A stretch of DNA of 64,000 nucleotides from Rhizobiaceae bacterium (GCA_023953835.1 JAMLJB010000002.1:90630-154629), one strand, 5' to 3'; numbered from the stretch's first letter, positions 1 through 64,000 are shown. Notes: generated from the letters alone by a model not told the origin. Translations and numbers: made by a program.

Positions 1-1365
1 GTGGGATGCGACAAGACCACGCCCGCTTTGCTCATGGGAGCCGCATCTTGCAACCTTCCCGCCATAACCGTCTCAGGCGGCCCGATGCTCAATGGCAAGT
101 TCAGGGGACAGGACATCGGCTCGGGAACGCATGTCTGGAAGTTCTACGAGGACGTCAAGGCGGGACGGATGCCGGTGAAGGACTTCCTGGCAGCCGAACA
201 GGGCCAAAGCCGTTCCGCCGGAAGCTGTATGACGATGGGAACGGCCTCGACCATGGCCAGCATGGTGGAGGCGCTGGGAATAGGCATGCACGACAATGCC
301 GCTATACCTGCCGTCGATTCGCGACGGTTCGTCCTGGCGCAAATGGCCGGCCGCAGAATCGTCGAGCTCGTCGAGCAGGACGTACGCATGTCCGACATCC
401 TCACTCGCAATGCATTTGAAAACGCGATCCGGGTCAACGGGGCCATTGGAGGATCGACCAACGCGGTTCTTCATCTCATTGCAATCGCGCGCCGGATTGG
501 GGTCAATTTGGATCTCGACGACTGGGATTGGCTGGGTCGGGGCATTCCTACCATCGTTGATCTGATGCCTTCAGGCCGCTTCCTGATGGAGGATTTCTAT
601 TACGCGGGCGGGCTGCCGGCGGTGATGGCCGCTCTCTTCGCAGCTGGACTCTTGCATGGCGATGCCATGACGGTAAGCGGCCATGCAATAGGCGAGCTCG
701 TCAAGGATGCCCCCAATTACAATCCCGATGTAATCCGTTCATGGGACAGTCCCCTGACCAACGAGGGGGGCATTGCGGTCCTGCGCGGCAACTTGGCGCC
801 CAACGGCGCGGTGATCAAACCCTCAGCCGCATCACCTGAACTCATGCAACACCGCGGCAAGGCTGTCGTGTTCGAAAACATCGAGCACTACTATGCGCGC
901 ATCGACGATCCACTCCTCGACATAGACGCGTCGTCGGTCATGGTGCTGAAGAACTGCGGTCCACGCGGGTACCCCGGCATGGCTGAAGTGGGGAACATGC
1001 CGTTGCCGGCCAAACTGTTGAAGAAAGGCGTGTCCGACATGGTGCGCCTCTCCGACGCGCGCATGAGCGGCACGGCTTATGGCACGGTGGTGCTTCACAT
1101 TGCACCCGAAGCAGCGGCGGGCGGCCCTCTTGCTTTGGTGCATGATGGCGACATCATCGAGCTTGATGTTGCGAACCGCAAGTTGAACATGCTGGTATCG
1201 GAATCGGAACTCGTAGAAAGGAAGCGCAGTTGGAGCTCGCCGGAGCCGCCGATCGGTGGCTATGAGAGCCTCTATGTGGAGCGCGTGCTGCAGGCAGATG
1301 CGGGATGCGATTTTGATTTCCTCGTCGGTCGTCGCGATGCGACGATTCCACGACACTCTCACTGA
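1..1365 (+). CDS. IlvD/Edd-family sugar-acid dehydratase (arabinonate/xylonate dehydratase-like), 5'-truncated by window edge
   Basis: GCDKT, CMTMGTASTM, GGSTNA, GPRGYPGM and DARMSGT motifs; 10 bp upstream of a pentose-dehydrogenase-like SDR. Confidence 0.9.
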   Translation: MGCDKTTPALLMGAASCNLPAITVSGGPMLNGKFRGQDIGSGTHVWKFYEDVKAGRMPVKDFLAAEQGQSRSAGSCMTMGTASTMASMVEALGIGMHDNAAIPAVDSRRFVLAQMAGRRIVELVEQDVRMSDILTRNAFENAIRVNGAIGGSTNAVLHLIAIARRIGVNLDLDDWDWLGRGIPTIVDLMPSGRFLMEDFYYAGGLPAVMAALFAAGLLHGDAMTVSGHAIGELVKDAPNYNPDVIRSWDSPLTNEGGIAVLRGNLAPNGAVIKPSAASPELMQHRGKAVVFENIEHYYARIDDPLLDIDASSVMVLKNCGPRGYPGMAEVGNMPLPAKLLKKGVSDMVRLSDARMSGTAYGTVVLHIAPEAAAGGPLALVHDGDIIELDVANRKLNMLVSESELVERKRSWSSPEPPIGGYESLYVERVLQADAGCDFDFLVGRRDATIPRHSH

Positions 1366-1375
1366 AGAGCAGAAA

Positions 1376-2152
1376 ATGAGCGAAAACGACGGTTATGCAA
1401 TCTACCCCAGCCTCAAAAGACGAAGCGTTTTGGTCACTGGCGGCGGCAGCGGAATCGGAGAGAGCCTCGTACGACACTTTTGCGCGCAGGGCTGCCGGGT
1501 CGCTTTCGTGGATATTTCGGAAGACCCTTCGCGGCGTCTCGTTCAGTCAATAGAGGCAACCGATGACGAACCGCCGCTCTATATCCCGTGCGACTTGAGA
1601 GATATCGAGCAACTGCGGGCCGCGATAGAGCAGGCACGGCTGGCGCATGGCGCGATCAGCGTTCTGTGCAATAATGCCGGTAACGACGACCGGCACCAGA
1701 CCGAAGAGGTTACGCCCGCCTACTGGGACGACCGAATGGCCATAAACCTCCGCCACCAGTTCTTCGCCGCTCAGGCCGTGCGATCCCAGATGAAGGTGCT
1801 CGGCGGAGGGTCAATCATTAATTTCGGCTCGATTACTTGGATGGTAGGCGATCCGGATTGCCCGGCCTATGTGACAGCGAAAGCTGCCGTTTATGGCATG
1901 ACTCGCGCTCTTGCCCGGGAATTGGGGCCTGAGAGGATTCGTGTCAATTGCATGGTTCCTGGCTGGGTAATGACCGAACGCCAGATTCGCCTTTGGGTAA
2001 CTCCCACTGCAGAGAGCCAGATCACTGAGCGTCAATGCCTGCCCGATAAGCTGCAGCCATCCGATATTGCGCGCATGGCTCTTTTTCTTGCTGCCGACGA
2101 TAGCAGCATGTGCACGAGTCAGCAGTTTATCGTTGATGGCGGCTGGGTCTAA
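1376..2152 (+). CDS. SDR oxidoreductase, D-xylose dehydrogenase (Caulobacter XylB)-like
   Basis: N-terminus YAIYPSLKRRSVLVTGGGSGIG, NNAGND, YVTAK; ATG at 1376 chosen over the longer ORF-track start. Confidence 0.85.
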   Translation: MSENDGYAIYPSLKRRSVLVTGGGSGIGESLVRHFCAQGCRVAFVDISEDPSRRLVQSIEATDDEPPLYIPCDLRDIEQLRAAIEQARLAHGAISVLCNNAGNDDRHQTEEVTPAYWDDRMAINLRHQFFAAQAVRSQMKVLGGGSIINFGSITWMVGDPDCPAYVTAKAAVYGMTRALARELGPERIRVNCMVPGWVMTERQIRLWVTPTAESQITERQCLPDKLQPSDIARMALFLAADDSSMCTSQQFIVDGGWV

Positions 2153-2271
2153 GATTCGAACCTGTGATTGAGGAGGACAGACTTACCCTGAAAGATCAGG
2201 CTTGGCTGGCGAAGCAGGAAAAAACTATTCTGCTTTTTATGTGATAGACGCTCTCCACTTTTTCAGAAGTT

Positions 2272-2309
2272 TGGGTCAGAACAAGAGCCGTGCGAAGTCA
2301 TACGTTAAG
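2272..2309 (+). repeat. Degenerate 38-bp Tn3-family terminal inverted repeat (orphan)
   Basis: TGGGTCAGAACAAGAGCCGTGCGAAGTCATACGTTAAG: 38 bp, (G)GGGTC...ACGTTAAG pattern, downstream of a tnpA C-terminal fragment that reads toward it. Confidence 0.6.
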
Positions 2310-2380
2310 GTCGAACGAAGCTGGAACTCATGCGACCCGCCGCAGGCCAAAGGGAAGACGAAGTTTCCGAAAGCCTTCAT

Positions 2381-2530
2381 CGCGCTGACGACGAGGTTAA
2401 GGCCGGATGCGCGGAACGCCTGGCTTTCGAACGATCGGTCCCGGATTTCGCCACGCTCGTGGAAGAAAACAGCGCGTTTCAGCTTGTGAGCGGCCTCGCC
2501 CTTGTTGAGGCCAGCCTGGCGGCGTCTGCC
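2381..2530 (-). pseudogene. tnpA: Tn3-family transposase C-terminal fragment
   Basis: [46 protein letters not shown] aligns by eye with the C-terminus of the intact TnpA at 45789-48674 ([27 protein letters not shown]). Confidence 0.9.
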
Positions 2531-2869
2531 GTCGAGCGCAAAGCGCATGGTTACTGACCTTCGGGATTTATCCCGTTCAGTTGTACGACCGATCCAACTG
2601 CAATAGCTAATCCCTCCATGTCCTCGCCGATCTTGGCCCTCTCAAGCGTTACGATGATTTGAAATATTGGATCGCTTCTGTTCTCGATCAAAGGCATCTT
2701 GTCATCCAAGGCAGCAACAAGAATGCCATCCTGCCTGAATTTAAGTTCCAGATCCACAGTCACGGGACTATCGAGATCGTTCAATGTCCCAGAAGGTCAG
2801 CCCGGTCAAAGCAAATAGCGTGAGCGCTGCTGCAACAATTGGTCCCAAGACGCGTGACTGTATCCAGAA

Positions 2870-3373
2870 TTTCAATACGCTAGACCAGTCGCAGATCGCC
2901 GACGAACACACATTCCACTACACGAATGCCGCGTCACAAGTGCAGGGCTTCAAAGCCGGCAGATGGTTTGACGTCGAGGACTACGTACTTGACCGTGCGC
3001 AGACCAAGGAGCGGCGGATGAGCGTGTTCGCCGGGCCGATTTGCCGCGACGACGATCCTGAATACGGCCACCATCGCGATGGCGAACCCTGGCGCATTCC
3101 GGTCTCGTTTTGGAAGGTGGTAGTGGTGGAGAAGCAGCCGGGCAAATTTGGCGCCACGGCCTTCACCTCGGGCAGATCAAGCTGATCGAAGCCAGCCTGC
3201 GGCAAAACACGCTGACGGACCTGCAAACCAACCATCTGCAAACGACAATCGCTACGGTGGAACAGGAAACCGGCCTCAATTTCTCCACTCTGCGTGAATT
3301 CGACTCCGCCGCGGCCCTGGAGTCGTCACATCGGACACGCATTTTGCGGTCGCCTGACGATATCGTTTTCTAG
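2870..3373 (+). pseudogene. DNA/RNA non-specific endonuclease (NucA-like), N-truncated and frameshifted near 3165
   Basis: HTFHYTNAASQ...WFDVEDYVL...VFAGP...IPVSFWKVVV; continues in a second frame (LGQIKLIE...QTTIATVEQETGLNF); no DRGH active-site segment. Confidence 0.75.
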
Positions 3374-3386
3374 ATCATGTCTGCCC

Positions 3387-3587
3387 GACAGCTACTTCAT
3401 TGAGAACGGACATTGTCCGATTGTCGATTTCTATACCACCGTCACCATGCGAACGCTGGGTTTTCCCACCCAAATGTTCACAGCCATACTGGCCGTCGCG
3501 CACACAATCGGCTGGATCGCGCAATGGAAGGAGACGATTGAGAACCCGCACCAAGAAATCGGTCGCCCCAGGCAGCTTTGCACGGGA
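3387..3587 (+). pseudogene. gltA: Citrate synthase C-terminal fragment
   Basis: DSYFIENGHCPIVDFYTTVTMRTLGFPTQMFTAILAVAHTIGWIAQWKETIENPHQEIGRPRQLCTG resembles the alphaproteobacterial GltA C-terminus. Confidence 0.85.
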
Positions 3588-3659
3588 GCTGTGGCGATTG
3601 ATCTTCATGACCATCATCGCTTGTCAAGTCAGGTAGTCGGCCAAGCCCGCTGGCTGCAC

Positions 3660-4466
3660 TCAGTGCACGTCGATTTCGTTTTCGATCAATTCCATCAGCC
3701 GGCGCCTGAACTGATTGAAACTCGGCTCGGATATGTCGCGCGGACGATCGAGCGGGACGACGATGTCGGCTTTTATCTGGCCGGGGCGTCTGGTCATGAC
3801 GATCACCCTGTCACCAAGCAACAGCGCCTCTTCGATATTGTGCGTGATGAAAACGACGGTCGGCTTTTCCTCAAGCCATACCCGAACCAGTTCCTGCTGT
3901 AAAAGATAGCGCGTTTGCGCATCCAGCGCTGCGAATGGCTCATCCATCAAGAGAACGCGCGGCTTGTTGGCCAGCACTCTGGCAATCGCCACACGCTGCC
4001 GCATGCCTCCGGAAAGCTGCCCGGGGAGATATTTCTCGAAGCCTGAAAGCCCGATCAGGTTGATATAGTGCTTCGTTCGCTCGGCTATGGTCTTCTTGTC
4101 GACATGTCTCAGGCTGAGGCCAAAACCGATATTCTGCTCTACGGTCTGCCATGGATATATGGCGTAATCCTGAAAAACCACCCCGCGATCGGGGCCCGGC
4201 TTTGTAACTGTCTTGCCGCCGAGCTTCAGCGAGCCCTCGTCCGGGTGGGTGAACCCTGCCATCATGTTCAACAGGGTTGTCTTTCCGCATCCCGACGGGC
4301 CAAGGATGCACATGAAGGTGCCATCCTGGATGTCCAGGCTCAAGCGGTCGAGGACTGGAATCTGTTGCCCGGCCGGATTGGTAAAATTCTTGCTGACTTT
4401 CTCTGCAGAAAGGCTGCCTGGCAACATCGTGTCGAATTCTTTTGAAAGCATTTTGTGTACAGTCAT
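3660..4466 (-). CDS. ABC transporter ATP-binding protein, TauB/SsuB (nitrate/sulfonate) family
   Basis: GPSGCGKT, LSGGMRQR, LLMDEPF, ITH; ATG at 4466 overlaps the permease stop (ATGA). Confidence 0.9.
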   Translation of the reverse strand: MTVHKMLSKEFDTMLPGSLSAEKVSKNFTNPAGQQIPVLDRLSLDIQDGTFMCILGPSGCGKTTLLNMMAGFTHPDEGSLKLGGKTVTKPGPDRGVVFQDYAIYPWQTVEQNIGFGLSLRHVDKKTIAERTKHYINLIGLSGFEKYLPGQLSGGMRQRVAIARVLANKPRVLLMDEPFAALDAQTRYLLQQELVRVWLEEKPTVVFITHNIEEALLLGDRVIVMTRRPGQIKADIVVPLDRPRDISEPSFNQFRRRLMELIENEIDVH

Positions 4467-5001
4467 CTCAGGCTCCAGCCGACGAGCTTCCGGGTAAGCC
4501 AGCGCATCACCAGGTCCGACGCCAACCCGAGCATACCCATGGTCAGCATAGCCGCGCCCAACTGGTCCATCCGAAACAGGAAGTAGGAGTTCCACAGGAC
4601 ATATCCCACGCCCGATTTCACGGCGAGCATCTCCGCGACAATCACAGAAGACCACGCAATGCCGAGGCTTATGCGCATGCCCGTCAAAACGCCCGGCATC
4701 GCCGCTCTCAAGACCACACGACGCAATATTTGATCTCTTCTGGCCCCCAGCATCTGCGCCGCCCGAATATAATTGAGCGGAATGTTGCGCACGGCGGCAG
4801 TGCTGTTCAGCAAAATCAGGAAGAACGAAGCAAGGAAAACCAGGAAAATCCATACTTAACGAATATATTTTTTGCCACTTCCTGTATGGCGGCGGCACCT
4901 CTTTCCTTCTTTGAATCGGATTCGTTGTTGAGTGCGTTAGAATCGGCCTTTTTCTTGCGCGCGGTTCGCCGGACCTGACCTTTCAACTGGCTGGACTGCA
5001 T
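4463..5001 (-). pseudogene. TauC/SsuC-family ABC permease, internally deleted and frameshifted
   Basis: C-terminal half (AAQMLGA EAA loop, VIVAEML) has an in-frame TAA just upstream; an N-terminal stub of ~50 aa lies in another frame. Confidence 0.7.
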
Positions 5002-5249
5002 AGCTTTTCCATAAGAATCGTTTCTAGAAACCTGACTGGCAACTCATGGCCTGGGGATAATCCGGCCCACAATGATCGCAGATTATCGGATCACGGTCCT
5101 CCTCAGCAGATCGGGAACCACCATCTGGCAACAGAGGAATGCCAAACACTCCTGACTGTTCTCTCTCCCGACCACACTGTCGAATCGCCGGTTAGCTGCT
5201 TGCTGGCAGGCAGATAGCTATGGCGAAGCTGCAAAGTTAAGCACATGTC

Positions 5250-5690
5250 GGATTCAAGGCTACACTCCGCAACGATGCAAGCCAAACGCTGAACAGCGTG
5301 ACTGCCAGGCCGAGTGAGATCGCGACCGAAACCGGTTCCCGTCCATGGCGTTGCGGTCAGCCGGTGACCAAGCATCGGCTTTGACAAGCAGCGATGGCGA
5401 GCGGGAAAAGATCGGAAATCGGCGCGACAAGTCCCGTGGGCACCCGACGGCCGATGGCAAGCGCAAACCCTCCCAGATAGATCAACATCATCGCCGCGCC
5501 AAGTATCGTCTGTTCAATCAGGGCGCGAATACGGATGCGCGGCCCAACCAAAAGGGCAAGTGGCAGCAGAAGCAGTCCCGACATCAGCGTCCGCCTGAAC
5601 AGGACCGAAATAATGCTTGCGCTCTCGCTCGCGTAACGGATGCCGATAAGGCCGGAATTCCAGCCTCACCATCAGTGCGCTTGCCAGGGA
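5250..5690 (-). pseudogene. EamA/DMT transporter remnant
   Basis: WNSGLIGIRYA...YLGGFALAIGRRVPTGLVAPISDLFPLAIAA...RLT then jumps to a C-terminal-like helix ISLGLAVTLFSVWLAS; several frameshifts. Confidence 0.6.
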
Positions 5691-5768
5691 CAGGCCCCAG
5701 CAGCCGATGGGATTTGCATTGCAGGATCTGGAGCGTCATCGTCGCTTTCTATGACGACGCAGGGTTCC

Positions 5769-6114
5769 TCACCGTGGGAAACCCGACATGATGTCACCCG
5801 CCAGCAGCTTGTCCCTCGATAACAGGCCGGCATCTTCCAGCGCCTCGAAATCCGGCAGGTCGCGCAGCGTGTCGAGGCCGAACTCCAGCAGGAAGGCCTT
5901 CGTCGTGACATAGGTGTAGGGCGCGCCGGGAGTCGGGCTGCGCGGGCCCGACGCGATCATGCTTGAACCGCGCGGGTGATCGGCTGGAAACAGGCAACGC
6001 ACATCAGCTCCAGCACCTCAGACTGGGTGAGGCCCACGGACCCCCCTGCTCCCACCGCAGCGCGGATCGCATCGGCATAGGCAGGCCGCGTCAGATGTTT
6101 CCATCCGCCCGCGA
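5769..6114 (-). pseudogene. scpB: SMC-Scp subunit ScpB-like remnant, cut at a Tn3 IR and internally deleted
   Basis: LAGGWKHLTRPAYADAIR, LTQSEVLELMCVACFQPITR and SGPRSPTPGAPYTYVTTKAFLLEFGLDTLRDLPD; homology stops exactly at 6114. Confidence 0.8.
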
Positions 6115-6152
6115 GGGGTCGGTTCCGGCTGGGGGCGAAATGACACTCTAAG
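6115..6152 (+). repeat. 38-bp Tn3-family terminal inverted repeat (orphan, second type)
   Basis: GGGGTCGGTTCCGGCTGGGGGCGAAATGACACTCTAAG: GGGGTC start, CTAAG end, 38 bp; its outer edge truncates scpB. Confidence 0.8.
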
Positions 6153-6159
6153 GGCTGGA

Positions 6160-6261
6160 CAGGACTACCGCGACTTGGACGACATAATCCGGATGTGCCG
6201 GAGCCGCATCCGCGCGCCGGAACAGTGGTTCGGCGATTATCTCGCCGCGCTCGGCGTCGCC
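6160..6261 (+). pseudogene. Hydantoinase B/oxoprolinase internal fragment
   Basis: QDYRDLDDIIRMCRSRIRAPEQWFGDYLAALG resembles the conserved HyuB segment (IIRMC..RIR.PEQW.GDYLA.LG). Confidence 0.65.
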
Positions 6262-6345
6262 GCGAAGATACTTGCCATTAAGATGCTCGGACTTTCATCG
6301 AAGGAAGAGCCGGGTTCCTGAGATATCCAGGTCAGCCTGAAGGCG

Positions 6346-7347
6346 CTACAGGGCTGTGTGCAAATGGCAGCGCGTTTCCCCGCCACCCGCAACCGATGTG
6401 GGCGTCGGGTCGATCTCAGCGCAGATATCCATGACGCGCGAGCACCGCGAGCTGAACGGACATCCTTTCGGACGGTTGGACGGGTCAGGCAACTCGCCCT
6501 TGAGTCGAATGCGTCGTCGCTCCCGCTGGATGCGAGGGTTGGGAACCGGAATTGCGGAAATCAGGGCCTCAGTGTAGGGATGCGCCGGCTCTGCGTAGAC
6601 GCGCTCCGGCGGACCTTCCTCGACAACCCGGCCGAGATACATGACGGCAACCCAGTCCGCCAGATTGCGCACCACCGACAGGTCGTGACTTATGAAAACC
6701 AGTGCGGTTCCCATCTCGCCGCGCAGCTTGTCGAGCAGGAGAATGATGCCGTTCTGTGCCGAGACGTCGAGCGCGCTGATTGCTTCATCGCATACCAGGA
6801 CGTCCGGACGGACGGCGATGGCGCGCGCAATTGAAATCCGCTGCCGCTGCCCGCCGGAGAGTTCATAGGGATACCGATCCGCCAGTGCGGGGGCGAGCCC
6901 GACGGCAATCAGCAGATCGCGGACACGCGCATCGCGTGCCCGGCGATTAAGCCCTTCATGCACGATGAGCGGTTCGGCGATGCTTTCGCCGACAACCATG
7001 CTTGGATCGAGCGACGAATAGGGATCCTGGAACACCATCTGGACGTGCCGACGGTAACGACGAAATTCTCTCTGGGACATGTTGGTGATATCGACGCCCG
7101 ACAGTTCGATGGACCCCGCGGATGGCTCGACAAGCCGCATGAGCGCACGTCCGGTTGTCGTCTTGCCGGAGCCGGACTCCCCGACGATTCCCAGAACCTT
7201 GCCGGCCTCCAGCTTCAACGAGACGCCGCTGACGGCCTTCAGCGTCCGGCGCGGCTTGAAAAGGCCGGAGCGGAGTCCGAATTCGACGCTGAGGTCAGAT
7301 ACTTTCAGCACTTCCTTTGGGACGATGTTGCCGTTGATTTCCGTCAT
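6346..7347 (-). CDS. Oligo/dipeptide-type ABC ATPase (DppF/OppF)
   Basis: [17 protein letters not shown]-terminal GCPFSSRC...C...CH. Confidence 0.93.
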   Translation of the reverse strand: MTEINGNIVPKEVLKVSDLSVEFGLRSGLFKPRRTLKAVSGVSLKLEAGKVLGIVGESGSGKTTTGRALMRLVEPSAGSIELSGVDITNMSQREFRRYRRHVQMVFQDPYSSLDPSMVVGESIAEPLIVHEGLNRRARDARVRDLLIAVGLAPALADRYPYELSGGQRQRISIARAIAVRPDVLVCDEAISALDVSAQNGIILLLDKLRGEMGTALVFISHDLSVVRNLADWVAVMYLGRVVEEGPPERVYAEPAHPYTEALISAIPVPNPRIQRERRRIRLKGELPDPSNRPKGCPFSSRCSRVMDICAEIDPTPTSVAGGGETRCHLHTAL

Positions 7348-8411
7348 CTGGCCGGCCCGACAAGATTCAATTCCTCATAGCGCAGGCAGCGCGTCATCGC
7401 GCCACCCGGCAGCGCCCGGAGAGCAGGCTTTACGGTGCGGCAGGCATCCTGCACGTAAGGGCAGCGCGGATGGAAGCGACAGCCCGGCGGGATGCTGGCT
7501 GGCGTCACCGCCTCTCCGCCGATCGAAGCCAGGGCGCGGAGTCCGAAGCCGATCTGCGGCAATGAGACCATGAGGCCTTCGGCGTAGGGATGGGTCGGCG
7601 CGGAAAAAAGCCCTTCCGCGCGGTCGACCGATACAATCTGGCCACCATACATCACGACCACCTGGTCGCAGACGTCCGCGACAACGCCGAGATCATGCGT
7701 CACGAAGATTAGCCCGATCTGCAGCTCGCGCACCATCTCGCGAAGGAGATCTAGGATTTCCGCTTGAATGGTAACGTCGAGCGCCGTGGTTGGCTCGTCG
7801 GCGATAAGCACCCGCGGCTTGCAGATGATGGCCATGGCAATGAGCACGCGCTGGCACATTCCGCCGGAAAATTCGTGCGGATAGTCGTCCTTTCGACGCG
7901 CCGCATTGGGTATCCCCACACGGTCCAGCGCCTCGACGGCCAGCTTCATGGCGTCGCTGCGCGAGGCCCCGAGATGACGCCTGGCAAGTTCGGCGATCTG
8001 GTCGCCCACCGTGAAGCCGGGGTTCAAGGAGGCCATCGGCTCCTGGAAGATCATGGTCATCGATTTGCCGCGGATGTCCTCCCGGTCATGTTCGGGCATC
8101 CCGATCAACTCCCGGCCGTCCAGGCGCACGCTGCCCGACGGAATGCGGCTCGCGCGCGGCGGCAGCAATCCCATGATGCCGAGCGCCGTCACCGTCTTGC
8201 CTGATCCCGACTCGCCGACAATACCGAGCGAACTCCCTGACGGGATCGAGAAGGAAACGTCCTCGACAATGCGCGTCCAGCCCCTGCTGGTCGCAAGTTC
8301 GATGGTCAGATTGTTGACTTCCAGGGCAAGCTTGGCCACGTCCGGCCCTGCCCGCGCCTTGCTCGGGCCCGGATATGCCGCATGCCTTACAGTTTGAAGC
8401 ACCGACATCAA
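7344..8411 (-). CDS. Oligo/dipeptide-type ABC ATPase (DppD/OppD)
   Basis: [32 protein letters not shown]. Confidence 0.93.
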
Positions 8412-9376
8412 CGCCCCGTCTGTGTCTCACGGCCGAGCGAATCGCGCAGCCCGTCGCCGAGGACGTTCAAGGCAAGAACGGTAAGACCGATGCACAGTCC
8501 TGGCCAGAGGATGAAGGTGGGCGCAGCAGAAAGATAGCGCGATGCTTCGCTCAGCATGGAACCCCAGCTCGATTGCGGCGGAAGGACGCCGAGCCCGAGA
8601 TAGCTCAGGGCTGCCTCCGCAAGCATGGCCTGCGCCATGAACACGGAAAGCTGGACCAGAAGCGGTGGCAGCACGTTCGGCAGCACATGCTTCACCGCGA
8701 TCATGCTGGTGGACGTGCCGATGCTTCGCGAGACATCGATATAAGTCTCCTCCCTAACTGAAAGAACAGTACCGCGTACGAGCCTGAACAGCCTTGGTGC
8801 CTGCGTAATGCCGACCGCGATCATCGAATTCACCAGGCCCGGACCGCGAGCCGTGACGATGGCGATCGCCAGCAGCAGGGCCGGAAAACACATCAACGTG
8901 TCCGTCGCCAACAACAGCACCCGGTCGATCCATCCCCGAAGCAGCCCTGCCGCCAATCCCAGCGGTGTTCCGATCAGGACTGCCACGGATACGGCGATGC
9001 CGCCCGCCGCGAGCGAAACGTGCGTGCCGGAAATCAGGCGGCTGAGCACATCGCGGCCATATACGTCCGATCCGAGCGGGTAGCCGTCCACGCCAGGCGC
9101 ACGCAGGGCCATTGAAAGCTTCTGCGTGTTGGGGTCGACCGGATAAAGCGTGCCTCCCAGGATCGTGACCAGAATGAGAAAGAGTATGAAGCCCGCCGCG
9201 AGCATCGCCAGCCTCTGGTTGCGGAAGCGGCGTATGAAGCGCTTCAGCGGGGTCGTGCTGGGCGTGTGCGGAACGTCGTCCGCCGTCCGGCGCGCGGCTC
9301 GGTCGGCCGACCAGCGCCGGGCGGTTTCTTCAAGCGAGTGCGAAATCGCACCTTGTCCAACAAGGGTTTCGCTCAT
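8408..9376 (-). CDS. Dpp/Opp ABC permease (DppC)
   Basis: YPLGSDVYGRDVLSRL, HVLPN, EAALSYLGLG. Confidence 0.93.
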   Translation of the reverse strand: MSETLVGQGAISHSLEETARRWSADRAARRTADDVPHTPSTTPLKRFIRRFRNQRLAMLAAGFILFLILVTILGGTLYPVDPNTQKLSMALRAPGVDGYPLGSDVYGRDVLSRLISGTHVSLAAGGIAVSVAVLIGTPLGLAAGLLRGWIDRVLLLATDTLMCFPALLLAIAIVTARGPGLVNSMIAVGITQAPRLFRLVRGTVLSVREETYIDVSRSIGTSTSMIAVKHVLPNVLPPLLVQLSVFMAQAMLAEAALSYLGLGVLPPQSSWGSMLSEASRYLSAAPTFILWPGLCIGLTVLALNVLGDGLRDSLGRETQTGR

Positions 9377-10317
9377 CAGATCCGAACCTTTGGGTTGAAA
9401 TAGCGATAGGACAGGTCCACCGCGAGATTCACGAACAGCACCATGATCGCAGTGACCAGTGCGACGCCCTGCACCATCGGGAGGTCCCGCTTGAGCACGG
9501 AATCGACGGCGAGGCTGCCCAGGCCGGGCAGCGCAAAGGCGCGTTCGAGCACCACAACGCCGCCGAGCAGGGCGGTGATGCGTATCCCGAGCATCGTCAC
9601 GAAAGCCGTCGCTGCATTTTTCAGCGCATGCTTGCCGATGATGACGGGCACGCGCAGCCCCTTGGCGCGCGCCGTGCGTATGTAATTCTCGTCAAGCACG
9701 CTCGCCATCGACCCACGCAGTTGCCGTGTGAGTTCGCCGGATTTGGATATTGCCAGCGCCAGGGCCGGCAGAAAGAGGTGCCAGATCCAGAGCAGCGGGC
9801 TTTGCTCGAAGCGGACATATTGCGCGACTGGAAACCAGCGCAGCGTCAGCGCAAAGAATGCCACCAGCAACAGGCCTATCCAGAAATCCGGCATCGCCAT
9901 ACCGATACTCGAGACGGCGGTAATCGACCGGTCGATCCAGGTTCCCCGATGGATCGAGGCGAGAATGCCGGCGGGTATGGCTATCAGCAGGGCAAGGATT
10001 ACCGTCACCAGGGCAAGCGACATCGTCACCGGCAGCCTTTGCATGATCTCGGTGGTCACAGGGATGCCGCTGAACAGCGAGGTGCCGAAATCACCCTGGA
10101 GGACGTTGCCGGCCCACCTCAGATATTGGACGTAGACCGGCTGGTCGAGTCCGAGCTTGACTCGCGTCGCCTCGACCTGCTCCGCCGTGGCGGTTTCCCC
10201 GGCGATCGTTATCGCCGGGTCACCCGGAACGAGCAGGACAAGACTGTATACCACGATGCTGACGAGAACGATCGTCAGCATCATGCGTGGTATCCATCGA
10301 ATCAGTTCCGCAATCAT
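9376..10317 (-). CDS. Dpp/Opp ABC permease (DppB)
   Basis: PGDPA, LGLDQP..VQY, YIRTARAKGL, FALPGLG. Confidence 0.93.
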   Translation of the reverse strand: MIAELIRWIPRMMLTIVLVSIVVYSLVLLVPGDPAITIAGETATAEQVEATRVKLGLDQPVYVQYLRWAGNVLQGDFGTSLFSGIPVTTEIMQRLPVTMSLALVTVILALLIAIPAGILASIHRGTWIDRSITAVSSIGMAMPDFWIGLLLVAFFALTLRWFPVAQYVRFEQSPLLWIWHLFLPALALAISKSGELTRQLRGSMASVLDENYIRTARAKGLRVPVIIGKHALKNAATAFVTMLGIRITALLGGVVVLERAFALPGLGSLAVDSVLKRDLPMVQGVALVTAIMVLFVNLAVDLSYRYFNPKVRI

Positions 10318-10334
10318 CTGAACTCTGCTTGCTG

Positions 10335-11855
10335 CTAGTCTTGCGTAGCGTAGACATTGCGGAAGTCGAGTGCACGATCCGACCAGGTGGGCGAAGGCAT
10401 ACCCGCGATCCCCTTACGGAACGCAATGATCGAGGCCGGCAACGCAATCGGAATGTTGAGCGCCTGCTCGTAAATCTCCGCATTGAGCGCCTGGATCAGC
10501 TCGATCCGCTTGGCCGGATCGGTCGTGGCCAGCGCCTCATCCAGGATACTCAGGAATTTGGGCGTCGTCAGCTTGCCCGGATTCTGGATCGTATCGCCCG
10601 TCGTCAACTGCAACGTCGCGAGCGGATCGAGGCGACCACCCCATGTGGCGATCTGGGCGTCCGTCTCCTTGCCGTAATAGGAGCTGCCGGACTCTGCCGA
10701 AGGCTGGACGCGGAAATCGATCTTGATGCCGATGTCGGCGAGCATGGACTGAACGGCGACATAGGCTCCGACATCCGTGGTCGTCGCCCCCGAGAGGAAC
10801 GAGAAACCGTCCGGATATCCCGCCTCGGCGAGCAGCTTGCGCGCCTGCTCGGGGTCGAACTTGAACTCGGGAAGACTGGTATTGTAGTACGGCGACCCCT
10901 GGGGGAAATACTGGGACGCGGGGGTCGCATATCCTGCATACAGGCTATCGGTGATCGCCTTGCGGTCGATCGCAAGATTGACCGCGTCGCGCACCCGCTT
11001 GTCGGCGAAGGGCTTGGCTTTCTGCGGGTTGATCCACAGGCGATATTGGGAAGTCGTGGGATGCGCATCGACCACCAACCCCATATCTTCTGCCATCTTC
11101 GCGTCATTGCCGCTGATATAGGCCGCATCGGCCGCGCCACTCTGCAAGCTGTTGAACGCCGTGGTCAGGTCCGGCGTGATGTTGATGCGCAGGTTGTTGA
11201 CGTGGATGTTCGCTGCGTCCCAATACTCGTCCCATTTCTTGTACGAGATGTATTGCCCCGAGACATATTCGTCGAGCTTGAACGGACCGGCTCCGATGGG
11301 CTTCGTGCTTGCATCGCCGAAGGAAGCGGGGCTGAGCATCATCCCTGCCAGATCGGCAAACACGAAGGGAAGCGTGCTGTCCTTGTCTTTCAACACCAGC
11401 GTGATCGTATGGTCGTCGACCACCTTGATCTCCTGCACCGAGCGCAGAAGTACCGCCTGCGTTCCGCCCTCCACCGTCATCGTGCGGTTGATATTCGCCT
11501 TCACCGACTCGGCATCGAAAGGCGCTTCGTCCTGATATTTCACACCCTGCCGCAAATGCATGGTGAACTGCAGGCCGTCATCGCTGTAATCCCACGATTC
11601 CGCCAGTCCCGGATGTACGGCGCCATCATTGTCGGCCGTAAACAGGCGATCGAAGATGGGATATAATGCCGTGTTCTGCACGGAGCTCGCGTAGGTCTGC
11701 GGGTCGAAGTGCTGCGGTTGGCGGTTGTAGTTGAATGTGAAGGTTTCGAGATCGCCCCGTTTTGCGTCTTGTGCAAAGCCATGGCTGGGCACCAGCGCGG
11801 CAGCGAGGAGTATGGCGGCGGCGCTGACGCCTCGCCTCATGCAAGCGGTATTCAT
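10335..11855 (-). CDS. Family 5 (Dpp/Opp) periplasmic substrate-binding protein
   Basis: Signal peptide; PGLAESW, LRQGVKYQDEAPFDAESVK, PIGAGPF, DKRVRDAVNLAIDR. Confidence 0.92.
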   Translation of the reverse strand: MNTACMRRGVSAAAILLAAALVPSHGFAQDAKRGDLETFTFNYNRQPQHFDPQTYASSVQNTALYPIFDRLFTADNDGAVHPGLAESWDYSDDGLQFTMHLRQGVKYQDEAPFDAESVKANINRTMTVEGGTQAVLLRSVQEIKVVDDHTITLVLKDKDSTLPFVFADLAGMMLSPASFGDASTKPIGAGPFKLDEYVSGQYISYKKWDEYWDAANIHVNNLRINITPDLTTAFNSLQSGAADAAYISGNDAKMAEDMGLVVDAHPTTSQYRLWINPQKAKPFADKRVRDAVNLAIDRKAITDSLYAGYATPASQYFPQGSPYYNTSLPEFKFDPEQARKLLAEAGYPDGFSFLSGATTTDVGAYVAVQSMLADIGIKIDFRVQPSAESGSSYYGKETDAQIATWGGRLDPLATLQLTTGDTIQNPGKLTTPKFLSILDEALATTDPAKRIELIQALNAEIYEQALNIPIALPASIIAFRKGIAGMPSPTWSDRALDFRNVYATQD

Positions 11856-11912
11856 GACGTGATTTTCCTCCCTTTGTATTTCCAGCTTTGTCGCGGGAAA
11901 GTGAACTCCGGC

Positions 11913-13361
11913 TCAGCGGCCTTCCCGGATGACCTCCTCAAGACGCCGGGCAGAGTCGAGAGATTCAAGCTCCGCGACCAGGCGATGAAGTCCATGCGCA
12001 ACCCGTTCGCCGATGACGGGAACCGCGAGACGCAAATATTTGGTGGTGAGATCGTCCCAGGTGCTGACGCGTTTCGAAGGATGCGGGGATGCCTGCTTGA
12101 GCACCCGCCCGTCCCTTGTGGTCACCTGGACGTAGCTCGGACCATTGCGCGTCGATGGATGCGCGGCATCGACGGTGACCTTTTTCATCCATTCGACCGC
12201 TTCCGGCCGGGTTACCGTTTCGTCCGTGAACCCTGCCTCGGTCGTATCCCAGCCGAGCATGGCGGCAACGACGGCGAAGCGGACGCTGAACTTGCCTTCA
12301 AGACCGGTCTTCGGTTCCGCGATATTCGAATGGTCGAGGGAAAAGGGCGGGCACCAGGCGTGTATCTGGACGATGTCGGCCGCGGTAAGGCCGGTCGATG
12401 CAAGAAGGCTCTTCATCGCTTCGATCGGCGCGTGCGTGCCCAGGCAGGACGCATGATGCTTGAAGTATATGGCCTCGACGAGGTACGGCGCGCCGAGCGG
12501 CCGATGCGGATCGTCGAACTGCGTTTCGGGTGAATCCACCCATTCCTGCCCATAGTGCCGGACGAGCGCGCGCTGCTGGTCCGCGTTGGACTGGGTCCAG
12601 GCGAAGCCGTATTCGGCCTCCAGCACATCCGGGGCGCCGGTGAACCCTTCGGCCGCAAGCAGAGCCGCGCGCGTGCCGTTCGCCGCGGCGTTGCCGGCAT
12701 GTACAGGCTTGCACATGCTTCCAAAGGAAGCGCGCAGGCCGGCAGCGGCCGTGCCGGCGATTCCCAGGGCGTTCTGCGAGCACTCCTGATCGAGCCCGAG
12801 TATCCGCGCAGCAGCGCCGACCGCGCCGAATGTGCCAACCGTTGCCGTCGTATGCCAGCCCGCGTCGTAGTGGGCATAGCCCACGATGCCCTCGACGCGG
12901 CTTTCCACTTCCTGGCCCGCGACAATTCCCTCGATCAGCCGCGGCCCCGAAACGCCTTCAGCCTGCGCGACTGCGAGCGCGGCCGGCATGATGGTCGCGG
13001 AGGGGTGGATTGCCCGGCAGCCGTCATCGAAGTCCAGAGCGTGGCCGGCCACACCGTTTGCAAAAGAAGCCGCGCCAGGTCCGACGCACCTGAAATCATC
13101 GCCGAACATAAGTGAATGTCCCGCACCGGCTTCCCGTGCCGCTACGCGGCGCGCGATGGAAGCGGCATTCGCGGCGGACCCGGCAAGCGCCACCCCGAGC
13201 CAATCGAGCAGGCAGCCTTTCACGCCATCGACGACGTGGACCGGCAAGTCTTCGATCCGAACGGATCGGCCGATCCTTGCGACATGGCGCGTCAATCCCG
13301 TCAGTTCGCTCCGGCCTGAGAAAGACTCGCCTACAGGGGCGGCGGCTGCCGATTGGGTCAC
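11913..13361 (-). CDS. MmgE/PrpD family protein
   Basis: ANGVAGHALDFDD, HPSA, GWHTTATVG, KPVHAG, GLEGKFS; GTG start with GAGG RBS. Confidence 0.9.
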   Translation of the reverse strand: MTQSAAAAPVGESFSGRSELTGLTRHVARIGRSVRIEDLPVHVVDGVKGCLLDWLGVALAGSAANAASIARRVAAREAGAGHSLMFGDDFRCVGPGAASFANGVAGHALDFDDGCRAIHPSATIMPAALAVAQAEGVSGPRLIEGIVAGQEVESRVEGIVGYAHYDAGWHTTATVGTFGAVGAAARILGLDQECSQNALGIAGTAAAGLRASFGSMCKPVHAGNAAANGTRAALLAAEGFTGAPDVLEAEYGFAWTQSNADQQRALVRHYGQEWVDSPETQFDDPHRPLGAPYLVEAIYFKHHASCLGTHAPIEAMKSLLASTGLTAADIVQIHAWCPPFSLDHSNIAEPKTGLEGKFSVRFAVVAAMLGWDTTEAGFTDETVTRPEAVEWMKKVTVDAAHPSTRNGPSYVQVTTRDGRVLKQASPHPSKRVSTWDDLTTKYLRLAVPVIGERVAHGLHRLVAELESLDSARRLEEVIREGR

Positions 13362-13377
13362 CTGCTACCTCACTTGA

Positions 13378-13883
<506 letters not shown>

Positions 13884-13942
13884 TCATGCGAGATATGGAG
13901 AATGCACCGGACAAGGCCCGGCATGACCCGACCGCAAGACCA

Positions 13943-14707
13943 TTACTCCCAAAGGCCCTTCGGCATCGGGAGACCTTTGTAGGCATTTGGGTCGACGGGC
14001 ATTGCGAGCTTGATGTCGAACTCATCCAGCAGCGCCTGGAGCTGCCGGATATGCTGGGCGGAATGCCATGTCTGCCGCTCCAGCAGCTCATGCGCCGGCC
14101 GAACGCCGTAGAATGTCTTGACCGTCCATTTGCAGGACTTGTCGTCAAGGCCGTCCCAGAACGCGTGCAGCCGGGCGATGACGGAATCCGCGTACCGAAT
14201 AATGTCTTGCGACGAGACGACGTTGTCCGACACGCGAAGGTTTGCCACCCTGCCCCAATCCTCAACCCCTTCCTGAACCGTCTGCAGGAACGCATCTGGG
14301 ATCTGATAGATGTGGTACGAAAGCCCGCGTATGGTTCGCTCGCGCCCCGGCACCGGCTGATAGGCGAGCTTGTCCGCCGGAATTGCTTCGATCAGTCCGC
14401 GCGCGACATCGAGAAAATAGAACCACCGCTCCATGAGTTTCTGGGCGGAGAGCGATTGATCGAGATCCGGCTTTTTTCCGACAAACTCGGATACCTGGCT
14501 GAGCGACTGCCCGAACACGAAGGATTTGCCCCTGGAAAGCACGGGAAGGGACCGCGCGCCGAGAGCCGCCAGGTCGGTTCGTCCCTGCGCATCAGTCAAG
14601 ACATTGACGGATTCGAACGGGACCTCCAGCTCGGTCAGGAATTCCTTTAGGCGGACGCATGCCGAACAACCCGGCTGCCAGAAAACTCTGAAGGGCTCAT
14701 GTTGCAC
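13943..14707 (-). CDS. Glutaredoxin-like (CSAC) domain fused to a DinB/YfiT-like helical domain
   Basis: RVFWQPGCSACVRLKEFL...RSLPVL Grx fold; C-terminal LSYH and WHSAQH His triad. Confidence 0.8.
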   Translation of the reverse strand: MQHEPFRVFWQPGCSACVRLKEFLTELEVPFESVNVLTDAQGRTDLAALGARSLPVLSRGKSFVFGQSLSQVSEFVGKKPDLDQSLSAQKLMERWFYFLDVARGLIEAIPADKLAYQPVPGRERTIRGLSYHIYQIPDAFLQTVQEGVEDWGRVANLRVSDNVVSSQDIIRYADSVIARLHAFWDGLDDKSCKWTVKTFYGVRPAHELLERQTWHSAQHIRQLQALLDEFDIKLAMPVDPNAYKGLPMPKGLWE

Positions 14708-14840
14708 TACAAATTCCTCCCTGCTTCACGCCTGCGGCGCAGACGCGGTCGGCGCGCCCGATCGGACCCGTTCGCAATGGCAAGCGAATTTCCCGGATGA
14801 GAAATGTTGCCAGGGACTCGACACTCGGCGCTTCATTTCA

Positions 14841-14967
14841 TACTACGAACTACGTATGACGATTCAGCATGCTACGGCTCGCCCGGGTTGTCAACAAGAG
14901 GCAAACGCAACCCGACCGGCATTGACAACGGTTCTTACTCCCGCTCATATGTCGTATTACGTCATAC
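14841..14967. promoter_or_regulatory. Divergent promoter region with two heptamer-repeat operators
   Basis: Minus strand: TTGACA (14894-14889) then CGTCATA-CGTAGTT-CGTAGTA; plus strand: TTGACA (14922-14927) then CGTATTA-CGTCATA (14953-14966) before gntR. Confidence 0.7.
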
Positions 14968-14986
14968 CATTGATGGCGAGGTTCTA

Positions 14987-15670
14987 ATGACTTCCAAGTT
15001 AAATTTGCAGATTCATCGGCCGAGCGACACGATCCCGGGCCAAGTCGTCAGGCTCCTCAGCCGCGCCATAGTGGACGGGCAGTTCGCCCCGGGCCGTCGG
15101 CTTACCGAACCGGAACTCATCGAACTGACGGGCGTCAGTCGTACATCAATTCGCGAGGCGGTGCGTCACCTTCAGCAAATGGGACTTGTTGAGCCTTCCC
15201 CGAGCCGGGGCGTCCAGGTCGCCACGATGACGCGGCAGAACATCGAATACATCTACGAGGTCCGTGAAGCGCTTGAGCCGATGGCCGCCGGCCTTTTCGT
15301 GCTGCGCGCGACGGATTCCGAGGTCGAGGAGCTTGCAAGCTATGTCGAGCCTCTCGGCGTTCCGGCCGAGGTGCGGCTGCGCTCCATCTATCGCTTCGAC
15401 GAGCTTTTGGTGCGAGGCGCCCGCAACCCAATCCTGCAGGATATCCTCACGCCCCTGCACGCCCGCATTCACGCGCTGCGAAGGCTGTCGACCTCGATAC
15501 CCAACCGCGAGGACGCTTCCGTGCGGGAGTACCTGGAACTGGTGAAGGCAATCCAGCAACGGGATCGAGAGGCAGCGGTGAGAGTGTCCACCCGGCATGT
15601 GGAAGCGGCAAGGGCAGCGGCATTTCACGCGCTCGACCTGCTCGACAGGCCCGAGGAGCAGGGAAAGTGA
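14987..15670 (+). CDS. GntR family (FCD domain) transcriptional regulator
   Basis: GQFAPGRRLTEPELIELTGVSRTSIREAVRHL wHTH, YEVREALE. Confidence 0.92.
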   Translation: MTSKLNLQIHRPSDTIPGQVVRLLSRAIVDGQFAPGRRLTEPELIELTGVSRTSIREAVRHLQQMGLVEPSPSRGVQVATMTRQNIEYIYEVREALEPMAAGLFVLRATDSEVEELASYVEPLGVPAEVRLRSIYRFDELLVRGARNPILQDILTPLHARIHALRRLSTSIPNREDASVREYLELVKAIQQRDREAAVRVSTRHVEAARAAAFHALDLLDRPEEQGK

Positions 15671-16821
15671 CAGCCCGCTCATTCGATCAGGACATCGCAA
15701 TCGTCGGTGTCGGGCACTCGGACTTTGGCGCCCTGTACCGGACCCGGGATCGCTTCAGGGATGCATTCGGACTGGGCGCCATCGCCCTGCGCGAAGCGAT
15801 CGACGACGCCGGAATAGACAAGAGCGAGATCGATGCGTTGATCTGCTCCCGCGTCGACTATGCGCGCATGGCCAATGTCGCGGGCCTGCACAATGTGCAT
15901 TTCATCCACGACCTTGAAGGCTCGGGCCGCATGAGCGGCATCGCGCTGCAGGAAGCAATCGGGCTGATACGGGCTGGGCTCGCGACGACCGTTGCCTGTG
16001 TCTACGGCAACAACGGCCGCTCGGTGAATATGAAATACGGCGGCGAAGGAGCGGGCGAAGGCGGCGGGTCCACGGCGGGCTACGATGCGATGTATGGCAT
16101 GACCTCGCCCGGCGCTGCCGTCGCGACCATGTACCAGCGCTATCGGGCTCTCTACAATGTGCCGGAGGACGGGCTTGCCCCCCTGGCTATCAACAACCGC
16201 CGCAACGCATCCAAGAACCCGGTTGCGGTTTTCCGCGACGAACTCACGCTGGATGAATATCTCTCCTCGCGCTTCATCGCCGAGCCGCTGCGGCTGCTCG
16301 ACTACTGTCTCATCAACGACGGGGGTGTGGCGTTCCTCGTAACGACGATGGACCGCGCGCGGAACCTGCGAAAGCCGCCGGTCAAAGTCGCGGCGACTGC
16401 GGGCATGTCGGAACTCACCAATTACTATCCGAGCGAGGACTTCTTCTACAGCGTTTGCGCGAATGTCTCCGATCGGCTCTACGCCCAGTGCGGCATCGCG
16501 CAGAAGGACATGGACCTCCTTCAGATCTACGACAATTTTCTGCCGACGATATTGTTCAGCCTCGAGGGTTTCGGCCATGCGGATCGCGGCACGGCGTGGG
16601 AATGGATACGCGGCGGCCGCATCGCCCTTGAAGGAGAACAGCCCCTTAACACCGCCGGCGGCCACACATCCGAAAGCTACATGCAGGGGTGGGCGCACCA
16701 TGTCGAGGCTGTGCGCCAGATCCGCGGGGAATGCGGCGAGCGTCAGGTAGCCGGCTGCGAGGTCGTCCAATACGTCTGCGCTTCGCCCATCGTTACCGCA
16801 CATGTTCTGACTGCAGCCTGA
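15667..16821 (+). CDS. Thiolase-fold protein of Ltp2/SCP-x type (no N-terminal catalytic Cys), probable acyl-CoA aldolase
   Basis: LLDYCLINDGG, QIYDNF, NTAGGHTSESYMQG, EAVRQIRG; followed by a DUF35 gene. Confidence 0.85.
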   Translation: MTARSFDQDIAIVGVGHSDFGALYRTRDRFRDAFGLGAIALREAIDDAGIDKSEIDALICSRVDYARMANVAGLHNVHFIHDLEGSGRMSGIALQEAIGLIRAGLATTVACVYGNNGRSVNMKYGGEGAGEGGGSTAGYDAMYGMTSPGAAVATMYQRYRALYNVPEDGLAPLAINNRRNASKNPVAVFRDELTLDEYLSSRFIAEPLRLLDYCLINDGGVAFLVTTMDRARNLRKPPVKVAATAGMSELTNYYPSEDFFYSVCANVSDRLYAQCGIAQKDMDLLQIYDNFLPTILFSLEGFGHADRGTAWEWIRGGRIALEGEQPLNTAGGHTSESYMQGWAHHVEAVRQIRGECGERQVAGCEVVQYVCASPIVTAHVLTAA

Positions 16822-16834
16822 GAGGACTGAAAAG

Positions 16835-17245
16835 TTGACGGACGCATATGCTCGGCTGTTGCCGCCCATCACGGATGCCAATCGCGGGTTTTGGGAAGGC
16901 TGTGCCAAGGGTGAGTTGCGGCTTCAATGCTGTGGCAAATGCAAACATCTGCGCTATCCAGATAGCCCCGTTTGTCCGCGCTGCCTGGCCGACGAAAGCA
17001 CCTGGCAGGTGGTAAGCGGCGACGCCACGCTTTGGTCGTGGGTCGTCATGCATCAGCGCTATTTCGAGGCGTTCGAGAAAAAGCTTCCCTATCTCGTCGC
17101 GTTCGTGAAGCTCGAAGAGGGCGTGTTCATGACAAGCACGCTGGTCGATCCGCCCGACGCGCTCAAGATCGATTTGCCGTTGCGGCTGGAGTTCATCCAA
17201 ACCCCCGCAGAGCGTGTCATTCCGGCGTTCCGGGTCGTTCAATGA
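16835..17245 (+). CDS. DUF35 Zn-ribbon/OB-fold protein
   Basis: FWEGCAKGELRLQCCGKC...YPDSPVCPRC, LPYLVAFVKLEEG. Confidence 0.92.
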   Translation: MTDAYARLLPPITDANRGFWEGCAKGELRLQCCGKCKHLRYPDSPVCPRCLADESTWQVVSGDATLWSWVVMHQRYFEAFEKKLPYLVAFVKLEEGVFMTSTLVDPPDALKIDLPLRLEFIQTPAERVIPAFRVVQ

Positions 17246-18042
17246 ATACGCCTTCGAACGAACGCGTGCTTCTCGAAAACCTCGGCGAAGACGTTGCGCG
17301 CATCACCTTGAACCGTCCGGATAAGCGCAATGCGATGGATCTGGCAGCGCGCCGGGCGCTCATCGGGGCGCTTGACGACTGCCGCGGCCGCGCAAAGGCC
17401 ATCATACTCACCGGTTCGGGACCCGCCTTTTGCGCGGGCGTAGACTTGAAGGAGGTCGCCGCGGCGCGTGGCGCCGATCCGCTCGATGCCGAAGCTCGCC
17501 GCGCGATGTGGATCAAGGTCCAGGCCGAAATCCGGGAACATCCGGCAATCGTCATTGCTGCGGTCAACGGCTTCGCATTGGGTGGAGGCGCCACCCTCAT
17601 CAACTCATCGGACCTGGCGATTGCCGCGGAAGAGGCGGCAATCGGCATGCCGGAGATAGGGTTCGGTCTCTATCCGGGCCTGGCCGGACCGTCGACGCAA
17701 TTGCGGCTGCCCCCCAAGCGGGCCGCCTGGATGGTGCTGACAGGCAATCGGATCTCGGGCCGCACCGCTGAAGAATGGGGCCTTGTGAACCGCTGCGTGC
17801 CTCTTTCCGAACTTGCGCAGGAAGCGGAGGCACTGGCCCGTCATATCGCCGGCTTCGATGCGGTAACGCTCGAATGGTGCAAGAAGGCCCTGCAGCAGGT
17901 CCCCGCAATCATCTCGGATTGGAACACCGCGCTTGAATACGGGGAAAGCATAGGAAATCAGATCCGTGCCCGCACCGGCAGCCTGGATGCGGGATTGGGT
18001 GCGTTCGTAGCCGGGAAGCGCAATCCGGGCCAAGGCGTGTGA
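17242..18042 (+). CDS. Crotonase (enoyl-CoA hydratase/isomerase) family protein
   Basis: ITLNRPDKRNAM, FCAGVDL, AAVNGFALGGG, MPEI. Confidence 0.92.
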   Translation: MNTPSNERVLLENLGEDVARITLNRPDKRNAMDLAARRALIGALDDCRGRAKAIILTGSGPAFCAGVDLKEVAAARGADPLDAEARRAMWIKVQAEIREHPAIVIAAVNGFALGGGATLINSSDLAIAAEEAAIGMPEIGFGLYPGLAGPSTQLRLPPKRAAWMVLTGNRISGRTAEEWGLVNRCVPLSELAQEAEALARHIAGFDAVTLEWCKKALQQVPAIISDWNTALEYGESIGNQIRARTGSLDAGLGAFVAGKRNPGQGV

Positions 18043-20324
18043 TGTCCGACAACAGCGGGACTACAGCGCATAGTCCGCCCAGGTCGAAGGCGTTGCGCAT
18101 CATCGAGCTCGGAAGCGGGCTGTCGGGGCGCATTTGCGGAAGGCTCTTTGCCGGACTCGGCGAAGACGTGGTGACGCTCCGCCTGCCGGATGCGGATAAC
18201 CTGCAACAATCTTCGGACCACGATCGTGGATCGTCATTCTTGGGCCAGGGCAAGCGTCGCCCGGAGCCGGATACCGCCGAGTTCGGAATCATGGCGGCCG
18301 CGGCGCTGAATGACGCCGACGTCGCAATCGTCGATTCCGCCGCGCTGAAGGCAGGTTTCGATACCGCCGAAATGCGTCGGCGCTGGCCGGACCTTGTGAT
18401 CGTCTGTTTCACGACGCTTGGCCTCACCGAACCGGCGGACCTGCCCGAGGACAGTCTCCTGGCGGAGGCGTTCGGGGGATTGGCCACGATGATAGGGGAA
18501 CCAGGTCGCAAGCCGCTTCAGCTTGGCAACGAACAAGCCTCGTTTGCGGCAAGCTTTGTAGGATTTCTCGGCGTCGTCCTCGCGCTCCGGCGCCGGAACA
18601 TGGGACATGGCGGAGACGTCGTTGACGTGGCTCTGGCCGACGTGATGGCCTACATTGATTGGAAAAGCGACATTCTGGTCAACCAGACCGGCCAGGCTCC
18701 GTCGCGCACGGGCACCTCGGGCGGTGCCTGGCGAATAGTCGATGCGGTCGATGGCAAGGTCGGCATTATTTTCCAGCCCGACCAGTGGGACCTTCTCGTG
18801 CGGCTGGTCGGCGACCCGCGCCTTGCCGATCCTGATCTCAAGGATGCTCGAATTCGGCAGGGCAAGGCGGAGAGCTGGTGGCCGGTCATCAGGGAATGGG
18901 CCGCAGCCAGGCCGAAGCTTGATATTTATCACCAAGCCCAGGCCCTCGGGTTGCCGTTCGGGTTCGAAGCCAGCGTTGCCGATCTCGTGCAATCGCCGCA
19001 GTACCGCGCGCGGGGCTTTGTGCAGCCAGGCGCATCTTCCGCGACCGGACCACTTTTCAGGTCCGATCGCCTGACATGGGACAATCTTCATCCCGCCGCC
19101 CCGGAAACCGGTTCGGATGCAGCCCACGCGATCGATCAGGCCAGTTCGGATGCGCCGCTGGCGGGGCTGCGCGTGCTCGACCTTGGCACCATTACCGCAG
19201 GCGCAGCCACGGGCCGCCTACTCGCGGATTATGGTGCGTCGGTCATAAAGGTGGAGTCGGGCTCCCGACCCGATCCTTTCCGCCAATGGTCCGGTGGGGG
19301 GCCTTTCGAGCCTGGCGAGTCGCCGATGTTCGATTCGAACAATGCGGGGAAACTGGGAATCGACCTTGATCTGACCGACGCCGGGGATCGAAACCACCTC
19401 TATGCCCTGGTGCGCGAAGCGCATGTGGTCATTGAGAATTTCCGGGTGGGCGTAACCGAAAAGCTCGGCATTGACCAGGCGACCTTGCGCCACCTGAACC
19501 CGCAACTGATCTACCTGTCCTTGTCGAGCCAGGGCCAGTCGGGACCGGAAGCTCGATATCGATCGTACGGATCGACGCTGGACCTGCTGTCCGGCCTGGC
19601 CTCCGTCACCGGCTATTCGGGCGGCGGACCGATCTGGTCGTCGGTGGAAGTGAATTATCCAGACCAGCTCGTATCCCTCTTCGGCGCGGGGCTCGTGGCC
19701 TATTGCGCATTGCGGGATCGCCACGGCCTGATGCTGGATGTATCGCAGCGCGAAGTTGTGAGCTGGACGCTGAGCAGCCTGCTCGAAGAGTACAAGGCGA
19801 CCGGCCATGTCGCCGCGCCGCGCGGCAACGAGCGAAACGACTGGCTCCCGCATGACGTGTATCCATGCAAGGGAGACGACAGGTGGATCGCAATCTGCTG
19901 TGCCACGGACAAGGAGCGGGCAGCCGTCGCCCGGATTCTGGATCTTCCTGAGGCGGCCGCCCGGCACGGCTGGTGGGCCTCCAACAGAGTTCTTGGGGAC
20001 ACCAGGCTCTCTGATTGGACCCGTGTGCGCGAGCGCGACGACATTGTCCGGCAGCTCGCGACGGCGGGTGTTGCCTGCGCCGCGGTTCATGACGCGAAGG
20101 ACCGTGTCAACAGCCCGCATTTCTTGAAGCGGCGTGTTTTTCTTTCGGGACCCCCACGCCGAAAGGGCTTTCCTTTCGTCATGCAGGGCTACCAGCCACC
20201 CGTGCCCGCCTCGGCGCCGGCGGTGGGCGAACACAATGAATTGTTTGCACACGGGCTTTGGCCCGAGCAGTCGAGGCCCGGGGGGATATCGGGCCGGGAA
20301 TCGATCATGGGAGCTGAGGTATGA
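18042..20324 (+). CDS. Tandem (two-domain) CaiB/BaiF class III CoA-transferase
   Basis: Two repeats: LRIIELGSG and LAGLRVLDLGTITAG...LADYGASVIKVE; NAGKLGIDLDL, VIENFRVG, YPDQ. Confidence 0.9.
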   Translation: MSDNSGTTAHSPPRSKALRIIELGSGLSGRICGRLFAGLGEDVVTLRLPDADNLQQSSDHDRGSSFLGQGKRRPEPDTAEFGIMAAAALNDADVAIVDSAALKAGFDTAEMRRRWPDLVIVCFTTLGLTEPADLPEDSLLAEAFGGLATMIGEPGRKPLQLGNEQASFAASFVGFLGVVLALRRRNMGHGGDVVDVALADVMAYIDWKSDILVNQTGQAPSRTGTSGGAWRIVDAVDGKVGIIFQPDQWDLLVRLVGDPRLADPDLKDARIRQGKAESWWPVIREWAAARPKLDIYHQAQALGLPFGFEASVADLVQSPQYRARGFVQPGASSATGPLFRSDRLTWDNLHPAAPETGSDAAHAIDQASSDAPLAGLRVLDLGTITAGAATGRLLADYGASVIKVESGSRPDPFRQWSGGGPFEPGESPMFDSNNAGKLGIDLDLTDAGDRNHLYALVREAHVVIENFRVGVTEKLGIDQATLRHLNPQLIYLSLSSQGQSGPEARYRSYGSTLDLLSGLASVTGYSGGGPIWSSVEVNYPDQLVSLFGAGLVAYCALRDRHGLMLDVSQREVVSWTLSSLLEEYKATGHVAAPRGNERNDWLPHDVYPCKGDDRWIAICCATDKERAAVARILDLPEAAARHGWWASNRVLGDTRLSDWTRVRERDDIVRQLATAGVACAAVHDAKDRVNSPHFLKRRVFLSGPPRRKGFPFVMQGYQPPVPASAPAVGEHNELFAHGLWPEQSRPGGISGRESIMGAEV

Positions 20325-21172
20325 CCGACTACAGAGTTGATATGGGCATCGCAAACCGAGTGGCGTTGGTGACCGGTGCAGCGCGCAATATCGGCCGCAG
20401 CACCGCCATCGCGCTCGCCAGGGCCGGCGTCCGCGTCGCGGTCGCTGCGCGGACGGATTCGAAGGAACTCAACGACACGGTCAGGGAATGTGCGCAATCC
20501 ACGCAGGCGATCCCGATCGTCGTGGATCTCGCCGACCCGGATTCCATCGGCGCTGCCGTGGGCCGCGTCGAGCGGGAGCTCGGGCCGGTGGACATTCTGG
20601 TCAACAATGCCGCGATCCGCCCAAGGGTGCCCATCGCGAAAATCGATCTTGCCGAATGGGCCAATGTCCTCGACACCAATCTTCGCGCGCCGTTCCTGCT
20701 CTGCCAAAGCGTGGTCGAGGGCATGATGGATCGCCGCTGGGGACGAATCGTCAATGTCTCGGGGATCGACGCCATTGCCGGCAGCGTGGACCGTGTTCAT
20801 GTGACGACGTCGAAAGGCGGTTTGCTGGGGCTCACCGCGGCTCTTGCGCCGCAAGTCGCCAAATATGGCGTAACGGTCAACACGGTTATCCCCGGCGCCA
20901 TCGACACTGTCAGACATACCCCCGAATGGTATCCCGACACGAAGACATTTCGCGCCGCTTTCACCGACCGCTCCCCGATGGCGCGCTTTGGCATGCCTGA
21001 CGAAATCGCCAATGCAGTTCTGTTCCTAAGTTCCGTCCTTTCCTCCTATCTTACCGGTCAATCGATCGTCGTCGCGGGAGGTTTTCCGATTGGTCGCCGA
21101 AAAGAATCGGAAGCTGAGCCCGAGCTCGATTGGGTAGGCAAGTTCCGCCCCGATCAGGTGGAAGCCCAGTGA
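20321..21172 (+). CDS. SDR family oxidoreductase, atypical (YxxxK Tyr replaced)
   Basis: VALVTGAARNIG, LVNNAA, HVTTSKGG. Confidence 0.88.
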   Translation: MTDYRVDMGIANRVALVTGAARNIGRSTAIALARAGVRVAVAARTDSKELNDTVRECAQSTQAIPIVVDLADPDSIGAAVGRVERELGPVDILVNNAAIRPRVPIAKIDLAEWANVLDTNLRAPFLLCQSVVEGMMDRRWGRIVNVSGIDAIAGSVDRVHVTTSKGGLLGLTAALAPQVAKYGVTVNTVIPGAIDTVRHTPEWYPDTKTFRAAFTDRSPMARFGMPDEIANAVLFLSSVLSSYLTGQSIVVAGGFPIGRRKESEAEPELDWVGKFRPDQVEAQ

Positions 21173-22890
21173 CCCATATCTACAACAATCCCGACAACTT
21201 CGCCGCGGAGGTACTCAATGGCTACGCATCGGCCTATGCGCGCTATGTATCGGCCGTGCCGGCGGCGGGGGTCGTCAACGCCCGCGCCCAACGTGGTCTG
21301 ACCCGGGTCGTCGTGGGCGGCGGCGGCGGGCACTTCCCATGGAGCGCGGGATTCGTCGGGCCGGGCATGGCCGACGGAGCAGTGATGGGCAATGTGTTCA
21401 CCTCGCCGTCCGCGGAACAGATTTACCAGGTGATACGCGCCTTACCCGATGCCGCGTCCGTGCTCTTCTGTTACGGCAATTACGCAGGCGACGTGCTTCA
21501 TTTCAACATGGCGCAGGAACGACTTCGCTCCGAAGGCGTAGACTGCCGCAGCGTGCAGGTAACTGACGACGTGGCGTCGGCTGCGTCGGGAAGCGAAGGC
21601 CAGCGGCGCGGGATTGCCGGAAGCATGATCGTCTACAAGATCGCGGGCGCCGCGGCTGCGGCCGGCGGCGATATCGGCAATGTCGAGCGTGCTGCCGGAC
21701 GGGCCAACGAACGTACGCGGACGTTTGGCGTGGCGTTTTCCGCATGCACCTTCCCCGGTCGCGAAAAGCCGCATTTCGATGTCGCGCCGGGAACATTCGA
21801 GCTCGGGCTCGGCATCCATGGCGAACCGGGAGTTCGCAGCGCGGCTCGAATGAGCGCGGCCGAGCTGGCGGGGACACTCGTCGGGGAACTCGTGAAAGAA
21901 CGACCATCGGATGCATCGGGCCGCGCCGCCATTCTGCTGAACGGATTGGGAGCGACGAGCCAGGACGAACTGCTCGTGCTGTGGAGCGGCATAGCACCCT
22001 TGCTGAAGGACGCCGGCATCGACCCCGTCCTTCCGGAAGTGGGTGAATATGTAACCAGCCTCGACATGGCCGGCTGTTCGCTCAGCCTTTGCTGGCTCGA
22101 TGACGAACTCGAAGATCTATGGCTCGCCCCCGTCGATACCCCGGCGTTCCGGCGTGGTTCTCCTGTCGTCGCATCCGCGGAAACTGACGCTTCCTCTGCT
22201 GGCAAGCCGGTGGCAAATGCGCCTCGGGCAACGAAGGGTCCCTCGGTTTCATCGAGCGACGACGCCGGTTCCGATGCGGTTCGCGCTTCGCTCGCGGCCA
22301 TGCTCGATGCCGTGACAAAGGCAGAAGCCATGCTTGGCGAAATGGACTCCGTTGCAGGCGACGGCGATCATGGGGTCGGCATGACGCGCGGCCTGCGCGC
22401 TGCGGTCGATGCTGCCCGAACATCCGGCCGCACGCCGGAACTCCTTCGCGCGGCAGGTGCCGCATGGTCCGACAGGGGCGCCGGTACGAGCGGAGCGCTC
22501 TGGGGCCTGCTGCTCAGTTCCATGGGAGACGCGCTCGATGCAAAGACCGTGATCGACGGCGCGGCTCTTTCAAAGGCAATCGCCCACGCTGCCAGACAGG
22601 TCCAGCAAGTCGGCAAAGCTGAAATCGGCGACAAGACCATGGTGGATGCATTGGCACCGTTCGTGGAATCGCTTCTCGACGCCATGGGAAAAGGAACTCC
22701 GCTCGGCGCGGCATGGCCACAGGCAAGCGCGCTCGCTACGGAAAGGGCCCAAGCGACTGCGAGCTTGCGACCCCGGCTCGGCCGGGCCCGCCCGCTCGCG
22801 GAAAGAAGCGTCGGTTCACCCGATCCGGGGGCCGTCTCGATGGCGCTTTGCCTGAGCGCAGTCGCACCGGTTTTGAAGGATTGCAATTAA
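21169..22890 (+). CDS. Fused DhaK-DhaL dihydroxyacetone/erythrulose-type kinase
   Basis: GGGGGH, YGNYAGD, DDVAS, RRGIAG, GLGIHGEPG, GDGDHG, GDKTMVDA, PDPGA; GTG start at 21169. Confidence 0.9.
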   Translation: MTHIYNNPDNFAAEVLNGYASAYARYVSAVPAAGVVNARAQRGLTRVVVGGGGGHFPWSAGFVGPGMADGAVMGNVFTSPSAEQIYQVIRALPDAASVLFCYGNYAGDVLHFNMAQERLRSEGVDCRSVQVTDDVASAASGSEGQRRGIAGSMIVYKIAGAAAAAGGDIGNVERAAGRANERTRTFGVAFSACTFPGREKPHFDVAPGTFELGLGIHGEPGVRSAARMSAAELAGTLVGELVKERPSDASGRAAILLNGLGATSQDELLVLWSGIAPLLKDAGIDPVLPEVGEYVTSLDMAGCSLSLCWLDDELEDLWLAPVDTPAFRRGSPVVASAETDASSAGKPVANAPRATKGPSVSSSDDAGSDAVRASLAAMLDAVTKAEAMLGEMDSVAGDGDHGVGMTRGLRAAVDAARTSGRTPELLRAAGAAWSDRGAGTSGALWGLLLSSMGDALDAKTVIDGAALSKAIAHAARQVQQVGKAEIGDKTMVDALAPFVESLLDAMGKGTPLGAAWPQASALATERAQATASLRPRLGRARPLAERSVGSPDPGAVSMALCLSAVAPVLKDCN

Positions 22891-22925
22891 GCGAACGCGC
22901 GGCGCGGTTCTTGTTTCATCGAAGG

Positions 22926-23084
22926 TCAGGACAATGCCTGCAAGCCGGTCTGGGCTCTGCCGAGGATGAGCGCGTGGATGTCGTGCGTGCCCTCATAGAT
23001 GTTGACGGTCTCCAGGTTCTGCGCATGGCGCATGACGTGGTAGTCGATGTGGATGCCGTTGCCGCCGTGCATGTCGCGCGCGCG
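22926..23084 (-). pseudogene. gcdH: Glutaryl-CoA dehydrogenase C-terminal fragment
   Basis: [49 protein letters not shown]. Confidence 0.85.
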
Positions 23085-23121
23085 GCTTTTCCATTAAAAA
23101 GTGGCTCTGATGCACTATCGA

Positions 23122-23503
23122 GGCGCTGGCCACGTAACACGGCGCGGACAAGCTTCCGGCTATGCCCGGTTTGCCGGACAATCAGCCGGATTAAGTCGCC
23201 TTTCTTCGACAGTTCCCGGATCGCCTCATTCGTCCCCTGGCGACGTAAATACCCCTCGTATTGCAGCCTTTCCGCGCAAGTCAAAAGCTTGGGATCAACG
23301 ATATTGCTGCCAACCGCCTGCCCGATCTGGCGCATGGATTTGCCGACAGCATCGAGGAATGCCCGACTGGAATTCTCCATCAGGTGCCAACGGTCGGCGA
23401 CCTGTTCAGCATCAGGCAAGGCCTTCGCGATGGCCTCGCCATAGCCACCACCCCGATCGCGAGCGACGATCGATATATACTGGTGCCGGGCAAGCCATGA
23501 TCG
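23122..23503 (-). pseudogene. ISL3-family transposase internal fragment
   Basis: WLARHQYISIVARDRGGGYGEA...PDAEQVADRWHLMEN. Confidence 0.85.
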
Positions 23504-23533
23504 AGACCTATCCAACGCACGGTCCGGCAATAG

Positions 23534-24278
23534 GGGGTCGTTTGCGGGAGGGGGGCGAAATCCGACGCTAAGCCGAGAACGCGCTTACCGTAGTCCCTGA
23601 GTTCGCCATTCGGACCTACGTAGCGGTAGAGAGTGACGCGCTGCGCCATGGCGGCCTGGGCGAGACGCACCTGTGCTTTGGTCAGGGCGAATTTCCGGCC
23701 GCCCTTGCGGCCTCGCGCTCTGGCTGCGGCAAGGCCGGCCATGGTGGGCTCGCGGATCAGATCCCACTCAAAGTCGGCCAAAGTGGCGAAGATACCGAAC
23801 ACCATGCGGCCGGGATGCGGTTGTGGTGTCGATCTGAGCTCCCTTTCCGGTCAGCATACGCGGGCCGATCTTGCGGTCTGACAGATCCTTCACGGTGTTG
23901 ACCAGATGGGCGAGGGTCGCCGACGAGGCGAACGCGGTGCGCGACACCCTGAAATCCTTTGCCGAAATTGGCGGGGCCCTGGTCGATGCACTGGACGACG
24001 GCCAGCCGCTGGACGACGTCATCGCGACCGGATCGGGCTGATGAACGTCATCCTTGCGGAAGGGATCAATCTCGGCCTGCGCAAGATGGCTGACGCCACA
24101 AATACCCACACCTTCTGGGAGTTGATCAGCATAGGACGATGGCATGTCGAAGGCGAAGCCTACGATCGGGTGCTGGCCATGGTGGTCTCCCCTCGGATGG
24201 GAGCAGATCAATCGCACTGGAGACTATCGCTGGCCAAAGCCTTCGCGTAAGATCTCGCTCCCTCCCGCAAACGACCCC
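23534..24278. mobile_element. 745-bp non-autonomous mini derivative of the Tn5393-like transposon
   Basis: IRs at 23534-23572 and 24241-24278 resemble 45021-45058/48670-48707; interior is the tnpR 3' half plus three tnpA pieces. Confidence 0.9.
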
Positions 24279-24393
24279 TCTCAGGCCGACCTCGGCGTCA
24301 TGGCCAATGCCTCCCGCAAACAGGTCAATGCGGCGATGCAGCGTTTCGCCTCCGCTGGCTGGGTGCAATACACATTTCGTTCCATCACCGTGA
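24279..24393 (+). pseudogene. Crp/Fnr-family regulator C-terminal HTH fragment
   Basis: SQADLGVMANASRKQVNAAMQRFASAGWV..FRSITV, starting right at the mini-transposon IR. Confidence 0.6.
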
Positions 24394-24442
24394 CGATCCC
24401 AGGAATGACCGGTCCGCGATCCTGATGCCCGGCCTTGTTGCT

Positions 24443-25348
24443 TCAGAGCGCTGCCGCAGCCGGTTCGTGCGGCAACGCCTTCCACGAGCCCCGCGCGTTC
24501 AGCCACTCGCTGGTTCTGCTGATACCGCCAAAAGCGAATACATGGAGCTGCACGATATTCGAGCCGGGATTGCCGCGCACGAACTCTTCCACGGGTTCCA
24601 CCACGAGTTCGGGAGAATGGACGGTGGTCAGGGCCGCCAGCGAGCCGGCGCGCTTGCGCAAGAGGCCGATCGAATTGCCGACGCCGCATGTGATCGCATA
24701 TTTGATCAGTGTGGTCAATTTTGCCGGACCGGCCACGCCGAAATGCACCGGAAGATCGATGCCGTGATCTTCCAGTCCTTGCGCCCACCGCACGAATCCA
24801 GCGCCGTCGAAGCCGAACTGGGTTACTATGCGAAGCCTCGCATCCGTTCGTTTGGCGAACTCGGCCTTCAGCCGCAGCGCCTCGTTGGCTGTCGCCTCCG
24901 AGAAATCGGGGCTTCCCTCGGGATGGCCTCCCACGCCGATGTCGGTGACGCCGCATTGGTCGAGCAGGCCGGTTTCGAGCACGTCCATCGTCGAGGAGAA
25001 CGCGCCGGCCGGTCGCGACAAACCTCCCGCGATCACCAGCATATCGCGCACGCCGGCACCTTGCGTCAGCGCCTTGATCCGGGACTCCAGCTGCGCCTGC
25101 GTGGCAAAGCGGCGCGCGGCAAGGTGGGGGACGGGCCTGTAGCCGAGATCGGACAGGCGCTTTGCGCCGCTGACCAGCAACCGATCCGAATCGTTGCCCA
25201 AATCCGGTATGTAAACCCTGATGCCGCTCGGAAATAGGCCCGGCAATTCAGCCGACTCGGCAGCCTGCCGCGCGCTGACCTCGATCGAGGCGTGAAGCCG
25301 GCCGCCCCGCACACCGTTGAAGTCGCTTACGTTTTCCATATTGTTCAT
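24443..25348 (-). CDS. metF: 5,10-methylenetetrahydrofolate reductase (short Sphingobium MetF-like type)
   Basis: PVPHLAARR, MLVIAGG, GVGGHPEG, RIVTQFGFD, GVAGPA. Confidence 0.85.
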   Translation of the reverse strand: MNNMENVSDFNGVRGGRLHASIEVSARQAAESAELPGLFPSGIRVYIPDLGNDSDRLLVSGAKRLSDLGYRPVPHLAARRFATQAQLESRIKALTQGAGVRDMLVIAGGLSRPAGAFSSTMDVLETGLLDQCGVTDIGVGGHPEGSPDFSEATANEALRLKAEFAKRTDARLRIVTQFGFDGAGFVRWAQGLEDHGIDLPVHFGVAGPAKLTTLIKYAITCGVGNSIGLLRKRAGSLAALTTVHSPELVVEPVEEFVRGNPGSNIVQLHVFAFGGISRTSEWLNARGSWKALPHEPAAAAL

Positions 25349-26190
25349 GCGAACACCACGGTCTTGGCGTGGTTGATCATGACGCGGTCTTCGAGATGAA
25401 GCGCAATCGCGCGGGCCAGCACCCTTCGCTCGATGTCCCGGCCCTTGCGGATCATGTCTTCCGGCGTGTCGCGGTGCGTTATGTGCTCGACATCCTGAAC
25501 GATAATCGGGCCTTCATCGAGATTCGGAGTGACGTAGTGAGCGCTCGCCCCGATCATCTTCACCCCGCGCTCATAGGCCTGATGGTAGGGCTTCGCCCCC
25601 TTGAAGCCGGGCAGGAAGGAATGGTGAATATTTATGCACCGCCCCGACAGATACCGCGAAAAATCATCCGAGAGGACCTGCATGTAGCGCGCCAGAACCA
25701 CCAGCTCCGCGCCGGTCGCATCGACGATCTCTCTGACCTGCGCCTCCTGCCGGAGCTTGGTTTCCCTGCTGATCGGCAGGTGGTGGTAGGGAATGTCGGG
25801 ATCGGGCTGCGCCTTCAGCATTTCCTTCGGGTGATTGGAAACGATACCGACGCAGTCGACGGGAAGCTCACCGATGCGCGTTCGGTACAGAAGGTCCACC
25901 AGGCAGTGGTCGAACATCGAAACCAGAAACAGCGCTTTGCGCCTCGTGCCGTGCGGATTCAGCTTCCATTCGAAGCCGAAAGCGAAGGCATGGGTTTGAA
26001 AGCGCGCCCGGAACTCGTCGCCGCCGCCCGGCAGCAAAAACGCCACGCGCATGAAGAACAGGCCGGTATGCGGATCGTCGAATTGCGCGGCCTCGGTTAT
26101 GTCGCCCCCGTTCGCCGCGATTTCCGACGCGACGCAGGCGACGATACCGGGTCTGTTTCGACATTTGAGCGTCAGGATGAAAGCGGGCAA
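25345..26190 (-). CDS. purU: Formyltetrahydrofolate deformylase
   Basis: ACT domain (CRNRPGIVA), VLARYMQVLS, INIHHSFLPGFKGAKPYHQA, LDEGPII; TTG start with GGAG RBS. Confidence 0.95.
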   Translation of the reverse strand: MPAFILTLKCRNRPGIVACVASEIAANGGDITEAAQFDDPHTGLFFMRVAFLLPGGGDEFRARFQTHAFAFGFEWKLNPHGTRRKALFLVSMFDHCLVDLLYRTRIGELPVDCVGIVSNHPKEMLKAQPDPDIPYHHLPISRETKLRQEAQVREIVDATGAELVVLARYMQVLSDDFSRYLSGRCINIHHSFLPGFKGAKPYHQAYERGVKMIGASAHYVTPNLDEGPIIVQDVEHITHRDTPEDMIRKGRDIERRVLARAIALHLEDRVMINHAKTVVFA

Positions 26191-26337
26191 TTTCGATCTC
26201 CGGGAATAGGCGTCGGCGTCCTGCGCACGGAGATCCGGGCACCGGCCAAGTGCGACACCGTCGCTTGCAAAAAAGGTGCCTTCGCCCCGGCAGCTTGAAC
26301 CGGTCGGGGCGTTGCCGGGCGTGGTGGTCCCGCCGGG

Positions 26338-27228
26338 CTAGAGTGTTTCCTTTCGCGCGGGCGTGAGGACGAAATCGTAGCGAAGCGCCGACATGTCCTG
26401 CTCGATCACGTTTCCCCGCGCCGTCCTGCCCGCTTCCTGCGGCGTCAGGCTCGCGATGAGCTCGTCCTTGACGCCGAACACGACATCGGAGTCGAGATAG
26501 GGGTCGCCGGAGAGGAAGACGTGCGTAACCAAAGTCTCAAAGCCGGGCGCCGCTATCATGAAGTGCACATGTGCCGGCCGGTACGGATGGCGGCCCTGCG
26601 CCTTCAGCATGTCCCCCACAGGTCCGTCATCGGGAATTGGGTAGAAGTTCGGCACGATGCTTCTGAACCAGAACCGGCCACCGCCATCCGTGCGAAAGCG
26701 GGCGCGGCCGGTGAGGCTTTCAAGCCCGTCCGCGTGCTGAATATCGTAATATCCGTCTCCGTCCGAATGCCACACATCGACAATCGCGCCAGCCAAAGCA
26801 TTGCCGCTGGGGTCACATACGCTGCCCTCGCACAGCATCGGCGCACCGTCGAGTCCTTCCGAAATGAACGCACCCAGCGGCTGCTCGGCTACGTTGGCGA
26901 CATAGAACGGTCCTAGAACGGTCGTCGCGGTCGCTTCGGATGCGCCGCGATGATTGATCGCATCGACCAGCATGGAGACGCCGAGCGTGTCCGAAAGCAG
27001 GATGAACTCCTGCCGCGTTTCGGAACACATGCCGCCGACGCGGGTCAGAAAATCGATGCCCTGCCGCCATTCTTCCTCGGTGGGTTCCACCTCCCTGACG
27101 AAGGCATGCAGATGGCGCACGAGCGCGTCGCTGATCGTCCGTGCCCGGTCGTTCGAAGCCCCGGCGACACGCCGCAGAACGGCCTCGGTGATGCTGGTTT
27201 CGTCTAAATTCCGCGATACTGGGTTCAT
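26338..27228 (-). CDS. Intradiol ring-cleavage dioxygenase, hydroxyquinol 1,2-dioxygenase-like
   Basis: EFILLSDTLG, TVLGPFY, DGYYDIQ, YPIPDDGPVG, RPAHVHF (Tyr/Tyr/His/His Fe ligands). Confidence 0.92.
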   Translation of the reverse strand: MNPVSRNLDETSITEAVLRRVAGASNDRARTISDALVRHLHAFVREVEPTEEEWRQGIDFLTRVGGMCSETRQEFILLSDTLGVSMLVDAINHRGASEATATTVLGPFYVANVAEQPLGAFISEGLDGAPMLCEGSVCDPSGNALAGAIVDVWHSDGDGYYDIQHADGLESLTGRARFRTDGGGRFWFRSIVPNFYPIPDDGPVGDMLKAQGRHPYRPAHVHFMIAAPGFETLVTHVFLSGDPYLDSDVVFGVKDELIASLTPQEAGRTARGNVIEQDMSALRYDFVLTPARKETL

Positions 27229-27257
27229 GTTCGAATCTCGCCCTTATGCCTGCACCG

Positions 27258-28148
27258 TCACGCCAGGCGGAACCAGATATTATCGAGAGCCGGCTTGCCG
27301 GCTTCGTTGACGAGCGAGCACGACCACATGTTGCTGTCCTCAGGCGACTTCCAGAATCCCGCGGTGAGGACATCGCCCGGATAGACCAGCGTGCGAAAAC
27401 GTGCGCCAAAACCCGATACGATCTTGCCCGGCGCTTCCTTCTCGAAGAACTTTACAGCCACACGGCCGAGATTGAGCTGCGTGACCGGACCGTGGATCGG
27501 CGTGCTCGGATACCCCCGCGCCGCGGCGGTCGCCGGATCGACATGGAAAGCCTCGCCCGCGATCAGGTTGTTCTGCAACGAAAGGGAGAGGCGATAGATC
27601 AGGTGAGCGCGGGGGTCGATCTGGAACGTCACCTCGTAGTCGGGCTTGGTCGTCGGGTGAGCGCTGCCGTGGCGGTAGCCGACATCCCCCAATGTCTCGC
27701 GCTCTCCCTGCGTCACGGCGAACTGGAAGCAATGGCGGCTTTCCATCACCGTCTCGCCGTCGACGCGACTGATCTGCTCCACCCAGACATGCAGGAACGT
27801 TTCCTTGAAATCGAGGCCGATGATCCGCATGGTCGAAGTCATCGTTCCCCCTAGACCGATCGGGCGCAGGAGGTCGTATTCCATGCCGAGATAGAGCGAA
27901 GGCGTCGGCAGATCGATCCCGCGATTGGTCGCTCTGATCCACGCGCCGGCCACGGAAACCGCGAATGTCGGCAAGACGCGCAATCCCCTGCCCTCAAAGA
28001 CGTATTCCAGGTCTTCGGCTCCACAGCCGCCGACCAGATTGGCAAGGATCACGTCCTTCAGGGTCCAAGGCGACTCGATGAGGCCGAGTTCGCGACCGAG
28101 CAGCGCATGGCCCTTGTTGCGAATACCCATATCGATGCGTTCATTCAT
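27258..28148 (-). CDS. MaoC-like double-hotdog (R-hydratase/MFE-2-like) protein
   Basis: WTLKDVILANL, VLPTFAV, FHVDP.TA...GYP..PIHG, ARFRTLVYPGD. Confidence 0.75.
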   Translation of the reverse strand: MNERIDMGIRNKGHALLGRELGLIESPWTLKDVILANLVGGCGAEDLEYVFEGRGLRVLPTFAVSVAGAWIRATNRGIDLPTPSLYLGMEYDLLRPIGLGGTMTSTMRIIGLDFKETFLHVWVEQISRVDGETVMESRHCFQFAVTQGERETLGDVGYRHGSAHPTTKPDYEVTFQIDPRAHLIYRLSLSLQNNLIAGEAFHVDPATAAARGYPSTPIHGPVTQLNLGRVAVKFFEKEAPGKIVSGFGARFRTLVYPGDVLTAGFWKSPEDSNMWSCSLVNEAGKPALDNIWFRLA

Positions 28149-28188
28149 CTGCTTGTTCCTTGACGTCGAGCCAGGCCCGCGACGCGGA

Positions 28189-29346
28189 TCAGGCTGCGTT
28201 GGCCGTTTCCCGCGGGAGATCCTGCAGGCGAGGCAGGACTTCCTTCGCGAACAGCTTGAGGTGGCTCTTGGTCGCCGCGTTGGACAGGAAGCCGGCCTGA
28301 CCCATCGCGATGAGATGACCGAACCCTCCGACATGGAGATAGAACTTTTTGATCTGCTCGAAGACCTGATCGGGCGTGCCGCAGAACAGGATGCCGCGCT
28401 TCACCAGTTCATCGACGGTGAGAACGTCCGGCCGGTTGCCGGTCTTCCCCGTTTTCAGCGCCATGGCGTTGGCCTGCGGCGACACATAGCCGGGCGGGTT
28501 GCGGTAGTGCAGCGGCACCTTGTTGTGCTCGTAGTACCAGAGAAGCTGCTTGCCGCCCTCGCGGGCTGCTTCTTCCGTCTCGGCGACATGGACCAGCCCG
28601 GCATAGCCGATCTGTTCGATCGGGCAATGACCGGTGCGCCCTCCCTTCGCCCAGCCCTCGCGATAGGCCGTGAAGACGGCGGGCGTGTCGGCATATCCGG
28701 TGTTGAAGGTGCCGAGGCTGTAGCCTTTCTCGCCTATTGTTTTCGCGCTGCCGGGGCTGGTGGCCGAGACCCAGATCGGCGGATGCGGATCCTGATATGG
28801 CCGCGGCCAGATGTTGACGCAGCGATGATGAAAATAACGGCCCTCGAAGGTGAACGGACCGTCATGTGAGATCCATGCCTTCTTGATCAGGTCCAGCGCT
28901 TCCCACATACGCTCGTTCATGCGCACGGGGTTGCTGTTTGCCGGTGCCACCTCGTAGGGAACGCCCTTCACGAAGCCGCACTCGAGGCGCCCTTCAGAGT
29001 AGACGTCGATCATCGCCATTTCCTCCGCCACCCGGACCGGCTGGCGCCGGTTGGCGATCGGATTGCCGAGCATAAGGATTCGCGCCTTTGTTGTATTGCG
29101 GGCGAGCACCGCGGCCAGCAGCGGCGACGCCGGAGTCGTGCAGGTCGGCGTCTGGTGATGCTCGTTGATCATCAGGTCGAGGCCGTTCTCATCGGCACAA
29201 GCCCACTCGTCGATGCGCCACTTGAGCAGCTCGGCGCCTTTCTTCGGATCGTAATATGAATTCGGCAATGAGACACGCAGCGAATCGTAGGTGTCTTCCG
29301 CTGGGAGGTACGGGTACGCGCCCTCACTGAAATGATAGACTCTCAT
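28189..29346 (-). CDS. LLM (luciferase-like) flavin-dependent monooxygenase
   Basis: NEHHQT, RVAEEMAMIDVYSEGRLECGFVKG, FEGRYF, WPRPYQDPHPPIW. Confidence 0.92.
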   Translation of the reverse strand: MRVYHFSEGAYPYLPAEDTYDSLRVSLPNSYYDPKKGAELLKWRIDEWACADENGLDLMINEHHQTPTCTTPASPLLAAVLARNTTKARILMLGNPIANRRQPVRVAEEMAMIDVYSEGRLECGFVKGVPYEVAPANSNPVRMNERMWEALDLIKKAWISHDGPFTFEGRYFHHRCVNIWPRPYQDPHPPIWVSATSPGSAKTIGEKGYSLGTFNTGYADTPAVFTAYREGWAKGGRTGHCPIEQIGYAGLVHVAETEEAAREGGKQLLWYYEHNKVPLHYRNPPGYVSPQANAMALKTGKTGNRPDVLTVDELVKRGILFCGTPDQVFEQIKKFYLHVGGFGHLIAMGQAGFLSNAATKSHLKLFAKEVLPRLQDLPRETANAA

Positions 29347-30158
29347 GCCATTGCCTCCTGCTTGCCAGCGAATTCCACGATCTGATCTGCCAATCGGACG
29401 GCCTGCTCTTCATCCGGCAGATGGCCGGCTCCCGCGATCTCGACAATGCGGGCGCCGGGAATGCGATCCGAGAAGGCCCGCGCATAGTCGTCCGAGACCA
29501 GCTCGTCGGATGCCCCGCGCACGACGAGCGCGGGCGCCTCGATATGCCGGAGCCTGTCCTTCAGTTTCGGATTATGCATGTAAGGCTCCCAGGTAATCAG
29601 CGCGAGCGTCTCGCGCCGGCGCGCCACGGCCAGAAGCTCGCGGTCCTCGAACGCCTCGGGATTGAAGTCGTGCCGGGCCGGATCATGGTAGATCCTGCGG
29701 CGCAGCTCCGCTTCTGTGATCGCGAAGATATCAGGTATGTCGAGCCGGTCGACAGGCCCGACCTTGATCCCAACCGGCGAGACGAGAATCAAACGATCCA
29801 CCACCCCGATCAGCTTGCTGGCCAGTTCCGCGGCGATCCAGCCACCGACGGAGACGCCGACGAGGATGACATGGTTCGGCCGAAGCTTGCGCAGCAGTGC
29901 GATGTAGAGGTGGACGATGTCGTCGATGGAATCCATCTCCAAAGGCATGTCGGCGTCGCCGAAGCCCGGATGAACCGGCGCGATGACGCGGAAATGAGCG
30001 GCCAGTGCTTCGAGCGCATCCCGCGATGCCTCCAGGCCGTTGATGCCGTGCAGATAAAGGAGCGTCGGTCCTTCACCGCCCTGCAGATAATCCAGTTCGA
30101 TGTTTCCTATCGAGATCTTGCTGTGCTGCATTGAGGTCTTGTCTGTCACTGCCGTCAC
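29343..30158 (-). CDS. Alpha/beta hydrolase
   Basis: LYLHG, HPGFG, GVSVGG nucleophile elbow, AGHLP; alternative ATG at 30131. Confidence 0.88.
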   Translation of the reverse strand: MTAVTDKTSMQHSKISIGNIELDYLQGGEGPTLLYLHGINGLEASRDALEALAAHFRVIAPVHPGFGDADMPLEMDSIDDIVHLYIALLRKLRPNHVILVGVSVGGWIAAELASKLIGVVDRLILVSPVGIKVGPVDRLDIPDIFAITEAELRRRIYHDPARHDFNPEAFEDRELLAVARRRETLALITWEPYMHNPKLKDRLRHIEAPALVVRGASDELVSDDYARAFSDRIPGARIVEIAGAGHLPDEEQAVRLADQIVEFAGKQEAMA

Positions 30159-30209
30159 CGATTGCCGTTAAGTTGTCGTGCCTATGGATAAGGAAAGCCG
30201 GAAAATGGC

Positions 30210-32621
30210 TCACTGCATGGCTTCCTGTGCTGCGCTCTCTCGATCTTGTGCCGAGGCCTGCCCATCACCAGCCTTTCTCGCCGGCCGCAGCCGCTTCAGC
30301 AAAAGCTCGTTGTGCTGCCCGAGCAGGGGAGACGGCTTCCATTTCGCGTTCCGCGATGTTTCGAAGTCGAAAGGCAGGCCGTGATATTTGTAGATGCCGA
30401 CCTCGGGCTGATCGACCTCGAAGATGAAGCCGGTCGCGTTCAGATGAGGGTCATTGAAGACATCCTCGCCGGAGCAGACCGGTGCGGCGGGAACCTTTGC
30501 CTGTTGCAAAGCCGTCGCCAGCTCATGCTTGTCGTGCTGGATGGTGTGTTTCTCCAGTTCCGCGCGCAGCGCGCTCCGGTGGAGGAGCCGTTCGGCCCTG
30601 GAGGCAAAACGCTGATCGTCCAGCAGCGATGTCGCGCCCAGCACCGTGACCAGAGAATGCCATTGCTTTTCGTCGAAGGCGGCGATGGCGATCCATTGGT
30701 TCTCGTCGCCCTGCGTGCGGAACGCGTCATGCGGCGCGGCATCGGCGATAGAATTGCCCTGCGGCAGCGGGTTGACGCCTTTGTCTATCGCCTCCAGCAG
30801 CCACTCGCCGTCATATTGCATCAGGCCCTCGCGCTGGGCGAGTTCGACCCGCTGTCCGCCGAAACCCTGTTCGCGCGCGAACAAGGCCGTCATCACGGCC
30901 GAAAGCCCGTTGAGCGCTCCGATCGGATCGGCATAGGCCGATCCGCTGCGGCAGGGAACGCCGTCGCCATAGCCGCTCAGCGCGGTGAAACCCGCCAGCG
31001 CTTCCATGGTCGGGCCGACGCCTGAGGCGCGCGCAAGCGGGCTGTCGCCTTTGCCGTAGGCCGGCATCTCCAGGAATATGATGTCGGGCCGCGCCTTCTG
31101 GAAATCGGCATAGCCGATGCCGAGCCGGTCAAGCACACCCACCCTGAAATTCGAGATCACCACATCGGCTTGCAGGCCGAGGATAATATCGCGCGCCGCG
31201 GGTGCCTTGAGGTCGAGGTCGAGACTGAGCTTGTTGTGGTTCTGGCTGTTGTACCAGACGTTGCGGTTGTACGGACGCTCTCCTTCGATGCCGTCGGGAT
31301 AGCGAATGCGCTCGCCGCCGGTTATGACACCGCGCCACGTATCCATTCGGTCCAGCGACTCGACCTTGATCACCTCGGCGCCGAGATGCGCCAGCATCCG
31401 TCCGAGCATCGGTCCGGCCCAGGCGGCGGTGAACTCCAGGACGCGCTTGCCCGCGAGAGGCGCACCGCCCATCACCGGCGCGGCATGTTCGACGGTCTTC
31501 GCCCCACGCACCGGCCATTCCGGCGCATCAATCGATCCGACCGCACCCGGAACATGACGGGGGGCAAGGCGCGGCGTCTTTTCCATGCGGAAGGGAGCAC
31601 CCAGCGCGATGCGCGGACCTTCGGCCGTCTGAACGGTCTGCCAATAGTTTCGCGAGGCCAGATGCGGGCAGGCATACACTTCCGTCGGCGAAAGCACCCG
31701 CGACGCGTTCGCGCCCGAACTCTCGATCTTTTCCACGACCTCGTCCACGCTCATCTGCTTGAAGCGCGGTGCGAGCCGCCGGTATGCCTCCTGCCAGTTG
31801 CGCATCAAGAGGTCGGGCGTCGCGAACAGCGGCTCGACCTTGAGGTCCTCGAAACCGAGAGCCGAACAGAATGCGCGCCAACGGCGCCCGCCGCAGAAAA
31901 TGACGAACCATCCGTCGTTCGCCGAAAATACGTCGCAGGCGCCGGGATACTCGCCGCGCGCCGGATAGGAACCGTTGTAGGAGAACTGTGCGACGAGGTT
32001 CTGCGACATCGAGGTCGAGGTCTGGTGGACATCGACCGTGACGATCTCTCCTTCGCCAGTACGCTTCCTCGCGATCAGCGCCGCCAGCGTGGCGGAATAG
32101 GCAGCCGCGCCCGTGCCGTAGTAGGCGCGGTAGCCGAAACCGTATAGAGGTTCAGCCGGAGGCCGGCCGGTCATATACATCAGCCCGCCCAGCGCCTGGT
32201 GGACCATCTCCGATCCGACCCAGTCCCGATACGGGCCGTCCTCGGAAAAATCGGGCGTCGCGCAGATAACGAGACGACGGTTCGCGGCGCGCAGCCGGCG
32301 CGCAAGCTGAGGATCGGTTGTCAAGACCACATCCGCATCCGAAGTCATCCGCTTGAGGCTTTCCATGCCCTCTGCGGTATCGATGTCCAAAGTCGCGGTG
32401 CGCTTGCCGAGGTTCAGGTGCCAGAACAGCAATGACTCTCCGCCATCCGCTCGAAACGGCGGCTGCCTGCGTATTGGCGACCCGGACGACGGCTCGACCA
32501 AAACGACGTCGGCGCCATAATCCGCGAACAGCCTCGCAGCGTACTGCCCAGCCACCGACGTGCTGAGGTCGACGACCCGAAGCCCCGCCAGAGCTGCCTG
32601 ATGTCCTGTGGGTTCCTCCAA
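30210..32621 (-). CDS. Tandem (two-domain) CaiB/BaiF class III CoA-transferase
   Basis: LAGLRVVDLSTSVAG and LAGKRVLEFTAAWAGP repeats; YADPIG in domain 2; TTG start at 32621 after GGAGG. Confidence 0.9.
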   Translation of the reverse strand: MEEPTGHQAALAGLRVVDLSTSVAGQYAARLFADYGADVVLVEPSSGSPIRRQPPFRADGGESLLFWHLNLGKRTATLDIDTAEGMESLKRMTSDADVVLTTDPQLARRLRAANRRLVICATPDFSEDGPYRDWVGSEMVHQALGGLMYMTGRPPAEPLYGFGYRAYYGTGAAAYSATLAALIARKRTGEGEIVTVDVHQTSTSMSQNLVAQFSYNGSYPARGEYPGACDVFSANDGWFVIFCGGRRWRAFCSALGFEDLKVEPLFATPDLLMRNWQEAYRRLAPRFKQMSVDEVVEKIESSGANASRVLSPTEVYACPHLASRNYWQTVQTAEGPRIALGAPFRMEKTPRLAPRHVPGAVGSIDAPEWPVRGAKTVEHAAPVMGGAPLAGKRVLEFTAAWAGPMLGRMLAHLGAEVIKVESLDRMDTWRGVITGGERIRYPDGIEGERPYNRNVWYNSQNHNKLSLDLDLKAPAARDIILGLQADVVISNFRVGVLDRLGIGYADFQKARPDIIFLEMPAYGKGDSPLARASGVGPTMEALAGFTALSGYGDGVPCRSGSAYADPIGALNGLSAVMTALFAREQGFGGQRVELAQREGLMQYDGEWLLEAIDKGVNPLPQGNSIADAAPHDAFRTQGDENQWIAIAAFDEKQWHSLVTVLGATSLLDDQRFASRAERLLHRSALRAELEKHTIQHDKHELATALQQAKVPAAPVCSGEDVFNDPHLNATGFIFEVDQPEVGIYKYHGLPFDFETSRNAKWKPSPLLGQHNELLLKRLRPARKAGDGQASAQDRESAAQEAMQ

Positions 32622-32678
32622 CGTACTCCTCCCAAGCGAGACGCTGTTAGCTAAGGCCCGCCAAGGCGAGCATCTAGA

Positions 32679-32688
32679 TAACATGTTA
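32679..32688. promoter_or_regulatory. Palindrome TAACATGTTA, candidate MarR-type operator
   Basis: Perfect 10-bp palindrome 58 bp upstream of the CoA-transferase; recurs at 33993 and 34825. Confidence 0.6.
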
Positions 32689-32768
32689 AATATATTTTCC
32701 GGCCACCGTCAACCCTGCATGTCGCCTTCCGGACGAGTTGGACAAGGTTGAGCCGAACGGCTGCGGCA

Positions 32769-32803
32769 GAAAGAAACCCGCGACGGCAATTCGCCGTCAC
32801 GGG
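32769..32803 (-). terminator. Rho-independent terminator after the SBP gene
   Basis: CCCGTGACGGC-GAATT-GCCGTCGCGGG followed by TTTCTTTC on the minus strand. Confidence 0.75.
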
Positions 32804-32837
32804 CTGATCAGGTCGTCGGCAACACGTCAGGAAAACG

Positions 32838-33869
32838 CTACTGCTGAAGGCCGCCGATGGCCTGGCTCATCTTCTTCAGAAGGTCGCGGCCGCGTTCGAT
32901 GTCGGTCGATTCGACCACGATCTGGATGCCCTTGTCCTGCATCTCCCGACCGCGTTCGGTGGGCGTCGAGCCAGTAAGAATTCCGGACTTTTCCCAATCG
33001 TAGTAGATCTGCTGACCCACCTTTGTCGTCCAGAAATAGGCGTAGAGCTTAGCAGCGTTTGGGTGGGGCGCGCCCTTGATTGGAATTGTAGCAATCAACG
33101 CTGCGGGGATCGGCCCGACGCGTGCCCAGGCGAGGGGTGCGCCCTGGCTGGCCATCCTGTCGCTCAGGCTGCCCTGCGCGCCGACAGCGATATAGGCCTG
33201 ACCGGAAGCAACAGCATCACGCGTCGGACCTCCGCCCTTTGAAATGATGGGCTCGTTGGCCATCAGCTTCTTGACATAGTCCAGCGTCTTTTCCTCACCC
33301 CATTCCTGGGCGAGGATCTGGAAGTTGAAACCGCGAGCTTCCAGCACGATCTTGCCTTTCCATTTTGGGTCCAGCAACGAATCCCAGGAAGTTATCTCCT
33401 CGGGCTTCACGAGATCGGTGTTGTACACGATCGGATAGTCGTATTGGCCGATCAACAACGCCCGGCCATCGAAAAGGACACGATCTGGATCAGCGTTGAA
33501 GACTTTCACCCAGTCGTAAGGCTCGGTCAGGCCGCGGTCGTTAAGGAGCGGGATATAGGAAACGTTGCTGTGGTCGATGATATCGACTGACAACTTGCCA
33601 GCCTGCTGCTCAGTGATCGCGCGCTCAATCGCGGGAGCGGGCTGAATCTTGAAGGATTCGACCTCAATCCCGGGGAATTGCTTCGCGAACTCTGCGGCCA
33701 CCAAAGCGTGGAATTCCGGGTCGTGTGCTGTCCAGAGAACAACCTTTCCTTCCTTCTTGGCCGCCTCGTAAATGCTCTCCACGGTGTCCTCGGCATATGC
33801 GGCGGCTGTAAGACCGCCGAATGCCAACAAAGTGGCACATGCCAGACTAAATTTTCGAAAGATACTCAT
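32838..33869 (-). CDS. ABC substrate-binding protein, Fe3+/thiamine/polyamine-type family
   Basis: Signal peptide; YEAAKKEGKVVLW, IVYNTDLV, SWDSLLDPKWKG, KGAPHPNAAKL. Confidence 0.88.
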   Translation of the reverse strand: MSIFRKFSLACATLLAFGGLTAAAYAEDTVESIYEAAKKEGKVVLWTAHDPEFHALVAAEFAKQFPGIEVESFKIQPAPAIERAITEQQAGKLSVDIIDHSNVSYIPLLNDRGLTEPYDWVKVFNADPDRVLFDGRALLIGQYDYPIVYNTDLVKPEEITSWDSLLDPKWKGKIVLEARGFNFQILAQEWGEEKTLDYVKKLMANEPIISKGGGPTRDAVASGQAYIAVGAQGSLSDRMASQGAPLAWARVGPIPAALIATIPIKGAPHPNAAKLYAYFWTTKVGQQIYYDWEKSGILTGSTPTERGREMQDKGIQIVVESTDIERGRDLLKKMSQAIGGLQQ

Positions 33870-33992
33870 AGAAAAACTTCCTCCCAGATGTCTCTGTTTC
33901 CCGTCGTTTGAAGCCCTATCCGCCTGGACGTTCGGCGATCTCGTGCAAATCTCCTCCGCACGAACTGGTCTCAAGTCCAAGAGATAACTGTT

Positions 33993-34002
33993 TAACATGT
34001 TT
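33993..34002. promoter_or_regulatory. Near-palindrome TAACATGTTT (within GTTTAACATGTTTAAC)
   Basis: 124 bp upstream of the SBP ATG; 9/10 match to TAACATGTTA. Confidence 0.55.
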
Positions 34003-34079
34003 AACTAATCGGAGCAACGAGGATAGAAGCCCGAACAAGCTTCGCGCCTGCTTTCCCCGGAACTACGACCAATGGCGTT

Positions 34080-34811
34080 TCATTGCGGCGTGCCGAACTC
34101 CAGAGTGAAGAGGTCCAGCATCGCAGACCATGATCGCCGCTCGGCGTTCTCGTCATATCTCGAGATTTCGTTGGGTTGAGCGCCGCGATTGGTGAAGCCG
34201 TGCCGCACGCCGCCATAGACCTGGACCTGCCAGTCGATTTTGGTCTGCCGCATTTCGCTTTCGAATGTGGCGACCTGTTCCGGCGGAACGAGGGGATCGT
34301 CCGCGCCGGTGCAGACCAGCACCCTGCCCTTGATGTTATGAACATCGTCAGGGTTCTTGTTTTCGATCAGGCCATGAAACGCCACGGTCGCGCGCACTGG
34401 CGCGCCGCTGCGGGCGAGTTCGAGCACGGCAAGGCCGCCGAAGCAGAACCCGATGGCCGCGACCTTGCCCGGGTCTACCTGCGAGCGCGCCGTCATGGTG
34501 TCGAGCGCGGCCTTCACCTTGCGGCGCAGCAGGTTCGGATCAGCCCTCAGCGGATTGATCAGCGATTCCACCTCTTCCATGCCCACGGCCTGCTTCCTTC
34601 CGCCATAAGGATCCATGGCGAAGGCAAAATAGCCCTGCTCGGCGAGCAGCCGCGCCCGCCAAAGCGTCCGGTCATTCAGACCGGGTCCGGGCGGAGCGAC
34701 GAGGATCGACGCCTTGGGAGCTGAAGCTTCAGGGTAAGCCGCATAACCCAACGCCGGTAAATCCGTCCCGGTATCGTACTCGATGTCAACCGTTGCTATC
34801 TGTCCATTCAT
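34080..34811 (-). CDS. Dienelactone hydrolase family protein
   Basis: AAIGFCFGG (Cys), DDPLV (Asp), YGGVRHGF (His). Confidence 0.92.
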   Translation of the reverse strand: MNGQIATVDIEYDTGTDLPALGYAAYPEASAPKASILVAPPGPGLNDRTLWRARLLAEQGYFAFAMDPYGGRKQAVGMEEVESLINPLRADPNLLRRKVKAALDTMTARSQVDPGKVAAIGFCFGGLAVLELARSGAPVRATVAFHGLIENKNPDDVHNIKGRVLVCTGADDPLVPPEQVATFESEMRQTKIDWQVQVYGGVRHGFTNRGAQPNEISRYDENAERRSWSAMLDLFTLEFGTPQ

Positions 34812-34824
34812 AAGAAAAACCCTT

Positions 34825-34834
34825 TAACATGTTA
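34825..34834. promoter_or_regulatory. Palindrome TAACATGTTA
   Basis: 14 bp upstream of the dienelactone hydrolase ATG, in a 50-bp intergenic gap. Confidence 0.6.
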
Positions 34835-34861
34835 TGCATTAGGCCAAAATGCGACGCCCTA

Positions 34862-35944
34862 TCATTTGGTGACAGGCAGAAAGGCGATGCACGAACCCGG
34901 GTCCACCGTGAACGTGATCTCGGCATCCGGGCCGATGCTGAACGATGCGGGGACCTCGAAGCGCAAGGCGATATTGTCGCGCATGGCGAGGATCTGCCTC
35001 GTTTCACCCAGGAATGAAACCTGCGTCACCGTTGCCGTGCCTGCATTGCTGGCGGGCGCCGCGCCGGCGGAAATGCGCGCATTGTGCTGCCGGAAAAACA
35101 GCCTGCCTTCGGCCGTCTCACCCGCCCGCACGGTTGCGCGGAACTTTCCGAAGGGCGTGTCGACGTCGATCATGTCGCCGTCCTTGTGCGAGCCCGCCGC
35201 GACACAAGGAATAAAGTTAGCCGAACCGAGAAACTCCGCGGTGAACGGATGCCGGGGCGACTGATAGATCGTCTCCGGCCGGCCTTCTTCGACGATCAAG
35301 CCCTTGCGCATCAGACCTATGCGGTCCGACAGCGCCAGCGCTTCGTGCTGGTCGTGCGTGACGTAGATCATGGTCCGGCGCAGCTTGCGCTGGAGCGAGG
35401 TCAGTTCCTCCCGCATCTGCTCCCGGAGCTTGGCGTCGAGGTTCGACAGCGGCTCGTCGAGCAGAAGAATTTCTGACTCGCCGACGATGGCGCGGGCGAG
35501 CGCCACGCGCTGCTGCTGGCCGCCGCTGAGATTTGGCGCGGGCCTGTCCCAGAACTCGGACAAGCCGACCGTTTCTAGCGCAACGCCCACCCTTCTGCGT
35601 ATCTCGGTTGACGTAAGGCCGCGCCCCAGCAGCGGATAGGTCACGTTTCCCGACACCGTCATATGCGGCCACACCGCATATGACTGGAACACCATGCCCA
35701 GGTTTCGCCGGTCGGGTGAGACATTGATGTTCTCACGATCCGAGAATACCACCTTGTCGCCCAGTACGATCCGACCCCGGTCAGGATTGTCCAGGCCGGC
35801 AACGGAACGCAGCGACGTGGTCTTTCCGCAACCGCTCGGTCCGAGCAGCGTATAGACCTCGCCGGAATGCACATTGAAGCTGACATCGCGCAGAATTGCG
35901 GATTTGTTGTCGTAGCTCTTGTGCAAATTATCAGCCACTATCAT
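34862..35944 (-). CDS. ABC ATPase, FbpC/PotA family with TOBE domain
   Basis: GPSGCGKT, VFQSYAVWPH, LSGGQQQR, DEPLSNLDAKLR; ATG at 35944 overlaps the permease stop. Confidence 0.92.
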   Translation of the reverse strand: MIVADNLHKSYDNKSAILRDVSFNVHSGEVYTLLGPSGCGKTTSLRSVAGLDNPDRGRIVLGDKVVFSDRENINVSPDRRNLGMVFQSYAVWPHMTVSGNVTYPLLGRGLTSTEIRRRVGVALETVGLSEFWDRPAPNLSGGQQQRVALARAIVGESEILLLDEPLSNLDAKLREQMREELTSLQRKLRRTMIYVTHDQHEALALSDRIGLMRKGLIVEEGRPETIYQSPRHPFTAEFLGSANFIPCVAAGSHKDGDMIDVDTPFGKFRATVRAGETAEGRLFFRQHNARISAGAAPASNAGTATVTQVSFLGETRQILAMRDNIALRFEVPASFSIGPDAEITFTVDPGSCIAFLPVTK

Positions 35945-37758
35945 CGAGCACTTCCCCAACCAGTTCTCGCCGCGCCGCTCGCAGCGACGACCTGCCTTTT
36001 CAATATGCGAAGCCCCAATGCACCGATCCGAATGGTCGAGAGCAGAATAAACAGCAAGACGATCGTCATGACGCCGGTCGCGCTTGCCTCGGGAATGCGT
36101 CCGGCATCCCACTGAAGCCAGATCTTCGTCGAGATGACCTGCGTGCTTATGGAATAGAGCATAAGGGTCAGCCCAAGTTCCCGGATGACCTGCACCGAGA
36201 CCCAAATAAAGCAGCCCACCAAGGACGGCGCGATAAGGGGCAGAATAATCCGCAGATAGGTCCGCCGGGCGCCGCCTCCGGATATGAGGGAGGCTTCCTC
36301 CAGCTCGGGCGATATCTGGCGCTGGCCCGCGATCACCATTCCGACCGAGTAGGCCAGGTATTTCGTGACCATGCCGATCCAAAGAAGCCAAAGCGTTCCG
36401 TATATTGCAAACGGCAAAGAGATATAGACAAACACCAGCGAAAGTCCGACTACGACGCTTGGAAAGGACTGCGGAAGAAAAGCGAGCGTAGTCAAAGTCC
36501 TGCGAAGTCTCGGCGTTGCGGAGCCCCTGACGATCTGCCACGCAACTGCCGCAGCCAACACGGTCGCCGTGCCCGCCGCGCCGATAACCAGCAAGAGCGT
36601 GTTGTTCAGAATCTGCGGCAATACCGGATCCGCGAAAACGGCCCTGTAAGCGTCAAAATTCAGCCTGGAAAGGGACGCAAGAGACGGCGGCGAGTAGAAG
36701 CGGTTCAGGCTCCGCCATACCAGCATGAAAAGCGGCAGGGCGACTGCGACGAAGAGAAAGGCCGTTGCAATCAAGGTGTGCGGCAACTTCCATGCATCGA
36801 GCCTTACGCGCCGCTGCTGGAACCCTTTTCCGGTGATGCTCGTGAAGTTGCGCGGGTTACGTGTCTGCCAGTGATAAACGGAAATCAGCGCAAAGGTAAC
36901 CGCTAGCAACATCACGGCCAGCGCGCTGGACAGGCCGTAGTTCGGCAACTGGCCGCCTTCGGGACGGGTGTTCCAGTAGATGTAGGTGCTTGCGACCTGA
37001 ATCTTGGATGTCATGCCCAACGTCACCGGAATCTCGAAGGTTTCAAGCGACACCACGGTGAAGAAGAGTACGGCTGCCAGTAGTGCCGGCTTGAGCATCG
37101 GGATCGTCACCCGCAAAACGGTCTGCAACTTCCGCCGGCCGGCCACGAAGCTCTGCTCTTCCCAGGACGGATCGAGGTTACGAAACGATATGGCGATCAG
37201 AAGATAGGCGTGGGACGCCAGGAGAAAGCCCTGGATCAGCACCATCGCGGTCATCGAATAGAGGTTCGGAACAAGAAAATCGAGACCGATGCGCCGCATG
37301 GCGAGAACCACGAGGCCATTGTTCGGCGCGAGCAATTGCGTCCACGACATCGCATAGATCATGCTCGGTATGACCATCGGAATTAGCATGGCTACGAAGA
37401 ACAGCCGGCGGAACCAGATGTCCGTTCTCTCGATCAGCCAAGCGAAATAGATAGCAACTCCTATGCCTATGGCTGTCGAGCCGACGGTGAAGATCAGCGT
37501 ATTGAGAACAACCGTGCGGAAGGTATCGCCTGAAACGACCGCCCAGTAATTGTTCAGCGTAAGGCTGGTGGACTCGAAAGGAAGCTTGTTGGGATCGGAC
37601 CCGAAGCTGCTGTAGAGCAGCATGATCAACGGCGCAGCCACGATCCAGACGACGATCGCGAGGATGACGATAAACAGCAGGCTGGGAAGCGATCGTTCGC
37701 TGCGGCCGGACGCCGCGACACCGGTTCCCGCTGCGCCGGCGGCCATGGACATCGTCAT
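35941..37758 (-). CDS. Duplicated-domain ABC permease, FbpB family
   Basis: Two EAA-like loops (LDPSWEEQS..., ISPELEEAS...), many TM helices. Confidence 0.9.
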   Translation of the reverse strand: MTMSMAAGAAGTGVAASGRSERSLPSLLFIVILAIVVWIVAAPLIMLLYSSFGSDPNKLPFESTSLTLNNYWAVVSGDTFRTVVLNTLIFTVGSTAIGIGVAIYFAWLIERTDIWFRRLFFVAMLIPMVIPSMIYAMSWTQLLAPNNGLVVLAMRRIGLDFLVPNLYSMTAMVLIQGFLLASHAYLLIAISFRNLDPSWEEQSFVAGRRKLQTVLRVTIPMLKPALLAAVLFFTVVSLETFEIPVTLGMTSKIQVASTYIYWNTRPEGGQLPNYGLSSALAVMLLAVTFALISVYHWQTRNPRNFTSITGKGFQQRRVRLDAWKLPHTLIATAFLFVAVALPLFMLVWRSLNRFYSPPSLASLSRLNFDAYRAVFADPVLPQILNNTLLLVIGAAGTATVLAAAVAWQIVRGSATPRLRRTLTTLAFLPQSFPSVVVGLSLVFVYISLPFAIYGTLWLLWIGMVTKYLAYSVGMVIAGQRQISPELEEASLISGGGARRTYLRIILPLIAPSLVGCFIWVSVQVIRELGLTLMLYSISTQVISTKIWLQWDAGRIPEASATGVMTIVLLFILLSTIRIGALGLRILKRQVVAASGAARTGWGSAR

Positions 37759-38174
37759 GGCTTCAAACCCCGGCTGTGGACCAATCCTTGTGACCTGCCC
37801 GAACCCTCCCCGGCGGCAGCCTCTGTCGACACATCGATGTGCCCATCTGACCTCTCACGGTCGATCGAAGAACCGCCCCATATATATGGACTTGCGTTCC
37901 TTGCAGGTCCTGGCATCGCTTTCCTCCTCCCAGAGTTAAGGTGCTCGCAGCCCTTACCGATAGACAGCCACACAATTTCCCAATACACGAGAAAAATGTC
38001 GCATTACCTTACTATTTTTTTCATTCGTTCCAATTTTCCTGTCGTGACGAAAAGGCACCGGCAGGGCGACTCGGGAAATCCAGTGCTCAAGACACTTCCC
38101 TCGCGTCTTCCATTGGAAAGTTGGGATCGACGTCCCGGACCGCCTTGTAGATCCGCTTCGGACAACGTTTGAGA

Positions 38175-39548
38175 ATGACCATGGACGCTCAACCCCCTGC
38201 CAATCCCGCGCAGGTAGACGGACTTCCATTCCCTCGCCGCGTGCGGGCCGTGGCATCGCTGCTGATTTGCATCGTCACACTGGTGACCGGCGGCGCGATG
38301 GCCACGGTCGGCCTGCCGACGATGGCGCGAGAATTCAACACGGAGCCCGCGGCAGCGATCTGGCTGGTGAACGGGTTTCAGATCGCCCTCGTTATCTGTC
38401 TGCTGCCGGCGGCAGCGGCCGGAGTTCGCATCGGGCAGAGGGCGCTGTTTCAGATCGGCCTTATTGTGTTCCTCATCGCCGCGGGTTGCTCCGCCCTGTC
38501 GAGCTCGATCGGCTGGCTGACCGCCAGCCGCATCCTTCAAGGTATGGGATCGGCTGCCGTTCTGAGCGTCACCGCAGCGCTGGTGCGTCATACCTATCCG
38601 AGCAAGAACATCAGCGCGGCTGTTGCGATTAATGCCTTCACCGTCGCGCTCTCGTCGGGCATCGGGCCGATCGCCGGCTCGTTCATTCTCACCTGGGCAT
38701 CCTGGCCCTGGTTGTTCGCCGCCAGCATTCCTCCGGGCCTGGTCGGCCTCGCCTGCTCGATATCGCTGCCCGACAACACGCCTCGCAAGGCGCCCTTTGA
38801 TTCGCGCGGCGCGATTTTGGCTGGCTTGACCTTCGGGTTGTTCGTGATCGGAATGGAACAATTGGGAATGCGGCCGCAGCTTGCCACCGGAACCCTGGTG
38901 ATCTCGCTGGCGTCCGGCATATTGCTGCTGCGTCATACGAAAAACCGGTCTCATCCGATTCTGCCTCTCGACCTGTTGACCATGCCGCGACTTGCCTTCG
39001 CGTCCTCGTCGTCGGTGCTTTGCTTCGCGGCCAACACGATGGTGCTGACCGCCCTGCCGTTCCACCTGATCGACGACCTCAGCGTTTCCCAGCTGGATGC
39101 CGGCTTCCTGCTTTCGATCTGGCCGTTCGCGCTCGCACCCGCCGCAGTAGCGACCGGCTGGCTTTTGACCAGGATGCGGGAAGAGGTGCTGTGCCTTATC
39201 GGCTCGTCCGCAATGGCCATCGGTATGTTCATCATGGTGTTCGCGCCGGTCGGCGCGGAGCTGCCCGGAATTATCTTTGGGGCGGCGTTTGCGGGGCTGG
39301 GGTTCGCATTGTTCCAGTCTCCCAACAACAAGATGATGATCCTGTCGGTGCCGCTTGAGCGCAGCGGAGGTGCGAGCGTGATCCAGGCCATGTCTCGGGA
39401 ATTTGGAATCGCTATCGGTGCCGGCATGCTGGGCTTGATCTTCAATCTCGCCACCGGAGCATCTTCGTATGGCATTTTGATCGGGGCGCTGCTTGCGACG
39501 ATGACCTCGGCTTTGAGTGCATTCAGGCTGCGCGCGCGCGACCGATAG
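38175..39548 (+). CDS. MFS transporter (DHA2/EmrB-like, 14-TM type)
   Basis: ATVGLPTM, SRILQGMG, GPIAG, FQSPNN. Confidence 0.88.
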   Translation: MTMDAQPPANPAQVDGLPFPRRVRAVASLLICIVTLVTGGAMATVGLPTMAREFNTEPAAAIWLVNGFQIALVICLLPAAAAGVRIGQRALFQIGLIVFLIAAGCSALSSSIGWLTASRILQGMGSAAVLSVTAALVRHTYPSKNISAAVAINAFTVALSSGIGPIAGSFILTWASWPWLFAASIPPGLVGLACSISLPDNTPRKAPFDSRGAILAGLTFGLFVIGMEQLGMRPQLATGTLVISLASGILLLRHTKNRSHPILPLDLLTMPRLAFASSSSVLCFAANTMVLTALPFHLIDDLSVSQLDAGFLLSIWPFALAPAAVATGWLLTRMREEVLCLIGSSAMAIGMFIMVFAPVGAELPGIIFGAAFAGLGFALFQSPNNKMMILSVPLERSGGASVIQAMSREFGIAIGAGMLGLIFNLATGASSYGILIGALLATMTSALSAFRLRARDR

Positions 39549-39706
39549 GGCAGGATGGCGACCGCCTGTCGGCGCGCGCGATCAGATGCGACCTTGGTCG
39601 CTGCCACTTGTTTGCCTTCGCGAGCTGAACTACCAAGACCCGATGCCGGCACTGCGGCGGCATCGATCTGCAGGCGCATCGGCGGGAGAAGGGCGGGTGG
39701 CAGGGC

Positions 39707-40282
39707 ATGTCTGACGAAAGAATTGACGGGGCAACCAAACATGCTGCGACGGCGCATACAAGCGCGAGAAACGTTCCCCTGTCTCTGACCATGTCGCTGC
39801 TGCGCGCGCGCGAAGCCATCATGCGTCATTTTCGCCCTGCCTTCCGCCATTTCGGCATAACCGAACAGCAATGGCGCATCCTGCGGGCGCTCGTGATCGT
39901 CGACACGATCGAGATCGACGAGCTGGCGGAAGTGACGTTCCTGCTGCGGCCGTCGCTCTCGCGTATCCTCAGGGACCTGCACGATGGAGGGCTGATCATC
40001 CGCCAGACATCCGACGTCGACCTGAGGCGCGGTCTCGTCTCCCTCAGCCCGGCCGGGCGCAGGCTGATCGCCGAGGCGGGAGCCTATGCCGACGTGCTCT
40101 ATGGCGAGGTGGTGGCGCGATACGGGCCGGACAAAACCGCGGCGCTGCGGGAGATGCTTCGCGAACTCGAAGAACGGCTCGAAGAGCCGCTCAACGCCAT
40201 CTCCGCAAGCGAATTCTCGGATCGGACCGCAAAGGCCAAGCGCCCCCGAGGCAGGCCGAGAAACGATGCAGCTGAGGAATAG
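39707..40282 (+). CDS. hpaR: MarR regulator, HpaR (homoprotocatechuate-pathway repressor)-like
   Basis: LLRAREAIMRHFRP...GITEQQWRILRAL...PSLSRIL. Confidence 0.8.
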   Translation: MSDERIDGATKHAATAHTSARNVPLSLTMSLLRAREAIMRHFRPAFRHFGITEQQWRILRALVIVDTIEIDELAEVTFLLRPSLSRILRDLHDGGLIIRQTSDVDLRRGLVSLSPAGRRLIAEAGAYADVLYGEVVARYGPDKTAALREMLRELEERLEEPLNAISASEFSDRTAKAKRPRGRPRNDAAEE

Positions 40283-40291
40283 GCGCATTGG

Positions 40292-41017
40292 CTACAGCCC
40301 GTGAAAACCGGCGCGGGCCTTGTAATATTCCCAAGCCCTGGCCATCGCGACATCGCCCATATGCAAGTCTGCCGTCAGCCTGACCTCTTCGGGCGTGAGG
40401 TAGGTCGGGGTGCCATGCCGCAGCGCTTCGAGAAGAATCCTGGCATTGTCCGAGAGATAAATCGAAATAAAGCACACCCTCGACAGGCTTGCGGCAGCGC
40501 AAACCGAACCGTGCCCGCGCAGGAGGACCGAGGACCCCGCCCCCAGCGCCTTGGCCAGCGAGTGGCCCTTGGGAAGGTCGTCGACCAGCATCCTTGTATC
40601 GCCGAACTCGTCCCGGCTATCCCATTTGGGAACTTCGTTCCCGATGACGGAGGCAATGTGGAGGACCGGCTTCAGCGGAATATTCAGGACCGTGAACGGA
40701 ATGACCGGGCGCGCATGATGGTGGGCGACGGCGTTCACTTCGGGCCGGGCCATGTAGATGGCGCCGTGAATCGCTCGCTCGGAATAAAGACCGCGATTCG
40801 GCGCGGTGACGGGGTCGCCCTCAAGCGTAAATTCCACGATGTCTTCCGCGCAGACCAGCTCCGGACTGCGCGCGCGGGACAGGAAATAGCGCCCGGGATC
40901 GGTCGGGTGCCTGACGCTGATATGGCCGAAATCGTCGATCACGCCTTCATGCGCGAGCACACGGTTGGCGATGACCAGTTCTCGGATGACATGCTGCACA
41001 GCATCAGACCAGGACAT
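40292..41017 (-). CDS. Class II aldolase/adducin fold, similar to 3-hydroxy-2-methylpyridine-4,5-dicarboxylate decarboxylase subfamily
   Basis: FGHISVRHP.DP, ERAIHGAIY..RP.V, HHH, LRGHG, YLTPEE, RAWEY. Confidence 0.82.
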   Translation of the reverse strand: MSWSDAVQHVIRELVIANRVLAHEGVIDDFGHISVRHPTDPGRYFLSRARSPELVCAEDIVEFTLEGDPVTAPNRGLYSERAIHGAIYMARPEVNAVAHHHARPVIPFTVLNIPLKPVLHIASVIGNEVPKWDSRDEFGDTRMLVDDLPKGHSLAKALGAGSSVLLRGHGSVCAAASLSRVCFISIYLSDNARILLEALRHGTPTYLTPEEVRLTADLHMGDVAMARAWEYYKARAGFHGL

Positions 41018-41603
41018 GCGATTTCTCCCTTGCCGAGACCGTGCTCATGCGCGCGAACTGCACGACTTGCCGTCCGACCGTCTCCAGCTGAAACTTGGCG
41101 GAAAGGTCCAGGCAATTGCCGTGATCGTCGAACAATTTGGTTGATGTGTTAAGCATCGCTCCGAGCGGTGTCGGCCAGCCGCGCAGAGCATGTGCGATCG
41201 ACCTGATTGCCGCCAGCGTCTGGCCGGCCGCCTGCCAGCCGCCCGCGCAGGCGATGCATCCGACCGCGATCCCGTCGAAATAAGGGCGCGGATCGTTTCG
41301 CAGGTCTTCCGTATAGTCCAGCGCATTCTTGACCAGCCCGGAGATCGAGCCGTGATAGGCCGGCGAAGAGACTATAATGCCGTTGCAAAGGCGGAACGCA
41401 TCGATCAGCCGTTTTGCTTCGTCGGCGCGCTCGCTCGCCTCTGGCAAGTACATTGGCAATACGAGCTGGGGGCCGCTCAGCATCATCACTTTCGCACCTT
41501 CCTCCCGCGCAGCCGCGAGGCTGACGGCGAGCGCGCGTTCAGACGACGACCCTGCGCGCGGGGTCCCGCCAATGCCAAGAATTAGAGGTTGCTTCTCAGT
41601 CAC
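41004..41603 (-). CDS. NADPH-dependent FMN reductase (SsuE-like)
   Basis: GIGGTPRAGSSS, SPAYHGSISGLVKNALD; GTG start at 41603. Confidence 0.9.
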   Translation of the reverse strand: MTEKQPLILGIGGTPRAGSSSERALAVSLAAAREEGAKVMMLSGPQLVLPMYLPEASERADEAKRLIDAFRLCNGIIVSSPAYHGSISGLVKNALDYTEDLRNDPRPYFDGIAVGCIACAGGWQAAGQTLAAIRSIAHALRGWPTPLGAMLNTSTKLFDDHGNCLDLSAKFQLETVGRQVVQFARMSTVSAREKSHVLV

Positions 41604-41941
41604 GGCTGTCCCTCGATGCGACCTTGACCCGCGGATTTGCCGGGCAGCGGCACACCGGCGCCGTCGGACACCTCGCACAACGACACCGAGTATTCGCCGA
41701 TTAGATATTTGCTCAGTTCCCGAGCCCGCTCGGCCCGCGCAGGTGAATTTTCCCAGGCGGCCACCGCTTCGGCATCGCGCCACAGCGTGACCGTATAGAT
41801 GGACTCGCTGTCCTTGATGTCCTTGGCGAACCAGTTGCCGATCATGCCGTCCGCCGCCGGGATGGGATGTAGGTGGAACTGGCGCTCCAGGTCACCTACC
41901 ATGCCCGGACGCGCCCGGCCCCAGGTGATGCGCATCAGCAT
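41600..41941 (-). CDS. Antibiotic-biosynthesis-monooxygenase (ABM)-like dimeric alpha/beta barrel protein
   Basis: 113 aa; RITWGRARPG, VTLWRDAEAVAAW. Confidence 0.65.
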   Translation of the reverse strand: MLMRITWGRARPGMVGDLERQFHLHPIPAADGMIGNWFAKDIKDSESIYTVTLWRDAEAVAAWENSPARAERARELSKYLIGEYSVSLCEVSDGAGVPLPGKSAGQGRIEGQP

Positions 41942-42007
41942 AATACGATTACCTCCTGCCCGCGCGCCCCGCAGGTCGCCGCATCGCGCCCAAAGCGGAT
42001 ATCGAAA

Positions 42008-43423
42008 TTAGCCGGCATGCTGGAAACCCGCGCGCTTCATCGTCCGCACCGCCTGGGAATAGGGTGACGGGGCGATCTTCGCCCTGATCTGCGTCTGCCG
42101 GTGCCGCTCGACATGCGGCTTGCGGGAGCCGCCGTCGGGTTCACCCCAGGTGAGCACCACATCCGTCCCCGGCTCGGCATGCGACGGCCAGACGGCGGCC
42201 AGCGAAAGGAATTCCGCCTCGTTGGCCGTGTAGCCGCAGAAGCTGGACATGCCGACAAGTTCCCCGCTTGTGCTGCGCACCTCGTCGCACTGCTGGAACG
42301 CATAGGCGGAAACGGGAAGCTCCAGTTGCTTGAACGGAAGGCCCGGTTCGAGGATCGACGCCTGGATTCTGGCGACGTCCTCCTTGTTCCAGACCAGCGT
42401 GACCTTGGTCCTGTGAGGTTCGCGCGCCCGCCGTTCCAGCGCCGCGCGGCCGATGAAATCGTGGTCGAACTTCAAGACCCGCTCGACACCCAGATCCCAC
42501 GGCGTGACGTAGTAGTCCTCGATGTTCGGGGACCGGAAGCTGCCGCCAAGCTGTGAGGCGCTTTCCCATGAGGTCGCCGCCGGAAGCCACTCGCGGAACG
42601 CGCGAAGACGCTCATCCGTATAGACGGCAGGCAGCGGATAGGGCCACCATCCGGCCTCGCCATTGGTGCTGAAATAGGCTCGCGCCCCGCCTTGCCGCAG
42701 GCCATATTTGCGGCCCGCTTCCACGATTGCGGCCCGCACCTTCGGCCCGCCCGCATAAGGACCCGACAGTTCGACGCCCTTGTGGCCGGCCATGCCGTGC
42801 CGCAAGGCGAGCATATCGACGCCAGCGATCCTGACCTTCGCAAACCGGAAGAACGGTATCTCCGGGGCCGGACCCTCGACCACCTCCTGAAAGATCTTTT
42901 CGGCATGCGGGCCGTCCATTCCGAACCGGAAATTCGTGCGCCCATGGGGGTTCTGGGACGTCTGATAGTCTTTGACGAAAGTGACGTCATAACCGCCGGT
43001 TTCGGCATGGAACTGCACCCAGTTCTGCAAATGCGACCCGCTGATAAGCTCAAAACTCTCCTTGTCGAGATATTGCAGCACGCACTCGCCGATGACCTGT
43101 CCATTGTGATTGCAGGCCAGGTATTGCTTCGCGCGACCCGGAACGAAGCCCTCGAAACTATTGATCCCGAGATAGTTCAGCAGCCGGAACGCGTCAGGCC
43201 CTTTCAAGAACAGTTCGGGCATGTGGTGGGACTGGTCGAACAGAACCGCGGTTTCGCGCCAGGCGCGCTGCTCGTCGAGCCAGTTCGTGAACTGCGGCGG
43301 CACCGGTGTCAGGGCCGCTCTATCGCGGGCATGCGGCCCAAGCGTATCATTGTAGAAATAGTTAACAAGATCGGGGATCGAATCGATAAGTTCCTGAACC
43401 GATCGTTCCTTAGCGCAAGTCAT
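42008..43423 (-). CDS. THF-dependent aryl O-demethylase-like aminomethyltransferase (LigM/DesA family)
   Basis: W..EQ.AWR...VLFDQSHHM, AKQY, LRHGMAG, RAY, PLPAVYT, GGSF.S.NIEDYY, FDHDFIGR.AL; ATG at 43423. Confidence 0.88.
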   Translation of the reverse strand: MTCAKERSVQELIDSIPDLVNYFYNDTLGPHARDRAALTPVPPQFTNWLDEQRAWRETAVLFDQSHHMPELFLKGPDAFRLLNYLGINSFEGFVPGRAKQYLACNHNGQVIGECVLQYLDKESFELISGSHLQNWVQFHAETGGYDVTFVKDYQTSQNPHGRTNFRFGMDGPHAEKIFQEVVEGPAPEIPFFRFAKVRIAGVDMLALRHGMAGHKGVELSGPYAGGPKVRAAIVEAGRKYGLRQGGARAYFSTNGEAGWWPYPLPAVYTDERLRAFREWLPAATSWESASQLGGSFRSPNIEDYYVTPWDLGVERVLKFDHDFIGRAALERRAREPHRTKVTLVWNKEDVARIQASILEPGLPFKQLELPVSAYAFQQCDEVRSTSGELVGMSSFCGYTANEAEFLSLAAVWPSHAEPGTDVVLTWGEPDGGSRKPHVERHRQTQIRAKIAPSPYSQAVRTMKRAGFQHAG

Positions 43424-43451
43424 TCTTCCTCCCAGTAACTTCCCCGGTGTT

Positions 43452-44078
43452 CTACGCCTGCGCGGCAACCGCGTAGGCTGAACCGCCCTGCAGCCACTCG
43501 CGACCGCGGCGATAGAGATCCTCCACGATCGGCCCCGTCAGGCCCGGCATGTCTGTCTTCACCTTGAAGCCAAGGCCGGACTGCAAATAGGCAAGATGCC
43601 GATAGCCCACCGGGAAACTCTCGAGTCTCGACCTTTCAATTGCCGGGACCTTGGCAGGATCTACGGGATCGAGACGATCCTTCTCGTAGATCGGCTGCCG
43701 CAGAACCACACCCCATTTCCCGCTGCGCTTCTCGAGAAAATCGAAGAAGCGTCCGGTACACACCACATCGCATTCGACGCCATCCACGGCAGCACGCTGG
43801 TTGATCGTCATCTTTGTCTGGGCAACCGCGCGCGGTGCGGCCAGATCGACGGTGATACCGCCGAGAAAATGCAGGATGCTGATGCCGTTATCAAAGCCTT
43901 CACGGCTAACCCTGATGAACTCGTCTGCGGTTCCCTGAAACCAGGTCGCCATCATCACGCCGTCGTCGTGCCAGACAGTTCGGAACCGCTCCCAGTCGCC
44001 GGCGTCCCGCCATAACGCCCAGTTCTCCAGCAAATCGCGGATGAGTTGGCGATCCTTCTCTATTTCAGAAGATAACAT
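43452..44078 (-). CDS. SnoaL/NTF2-like protein
   Basis: IRDLLENWALWRDAGDW, HFLGG, GRFFD, YEKDR; ATG at 44078 preferred. Confidence 0.8.
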   Translation of the reverse strand: MLSSEIEKDRQLIRDLLENWALWRDAGDWERFRTVWHDDGVMMATWFQGTADEFIRVSREGFDNGISILHFLGGITVDLAAPRAVAQTKMTINQRAAVDGVECDVVCTGRFFDFLEKRSGKWGVVLRQPIYEKDRLDPVDPAKVPAIERSRLESFPVGYRHLAYLQSGLGFKVKTDMPGLTGPIVEDLYRRGREWLQGGSAYAVAAQA

Positions 44079-44339
44079 ATCAGAAAATCTCTTGTAACTT
44101 GATACCAACTATTTGATCACTATGCTTTCGATATGTGCATAGCAATAAGGCTACCTGACCAAATTATTCGCATCGTGTCAAATGACAAACGCAGTTCCAA
44201 CACAAATCATGCAGCAAGAACATTCTCGCGATCGGCTTTTCCCCGATGGACCTGACCGATCATTGAACCGGTCTTTCCGAGCGGAGTGTACTGGCCCTCT
44301 GACCATCAGACAGGCTCGCGTCTGGTTCGAAAATCTTGA

Positions 44340-44870
44340 TTGCCGGCGACCAAATTGCGAAAATATGCGAGTGGCAGCCCATCGTTCAGGCTTGAACGAT
44401 TCAACGCATCCAGTCGATCGGAGTATTTCATGATTTCTTGGCGCCGGCAGAACATTGGACGTCGAATGAACGAGTCGGTACGCCGCTTTGACGGGAGAAT
44501 CATGCACTTGCTGAGAGAGCGAGGCTACAACTATCTCTCGCTCGCGCAACTCAGCGTAACCCGAAATCTCGACGATGACGGGACGCGGTTGACGGAGCTT
44601 GCTCGCCGCGCCGGCATGACAAAGCAATCGATGGGCGAACTCGTCAAGCAGGTAGAGGACTTGCAACTCATCGAACGGCGGCGCGATCCCCTCGACGCTC
44701 GCGCGCGCCTTATTTGCTTCACACCGTCCGGCTTCGACTGGCTTGAGGCGTTCCATCAAAGCCTCATGATCGCGGAGGCTGAAATGAGCGCCGAAATCGG
44801 CCCCGAAGCCGTCAGCTTCATCAATCATGCGCTAGGAAAATATTCCGACGACTGGTTCGATCCCCATTGA
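44340..44870 (+). CDS. MarR family regulator, divergent from the snoaL-demethylase operon
   Basis: GTRLTELARRAGMTKQSMGELV, DPLDARAR; alternative ATG at 44430 with GGAG RBS. Confidence 0.88.
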   Translation: MPATKLRKYASGSPSFRLERFNASSRSEYFMISWRRQNIGRRMNESVRRFDGRIMHLLRERGYNYLSLAQLSVTRNLDDDGTRLTELARRAGMTKQSMGELVKQVEDLQLIERRRDPLDARARLICFTPSGFDWLEAFHQSLMIAEAEMSAEIGPEAVSFINHALGKYSDDWFDPH

Positions 44871-45048
44871 CGGCGGCTGCGTAAGCGCCGCCCACCGTCG
44901 CGCTCGCGTGCCACAAGATAGTAGACGACCGGTCTAATAGCAGATACGTTGCGACCCCTATCAGCCGGCGCGGTCGATGCCTGCGCGTCAAACAAGGACC
45001 AGGGAGACAGCAATGAAGGCGGGGTCGTTTGCGGGAGGGGGCGAAATC

Positions 45049-45663
45049 CTACGCTAAGCCGAGAACGCGCTTACCGTAGTCCCTGAGTTCGCCCTTCGGG
45101 CCTACGTAACGGTAGAGAGTGACGCGCTCGATCCCGAGTTCCTTGCACAGGTGGGAAACGGAAGTATCGCGCTGGGCCATGGCTGCCTGGGCGAGGCGCA
45201 CCTGTGCTTTGGTCAGGGCGAATTTCCGACCACCTTTGCGGCCTCGCGCTCTGGCAGCGGCAAGACCGGCCATGGTGCGTTCGCGGATCAGGTCACGCTC
45301 GAACTCGGCCAGGGTTGCGAAGATGCCGAACACCATACGGCCGGATGCGGTCGTGGTGTCGATCTGAGCGCCCTTTCCGGTCAGCACACGCAGGCCGACG
45401 TTTCGATCCGACAGATCCTTCACCGTGTTGACCAGGTGGGCAAGCGACCGCCCGAGGCGGTCGAGCTTCCAGATCACCAGCACATCGCCGTCGCGCAAGG
45501 ATTTCAGGCAGGCGGCCAGTCCGGGCCGGTCGTCGCGGCCGCCGGAAGCGCGATCCTCGTAGATATTGTCTTGGTCGACGCCGGCGGCGCGCAGGGCGTC
45601 GTGCTGCAGGTCGAGGGACTGTGAGCCATCGGCTTTGGAGACTCGGGCATATCCGATCAGCAT
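45049..45663 (-). CDS. tnpR: Serine resolvase
   Basis: MLIGYARVS, KLDRLGRS, FATLAEFER, C-terminal HTH. Confidence 0.96.
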   Translation of the reverse strand: MLIGYARVSKADGSQSLDLQHDALRAAGVDQDNIYEDRASGGRDDRPGLAACLKSLRDGDVLVIWKLDRLGRSLAHLVNTVKDLSDRNVGLRVLTGKGAQIDTTTASGRMVFGIFATLAEFERDLIRERTMAGLAAARARGRKGGRKFALTKAQVRLAQAAMAQRDTSVSHLCKELGIERVTLYRYVGPKGELRDYGKRVLGLA

Positions 45664-45788
45664 GTTTCTTAAACGCTGGTTTGAGGCGGCGCGCTGGCCA
45701 CGAATGATTTGTTCGCTGGAAATGTATCTCAACCAGCTTCATAAACAAAGCGTCTTGAACATCATCGGATTTTGAAAAAGGAACATCG
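45664..45788. other. Presumed res site and divergent promoters
   Basis: AT-rich 125-bp gap between divergent tnpR and tnpA, the standard res position; subsites not resolved. Confidence 0.6.
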
Positions 45789-48674
45789 ATGCCGCGTCGC
45801 GTCACTCTAACCGATCGGCAGAAGGACGCGCTGTTGCGCCTGCCGACCTCGCAGGCGGATTTGCTCAAGCACTATACACTGAGCGATGAAGACCTTGAAC
45901 ACATCAGGCTGCGCCGACGCGCTCACAACAGGTTCGGCTTCGCACTGCAATTGTGCGTCCTGCGCTATCCCGGCCGGGTGCTGGCTCCCGGCGAGCTGAT
46001 ACCGGAGGAGGTCGTCGAGTTCATCGGAGCGCAACTCGGTCTGAAAGCCGACGATCTCGTTGACTATGCCGCCCGTGAGGAGACGCGGCACGAGCATCTT
46101 TCCGAGCTGCGGGCGCTCTACGGATTCCGCACCTTCTCCGGACGTGGCGCGCGCGAACTGAAGGAATGGCTGTTCCGGGAAGCCGAGATGGCGGTGTCGA
46201 ACGAAGATATCGCCCGCCGCTTCGTGGCGGAGTGCCGACGCACCCGCACGGTTCTTCCTGCAACATCGACGATCGAACGGCTTTGCGCCACGGCCCTGGT
46301 CGATGCCGAGCGGCGGATCGAGACGAGGATCGCCAGTCGGCTGTCCGCGCCCAGCCGGGAACAGTTGCTGGCATTGCTCGAGGAGACGGCCGGCGACCGG
46401 GTGACCCGCTTCGTGTGGTTGCGGCAGTTCGAGCCGGGCTCGAATTCTTCGTCGGCCAACCGGCTGCTCGACCGGCTCGAATACCTGCAACGTGTTGATC
46501 TTCCCGAAAATCTGCTGGCCGGTGTTCCTGCTCATCGGGTGACACGCCTGCGCAGGCAGGGCGAGCGGTATTATGCCGACGGCATGCGCGATCTTCCGGA
46601 GGACAGGCGTCTTGCGATTCTGGCTGTTTGCGCGTCGGAATGGCAAGCGATGCTCGCCGACGCCATGGTTGAAACCCATGACCGGATTGTCGGCAGGCTC
46701 TACCGTGCTTCGGAGCGCATTTGCCAGGCGAAGGTCGCCGACGAAGCGAGCGCGGTACGCGACACCCTGAAATCCTTCGCCGAAATTGGCGGGGCCCTGG
46801 TCGATGCACAGGACGACGGCCAGCCGCTGGACGACGTCATTGCGCGCGGATCGGGTTGGGACGGTTTCAAGACTCTTGTTGCAATGGCAACCAGGCTGAC
46901 CGTCACCATGGCGGACGATCCGCTCAATCATGTGCTTGACGGCTATCATCGTTTCCGCCGGTACGCTCCTCGCATGTTGCGCCTGCTCGATCTGCGGGCT
47001 GCGCCAGTCGCGCTGCCGCTTCTGGAAGCGGTGACGGCCCTGCGCACCGGTTTGAATGATGCCGCGCGTATTGGCTTCCTTCGGCCCAGCTCGAAATGGC
47101 ATCGCCATCTTCGGGCGCAGGCGGCCGGTGATACTCGCCTCTGGGAGATTGCGGTTCTGTTCCATCTGCGCGATGCGTTCCGCTCCGGAGATATCTGGCT
47201 GGTCAGGTCTCGGCGTTATGGCGATCTGAAACAGGCACTCGTTCCGGCGCAAGCTGTCGCGGAAGGCGGCCGTCTCGCTGTGCCATTACGGCCGGAGGAA
47301 TGGCTGGCAGATCGGCAAGCACGCCTCGATATCCGGCTGCGCGAGCTTGGCCGTGCGGCACGCTCGGGAACGATTCCCGGCGGGTCGATCGAAAACGGCG
47401 TTCTGCATATCGAGAAGCTCGAAGCCGCCGCGCCGACCGGCGCCGAAGATCTGGTGCTCGATCTCTACAAACATGTGCCGCCCACGCGCATCACCGATCT
47501 CTTGTTGGAAGTGGATGCAGCGACCGGCTTTACCGAAGCGTTCACGCATCTGCGCACTGGAGCGCCGTGCGCCGACCGGATCGGGCTGATGAACGTCATC
47601 CTTGCGGAAGGGATCAACCTCGGCCTGCGCAAGATGGCTGACGCTACAAACACCCACACCTTCTGGGAGCTGATCCGCATTGGACGATGGCATGTCGAAG
47701 GCGAAGCCTACGACCGGGCGCTGGCCATGGTGGTCGAGGCGCAGGCGGCGTTACCCATGGCCCGGTTCTGGGGCATGGGCACCTCGGCTTCGAGCGACGG
47801 CCAGTTCTTCGCCGCGACAGAGCAAGGCGAAGCCATGAATCTGGTCAACGCGAAATACGGCAATACCCCGGGTCTGAAAGCCTATAGCCACGTCTCGGAC
47901 CAATATGCGCCGTTCGCGACCCAGGTGATTCCTGCGACGGCGAGCGAAGCTCCCTACATCCTCGACGGCCTGCTCATGAACGATGCCGGCCGCCATATTC
48001 GCGAGCAGTTCGCCGATACAGGCGGCTTCACCGATCACGTCTTTGCCGCATGCGCCATTCTCGGCTACCGATTCGCGCCGCGAATCCGCGATCTGCCGTC
48101 CAAGCGGCTCTATGCGTTCAATCCATCGACCGCCCCGGCCCACTTGCGGGTCATGATCGGCGGCAAAATCAATCAGGCCATGATCGAGCGCAATTGGCCA
48201 GATATCCTGCGCATCGCCGCTACCATCGCGGCCGGAAGCATCGCGCCCAGCCAGATTCTACGAAAGCTCGCCTCCTATCCGCGACAAAACGAACTGGCCA
48301 CAGCTCTACGGGAAGTCGGCCGCGTCGAGCGGACCCTGTTCATGATCGACTGGATTCTGGATGCCGATCTGCAACGCCGCGCCCAGATCGGGCTCAACAA
48401 GGGTGAAGCGCATCACGCGCTGAAACGTGCCATCAGCTTCCACCGACGCGGCGAAATCCGCGACCGTTCCGCCGAAGGCCAGCATTACCGGATCGCTGGC
48501 ATGAACCTGCTCGCCGCCATCATCATCTTCTGGAACACCATGAAGCTGGGCGAAGTCGTCGCCAGCCAGAAGCGCGATGGAAAGCTGCTATCGCCCGATC
48601 TCCTGGCCCATGTCTCGCCGCTGGGATGGGAGCACATTAACCTCACCGGAGAATATCGCTGGCCAAAGCCTTAG
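45789..48674 (+). CDS. tnpA: Tn3-family DDE transposase (961 aa)
   Basis: MPRRVTLTDRQKDALL, SSDGQFF, DTGGFTDH, GLNKGE. Confidence 0.97.
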   Translation: MPRRVTLTDRQKDALLRLPTSQADLLKHYTLSDEDLEHIRLRRRAHNRFGFALQLCVLRYPGRVLAPGELIPEEVVEFIGAQLGLKADDLVDYAAREETRHEHLSELRALYGFRTFSGRGARELKEWLFREAEMAVSNEDIARRFVAECRRTRTVLPATSTIERLCATALVDAERRIETRIASRLSAPSREQLLALLEETAGDRVTRFVWLRQFEPGSNSSSANRLLDRLEYLQRVDLPENLLAGVPAHRVTRLRRQGERYYADGMRDLPEDRRLAILAVCASEWQAMLADAMVETHDRIVGRLYRASERICQAKVADEASAVRDTLKSFAEIGGALVDAQDDGQPLDDVIARGSGWDGFKTLVAMATRLTVTMADDPLNHVLDGYHRFRRYAPRMLRLLDLRAAPVALPLLEAVTALRTGLNDAARIGFLRPSSKWHRHLRAQAAGDTRLWEIAVLFHLRDAFRSGDIWLVRSRRYGDLKQALVPAQAVAEGGRLAVPLRPEEWLADRQARLDIRLRELGRAARSGTIPGGSIENGVLHIEKLEAAAPTGAEDLVLDLYKHVPPTRITDLLLEVDAATGFTEAFTHLRTGAPCADRIGLMNVILAEGINLGLRKMADATNTHTFWELIRIGRWHVEGEAYDRALAMVVEAQAALPMARFWGMGTSASSDGQFFAATEQGEAMNLVNAKYGNTPGLKAYSHVSDQYAPFATQVIPATASEAPYILDGLLMNDAGRHIREQFADTGGFTDHVFAACAILGYRFAPRIRDLPSKRLYAFNPSTAPAHLRVMIGGKINQAMIERNWPDILRIAATIAAGSIAPSQILRKLASYPRQNELATALREVGRVERTLFMIDWILDADLQRRAQIGLNKGEAHHALKRAISFHRRGEIRDRSAEGQHYRIAGMNLLAAIIIFWNTMKLGEVVASQKRDGKLLSPDLLAHVSPLGWEHINLTGEYRWPKP

Positions 48675-48707
48675 CGTAGGATTCCGCCCCCTCCCGCAAA
48701 CGACCCC

Positions 48708-48926
48708 GAGAAGGGTGAGATCGATCATACGTCAAGCAATCGCAACGTCGACGTTTCGCGTATCGCCCAGGCCAATCAGGGCAGGGCGGTTGTCGATGAT
48801 CGCCACGAGCGTGGTCGTGACCGAGCGAACGAACGGGAAGAAGAAAAGCAGCCGGAGCGGCAGATTCCGTCCCGCGTGGTTTTGACCCCTCCGAAAGATC
48901 GCGATCGCGGCGATCGCAGCCGGTAG
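48708..48926 (+). pseudogene. C-terminal tail of an interrupted gene, relaxase-like charged end
   Basis: Frame is open from the IR edge for 72 codons, ending TPPKDRDRGDRSR*. Confidence 0.4.
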
Positions 48927-49225
48927 AGCAGGAGAGCGGGCTTTCGACAGTTGACCGCTAGCCTAGCCCAGCACTTTTTCTGGCGGACGATAATGGTCGG
49001 GTTCCGCAGCCAGATAGGGGGCGTTCCAATCAACCTATCCTGCGCTTTGGCCTTCTCACCAAGCAGAACGATGCGCGTGAACGACGCCTTAGCGCCTTCG
49101 TTCTAGCCCTTCAACCTAGCGAGCCGAAAGCCCATTAGCAGCCTTTTCAGCTAACCCGCTTGGTTGTTTATGATGAGATTGCCGCTACCGCGACCCAACG
49201 CCTCTACCGAACACGGAATTGCGGT

Positions 49226-51455
49226 TCATAGGGGAACAGGAATCGCCCCGCGCACACCAATAGGGGTTGCGACACGCAACGAGATTGGCGTGTACAGGTC
49301 TACATCCGTGCGGCGCGCTTTCAGCGTCACCACCAAGGCGTAGCGAGACTTCTGATTGACAATGCCGGCACTGGCACGATCGCGCCACCACCCTCCGATC
49401 GGCTTGATGCAAAGCATGTCACGTCCCAGCAGGTTCACTGCGGGGCCACTCCAGGTGTCGCAATGTAGTGAGCCTGCGGAGATGCTATCCCTGCCGAGAA
49501 GCCAACCGTTGTCATCGGGATGGATGGGCGCGCCATTAGCGCCCTCCCGCTCAGCAACATTAACGCGCTTTTTGAAGTTGGTCACCGTCTCGCCACGACG
49601 GCGAAGATCAAAACGAAGCCCGAATGATTGGTAGCGGAGGGGGTCTACATTCGCCGAAAACCCTGGGTTCGGATCGACAAAGTACGAGAGGGTGATCTTA
49701 AGATCGACCAGCTCATTGCCCAGTGTCTCGAGAACATCGTCGGGCAATGGGAGCGAGTAATAGTGGCACTCGTTGAATTTTCGGCCACCTTTCAGCCGGT
49801 ATGGCTGTATTTCCGACTGCGCGATCAGGGCCAAATGGTCGCGCGCAGACGCAGCGGCCCGATCGAGCTCCGGGACGCCGTGACCGAAGCGCCTGACGAT
49901 CGGGTAGCGGTTGCGAAGGTTGGGTTCCGCATCAAACGCCGCTCGCATGGGCGCGGTGTACTCGCCGCTATGAACCATCAGCGCTCGGATTGTTTCTGGC
50001 CAATAGTCAGGGAATGTGGCCGACAACTGCGCTGCCATGCGTGCTGCCAGAGCCGTCGCGGCACTAGTTGCCTGAAATGGGACCAATGGGTAACGGCTAA
50101 CATCGCGGCCCGTGCTGAGCAGGCTAAGCGAGTCAAGATTTATAACGTCCCGTTTGCTGGGGCTTATCGCTCTATTGCCTGCTTCAAGAACAAGTTCGGG
50201 CTTTATCGGCGCTCGGTTCGTCCAGCCGACACTGGTACGGCTGAAGGGGCTGAGCTCGCCAACTCCAAGTGGAGGGACGTGCGCCTGATATCCCGCGGTT
50301 GGTCACCGCCATGCAGAATACACGCCGCCGCTCTGGCTGCCTGATTTCTGGCAGAGATACCGCTGCCTGGGTGATGGCGCCGTAGGCGTTGGGATCGTTT
50401 GGATCAGCTTTGTTGGGAGGCAATAATTTCACGGACTCGAGCCGGTGCACTATTTTACGCTCCGCCTTGTCGCCAAAAGCGGGGGTCAAATCTCCATGCG
50501 ATGCCATCCCCGCCATGCTTGTACCATGCTCGTGATGGTCATCCGTCCCCCAGGCTGAGCGGATGGCATGCAGATCTTCGACAGCGAGAAGCGGTTCAAG
50601 CAACACGTGGGCGCGGTTCACGCCGGTGTCGAGCACGCACACTGCTGGTACGTCATTGGCCGGCCAGCGCATCCGTCCTGCCAAGTCATCAACATGCCGC
50701 GTCTGCTGTTCCAGCGGTTTATCCAGATACACAGCGGGATTGTCAGTCGCCCTGCGGAGCTCCAGGAGTATGCCGGTGGCATACATCATCAGCTCTATCG
50801 CGGCGCGCGACGCGAAAATCGGTACGACTGTCGCCTCGGGAAACTTCAAGCGGCGGTCTTGCCCTGCGGCCCGAAGCCCCAACCGCTCGACGATCGTTTC
50901 GAGCTCTGCCTCATTGTTCTTTCCTACCCAGACCGACCACCACATCGTTTGTTGCGGGTCGACGGGTAGCGCGGCTGGATCATCTGTCCACAGTGTCTCG
51001 AGCCGCGCACGTCTGAATGCCTCAATAGATTCCACGAGCGCCTTGTTTGGGGGGTAACCGCCATCCGTTAGCTCTCCTGTGCGGTAGTCTTCGAGAATCG
51101 CAGCGAGCGCCGCCCGTGCGGCGTCTGGAACGTATAAGGCAACGACTCGCTCGGATCGCTCGTCATGCACCGCTCCAGGCCTGACATTCGCCCGCTTGCG
51201 CTCGAGAATGTCCGGGCTGGTCCCACGCTTCAATGCGACTTCGATATATCCCCCTTCGGCGGCAGGAAGCCTCTCATCGAGCACGCGAAGCGCATCGATT
51301 ATACCAAGGGCCGCATCGAATTCGTGCTGAAGCTTCGCGCCATGCGCCTCACGCTCGCGAACGGTACTGGAGCGGCCGGATCCCTCACCGACATAGTCAG
51401 CCGTCTCTAGGAAGCGGGAAATATCAATGTGCGGGAGCGTAAACCGACTGACCAT
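49226..51455 (-). pseudogene. ietS: IetS-like S8 (subtilisin) serine protease, split by an internal deletion and frameshift at ~50261
   Basis: VCVLDTG (Asp) and HGTSMAG (His) in the 5' frame; GELSPFSRT...IKPELVLEAGN...ATSAA (Ser) in another frame open from 50260 to the stop at 49226. Confidence 0.85.
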
Positions 51456-51458
51456 GCG

Positions 51459-52463
51459 TTAAGGCTTTGGCACCTCTAAAAAGGCCAATCGCATCCGGTG
51501 ACGCTCGTCAATTCGCGACAAGAGGTCGTCGGTAGTAATAGAACCTCTCTCGTCGAGGATCGCGGTTTTCACTGCATCATCGGCCGCCCTGACGAGCTCC
51601 GCCTGGCTCAGATCGACGGCCGCCTTGACGATTTTAGTCCATGCGAGGCGCGCGCCCTTGATCGGGCGCAAATTCCGCAGAAGGATTTCTTTGATATCTT
51701 CCGGCGTGGCTGGCCGGAATTCCAGCACCTGATCGTAACGACGCAGCAGGGCGCGGTCGAGCAACCCGGGATGGTTCGTTGCGCAGATGATGAGACTGTC
51801 GGTCGGTGCATCCTCTTCCATGAACTGTAAGAACGAATTCAACACACGTCGCATCTCAGCGACATCGTTCACTGCTGTGCGGTGCGCACCCAGCGCATCG
51901 AACTCATCGAACAGATAAACGCCACGGTGTTTGAAAGATTGCTGGAATACGAGCCGCAGCTTCGCAGCTGTATCCCCCATATATCGCGATATCAGCTGCT
52001 CGAGGCGAATGACGAATAGAGGTAGACTAAGTTCACCCGCGGTTGCCTCAGCCGACATCGTCTTTCCCGAACCCGGGGGGCCAACAAAGAGTAGTCGCCT
52101 GCTGGGCTTCTTGCCATGTTCACGCAGCCAATCACGCTTGCGTTGCTGGCGCACGACATCCGCCATGATCTTCACAATGGCAGGGTCAAGAACAACGTCT
52201 TTAAGCTTGAGATGTGGCTGGCGATATTCAAGCAGGCCCTCTAGTTCGCCCCTAGGAGCGCCGATCGCAATCGGCTCAACACCGGGCCGGTGTTGCCGCG
52301 AACCGCGCGCCTTATCAATTTCGGCTCGCATGTCGTTGGCCATCGTCCGATGGCCTTGGCGAGCCTCGGCCGCAGCGACCTGCAAGGCAATGGAATAGAA
52401 GAGCTCGTCGTCCCCTTCAGAACGGCTCTTCAGCATTGCCAGAATTTGCTTCGCGTTGGACAA
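51459..52463 (-). CDS. ietA: IetA-like AAA+ ATPase
   Basis: GPPGSGKT, LFDEFD, ATNHPGLLDRALLRR; 3 bp upstream of the S8 protease. Confidence 0.88.
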   Translation of the reverse strand: MSNAKQILAMLKSRSEGDDELFYSIALQVAAAEARQGHRTMANDMRAEIDKARGSRQHRPGVEPIAIGAPRGELEGLLEYRQPHLKLKDVVLDPAIVKIMADVVRQQRKRDWLREHGKKPSRRLLFVGPPGSGKTMSAEATAGELSLPLFVIRLEQLISRYMGDTAAKLRLVFQQSFKHRGVYLFDEFDALGAHRTAVNDVAEMRRVLNSFLQFMEEDAPTDSLIICATNHPGLLDRALLRRYDQVLEFRPATPEDIKEILLRNLRPIKGARLAWTKIVKAAVDLSQAELVRAADDAVKTAILDERGSITTDDLLSRIDERHRMRLAFLEVPKP

Positions 52464-52507
52464 GGAACCCCCACTATCCGCTTATTCTATATTAACGGCA
52501 AACGCTC

Positions 52508-53800
52508 GTGTCGTACATCGTCATACTGGGTGCCGGTCTTGGCGGCACAATCATGGCCTATGAGGTGAAGGAGAAGATGCGACCCGAAGACCGGCTGACG
52601 GTCGTCAACCAGAGAAGCGCCTATTCCTTCCTTCCTTCCAATCCGTGGATCGCCGTCGGATGGCGCAAACGTGAGGACATCACGGTTGACCTCGCACCGG
52701 TGCTGGCCCGGCGCGATATCGCGTTACGGCCGGAAGGTGCCCGGCGTGTTCATCCGAAGGAGAACCGGATCGAGCTCAATGACAGCTCCTTCCTCGACTA
52801 TGAATACCTCATCATTGCAACAGGCCCTGATCTGGCGTTCGACGAGATTCCTGGCTTGGGGCCGAGTGCGTTCACGCAGTCCATCTGCCAACTTGACCAC
52901 GCGGAACAGACCAGGGTCGCCGTCGACGCATTTTTGAAGGCCCCGGGACCGATCGTCGTCGGCGCTGCGCAGGGCGCTTCGTGCTTCGGGCCGGCTCATG
53001 AATTCGCCTTCATTCTCGACACGACGCTCAGGGCCGCGCGCAAGCGCGACCAGGTGCCGATGACCTTCATCACGCCCGAACCTTACATCGGCCATCTTGG
53101 ATTGGACGGTGTCGGCGACACAAAGGGCCTGATGGAGAGCGCCATGCGCGAGCGCCACATCAAGTGGATCACCAGTGCCCGGGTGACGAAGGTCGTACCC
53201 GGCCGCATGTCGGTCGAGGAGGTCGCCGTAGACGGCGCCGTCAAGGCGACCCACCACCTGCCCTTCGCCTTCTCGATGGTGCTACCGGCCTTCCGTGGCG
53301 TGGCGGCCGTCCGCGGCATTGAGGGATTGACCAATCCGCGCGGCTTCCTGCTGATCGATAAATACCAGCGCAACCCCTCCTTCCCGAATGTCTTCGCCAT
53401 CGGCGTCTGTGTCGCCATTCCGCCGGTCGGCAAGACGCCGCTGGCGGTCGGCGTGCCCAAGACGGGCTTCATGATCGAATCCATGGTGACGGCCACCGCC
53501 GCCAATATCGCCTCCTTGCTGCGCGGTGAAGAACCGCGTGCGGTCGCCACCTGGAATGCGGTCTGCCTCGCGGATTTCGGTGACGAAGGCATCGCCTTCA
53601 TCGCGCAGCCGCAGATTCCGCCGCGCAACGTCAACTGGTCTCCTCAGGGCAAGTGGGTCCACGCGGCCAAGGTGGGCTTCGAAAAATACTTCCTGCACAA
53701 GGTGAGGCAGGGCCGGAGCGAGACGTTCTACGAAAACCTGACGCTGGATCTGCTCGGCATCGGGAAACTCAAGGATATCCATATCGAGCCGGCCGAATGA
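52508..53800 (+). CDS. sqr: Sulfide:quinone oxidoreductase (type I/SqrA-like)
   Basis: ILGAGLGG, PSNPW, SIC, SCFGPAHEF, PKTGFMIESM, WNAVCLADFG; 5' end lacks an obvious RBS. Confidence 0.85.
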   Translation: MSYIVILGAGLGGTIMAYEVKEKMRPEDRLTVVNQRSAYSFLPSNPWIAVGWRKREDITVDLAPVLARRDIALRPEGARRVHPKENRIELNDSSFLDYEYLIIATGPDLAFDEIPGLGPSAFTQSICQLDHAEQTRVAVDAFLKAPGPIVVGAAQGASCFGPAHEFAFILDTTLRAARKRDQVPMTFITPEPYIGHLGLDGVGDTKGLMESAMRERHIKWITSARVTKVVPGRMSVEEVAVDGAVKATHHLPFAFSMVLPAFRGVAAVRGIEGLTNPRGFLLIDKYQRNPSFPNVFAIGVCVAIPPVGKTPLAVGVPKTGFMIESMVTATAANIASLLRGEEPRAVATWNAVCLADFGDEGIAFIAQPQIPPRNVNWSPQGKWVHAAKVGFEKYFLHKVRQGRSETFYENLTLDLLGIGKLKDIHIEPAE

Positions 53801-53832
53801 TCGCGCTGAGCGTAACCGACAAGGAGAAGAAA

Positions 53833-54036
53833 ATGACCATTGATCGTGCCGTTATGATGTTCGCGGGGTCCGTCGTGCTGGTGTCGCTGGCACTCGGCTT
53901 CTTCGTGTCGCCGTGGTGGTATCTTCTGACGGCTTTTGCAGGCCTCAACATGATGCAGGCGTCGATAACGGGCTTCTGTCCCGCAGCGATCGTCTTCAAG
54001 CGGCTGGGCTGCAAGTCGGGCGTCGCCTTCAAGTAA
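53833..54036 (+). CDS. DUF2892 (YgaP-like) small membrane protein
   Basis: IDRAVMMFAG...GLNMMQASITGFCPAA; AAGGAG RBS. Confidence 0.88.
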   Translation: MTIDRAVMMFAGSVVLVSLALGFFVSPWWYLLTAFAGLNMMQASITGFCPAAIVFKRLGCKSGVAFK

Positions 54037-54095
54037 GCGGAATCGTCTTCGCGCCCCAGACGCGAGGACGACCGCATCCGGTGCCAGGATCCTCC

Positions 54096-55106
54096 ATGTC
54101 GAAGCTCAAACCCATCCTAGCGGCCGCGTTCTTGTTCGCCGTGGCACTCGACCTCCGACCGGCTGTCGCCGAGGAGTTCGTCGTCAAAGCGGCGACGATC
54201 CCCGAAATGAAGGCCGTCTTCGGCGAAGTCGAGAGCCGCACGGTTGTGCCTGCACGCGCCCGTATCAGCGGTACTTTTCGCGAAATCCGCGTCAGCGAGG
54301 GCAGCGAGGTAACGGAAGGCGACATTATCGGCGTGGTGGTCGACGACAAGATCGCGCTTCAGCTCACGGCCGCCGATGCCAAGATCAACGCCCTGAGATC
54401 ACAACTGGAAAATGCCCGCACGGAAGTCGAGCGCGCCCAGCAGCTCGTGTCGCAGGGCGTCGGTACGCAAAGCCGGCTGGACGCCGCCAGGACGGCCTAC
54501 GAGGTCGCGACCAACCAAGTGGCGGCAGCCGAGGCCGACAAGGCGGTGATCGAGCAGAGCGCGCGCGAAGGCGATGTGCTTGCGCCGGCCACCGGCCGTG
54601 TGCTGACCGTGCCTGTCACCCCCGGTTCAGTCATTCTGGCCGGGGAGGCGGTCTCACGCATCGCGACCGGACCCTACTACCTGCGGTTGTCGTTGCCGGA
54701 ACGTCATGCGACGGAAATCGTCGAAGGCGCCGCAGTCGAGGTCGGCGCGCGCGGACGAACGCAGTCGCCGGACAAGCCGGTGGCCATGCGCAAGGGAAGG
54801 ATCGTCAAGGTCTATCCCGAGATAGCCGACGGTCGCGTCATCGCCGATGTCGATGTCGCTGACATCGGCAACTATTTCGTCAACGAGCGGACGCTGGTGT
54901 TGATCCCGGTCGGAACGCGCACGGTGCTTGCCGTGCCGCCGGCGGCTGTGACGACGCTGCATGGCATCGATTATGTGCGGGTTGTGACTGCCGATGGCGA
55001 AATGGACGTGACGGTCATCCCCGGCGAAAACTTCAAGGATGATGGCCAGGAACGGATCGAGATCCTGACCGGGCTCCATGACGGCGACCGGATCGTGCTG
55101 CCATGA
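54096..55106 (+). CDS. RND efflux periplasmic adaptor
   Basis: VPARARISG, biotinyl-lipoyl-like halves around a coiled coil, GLHDGDRIV. Confidence 0.9.
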   Translation: MSKLKPILAAAFLFAVALDLRPAVAEEFVVKAATIPEMKAVFGEVESRTVVPARARISGTFREIRVSEGSEVTEGDIIGVVVDDKIALQLTAADAKINALRSQLENARTEVERAQQLVSQGVGTQSRLDAARTAYEVATNQVAAAEADKAVIEQSAREGDVLAPATGRVLTVPVTPGSVILAGEAVSRIATGPYYLRLSLPERHATEIVEGAAVEVGARGRTQSPDKPVAMRKGRIVKVYPEIADGRVIADVDVADIGNYFVNERTLVLIPVGTRTVLAVPPAAVTTLHGIDYVRVVTADGEMDVTVIPGENFKDDGQERIEILTGLHDGDRIVLP

Positions 55107-58100
55107 AACCCTCCCTTCCCGGCCTCGGCATTGCCGGCGGCCTGACGCGCGCATTCATCGGATCGCCGCTGACGCCGCTTTTCCTGCTGGCTGCGTTGGC
55201 GCTTGGGCTGATCGCGCTGGTCACGCTGCCGCGCGAGGAGGAACCGCAGATTTCCGTGCCGATGGTGGACATCCATGTTAGCGCTAACGGCCTCAAGGCG
55301 GAGGATGCCGTCAAGCTCGTCACCGAGCCGCTGGAAACAATCGTCAAGAGTATCGACGGCGTCGAGCACGTCTATTCGCAGACCGAGGACGACGGCACGC
55401 TGGTCACGGCGCGCTTCGAGGTCGGCACCGATACCGACACGGCCGTGCTCAGGGTTCATGAGAAGGTCCGCGCCAACATGGACCGCATCCCGGTCGGCGT
55501 CCCCGAGCCGCTGATCGTCGGGCGCGGCATCGATGACGTGGCGATCGTCGTCGTCACCTTGCGGCCGATCCCGGGAGCGTCGTCGCGCTGGACGGCGAAC
55601 GGGCTGACCCGACTGGCCCGCGAGCTCCAGGTCGAAGTGTCGAAGTTGGCGGATGTCGGCCTGACCTACATCGTGGGCGAGCAGCCGGAAGCGATCCAGG
55701 TCGAGCCCGATCCCGAAAAGCTCTCGCTCTACGGCATCACGCTGCAGCAGCTCGCCGCCAAGGTCGAGGGCGCCAACCGCTCGTTCCGCGTCGGCACGGT
55801 GCGCGAGGACGGTGGCCAGCGAGCCATCGTCGCCGGCCAGACGCTGCAGGAATTGCCTCAGATCGGCAATCTCCTCCTGACCGCGCGAGACGGGCGACCC
55901 GTCTATGTCCGCGACGTGGCCAGAGTGGTGCTGGCGACGGAGCCGGCCGAGAACCACGTCACCGACATCCGCAAGACGGATGCCGGGCCGGAGCGCGCGC
56001 CAGCCGTCTCGCTGGCCATTGCCAAGCGCCCTGGCACCAACGCCGTGATCATCGCCGACGAAATCGTGAACCGCCTGGAACAAACGCGCGGCCAGGTTTT
56101 TCCCAAGGATGTGGAGATGACGGTCACGCGAGACTATGGTGAGACCGCGAACGAGAAGGCCAACGAGCTTCTATTCCATCTCGGTCTGGCGACGGTTTCC
56201 ATCGTCGTGCTGGTCGCCATCGCCATCGGCTGGCGCGAGGCGTTGGTTGTGGCCGTGGTCATCCCCACCACCATCCTGCTCACCCTCTTTGCATCCTGGA
56301 TCATGGGCTACACGCTCAACCGCGTCAGCCTGTTCGCGCTCATCTTCTCCATCGGCATCCTGGTCGACGACGCCATCGTGGTGATCGAAAACATCGCCCG
56401 CCACTGGGCGATGGACGATGGCCGCCCGCACGCCCAAGCTGCCATCGACGCGGTCGCCGAGGTAGGCAATCCCACCATCATCGCCACGCTGACGGTGGTG
56501 GCCGCACTCCTGCCCATGCTGTTCGTGTCGGGGATGATGGGACCCTATATGAGCCCTATCCCGGCCAACGCGTCCGCCGCTATGCTGTTTTCCTTCTTCG
56601 TTGCCGTCATCCTGACGCCGTGGCTGATGATCAGGATCGGGAGAAGGGATGCCTCAGCTGCCCACGGCCATGACGGAGCCGAAGGTGGACGGCTCGGTCG
56701 GATCTATGTCGCGGTCGCCCGGCCGATCCTGAAGACCCAGGCGCGTGCCTGGGCTTTCCTTCTGATCGTTGGTATCGCCACCCTCGCCTCGCTCGGGTTG
56801 ATCTACACCAAGCACGTGACGGTGAAGCTGCTGCCCTTCGACAACAAGAGCAGCCTGCAAATCGTGCTCGACCTGCCCAAGGGGTCGTCCGTCGAAGACA
56901 CTGACCACGCGCTGCAGCAGATGGTCGATAGGCTGGCAGCTGTGCCGGAGATCATCTCGTTCCAGACCTATGCGGGCACCGGCTCGCCCTTCGATTTCAA
57001 TGGGCTGGTGCGGCACCAGTACATGCGTTCGCAGCCGCAGCAGGGCGACATCGCCATAAATCTCCTGGCCAAGGGCGATCGGAAGCGGGAGAGTCACGCC
57101 ATCGCGCTCGACATGCGCGAGCGCCTCAACAGCCTCGGTTTTCCAGCAGGCTCAGTGGTCAAGGTGGTGGAGCCGCCGCCCGGCCCGCCGGTATTGGGCA
57201 CGCTGCTCGCCGAGATCTACGGTCCCGACGCCGAAACGCGGCGTGCAGTTGCGGGCAAGGTCCGCGAGGCGTTCGAGAGTGTGCCCTTCATCGTCGATGT
57301 CGACGACAGCTATCACAACCAGCCCGAGCGCGTGCGAGTCTCGATCGATCAGGACAATGTCGAATATTACAAGGTCGAGCAGTCGGACGTCTACGACGCG
57401 CTGAACGCGCTCTATAGCGGCACGACGGTCGGCTATTCGCATCGCGGCGGCGGACGCCAGCCGATCCCGATCCGCATTGCCCTGCCGAAGGGGCAATCCG
57501 TCATGGACGAGCGGGCGCTGGCGACACCCGTGCCGGCTAATGCGCTGCCGGGCGGCCGCGACGTGGTCGAGCTCGGCGACGTCGTTTCCGTCACCCGCGA
57601 GCCGGCATCATGGCCAATCTTCCGACACAATGGTCGTCCCGCCGAAATGGTCATGGCCGAACTTGCCGGCGCGTACGAAGCGCCGATCTACGGCATGCTC
57701 GCCGTCGACGATGCCATAGCCAAGGCCGACTGGAGCAGCCTGCCCAAACCGGCTATCGCGCTGCACGGCCAGCCGGACGACGAATCGCATCCAACGCTGC
57801 TGTGGGACGGCGAGTGGGAGGTGACATGGGTGACCTTCCGCGATATGGGTGCGGCCTTCATGGTGGCGATCCTCGGCATCTACATCCTTGTCGTCGCGCA
57901 GTTCGGTTCGTTCCGAGTACCGCTCGTCATCCTGACGCCGATCCCGCTCACCTTCATCGGCATCATGATCGGCCACTGGGCGTTCGCTGCTCCCTTCTCG
58001 GCCACCTCCATGATCGGCTTCATCGCACTCGCGGGCATCATCGTGCGCAACTCGATCCTGCTGGTCGACTTCATCCGTCATGCCCGCCGGCCCGGTCAGC

Positions 58101-58375
58101 CGTTGCTCGAAATCCTGCTGGAGGCCGGCGCCATCCGTTTCAAGCCGATCCTGCTGACAGCGATCGCGGCCATGATCGGTGCGGCGGTCATCTTGACCGA
58201 TCCGATCTTCCAGGGCCTGGCGATCTCGCTTCTGTTCGGGCTGGCATCGTCAACCGCCCTCACCGTCCTCGTCATTCCCGCAATCTACGTCGCGCTGAGA
58301 GGCGGGCACTACGTCGAGTCCGAGACGGCGAGCTCGGATATTCCGCCCGTGAACCCGGATATTGAGAAGACCTGA
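55103..58375 (+). CDS. RND efflux permease (AcrB/CusA family)
   Basis: EEPQI.VPMVD, GILVDDAIVVIEN, GIIVRNSILLVDF, RFKPILLT. Confidence 0.93.
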   Translation: MKPSLPGLGIAGGLTRAFIGSPLTPLFLLAALALGLIALVTLPREEEPQISVPMVDIHVSANGLKAEDAVKLVTEPLETIVKSIDGVEHVYSQTEDDGTLVTARFEVGTDTDTAVLRVHEKVRANMDRIPVGVPEPLIVGRGIDDVAIVVVTLRPIPGASSRWTANGLTRLARELQVEVSKLADVGLTYIVGEQPEAIQVEPDPEKLSLYGITLQQLAAKVEGANRSFRVGTVREDGGQRAIVAGQTLQELPQIGNLLLTARDGRPVYVRDVARVVLATEPAENHVTDIRKTDAGPERAPAVSLAIAKRPGTNAVIIADEIVNRLEQTRGQVFPKDVEMTVTRDYGETANEKANELLFHLGLATVSIVVLVAIAIGWREALVVAVVIPTTILLTLFASWIMGYTLNRVSLFALIFSIGILVDDAIVVIENIARHWAMDDGRPHAQAAIDAVAEVGNPTIIATLTVVAALLPMLFVSGMMGPYMSPIPANASAAMLFSFFVAVILTPWLMIRIGRRDASAAHGHDGAEGGRLGRIYVAVARPILKTQARAWAFLLIVGIATLASLGLIYTKHVTVKLLPFDNKSSLQIVLDLPKGSSVEDTDHALQQMVDRLAAVPEIISFQTYAGTGSPFDFNGLVRHQYMRSQPQQGDIAINLLAKGDRKRESHAIALDMRERLNSLGFPAGSVVKVVEPPPGPPVLGTLLAEIYGPDAETRRAVAGKVREAFESVPFIVDVDDSYHNQPERVRVSIDQDNVEYYKVEQSDVYDALNALYSGTTVGYSHRGGGRQPIPIRIALPKGQSVMDERALATPVPANALPGGRDVVELGDVVSVTREPASWPIFRHNGRPAEMVMAELAGAYEAPIYGMLAVDDAIAKADWSSLPKPAIALHGQPDDESHPTLLWDGEWEVTWVTFRDMGAAFMVAILGIYILVVAQFGSFRVPLVILTPIPLTFIGIMIGHWAFAAPFSATSMIGFIALAGIIVRNSILLVDFIRHARRPGQPLLEILLEAGAIRFKPILLTAIAAMIGAAVILTDPIFQGLAISLLFGLASSTALTVLVIPAIYVALRGGHYVESETASSDIPPVNPDIEKT

Positions 58376-58504
58376 TCGATACGTGAAGTTCGGACGCCGA
58401 GGATGAGCCCTGGCGAAGCGCTCATCCAGATCACTTGTCCGCCCAATTCTCGAAATAGACCGCAGCGTAAAAGCAAATTGTGCCGCAGCCACGCATGACG
58501 GTGC

Positions 58505-58518
58505 TTGATCGATATCAA
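58505..58518. promoter_or_regulatory. Perfect FNR/FixK box TTGAT-CGAT-ATCAA
   Basis: Consensus TTGAT-N4-ATCAA; AATAAT at 58542-58547 fits class II (-41.5) spacing. Confidence 0.75.
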
Positions 58519-58569
58519 TGACAGGCGCGGTGCGACGCAACAATAATCTCTAACTATCCGACACAGACG

Positions 58570-59931
58570 TTGAGCGCAATGCGACACATCAAAATTGCGT
58601 TCTGGGGCCTTCTGGCGTTGCTGAGCATTCTGTGGCTGGCAGCCGAACCTTCGGTTTTCCAGACGGAGAGTTTCATGGCATTGCGCGGCGCGATGGTCCA
58701 GTACAGCGGCGTCATCGCCATGGGCGCAATGAGCGTGGCGATGGTTCTGGCGCTACGGCCGCGCTGGCCTGAGCGATGGTTCGGCGGGTTGGACAAGATG
58801 TACCGCCTGCACAAGTGGCTTGGCATCGCAGCCTTGGGTGTCTCCGTGGTTCATTGGCTTTGGAGCCAAGGGCCGAAATGGGCAGTGGGCTGGGGCTGGC
58901 TTGAGCGTCCGGTGCGCGGCGAAAGGCCGGCGATCGTAAACCCGGTCGAAGCATTCCTCATGAATTTACGCGGTTCTGCGGAAGGGGTAGGCGAATGGGC
59001 GTTCTATGCCGCGGTGCTGCTGATCGCATTGGCGCTCATCAAGTATTTCCCATACCGGCTCTTCTACAAGACCCATCGCCTGCTCGCCATTGCCTATCTG
59101 GTGCTGGCGTTCCATTCGCCTGTGCTGACCGAGTTCCGCTATTGGACCTCACCGCTTGGCATGGTGATGTTGCTGCTGCTGGGCGCAGGAACCTATGCCG
59201 CAGGGATAGTACTGCTGCGCCGCGTCGGTATTGACCGTCAGGTTCAAGGCAGGGTCGCCTCGCTCCATTATTACCCCGGCGTGCGGGCGCTCGAGACTGA
59301 GATCGAGGTGCCGCAGGGCTGGCCCGGCCACCGACCGGGGCAGTTTGCTTTCGCGTCATCGGACAGTTCCGAAGGCGCACATCCCTACACCATCGCTTCG
59401 GGTTGGAATGACAAGGATCGTCGGATCACCTTCGTCACCAAGGAATTGGGCGATCATACCAACCGGCTGCGCGAGAAGCTGCATGTTGGACAGAATGTGA
59501 AAATAGAAGGGCCATATGGCTGCTTCGACTTCAACAACGGCCAACCGCGGCAGATCTGGATCGGTGGCGGCATTGGCATCACACCGTTCATTGCCGGCAT
59601 GAAGCACATCGCGATGGAGCGGCAGGCAAATCCGGATCAGCCATTGCCGATGATCGACCTGTTTCATACGACCGCCGAGTACGACGAGACAGCCATCGCC
59701 AAATTGAAGGCAGATGCCGGGGCCGCGAACATCCGCCTGCATGTCCTTATCGACGCCCGCGATGGGCTCCTGACTGGCGAACGCATCCGTGCGCAGGTGC
59801 CGCAATGGCGTGAGGCCAGTATATGGTTTTGCGGTCCTCTGGGTTTTGGCGAGGCGCTACGGAGGGATTTTGCAGCACAAGGGCTGCCTGTAGGCGAGCG
59901 GTTTCATCAGGAGCTTTTTGCGATGCGATGA
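58570..59931 (+). CDS. Ferric-reductase-like transmembrane domain plus FAD/NAD-binding oxidoreductase
   Basis: YRLHKWLG and THRL heme His, HPYTIAS, EGPYG, GGGIGITPF, FCGP; alternative ATG at 58579. Confidence 0.9.
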   Translation: MSAMRHIKIAFWGLLALLSILWLAAEPSVFQTESFMALRGAMVQYSGVIAMGAMSVAMVLALRPRWPERWFGGLDKMYRLHKWLGIAALGVSVVHWLWSQGPKWAVGWGWLERPVRGERPAIVNPVEAFLMNLRGSAEGVGEWAFYAAVLLIALALIKYFPYRLFYKTHRLLAIAYLVLAFHSPVLTEFRYWTSPLGMVMLLLLGAGTYAAGIVLLRRVGIDRQVQGRVASLHYYPGVRALETEIEVPQGWPGHRPGQFAFASSDSSEGAHPYTIASGWNDKDRRITFVTKELGDHTNRLREKLHVGQNVKIEGPYGCFDFNNGQPRQIWIGGGIGITPFIAGMKHIAMERQANPDQPLPMIDLFHTTAEYDETAIAKLKADAGAANIRLHVLIDARDGLLTGERIRAQVPQWREASIWFCGPLGFGEALRRDFAAQGLPVGERFHQELFAMR

Positions 59932-60345
59932 AGGTCCCAGCGCTACTCACACCTTGCCGCTAAGCCAAATGCGCTATCGTTACTTCGGTACGCCATGACT
60001 TGGTGCCAGAATAGAGATAGATTAGAGTATTCTAGATATTTGTCGTCGTAAGCCTCTTGTCGACCGCCTCCAATCCTCCAAACGCCACCAGAGTCGGGCA
60101 GCGACTTACGGAATCAAGCTAGAATGGTGCCCGGAAATTGGAGGCACAGAGATGAACTCAAGGACGGCGAGTTGCTGGTCCGGGTGAAGGCCAGCGGCAC
60201 AGCCCTCGCCTGTGGAACGCGGGTTCGTCTCTCGGGGACTTTCGTACGCTTGCCGGCGCCCAAAACTCTTCGCGAAAGCTGACATTCCGCCGGCGAGGTT
60301 TGGCGCCATAACGCCAGGTGACTGAAATTTGGGCCGGCTTCGGAG

Positions 60346-61694
60346 TCATGCTTTCGGTTCAACGTCTTTCGCGGTTGCGAGCTTGACGCTGGCTTCGAAA
60401 CCCGATTGCGTGCCGGGCCTCGGCGACCTGAGCGCAAGCAAGCTGCCCATGCGGTCGGCAATCGTCGAAACGATCGACAAGCCGATTCCACTGCCTGCAG
60501 TCGAGGTTCCGGCCCGCTCGAAACGGTCCACCAGTTTCGTCAGCATCTCGGGCGGTACAACGGGGCCGTCATTTGACACTGTCAGCAGTCCATCGGGGTC
60601 AAGGGTCACTTCGACTGGCGATGCCTGGCTACCGTAGTGCAACGCATTCTCGACGAGGTTGCGGCACAGGATCCCGGTGGCATTGGGATCGATGTCGGAC
60701 ATCACGGCAGTTTCGGGCATGTGCAGGAATATCCTGTCCTGCGGCACGCTCCTTCGCATATCGTCGACTACAGCGCGCACGGCCGCGCGCAAGTCCGACA
60801 CCTGGTCCAAGCGAAGCCGGCCGCCTTCTGCCCGGGCGAATTGCATGAGCCGCTCGGCGCGCGCCGTCAGCCGCTTGAGGGTCACCTCAATGTCGGCTCC
60901 ACGCTGCGCGGTATGCGGCTCGGCGGTCTCCTTCTGGATGCGCTGGGCCTGGGCGATCGCGCCAGCGAGCGGAGTCCTGAGTTCGTGGGCGGTGTTGGCG
61001 GCGAGGCTGCGTTCCGCTTCGAAGGCGGTCCTGAGCCTTGCGAACAGAGCGTTCAAGGTAACGGCCAGCGGAGTGACCTCGCTGGGCAGGTCGTTGGCGG
61101 TGACGGCACCAAGATCCTTCTCGCTTCGGGTTTCGAGCTGCTCCCGGAACGCCCGCAGCGGTCTCGTGCTCCTGCGCGCCGTAAGCACGACGGCGACAAA
61201 GGCTGCCGGGATTACCAGAAGAATCGGCAGGCCAAGACCCATCTGGACATCCCTCGCTACATTGGCCCGGTGGGCGAACGGCTCCGCCACCGTGATGCGG
61301 ATCGTTCCCTGCAGGGCCTCCTCGCTGTACAGGCGGTGCGTCGCGGTCCGGCCGAAACCGGGTCCACCGTAAGGCGGGAAGACGGATAGATCGGCGACGT
61401 GGGACTGGAGCAGTATCTGGCCCTTGTCGTCGCGGACCACGTAGGTCAAAAGTTCGTTGTGGCTGCGGATTGCCCCAAGACGCTGGCTGGCGACGTCCCC
61501 GTCCTCGCGACCGACGATGTCCTGGACCGCGAGTGGAAGCAGCCGTTGCGCCGTCTCCTGGAGGGACGAATCGAAGACCTCCGCGATTTCGTGCCGCAGC
61601 AGGAGCGCGGTCGCCCATGCCGCCCCGATCCAGATCACGAGCAGCACCGTCCCGAGCGACAGAAGGAGCCTGCCCTGGAGGCTTCTGGGGCGCC

Positions 61695-61698
<4 letters not shown>
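60346..61698 (-). CDS. Sensor histidine kinase (QseC/PmrB-like)
   Basis: AHELRTPL, NLVENAL, GSGIGLSIV. Confidence 0.93.
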
Positions 61699-62354
<656 letters not shown>

Positions 62355-62429
62355 TATCGTTCGCCTTCCCCGCCCCAGTCCTCCTTGACAGATATTCCTT
62401 ACGCCGCGCTGAAGTGGATCGCGCACGAG

Positions 62430-62446
62430 CTTAAGGATGCCGTCAG
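62430..62446. promoter_or_regulatory. OmpR/PmrA-type tandem box CTTAAG-N5-CGTCAG
   Basis: 11-bp period between the divergent RR and PepSY genes; related boxes at 62922-62938 and 62954-62970. Confidence 0.55.
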
Positions 62447-62497
62447 CTTGGTCCTTCAAGCTTGTCGCAAAATCCGGATGGAATGGAGTCTTGGCTC

Positions 62498-62815
62498 ATG
62501 CGGCTCGCTCTGACAATTCTCGCATGTGTCGCGGTGCTGCCTGTAGGACAGGCGCTCGCCGACGACGAATGCTTCGTGCCGATGGCGGACTGGAAGCCGA
62601 GGGAGACCATTGTCACCCTCGCTGCCCAGAATGGCTGGACGGTGCGTCGCATCAAGATCGACGACGGCTGCTACGAGATCGACGGCACCGACGCTGAGGG
62701 CCAACGAATCGAGGTGACCGTCCATCCGTCGACCCTGGAAATTCTCGAAATCGAACACAGGAACAGCGACGGCCATCGGCGCCGCGACGGAGAAGGCCGC
62801 CATGACGATCAATGA
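62498..62815 (+). CDS. Small secreted PepSY-domain protein
   Basis: Signal peptide; GWTVRRIKIDDGCYEI...RIEV..HP.TLEI. Confidence 0.85.
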   Translation: MRLALTILACVAVLPVGQALADDECFVPMADWKPRETIVTLAAQNGWTVRRIKIDDGCYEIDGTDAEGQRIEVTVHPSTLEILEIEHRNSDGHRRRDGEGRHDDQ

Positions 62816-62889
62816 CCCGGGCCGCAAGGGCTTCGCGCCCTCCGCGACATCGCCTGAGGGTGGATATCGAGGCAGCAGAGGATCAATCC

Positions 62890-62915
62890 GGCCCCGTCGT
62901 TTCGGCGGGGCCTTT
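62890..62915 (+). terminator. Rho-independent terminator
   Basis: GGCCCCGTCG-TTT-CGGCGGGGCC then TTT. Confidence 0.6.
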
Positions 62916-63014
62916 CGATTCCTGACGGCAAGCTGAACCAGAAAATCGAATCCCGTCAGGGTGGCATCAGGCAGGAGCCACAGAACTGCGTCAGCAGAGA
63001 AAGGAGAACCTGCC

Positions 63015-63383
63015 ATGAAGAAGACATTTGCAATCCTGTTTGCCTCTACAGCGTTGACCGCCGGTATTGGCCTCCCCGCGTGGAGTGCGATGCATGGCGC
63101 CGTCCAGCTCGAAGGCTCCCGTGACGCGCCCGTGGCTGCCTCCAGGGACGCAGGAGCGTCCCCGATACTGGTCAGCGACGACGACGGTGGTGACCGGGAT
63201 CATAGGCGCAAGATGCGGCGTGGCGACGGTGACGACCACGATGATGATGACGACGAGGACGAGGATGACGACGACGATTCCTATGGCCGCAATGCTTCTC
63301 CCGCGGCTCCGGCAGGAAGCGTGGCTCCTCCCAACAACGGCCTCTTCGGCGGCGGCACGGCGCCAAAGGTCCAGGTGAACTGA
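63015..63383 (+). CDS. Secreted hypothetical protein with Asp/Glu-rich tract
   Basis: AAGGAG RBS, signal peptide, DDHDDDDDEDEDDDDDS, conserved-looking end PP.NGLFG.G..PKVQVN. Confidence 0.75.
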   Translation: MKKTFAILFASTALTAGIGLPAWSAMHGAVQLEGSRDAPVAASRDAGASPILVSDDDGGDRDHRRKMRRGDGDDHDDDDDEDEDDDDDSYGRNASPAAPAGSVAPPNNGLFGGGTAPKVQVN

Positions 63384-63420
63384 GCCGATGTCCAACTCCA
63401 CAACAGATCATAGGAATTGT

Positions 63421-63894
63421 ATGATGAGAACCATCTTGGCCGCCCTCGCGCTGACCACGGCACTGACGCTTCCCGGCATCGCCATGGCGCGGCCGGTGAC
63501 CTTGACCACGACATTGAAGGATTATGGCGGCGACGGGGCTTATCTCGCTATCTACGTCACCGACCCGAAGGGGGCCTATGCCGGCAGCCTCTGGATGGCC
63601 GGAACCAAGTCCAAGTACTATGAGCACCTGTCCGACTGGTACCGTGCGACTGGCGGCAACGCGGCCGAGATCGACGGCATCACCGGGGCGAGCGTAGGCG
63701 CTGGTCGCCAGTTGGAGATCACCCTCGACCTTGCCGACACGCTCTTCGACGCGGGCTATACCATCCACGTCGACGCAGCCGTCGAGGACATGCGCGACAG
63801 CCCCAACGAGGTCGCAGTGCCGCTGACCACGCAGGGGGCGGGGCAGTCGGTTCAGGGCCGCCGCTACATTGCGAACTTCAGTTACGGCATGTGA
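63421..63894 (+). CDS. DUF2271 domain protein
   Basis: YGGDGAYLAIY, GSLWMAG...KYY.HL.DW, DGITGASVG. Confidence 0.8.
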   Translation: MMRTILAALALTTALTLPGIAMARPVTLTTTLKDYGGDGAYLAIYVTDPKGAYAGSLWMAGTKSKYYEHLSDWYRATGGNAAEIDGITGASVGAGRQLEITLDLADTLFDAGYTIHVDAAVEDMRDSPNEVAVPLTTQGAGQSVQGRRYIANFSYGM

Positions 63895-63907
63895 GGGGGC
63901 AGGAGCC

Positions 63908-64000
63908 ATGATCCGTGCCTTCCACCGCTGGCCGGGTCTCCTGGCTCTGGCCCTCGTGACGCTCCTCGCCGCCAGCGGCGCGGTGCTGTCCGTCTTCCCG
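63908..64000 (+). CDS. PepSY-TM-containing oxidoreductase, 5' end only
   Basis: AGGAG RBS; MIRAFHRWPGLLALALV; usual position after DUF2271. Confidence 0.65.
   Translation, partial: MIRAFHRWPGLLALALVTLLAASGAVLSVFP

Follow-up and report, generated by a model that had tools for sequence, protein, structure and literature searches.

A candidate CoA-dependent catabolic locus of a Rhizobiaceae bacterium, built around a widespread cassette with a probable Ltp2-type retro-aldolase and carrying an apparently lineage-specific kinase tail

The steroid C3 side-chain aldolase Ltp2-ChsH2(DUF35) of Thermomonospora curvata and Mycobacterium (PDB 6ok1) has an SCP-x-type thiolase fold without the nucleophilic cysteine; its base is a tyrosine in a YDxF motif and its acid a second tyrosine, both established by mutagenesis in TcLtp2 (PMC12329534), and its DUF35 zinc-ribbon/OB partner, encoded next door, is the C-terminus of a MaoC hydratase. 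The bile-acid C5 side-chain aldolase Sal-Shy(DUF35) of Comamonas testosteroni (9myr; PMC12329534) is likewise Cys-less at the nucleophile position and DUF35-dependent. It makes an aldehyde and acetyl-CoA (PMC12329534), with a Tyr302/Cys304 pair (YDCY) and a Gln at the second-Tyr position. A related collection of genes occurs in the Bbs benzylsuccinate module, where a family III CoA-transferase, a crotonase, an SDR and a thiolase-fold protein with its DUF35 subunit share one operon; BbsB, however, is a true thiolase with a catalytic Cys, and the module requires an acyl-CoA dehydrogenase. In the HCHL route (Fcs/Ech/Vdh) and the mesaconate and itaconate routes (CoA-transferase, hydratase, malyl-/citramalyl-CoA lyase), a 2-enoic acid is converted to its CoA ester, hydrated and cleaved by a retro-aldol reaction to an acyl-CoA and a carbonyl compound that is then disposed of; HCHL has a one-Glu site. 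Actinobacterial D- and L-erythrulose kinases, in work of Huang et al. from 2015, are reportedly of the ATP-dependent DhaK-DhaL type. Kinases of this type, among them the DHA kinase of Citrobacter freundii (1un8), are fused Dak1-Dak2 proteins with a catalytic His and Asp and a DGDHG motif.

Here, we analyze positions 6346-22890 of a window of 64,000 nucleotides from a Rhizobiaceae bacterium (GCA_023953835.1, JAMLJB010000002.1:90630-154629). An earlier note had described a single GntR locus with mostly overlapping start and stop codons; ORF calls and translations recover 14 of 14 genes where they had been placed, and their family assignments are upheld in Pfam and NCBIfam:

6346..7347, minus: ABC ATPase of a Dpp/Opp-type importer, DppF-like (Pfam ABC_tran + oligo_HPY; 4-nt overlap with the next gene)
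7344..8411, minus: ABC ATPase of the Dpp/Opp-type importer, DppD-like (Pfam ABC_tran + oligo_HPY)
8408..9376, minus: permease, DppC-like (Pfam OppC_N + BPD_transp_1)
9376..10317, minus: permease, DppB-like (ORF and translation; 59% identity to the L085 permease)
10335..11855, minus: family-5 periplasmic solute-binding protein with signal peptide (Pfam SBP_bac_5, 282 bits)
11913..13361, minus: MmgE/PrpD-family protein (Pfam N- and C-domains)
13370..13436, minus: promoter/operator copy before the PrpD-like gene (direct repeats D1 and D4)
13943..14707, minus: glutaredoxin-DinB_2 fusion (Pfam)
14833..14898, minus: second promoter/operator copy, before Grx-DinB (D1, 90%; D4, 100%)
14921..14967, plus: TTGACA promoter element upstream of gntR, with related operator half-sites GTATTACGTCATAC (read from sequence)
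14987..15670, plus: GntR/FCD regulator, opening the plus-strand operon (Pfam GntR + FCD)
15667..16821, plus: Cys-less thiolase-fold protein (Thl), predicted Ltp2-type retro-aldolase (Pfam Thiolase_N + Thiolase_C_1)
16835..17245, plus: stand-alone DUF35 partner (Pfam zf-ChsH2 + OB_ChsH2_C)
17242..18042, plus: crotonase-fold enzyme (Pfam ECH_1)
18039..20324, plus: tandem family III CoA-transferase (CoAT2), 761 aa, two repeats (Pfam CoA_transf_3, two stretches)
20321..21172, plus: classical SDR of FabG/PhaB/BbsD type (Pfam and NCBIfam)
21169..22890, plus: fused DhaK-DhaL (Dak1+Dak2) kinase, ATP-type (NCBIfam PRK14479)

These genes form two divergent, tightly coupled operons with a common repeated operator. 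The importer genes overlap by 4, 4 and 1 nt, and each plus-strand junction is a 4-nt start/stop overlap, bar the 13-nt gap between Thl and DUF35; the true start of gntR is the ATG at 14987 (the ORF start is 14804) and that of the kinase, fixed by alignment with homologs, the GTG at 21169. A 30-mer repeat, the copies of which share 90% identity and a perfect 19-mer core, lies before both the PrpD-like gene (13370) and Grx-DinB (14833), and so does an exact minus-strand 12-mer with TTGACA (13425 and 14887); the D1 and D4 copies are 1463 and 1462 nt apart. With the related GTATTACGTCATAC, which separates a TTGACA from the start of gntR, a single operator motif precedes all three transcription units, and the shared operator that had been proposed is real. 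We interpret the whole as a catabolic locus under GntR/FCD control, carried by a 470-kb secondary replicon and built round a portable, uncharacterized five-gene cassette, an explanation to which, taken in its entirety, we give about an even chance.

The Thl translation contains the motifs LEGSGRMSGIAL, IYDNF and SESYMQG, which vary little or not at all among 22 family members. Arg88 takes the position of the thiolase nucleophilic Cys, and YDNF stands where thiolases have HDCF, the acid/base Cys of which is here Asn290; R88, Y288, N290 and Y338 are invariant in an alignment of the Thl clade (A1). Both the missing canonical Cys and the two Tyr motifs had been remarked on earlier and are confirmed by translation and alignment; an ordinary thiolase, the case which the earlier note had set against its own reading, is rejected, since both thiolase cysteines are absent. 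Thl keeps the base and acid tyrosines of TcLtp2, its top PDB sequence match is Ltp2 (6ok1, E 3e-46, 33% identity), and the best Foldseek matches of its predicted fold are 6ok1 (TM 0.84), with two chains, and, in third place, Sal (9myr). The DUF35 protein combines a CxxC...CxxC zinc ribbon, its cysteines visible in the translation, with an OB fold, and its gene adjoins Thl in 76 of 80 related loci. The likeness to Ltp2-DUF35 complexes suggested earlier is thus sustained by the retained Tyr pair and by the solved steroid aldolase-DUF35 complexes being the best fold matches; Thl is probably an Ltp2-type retro-aldolase, and its YDNF motif and second Tyr make it Ltp2-like rather than Sal-like. The setting nonetheless differs from that of Ltp2: DUF35 is stand-alone, the hydratase has a crotonase fold, activation is by a CoA-transferase instead of a ligase, and steroid genes and acyl-CoA dehydrogenases are absent from the locus. 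The Dpp-type importer, also unlike the Ltp2 system, suggests a small polar acid.

Thl itself departs from Ltp2 in having Asn for His296 and the invariant Arg at the former Cys position, a residue without counterpart in Ltp2 or Sal. Both features would suit some other Cys-less thiolase-fold chemistry of the Thl-DUF35 pair, such as removal of CO2 from a malonyl-type CoA ester (reported weakly for TbSLP) or PhlABC-type acyl transfer, or else a purely structural role; the predicted fold also matches true thiolases, PhlC and TbSLP strongly, and the linked HCHL-like crotonase could perform hydration and cleavage alone. We consider this improbable, however: neither catalytic tyrosine of Ltp2 varies anywhere in the clade, the Cys used by PhlC-type enzymes (PDB 9skm is titled 'C88S') is absent from Thl, and the frequent downstream aldehyde dehydrogenase fits an aldehyde product. 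There is very little prospect that the locus is an ordinary beta-oxidation-like module of Bbs type, with the SDR as 3-hydroxyacyl-CoA dehydrogenase between the CoA-transferase and hydratase and a thiolase with its DUF35 subunit. The gene set does mirror BbsEF, BbsH, BbsCD and BbsAB, BbsF, BbsD and BbsB are among the PDB matches, and there are weak NCBIfam matches to BbsA and BbsB; but at 96 bits the BbsB match falls short of the 750-bit cut-off, every Thl clade member has Arg88 and Asn290 at the two cysteine positions, an acyl-CoA dehydrogenase is absent, and an SDR occurs in just 8 of 37 close loci. The CoA-transferase is, moreover, unlike that of Bbs, a single fused chain with one predicted active repeat.

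For the crotonase, the best NCBIfam match is HCHL (163 bits, cut-off 276), and 45 of 45 linked orthologs read GGGxTL in place of GGGxEL and retain MPE. By these motifs the enzyme is without the first catalytic Glu and has a single-Glu, HCHL-like site; it is predicted to be an enoyl-CoA hydratase, possibly an isomerase and, lacking one of the two hydratase glutamates, could itself be an isomerase or a hydratase-lyase. The top PDB match of the CoA-transferase is BbsF (9fn0_B). In an alignment of 60 sequences NYPDQ is invariant in the C-half (60/60) and no catalytic Asp aligns in the N-half; the C-terminal repeat, sole keeper of this residue, looks like the only catalytic one. In contrast to the HCHL, mesaconate and itaconate routes, cleavage here would be the work of a thiolase-fold aldolase and not of HCHL or a CitE/HpcH-type lyase, and, the broad family III and crotonase folds apart, those routes contain no close homolog.

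About 100 related loci were compared, counts being made on 80, of which 63 are long and 37 close and long. Judged by gene co-conservation, GntR, aldolase, DUF35, one-Glu crotonase and tandem family III CoA-transferase are a widespread, uncharacterized conserved core, present in at least 30 of the 37 close, long loci, mostly of Actinomycetota (DUF35 in 37, crotonase in 33, CoAT2 in 34, and GntR, counted as a homolog of ≥35% identity ≤10 kb from Thl, in 30). The core gene order is repeated in L083, L085, L091 and L107, with GntR directly upstream of Thl in L091 and L085; none of 40 relatives of the host genome has the core or the locus. Searches of full-text literature turned up no account of a pathway with these genes together, in agreement with the earlier remark that the combination was not a recognized one. 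L091 is the closest full relative (Thl 75%, GntR 73%, PrpD-like protein 61%, solute-binding protein 57% identity). Past the CoA-transferase the genes vary. An aldehyde dehydrogenase lies ≤10 kb away in 27 of the 37 close loci and directly follows the CoA-transferase in those read gene by gene (L002 and L091), that of L091 being an MMSDH (634 bits, cut-off 448); these enzymes point to a carbonyl product.

Upstream of the cassette, the solute-binding protein scores below cut-off for all NCBIfam equivalogs; its best PDB matches are GsiB/YliB, DppA and AgaA, and its L085 ortholog is 52% identical. PrpD identity is rejected for the MmgE/PrpD protein (38 bits, equivalog cut-off 950). Iminodisuccinate epimerase (2hp0/2hp3, E 6e-50) is its best PDB match, and we predict that it isomerizes, dehydrates or decarboxylates the acid in its free form. 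Its recurrence beside the aldolase pair is borne out: 9 of 80 loci carry PrpD-like genes, in one case (P0299) as a fusion with the CoA-transferase, and in L023 and L094 PrpF is found at the equivalent position.

The kinase is a clear PRK14479 member (672 bits, cut-off 492) with the motifs GIHGEPG, NYAGD and DGDHG and the catalytic His and Asp. It differs from canonical DhaK-DhaL kinases in reading GHFPW for GHEPA and in closing an acyl-CoA operon, a context that recurs in none of the other readable kinase loci (10 of 16 fetched were long enough). Its homologs, named D-erythrulose 4-kinase or dihydroxyacetone kinase in source records, usually adjoin a dehydrogenase in small catabolic operons of varied context. 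Conservation of the kinase with the aldolase pair in homologous loci had been chosen beforehand as a refutation test of the proposed kinase-ending route, and the result goes against that route: no DhaKL-type kinase lies ≤10 kb from the pair in any of the 63 long loci, the 37 close ones included. Against that route, too, L091 has the CoA-acylating methylmalonate/malonate-semialdehyde dehydrogenase in place of SDR and DhaKL; the carbonyl product of the L091 pathway would be of malonate-semialdehyde type and hardly an evident substrate for a Dak kinase, which also counts against a kinase role in our own explanation. SDR and DhaKL follow the CoA-transferase in this locus only, and from this distribution the pair is a lineage-specific tail rather than a conserved part of the pathway. 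The PDB matches of the SDR are 3-oxoacyl-thioester reductases rather than polyol dehydrogenases, so its substrate may be a CoA ester, in which case no clear enzyme would feed the kinase.

It is possible, though doubtful, that the locus is a mosaic in which importer, PrpD-like gene and cassette are one pathway, its aldehyde handled by enzymes encoded elsewhere, and SDR-DhaKL is an independent polyol/ketose (dihydroxyacetone/erythrulose) module joined to it by plasmid rearrangement, with no metabolic link to the aldolase. The absence of DhaKL from all 63 long loci, the varied context of such dehydrogenase-plus-kinase modules, the absence of the locus from 40 related genomes and the many aldehyde dehydrogenases elsewhere in the host genome agree with this, and ISL3 transposase and resolvase fragments begin 26 nt past the kinase stop codon, so that the 3' end of the operon may have been rearranged. 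The same pair, with an identical 4-nt overlap (SDR 83%, DhaKL 73% identity, the closest kinase homolog), also lies on L086, beside a downstream GntR that does not match the GntR of 14987..15670; but L086 is a short metagenome contig cut inside the SDR, and its lost upstream genes could be the cassette. Furthermore, the exact ATGA and GTGA overlaps, where CoAT2 meets the SDR and the SDR meets DhaKL, join the pair to the CoA-transferase in one transcript and translation unit, a GC break is absent, and the plasmid kinase is an extra copy beside a chromosomal paralog (49% identity), which suggests a dedicated role.

We thus prefer, with a confidence that is evenly balanced, an uncharacterized route in which CoA transfer is followed by hydration and retro-aldol cleavage and the carbonyl product would be reduced and phosphorylated by a lineage-specific tail. 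From the observed gene content, coupling, residue conservation, predicted-fold matches and gene co-conservation we infer its substrate and every chemical step as follows. The Dpp-type ABC system would import a carboxylic acid that is probably unsaturated, beta-substituted or both and may be a di- or tricarboxylate, and the PrpD-like enzyme would isomerize, dehydrate or decarboxylate this acid to a 2-enoate; the C-terminal repeat of the CoA-transferase would form the CoA thioester, and the crotonase would add water at C3. The aldolase-DUF35 complex could then cleave the 3-hydroxyacyl-CoA by acid/base catalysis, Tyr288 serving as base and Tyr338 as acid, to a short acyl-CoA and an aldehyde or ketone. 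In relatives this fragment would be oxidized by the aldehyde dehydrogenase, a step that in the present lineage the FabG-like SDR and the ATP-dependent DhaK-DhaL kinase may replace: the SDR would reduce or oxidize the fragment, and the kinase would phosphorylate an alpha-hydroxy-carbonyl compound (of dihydroxyacetone, glyceraldehyde or erythrulose type) for entry into central metabolism.

The Grx-DinB fusion, which had been counted as part of the system, is conserved with the aldolase pair in 0 of 80 related loci and, on that comparison, is a lineage-specific accessory gene. It is flanked on both sides by the duplicated promoter/operator.

The gene list proposed for this locus in the earlier note was recovered in full by an ORF map and by Pfam and NCBIfam scans, and the genes are arranged as follows.

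minus strand: two Dpp/Opp-type ATPases, two permeases and a family-5 solute-binding protein (SBP) with a signal peptide
11913-13361, minus strand: MmgE/PrpD protein
13943-14707, minus strand: glutaredoxin-DinB_2 fusion (Grx-DinB)
from 14987, plus strand: GntR/FCD regulator
15667-16821, plus strand: thiolase-fold protein (Thl)
next, plus strand: DUF35 protein
17242-18042, plus strand: crotonase
18039-20324, plus strand: 761-aa double family III CoA-transferase
next, plus strand: classical SDR
21169-22890, plus strand: fused Dak1-Dak2 kinase (DhaKL)

The overlapping start and stop codons that had been described are indeed present, as 4-nt overlaps at all of the plus-strand junctions except one, and the importer genes of the minus strand overlap by 4, 4 and 1 nt. 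The true start of gntR is the ATG at 14987, with GGCGAGG just ahead of it, and the alignment of homologues sets the start of the kinase at the GTG at 21169. The regulator belongs to the FadR subfamily of GntR/FCD proteins (Pfam: winged-helix GntR domain, 50 bits; FCD effector domain, 83.5 bits). A shared operator was likewise found: the PrpD-like gene and Grx-DinB are each preceded by a copy of a 30-mer (its 19-mer core exact) and of a 12-mer that contains TTGACA and is identical in both places, and a related sequence, GTATTACGTCATAC, is located ahead of gntR. A single regulator could therefore plausibly govern three transcription units through these candidate operators.

The central component of the locus is Thl, which has the SCP-x-type thiolase fold (Pfam Thiolase_N and Thiolase_C_1). 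Of the PDB sequences, the closest to it is 6ok1, the Ltp2-ChsH2(DUF35) steroid aldolase (E 3e-46, 33% identity), which is also the top Foldseek neighbour (TM 0.84) of its AF2 model (pLDDT 83.7); the bile-acid aldolase 9myr, Sal-Shy(DUF35), follows, with true thiolases close behind. As the earlier note had read from the sequence, the canonical nucleophilic Cys is missing, Arg88 (GSGRMSG) taking its place in 22 of 22 sequences, and both Tyr motifs are kept, IYDNF aligning with LYDHF and SESYMQG with GEAYIHG of 6ok1. Y288 of the first motif is the equivalent of Tyr294 in the YDHF of TcLtp2 (the Ltp2 of 6ok1), and Y338 of the second that of Tyr344; R88, Y288, N290 and Y338 do not vary among 22 aligned family members, which are 58-74% identical to Thl. 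In TcLtp2 these two catalytic residues act as base (Tyr294) and acid (Tyr344), and the position of the thiolase nucleophile is occupied by a residue other than Cys in the Ltp2/Sal aldolases (PMC12329534, the 2025 Sal paper). The His296 of the TcLtp2 YDHF motif, in the oxyanion hole, is replaced in Thl by Asn290, which is invariant in the clade; in TcLtp2 replacement of this His costs only about 14-fold in efficiency (PMC12329534). The adjacent gene encodes the expected DUF35 partner, with zf-ChsH2 and OB_ChsH2_C domains and both CxxC pairs of the zinc ribbon, and a complex of the two proteins is predicted.

Ordinary thiolysis by Thl is scarcely credible: Thl has Arg88 for the nucleophilic Cys and YDNF for the HDCF of SCP-x/SCP2 thiolases, every NCBIfam thiolase model scores below its cut-off, and the residues rule out a common thiolase. 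Nor does the YDNF motif contain the Cys of the Sal-type Tyr/Cys dyad (YDCY). Compared with Ltp2, Thl shares the catalytic residues but differs in its Asn for His296, its invariant Arg and its partner genes, and neither the window locus nor the related loci that were examined contained a MaoC, ACAD or steroid gene of a side-chain degradation context. The Asn and the Arg leave some room for a non-aldolase chemistry of the Thl-DUF35 pair, which the retained pair of Tyr makes quite improbable. By its residues, its alignment with 6ok1 and its structural neighbours, Thl is not a thiolase and is Ltp2-like rather than Sal-like; it is a predicted Ltp2-type retro-aldolase for 3-hydroxyacyl-CoA.

The partner enzymes also depart from their nearest characterised relatives. 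The GGGxEL of hydratases reads GGGATL in the crotonase: Thr replaces the first Glu in every one of the 45 linked orthologues, the second (MPE) is retained, and the two-Glu hydratase signature (GGGxEL plus PE) is thus lacking. Such a one-Glu site is the pattern of hydroxycinnamoyl-CoA hydratase-lyase (HCHL), which is the protein's best NCBIfam match at 162.6 bits, below the equivalog cut-off of 276. The catalytic Asp of family III (CaiB/BaiF) CoA-transferases forms an anhydride intermediate, and we placed it by the Asp169 motif of Frc, which we take to mark this position. The C-terminal repeat of the tandem CoA-transferase, whose best match is BbsF, carries the Asp in an invariant NYPDQ (60/60 sequences); in the N-terminal repeat no Asp aligns there (Gly/Asn or Ala, according to the alignment). 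The fused chain therefore appears to imitate a heterodimer with one active site, that of the C-terminal repeat; at one related locus, L040, the two halves are encoded as separate genes. The MmgE/PrpD protein reaches 38 bits against a PrpD equivalog cut-off of 950, which indicates superfamily membership only, and its nearest structure is IDS epimerase. The best structural relatives of the SDR are FabG, acetoacetyl-CoA reductase (PhaB) and BbsD, matches that do not support a polyol dehydrogenase. The PDB matches of the SBP (GsiB, DppA, AgaA and NikA) are too distant for its ligand to be named. Measured against thiolase, Sal, PrpD and HCHL, the locus proteins fall outside each family, and the gene inventory of the cassette mirrors that of the Bbs module.

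When 185,579 species genomes were scanned by pattern, at least 512 loci proved to encode a relative of the aldolase; they lie in species-representative genomes, mostly of Actinomycetota and Chloroflexota. The best 80 of these were analysed with 10-kb flanks on each side and checked for the full five-gene cassette (GntR, Thl, DUF35, one-Glu crotonase and tandem CoA-transferase), and in 76 of the 80 the DUF35 gene adjoins that for Thl. In a subset of 37 loci with a length of at least 15 kb and a Thl identity of at least 55%, the core genes are DUF35 (37), tandem CoA-transferase (34), crotonase (33) and GntR (30); aldehyde dehydrogenase (27) and a family-5 binding protein (18) are common accessories, and SDR-like (8), P450 (7) and PrpD-like (5) genes are occasional ones. 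Neither DhaKL nor Grx-DinB was found in any of these 37. Metagenome contigs present the same picture of varied accessory genes around the cassette, among them a Rieske/LigXa oxygenase, luciferase-like monooxygenases, a lactonase, a P450 with ferredoxin and PrpF, and a Zn-ADH; their transporter types differ as well. Two loci, L023 and L094, from Cupriavidus numazuensis and a Tardiphaga genome, have alongside the cassette P450s, a 2Fe-2S ferredoxin, a ferredoxin reductase, PrpF, SDRs and an aldehyde dehydrogenase, an indication that the substrate of this variant is hydrophobic and possibly terpenoid-derived.

The co-occurrence of Ltp2-like, DUF35, DhaKL and PrpD genes, which had been proposed as a check, recurred for PrpD and failed for the kinase. 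In one protein, P0299, a PrpD-like domain is joined to the tandem CoA-transferase, and another PrpD-like gene comes next; tandem PrpD-like pairs come after the cassette in L024 and L040, and a PrpD-like gene is present in L091, the closest full relative, so that this link is a recurrent one. The natural CoA-transferase-MmgE/PrpD fusion has 1239 aa and is located in L092 (1368-5087) and L093 (5244-8963), where a small ferredoxin gene comes after the second PrpD-like gene. Conservation of the kinase with the aldolase pair, by contrast, had been made the deciding point in advance, and the neighbourhood search found DhaKL in 0 of 63 long aldolase-anchored loci. Conversely, the cassette was seen in none of 16 kinase-anchored loci (L086-L090 and L095-L105), of which six are shorter than 5 kb and too short to tell. 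The kinase was accordingly rejected as a conserved partner of the aldolase, and the kinase ending is a lineage-specific feature.

L091 resembles the window locus in its importer as well as its PrpD-like gene, with identities of 75% for Thl, 73% for GntR, 67% for the crotonase, 63% for DUF35, 61% for PrpD, 57% for the SBP and 55% for the CoA-transferase. After the CoA-transferase it has a CoA-acylating methylmalonate/malonate-semialdehyde dehydrogenase (MMSDH; 634 bits, cut-off 448), and this gene is followed by glxR, gcl (953 bits, cut-off 791) and hyi, a glyoxylate-assimilation cluster (12196-17397 with the MMSDH). The cluster may be a clue to a glyoxylate or semialdehyde product in L091. Glyoxylate was not adopted as the product, for gcl, hyi and glxR follow the cassette in L091 only and Gcl occurs in 0 of the 80 loci.

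The kinase itself is a genuine fusion of Dak1 and Dak2 (672 bits for PRK14479, whose cut-off is 492). The His of GIHxEPG (GIHGEPG), the Asp of NYxGD (NYAGD) and the DhaL Asp cluster DGDxG (GDGDHG) are all retained, presumably in the roles that these residues have in the DhaK of E. coli and C. freundii. Together with the homologues P0122-P0127 it forms a subfamily with GG[SG]GHFPW for the canonical DhaK GGGSGHEPA, and this variant may bear on its choice among the candidate substrates dihydroxyacetone, glyceraldehyde and erythrulose. A contig of 3.6 kb, L086, carries the closest homologue (73%), preceded, with the same 4-nt overlap as in the window, by an SDR 83% identical to that of the window; the contig ends inside this SDR. 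The next homologues (59-62%) have as neighbours either amidohydrolase and alpha/beta-hydrolase genes or a group of ABC importer, SDR and flavin monooxygenase, and more distant ones lie beside a Zn-ADH or TIM and isomerase genes. The host chromosome has a DhaK-DhaL paralogue of its own (G000:C1:562674-564344, 49% identical), and the plasmid kinase is therefore an extra copy. A domain-permuted Dak protein of 582 aa, with Dak2 N-terminal and Dak1 C-terminal, is encoded in L031 (3111-4859, minus strand), divergently from the cassette copy; since it has its own GntR/FCD regulator and lies on the opposite strand, it is weak evidence at most for a kinase link to the cassette.

These components may be assembled into a route. 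The CoA-transferase would convert a carboxylic acid to its CoA thioester, the crotonase would add water at C3, and the Tyr/Tyr aldolase-DUF35 complex would cleave the product to an acyl-CoA and a carbonyl compound. The frequency of aldehyde dehydrogenase genes, which directly follow the CoA-transferase in the loci read gene by gene, argues that this carbonyl is usually an aldehyde. Proteins of the PrpD-like and PrpF families isomerise, dehydrate or decarboxylate unsaturated branched polycarboxylates, which suggests that here they would prepare the 2-enoate. In the window the SDR and the kinase stand in the dehydrogenase's place and are translationally coupled to the CoA-transferase, and it is most economical to suppose that they process the carbonyl fragment in its stead. 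We give this integrated route an even chance. Its weak points are the MMSDH of L091, since the beta-carboxy aldehyde to which it points is no substrate for Dak; the thioester-reductase character of the SDR; the one-Glu crotonase; and the disturbed 3' end of the operon. The alternative, that the locus is a mosaic whose kinase tail has no connection with the aldolase pathway, agrees with the separate neighbourhoods of kinase and cassette and is at odds with the translational coupling; we consider it somewhat unlikely.

In working as proposed in the integrated route, the cassette would resemble the Ltp2/Sal side-chain aldolase systems and the HCHL or malyl-/citramalyl-CoA lyase routes. A broader and more speculative reading, which we hold to be rather doubtful, makes it the general thiolase-fold counterpart of the latter lyases, spread over at least 512 bacterial species and serving beta-substituted or hydroxylated (di)carboxylic acids that are refractory to ordinary beta-oxidation. 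Arg88, invariant where the Cys once stood, would then serve to bind a carboxylate or hydroxyl of the substrate. The plasmid version would release an alpha-hydroxy-carbonyl fragment of the dihydroxyacetone, glyceraldehyde, erythrulose or hydroxypyruvate type, to be trapped by its dedicated Dak kinase, and an imported organic acid would yield an acyl-CoA and a sugar phosphate without an aldehyde dehydrogenase.

That the combination is not a described pathway, as had been surmised, is borne out by a full-text literature search, which returned no description of it and only steroid, bile-acid, ibuprofen or unrelated papers; the Ambrox paper concerns a different retro-aldol step. The characterised thiolase-fold aldolases in the literature searched (Ltp2, Sal and mycobacterial homologues) have steroid side chains as their substrates, and in the Thl clade the Ltp2 catalytic pair is kept in operons that are not for steroids and that include a crotonase and a fused CoA-transferase. 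Were the substrate identified, a large family that is annotated 'acetyl-CoA acetyltransferase' or 'lipid-transfer protein' would gain a function, and a new C-C-cleaving or C-C-forming biocatalyst might result. The differing tails (aldehyde dehydrogenase, MMSDH, SDR and kinase) are a practical means of narrowing down the product; the kinase tail, itself a local curiosity, would show the rerouting of such a carbonyl product into glycolysis.

The genome has four replicons, and the window is part of one of 470 kb. None of 40 genomes from the same genus, family or order contains the aldolase, which rules out vertical inheritance; the nearest relatives of this protein are actinobacterial or metagenomic, and PLSDB gave no megablast match for 13300-22890. 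Two copies of the promoter/operator (13370-13436 and 14833-14898), 1463 nt apart, bracket Grx-DinB and an ORF (13380-13763, minus strand) that matches, over its first ~35 residues, the FAD-binding N-terminus of pyridine-nucleotide-disulfide oxidoreductases (thioredoxin-reductase-like), the remainder being without a match; it is probably the remnant of a gene on the downstream side of Grx-DinB. Such an arrangement suggests that the control region was duplicated by a later insertion. At the other end, only 26 nt past the kinase stop, begin fragments of an ISL3-type transposase (22.8 bits) and of a resolvase C-terminus (22916-23805, minus strand), and the 3' end of the operon may be truncated or rearranged. 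The absence from relatives, the foreign nearest relatives, the mobile fragments and the bracketed Grx-DinB together make the locus look horizontally acquired and locally remodelled.

The host genome encodes two further thiolase-fold proteins without the Cys. One (G000:C2:463471-464574, 45% identical, with GRMSG, IYDNF and SESYMQG) sits with a DUF35 gene and has an aldehyde dehydrogenase nearby; the other is more distant (G000:C1:1261796-1262872, 33% identical, with IYDAF and SEGYLQG). Past the mobile-element scar, at 24443-27228 on the minus strand, an MTHFR-like gene (a weak match), a formyl-tetrahydrofolate deformylase-like gene and an intradiol dioxygenase point to a neighbourhood of aromatic O-demethylation and ring cleavage, unrelated to the locus.

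Follow-up and report, generated by a model that had tools for sequence, protein, structure and literature searches.

Five co-oriented, closely spaced genes in a rhizobial genome probably feed a methoxylated aromatic acid into ring cleavage. They occupy one half of a two-array island (24.3-45.0 kb of the window, that is, of the whole 64-kb stretch of DNA analysed; 20.7 kb) on a 470-kb megaplasmid. The second array (24.5–30.2 kb) encodes an MTHFR-like protein plus PurU, a hydroxyquinol 1,2-dioxygenase, and a monooxygenase plus hydrolase, and the two arrays are tied by three independent links: the C1 genes, the dioxygenase and the monooxygenase/hydrolase pair. The full explanation, in which the five genes form a single polycistronic, MarR-controlled operon within a recently assembled route that takes a methoxy-aromatic acid other than vanillate to ring cleavage of the hydroxyquinol type, is given an even chance. 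The five-gene arrangement itself is a one-off mosaic and not a new kind of system.

Organization of the operon and the island

ORF calling in the 64-kb window placed five minus-strand ORFs opposite one MarR gene (Table 1). Each of the four junctions carries a ribosome-binding site or an overlap: the SnoaL4 and demethylase genes are separated by a 28-nt spacer with the ribosome-binding site GGGAGG, the demethylase and ABM genes by a 66-nt spacer containing AGGAGG, while the ABM and FMN reductase genes share a stop/start overlap (GTGA) and the FMN reductase and last genes a 14-nt overlap with AGGGAG. The ABM, FMN reductase and aldolase-type genes are thus translationally coupled through overlaps. 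ORFs, Pfam assignments and junctions together confirm the layout given in an earlier description of this DNA (hereafter the sequence-only reading), which did not mention a second, convergent MarR gene.

The divergent MarR likely starts at an ATG at 44430 or 44466. It is 61-66% identical to MarRs divergent from Dmt06-clade demethylases in three other loci (L092, L093 and L094), and this retained MarR-demethylase pairing supports the MarR control that had been proposed. A search of the intergenic region for promoter and operator sequences returned weak promoter-like matches only and no clear operator palindrome. The second MarR reached 133 bits against the HpaR model TIGR02337 (cut-off 121).

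The left Tn3-family copy was recognized by direct repeats D1-D6 (85-96% identity) and the terminal repeat I2. GC content is even across the island. The demethylase is the sole gene of its family in the host genome, and no LigM/DesA-family gene was present in 20 relatives of the host; together with the Tn3-family copies on both flanks, the absence of such a demethylase from these relatives suggests that the island was acquired. Two points weigh against the preferred explanation: within the island there is no maleylacetate reductase gene, the nearest homologue lying ~270 kb off on the same replicon, and the roles of the ABM protein, a fused CoA-transferase, a dienelactone hydrolase and a 358-aa ORF are not accounted for by the route proposed below.

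Table 1. Features of the island and its flanks (positions in the 64-kb window).
Feature	Position	Strand	Evidence or remarks
Left Tn3-family copy	23534..24278	.	same element as the right one, internally deleted, direct orientation
MTHFR-like gene	24497-25288	-	member of the C1-recycling pair
PurU, formyl-THF deformylase	25345-26190	-	TIGR00655, 310 bits (cut-off 286)
Hydroxyquinol 1,2-dioxygenase-type intradiol dioxygenase	26338..27228	-	PDB 8R2X, E 5e-82; 1TMX, E 2e-76
Luciferase-like FMN monooxygenase	28189-29346	-	Pfam Bac_luciferase; 61% identical to L108 monooxygenase
α/β hydrolase	29343-30158	-	Pfam Abhydrolase; 45% identical to L108 hydrolase
DHA2-type MFS transporter	38169..39548	+	Pfam MFS_1; scores under the cut-off of the NCBIfam EmrB subfamily; upstream of HpaR-like gene
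Second MarR-family regulator, HpaR type	39707..40282	+	NCBIfam TIGR02337; convergent with operon
Last operon gene	40292-41017	-	Pfam Aldolase_II; 241 aa; class II aldolase fold
FMN reductase gene	41004-41603	-	Pfam FMN_red; 199 aa; NAD(P)H-dependent
ABM-domain gene	41600-41941	-	Pfam ABM; 113 aa; paired with FMN reductase
Demethylase gene	42008-43423	-	Pfam GCV_T; 471 aa; THF-dependent aryl O-demethylase, Dmt06/Dmt50 clade
SnoaL_4 gene	43452-44078	-	Pfam SnoaL_4; 208 aa; AGDC1/PPP2-family NTF2-fold protein
Intergenic control region, MarR/operon	44079..44429	.	351 bp, 47% GC
Divergent MarR-family regulator	ORF 44340..44870, TTG at 44340	+	Pfam MarR_2 and MarR
Right Tn3-family element	45020..48708	.	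tnpR 45049-45732, tnpA 45789-48674; 39-bp terminal inverted repeats

The demethylase belongs to the Dmt06 clade

The demethylase is a member of the GcvT-fold aryl O-demethylase superfamily (Pfam GCV_T, E 3e-37), and its DQSHHM and RAY motifs align to H60 and Y247 of LigM. LigM and DesA of Sphingobium lignivorans SYK-6, which act on vanillate/3-O-methylgallate and syringate, have the same fold, cofactor, His motif (DQ(S/T)HHM) and catalytic Tyr247 (RAY); the LigM structure (PDB 5TL4) matches the window's enzyme at E 7e-121, and identity is ~47-50% (tblastn) both to one LigM equivalog and to further genes of the LigM/DesA clade. The protein is an equivalog of neither: among NCBIfam models, those for DesA and LigM match it best, yet its scores of 467 bits with LigM (NF047885; cut-off 580) and 528 bits with DesA (NF047633; cut-off 800) are both below cut-off. 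As controls, a Rhizobium johnstonii pRL9 gene scored 785 bits with the LigM model and a Novosphingobium pentaromativorans pLA3 gene 850 bits with the DesA model.

Seven clade-diagnostic columns, tree placement and 62% identity to a Dmt06-type protein (L095:173-1594) instead assign the enzyme to the Dmt06 clade, which splits from LigM/DesA with support of 100/100. Relative to LigM it carries the substitutions G121S, R122G, R151N, Q167D, S259Y, Y282W and A340V, SGSH in place of GRAP and AYFST in place of AYPSN, and its N-terminal segment is rebuilt, with the Tyr-x-Tyr of LigM replaced by a longer PH..R.R segment (an insertion of 4-6 residues). R122 and the N-terminal tyrosines are presumably vanillate contacts in LigM structures. 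All the motifs quoted in the sequence-only reading were thus present in the alignment; however, the remodelled pocket that it described is not special to this gene. In the alignment the pocket residues differ from LigM and match the Dmt06 clade: all 40 sampled members share the altered pocket, position 122 being Gly in 39 of the 40 (the window's enzyme included), so that, as judged from the alignment, it is a signature of the whole clade.

Among the clade-mates, Dmt06 is metagenomic (an identical protein is reported in Actinomadura, and a near-identical gene occurs in Nonomuraea composti), while Dmt50 of Rhizorhabdus dicambivorans Ndbn-20 is a dicamba O-demethylase compared here through its published description (bioRxiv 10.1101/537639). 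As a group they share with the window's enzyme the THF-dependent, GcvT-fold aryl methyltransferase clade, the clade-specific substitutions against LigM/DesA, and nearby MTHFR and PurU genes. They differ in that the C1 genes are adjacent to the demethylase in the Dmt06/Dmt50 systems but 16-18 kb off in the window, where the demethylase gene is joined in an operon with putative decarboxylase genes; moreover, the window's enzyme differs from Dmt06 at 38% of its residues and falls in a sub-branch with P0002 and P0004. Dmt06-clade genes adjoin MTHFR and/or PurU genes in L093 and L095, and the window has both, its MTHFR-like protein being 34-35% identical over 265 aa to the MTHFRs beside Dmt06 (L095) and a rhizobial demethylase (L093).

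Two candidate decarboxylases

Decarboxylation, as previously suggested for the last gene, is plausible, but the candidate enzymes are two rather than one. The first gene, formerly read simply as ‘SnoaL', encodes a homologue of fungal cofactor-free gallate/protocatechuate decarboxylases and a candidate hydroxybenzoate decarboxylase. Homology is full-length to PPP2 of Madurella mycetomatis (PDB 7JMR, E 9e-30; 35% identity) and to the gallate decarboxylase AGDC1 of Blastobotrys adeninivorans (6W54, E 4.5e-29), and a profile of the family retrieved them at E 1e-36 and 1e-34, respectively. Equivalents of W35, D40, W61, H86 and Y150 of AGDC1 are invariant among 18 bacterial family members; thus the His86-Asp40 dyad, the two clamp tryptophans (Trp35/Trp61) and Y150 are kept in the window's protein. 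In contrast, the dyad-priming potassium-site residue Glu88 aligns with an invariant Leu (HFL vs HRE), and the gallate-contacting Y146 of AGDC1 (Val in PPP2) corresponds to Arg, likewise invariant, in the bacterial family. Chemistry or substrate may therefore differ from those of AGDC1. The bacterial relatives of these fungal enzymes are very numerous, with 65-84% identity between phyla, and a literature search found no described member among them.

Ring-cleavage genes lie near some of these relatives: of 80 SnoaL4 loci, 12 had a hydroxyquinol-type dioxygenase gene no more than 5 kb away, directly downstream in L089 and L091, and the dioxygenase in L089 is 63% identical to that of the window. 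The latter matches catechol 1,2-dioxygenase at only E 3e-37, against the far stronger hydroxyquinol-type matches (Table 1). Any ring-cleavage gene was within 5 kb in only 20 of the 80 loci, which counts against the preferred explanation. A demethylase gene adjoins SnoaL4 or lies within ~2 kb in three loci outside this genome, namely L092 (Dmt06 clade), L022 and L025 (both LigM clade).

The last gene is, from its sequence, a candidate for an enzyme that decarboxylates an aromatic carboxylate with an ortho-hydroxy group. As the sequence-only reading had held, it is much closer to Mesorhizobium Mlr6791 (PDB 2Z7B; E 1.8e-45, 38% identity) than to fuculose-phosphate aldolases (about 1e-8 to 1e-6). 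It retains H-x-H and a later His, which we take to be the metal ligands of class II aldolases. Mlr6791 (3-hydroxy-2-methylpyridine-4,5-dicarboxylate 4-decarboxylase) and PhtC (3,4-dihydroxyphthalate decarboxylase) share its class II aldolase/adducin fold; however, no vitamin-B6 or phthalate pathway genes surround the last gene, which is instead coupled to an FMN reductase gene. It is not a PhtC equivalog either, with 64 bits in its second-best NCBIfam match (NF053537; cut-off 200). Its closest homologues adjoin genes of aromatic FAD monooxygenases or flavin reductases.

Recurring companions of the ABM and FMN reductase genes

The ABM and FMN reductase genes are a recurring pair, the usual partners of which are a luciferase-like monooxygenase and an α/β hydrolase. 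The ABM protein is 57-59% identical to the product of a small gene 5′ of the FMN reductase gene in L107 and L108, and of the 14 closest FMN reductase loci, 10 carry a luciferase-like monooxygenase gene no more than 6 kb away and 8 an α/β hydrolase gene. The monooxygenase gene sits in an adjacent divergent array in L107 and in the same array in L108, where the gene row is ABM-FMN reductase-decarboxylase-hydrolase-monooxygenase. The window's luciferase-like oxygenase is encoded in the same island, at a distance of 11 kb, and this recurrence points to a two-component system, of which the window's FMN reductase is likely the reductase partner. The pair belongs with the monooxygenase and hydrolase elsewhere in the island, a departure from the sequence-only reading. 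The slot after the pair holds a 4,5-dihydroxyphthalate decarboxylase homologue in L108 (PDB 9JP7, E 2e-78) and the unrelated class II aldolase-type candidate in the window.

Proposed route and alternative explanations

The order of the genes, their translational coupling, the families and clades to which the proteins belong, the conserved catalytic residues and the recurrent neighbours were read directly; the substrate class, the order of steps, co-regulation of both arrays and every enzymatic activity are what we infer. A methoxylated hydroxy-aromatic mono- or dicarboxylate would be taken up, an ortho-methoxybenzoate type being favoured because of the analogy with dicamba. The Dmt06/Dmt50-clade enzyme would move the methyl group to tetrahydrofolate, with the MTHFR-like protein and PurU (24.5-26.2 kb) recycling the C1 unit, after which the AGDC1/PPP2-type and/or the class II aldolase-type enzyme would strip the carboxyl group(s) non-oxidatively. 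If needed, the ring might be hydroxylated by the FMN reductase (with ABM) and the 28-kb luciferase-like monooxygenase, and an ester might be opened by the α/β hydrolase encoded next to the latter. The 26.3-kb dioxygenase would then cleave the polyphenol formed, hydroxyquinol or a similar one.

An accidental juxtaposition, in which transposition and recombination put fragments of three or four unrelated modules (MarR-SnoaL4-demethylase, ABM-FMN reductase and a decarboxylase on its own) behind one promoter, so that they are co-transcribed but serve different substrates and no single pathway, is rather unlikely. The homologues of each operon gene sit in different neighbourhoods, and the Tn3-family copies on both flanks fit such an origin. 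Except for two LigM-type cases, 80 SnoaL4 loci and 80 FMN reductase loci lacked the other operon genes, and in all loci searched, these included, there was no second case of the five-gene set; the only part to recur, once, was MarR–SnoaL–demethylase. The five genes are thus not a conserved pathway unit, and the argument that all five work together comes from their presumed co-transcription in a single genome. Against mere juxtaposition, overlaps couple three of the genes, a decarboxylase also occupies the slot after ABM-FMN reductase in L108, the usual partners of all three modules are present in the same 20-kb island, and its GC content is uniform.

Known substrates of the relatives could be read as a classical lignin-monomer route, with vanillate, syringate or 3-O-methylgallate converted to protocatechuate or gallate and then, by AGDC1-like decarboxylation, to catechol or pyrogallol: the sole characterized SnoaL4 relatives act on gallate and protocatechuate (PMC7862292), true LigM-clade genes lie close to SnoaL4 in L022 and L025, and DesA and LigM are the best models for the demethylase. 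Such a route is nonetheless improbable, as the enzyme misses both curated cut-offs, belongs to a separate clade with Gly at the position of LigM R122, and has a THF-dependent relative, Dmt06, that demethylates dicamba and is reported to be inactive on vanillate and syringate (PMC9404685); furthermore, the linked dioxygenase is of the hydroxyquinol and not the catechol type. A substrate other than vanillate or syringate, as the sequence-only reading had it, is hence supported, but its heteroaromatic version, where a methoxylated pyridine-type dicarboxylate is degraded and the last gene acts as the vitamin-B6-pathway decarboxylase, is very improbable despite the similarity to Mlr6791. Pfam and NCBIfam revealed no further pyridine-pathway enzyme in the island, the ring-cleavage enzyme is a benzenoid hydroxyquinol dioxygenase, the fold family includes the benzenoid decarboxylase PhtC, and the neighbours of the closest last-gene homologues are the aromatic FAD monooxygenases or flavin reductases named above.

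A more specific form of the preferred route would be an undescribed bacterial one, in which a Dmt06/Dmt50-type enzyme demethylates a naturally occurring aromatic mono- or dicarboxylate with an ortho-methoxy group; the product would then be converted to a hydroxyquinol-type ring-cleavage substrate by a cofactor-free decarboxylase, the first of the AGDC1 type from bacteria, and by a class II aldolase-type decarboxylase. This seems rather doubtful; candidate substrates would be 6-methoxysalicylate, 2,6-dimethoxybenzoate, and 3-methoxyphthalate or hemipinate-type acids. If true, it would show what the ‘dicamba demethylase' clade does in nature; the clade is widespread in soil bacteria, and its native substrates are unknown according to its authors. 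The bacterial AGDC1/PPP2 relatives are also candidates for enzymes of a kind wanted in making muconate and pyrogallol, namely aromatic decarboxylases that need no cofactor.

The demethylase and MarR are each ~61% identical to those of two rhizobial plasmid clusters. The uncharacterized cluster on R. leguminosarum pRlvC consists of demethylase-MTHFR-ABC transporter-PurU-maleylacetate reductase-dioxygenase genes with a divergent MarR and FAD monooxygenase, and Mesorhizobium amorphae pM0123d carries a comparable set that lacks MTHFR and PurU. Like the window, these clusters combine demethylation with subsequent hydroxyquinol-type cleavage, and pRlvC also C1 recycling; unlike the window, they have an FAD monooxygenase and an in-cluster maleylacetate reductase, and lack SnoaL4, ABM, FMN reductase and aldolase-like genes. 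Together, the operon and the plasmid clusters put the clade beside putative decarboxylases and cleavage of the hydroxyquinol type, and so restrict where its native substrates should be sought.

Operon organization and control region

Five minus-strand ORFs opposite a divergent MarR gene were found, as the sequence-only reading had described, with start codons fixed by called proteins in a public collection (P0001, 471 aa; P0121, 208 aa; P0241, 199 aa). The junctions look polycistronic: TAG, 28 nt with GGGAGG and ATG between SnoaL4 and the demethylase; TAA, 66 nt with AGGAGG and ATG between the demethylase and ABM; a GTGA overlap between ABM and the FMN reductase; and a 14-nt overlap with AGGGAG between the FMN reductase and the aldolase-like gene. 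Sequence matches are decisive for the folds of the encoded proteins. The operon and the MarR gene are separated by a 351-bp spacer (47% GC), in which neither a promoter/terminator scan nor a palindrome search gave a signal above chance. The earlier reading missed a further MarR gene, an HpaR-type one (133 bits; cut-off 121), which is preceded by an MFS gene and runs convergently toward the operon. The MFS transporter is of the DHA2 type, and only 9 nt separate the stop codon of this pair from that of the operon.

Positions of the operon genes, second-array features and flanking elements (window-relative)
Feature	Position	Strand	Pfam
SnoaL4 gene	43452-44078	minus	SnoaL_4
Demethylase gene	42008-43423	minus	GCV_T
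ABM gene	41600-41941	minus	ABM
FMN reductase gene	41004-41603	minus	FMN_red
Aldolase-like gene	40292-41017	minus	Aldolase_II
MFS transporter and HpaR-equivalog MarR	38169-40282	plus	
Two-domain CoA-transferase gene	30210-32684	minus	
Luciferase-like monooxygenase and hydrolase	28189-30158		
358-aa ORF	27258-28334		
MTHFR-like ORF	24443-25348	minus	no hit at E 1e-4
Tn3-family element	45020-48708		
Deleted Tn3-family copy	23534-24278		
Island segment	24279-45019		

Clade and pocket of the demethylase

The demethylase scored 528 bits against the NCBIfam DesA model (cut-off 800) and 467 bits against the LigM model (cut-off 580); two plasmid-borne controls, a LigM and a DesA equivalog, reached 785 and 850 bits, respectively. 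Using primer sequences in PMC9404685, a Dmt06-type gene was retrieved from Nonomuraea composti; both its N and C termini agree with the expression primers, and its product is 62% identical to the window demethylase. In a maximum-likelihood tree, in which Dmt06 was the dicamba demethylase represented, LigM/DesA and the Dmt06 group formed two groups with 100/100 support each, the latter comprising Dmt06, the rhizobial plasmid genes, the window demethylase and all 36 further sampled hits.

Every motif feature quoted earlier was found: DQSHHM and RAY are present, GRAP reads SGSH, AYPSN reads AYFST, and the Tyr-x-Tyr segment at the N terminus is lost. The remodelled pocket proposed for this enzyme is thus real but not specific to the gene: it is a signature of the whole Dmt06 clade, because seven columns (LigM G121S, R122G, R151N, Q167D, S259Y, Y282W and A340V) and a rebuilt N-terminal segment separate that clade from LigM/DesA. 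Dmt06 is THF-dependent and was reported to lack activity on vanillate and syringate; its authors noted that the clade is common among soil bacteria and that its natural substrate is not known (PMC9404685).

SnoaL4 as a homologue of AGDC1 and PPP2

Against solved structures, the SnoaL4 protein had only two strong matches, PPP2 (E 9e-30) and AGDC1 (E 4.5e-29), both fungal decarboxylases that work without a cofactor; a family profile sharpened these to 1e-36 and 1e-34, respectively. W35, D40, W61, H86 and Y150 (AGDC1 numbering, PMC7862292) are invariant across the bacterial family, which has Leu at the potassium ligand E88 and Arg at Y146. This family is very large, with 65-84% identity across Proteobacteria, Solirubrobacterales and Acidobacteriota; conservation among the homologues at the compared loci (L009-L088) is unusually high. 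The literature searched yielded no characterised bacterial member of the AGDC1/PPP2 family, and no paper linking SnoaL/NTF2 proteins with hydroxyquinol.

Within 5 kb of SnoaL4, a hydroxyquinol-type intradiol dioxygenase was found in 12 of 80 genome loci and an extradiol dioxygenase in 14, with a ring-cleavage dioxygenase of either type in 20. Clusters of the type IclR / SnoaL4 / Fe-ADH / dioxygenase house the closest homologues, which also occur alongside genes for IclR, shikimate dehydrogenase and an AP_endonuc_2 protein resembling dehydroshikimate dehydratase. In two MAG loci from Solirubrobacterales and Actinomycetes (L022 and L025), a true LigM-clade demethylase lies about 2 kb or less from the SnoaL4 homologue; here, in a different phylum, a demethylase and an AGDC1-type protein are paired independently.

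The ABM-FMN reductase module

Among 14 loci with FMN reductase homologues of at least 64% identity, a luciferase-like monooxygenase is near in 10 and an α/β hydrolase in 8, and ABM adjoins the FMN reductase in several homologous loci. The window monooxygenase and hydrolase are 61% and 45% identical, respectively, to their counterparts in one such locus (L108), where ABM-FMN reductase is directly followed by a homologue of 4,5-dihydroxyphthalate decarboxylase (PDB 9JP7, E 2e-78). The L108 module runs in five-gene order (L108:5662-9776): ABM, FMN reductase, decarboxylase homologue, α/β hydrolase and luciferase-like monooxygenase. By comparison, the window counterpart is split in two and has a different decarboxylase, the same slot being taken by an unrelated class II aldolase-fold protein. 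As the sequence-only reading had proposed, this protein resembles the Mesorhizobium pyridine-dicarboxylate decarboxylase Mlr6791 (38% identity, E 1.8e-45); its match to PhtC is weak. One slot is thus filled by two candidate decarboxylases for hydroxylated aromatic dicarboxylates that are not homologous to each other, which argues from gene order that decarboxylation would be part of the module. The 358-aa ORF was ruled out as a counterpart of the 347-aa L108 decarboxylase, being not homologous.

Partner genes in the second array

The array downstream of the operon is encoded on the same strand and comprises an ABC importer, a dienelactone hydrolase and a fused CoA-transferase, together with the hydrolase and luciferase-like monooxygenase; it further holds a hydroxyquinol 1,2-dioxygenase (PDB 8R2X, E 5e-82; 1TMX, E 2e-76), PurU and an MTHFR-like gene. 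This dioxygenase shares 63% identity with the one that usually neighbours SnoaL4. Given this content and the neighbour associations, the second array supplies each operon module with the partners it usually has elsewhere: MTHFR and PurU for the demethylase, the dioxygenase for SnoaL4, and the monooxygenase and hydrolase for FMN reductase plus ABM. No maleylacetate reductase was found in the island, the nearest homologue lying elsewhere on the replicon (C2:403190-404239). The CoA-transferase gene encodes an 824-aa protein with two family III domains. The MTHFR-like ORF, just 3′ of PurU, shows 34-35% identity over 265 aa to MTHFR genes adjoining Dmt06-clade demethylases and may represent a divergent, demethylase-coupled type.

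Distribution and possible mobility

The five-gene set is not conserved: it was not found in the top demethylase contexts, 80 SnoaL4, 5 aldolase and 80 FMN reductase loci, or plasmids. The top demethylase matches (70-71% identity) have neighbours that differ from the window's; the SnoaL4 loci carried no other operon genes save the two with LigM-clade demethylases, and the remaining operon genes were absent from the aldolase and FMN reductase loci. The sole recurrent SnoaL4-containing part was MarR-SnoaL4-demethylase on a 2.9-kb contig (demethylase 77% identical), while the MarR-demethylase pair recurs on rhizobial plasmids. A metagenome scan with a single protein as query gave distant matches only. 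The demethylase family has a single gene in this genome and none in 20 relatives, and a sample of 400 further genomes of the class contained only 1 with a Dmt06-clade gene.

The island lies on a 470-kb replicon and is bracketed by two Tn3-family sequences in direct orientation: an element whose inverted repeats are 39 bp long, and a copy of it that carries an internal deletion (85-96% identical). With this bracketing, the 20.7-kb segment is possibly a compound-transposon-like structure. GC content is uniform over the island and thus gives no signal of mosaicism.

Interpretation

The reading with the most support is that of a catabolic island put together recently and gained by horizontal transfer, in which a non-vanillate methoxy-aromatic acid would be demethylated, one or two carboxyl groups taken off non-oxidatively, the product hydroxylated if needed, and a hydroxyquinol-type product cleaved. 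By analogy with dicamba, an ortho-methoxybenzoate might be preferred. A functionally unrelated mosaic would fit the lack of conservation of the gene set; against it stand the paired partners of the two arrays. A classical vanillate/syringate route would draw on the kinship of the demethylase with LigM and DesA, and is opposed by its placement with Dmt06. The heteroaromatic substrate raised by the sequence-only reading has the likeness to Mlr6791 on its side, and facing it is the hydroxyquinol-type, benzenoid ring-cleavage enzyme of the island.

Related sets occur on rhizobial plasmids. On R. leguminosarum pRlvC (L093), demethylase, MTHFR, ABC transporter, PurU, maleylacetate reductase and dioxygenase follow one another, with a divergent MarR and FAD monooxygenase; the set on M. 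amorphae pM0123d (L094) is similar but lacks MTHFR and PurU. Judged from gene content, the two together resemble a self-contained route, apparently unstudied, that would lead from methoxy-aromatic through hydroxyquinol to 3-oxoadipate.
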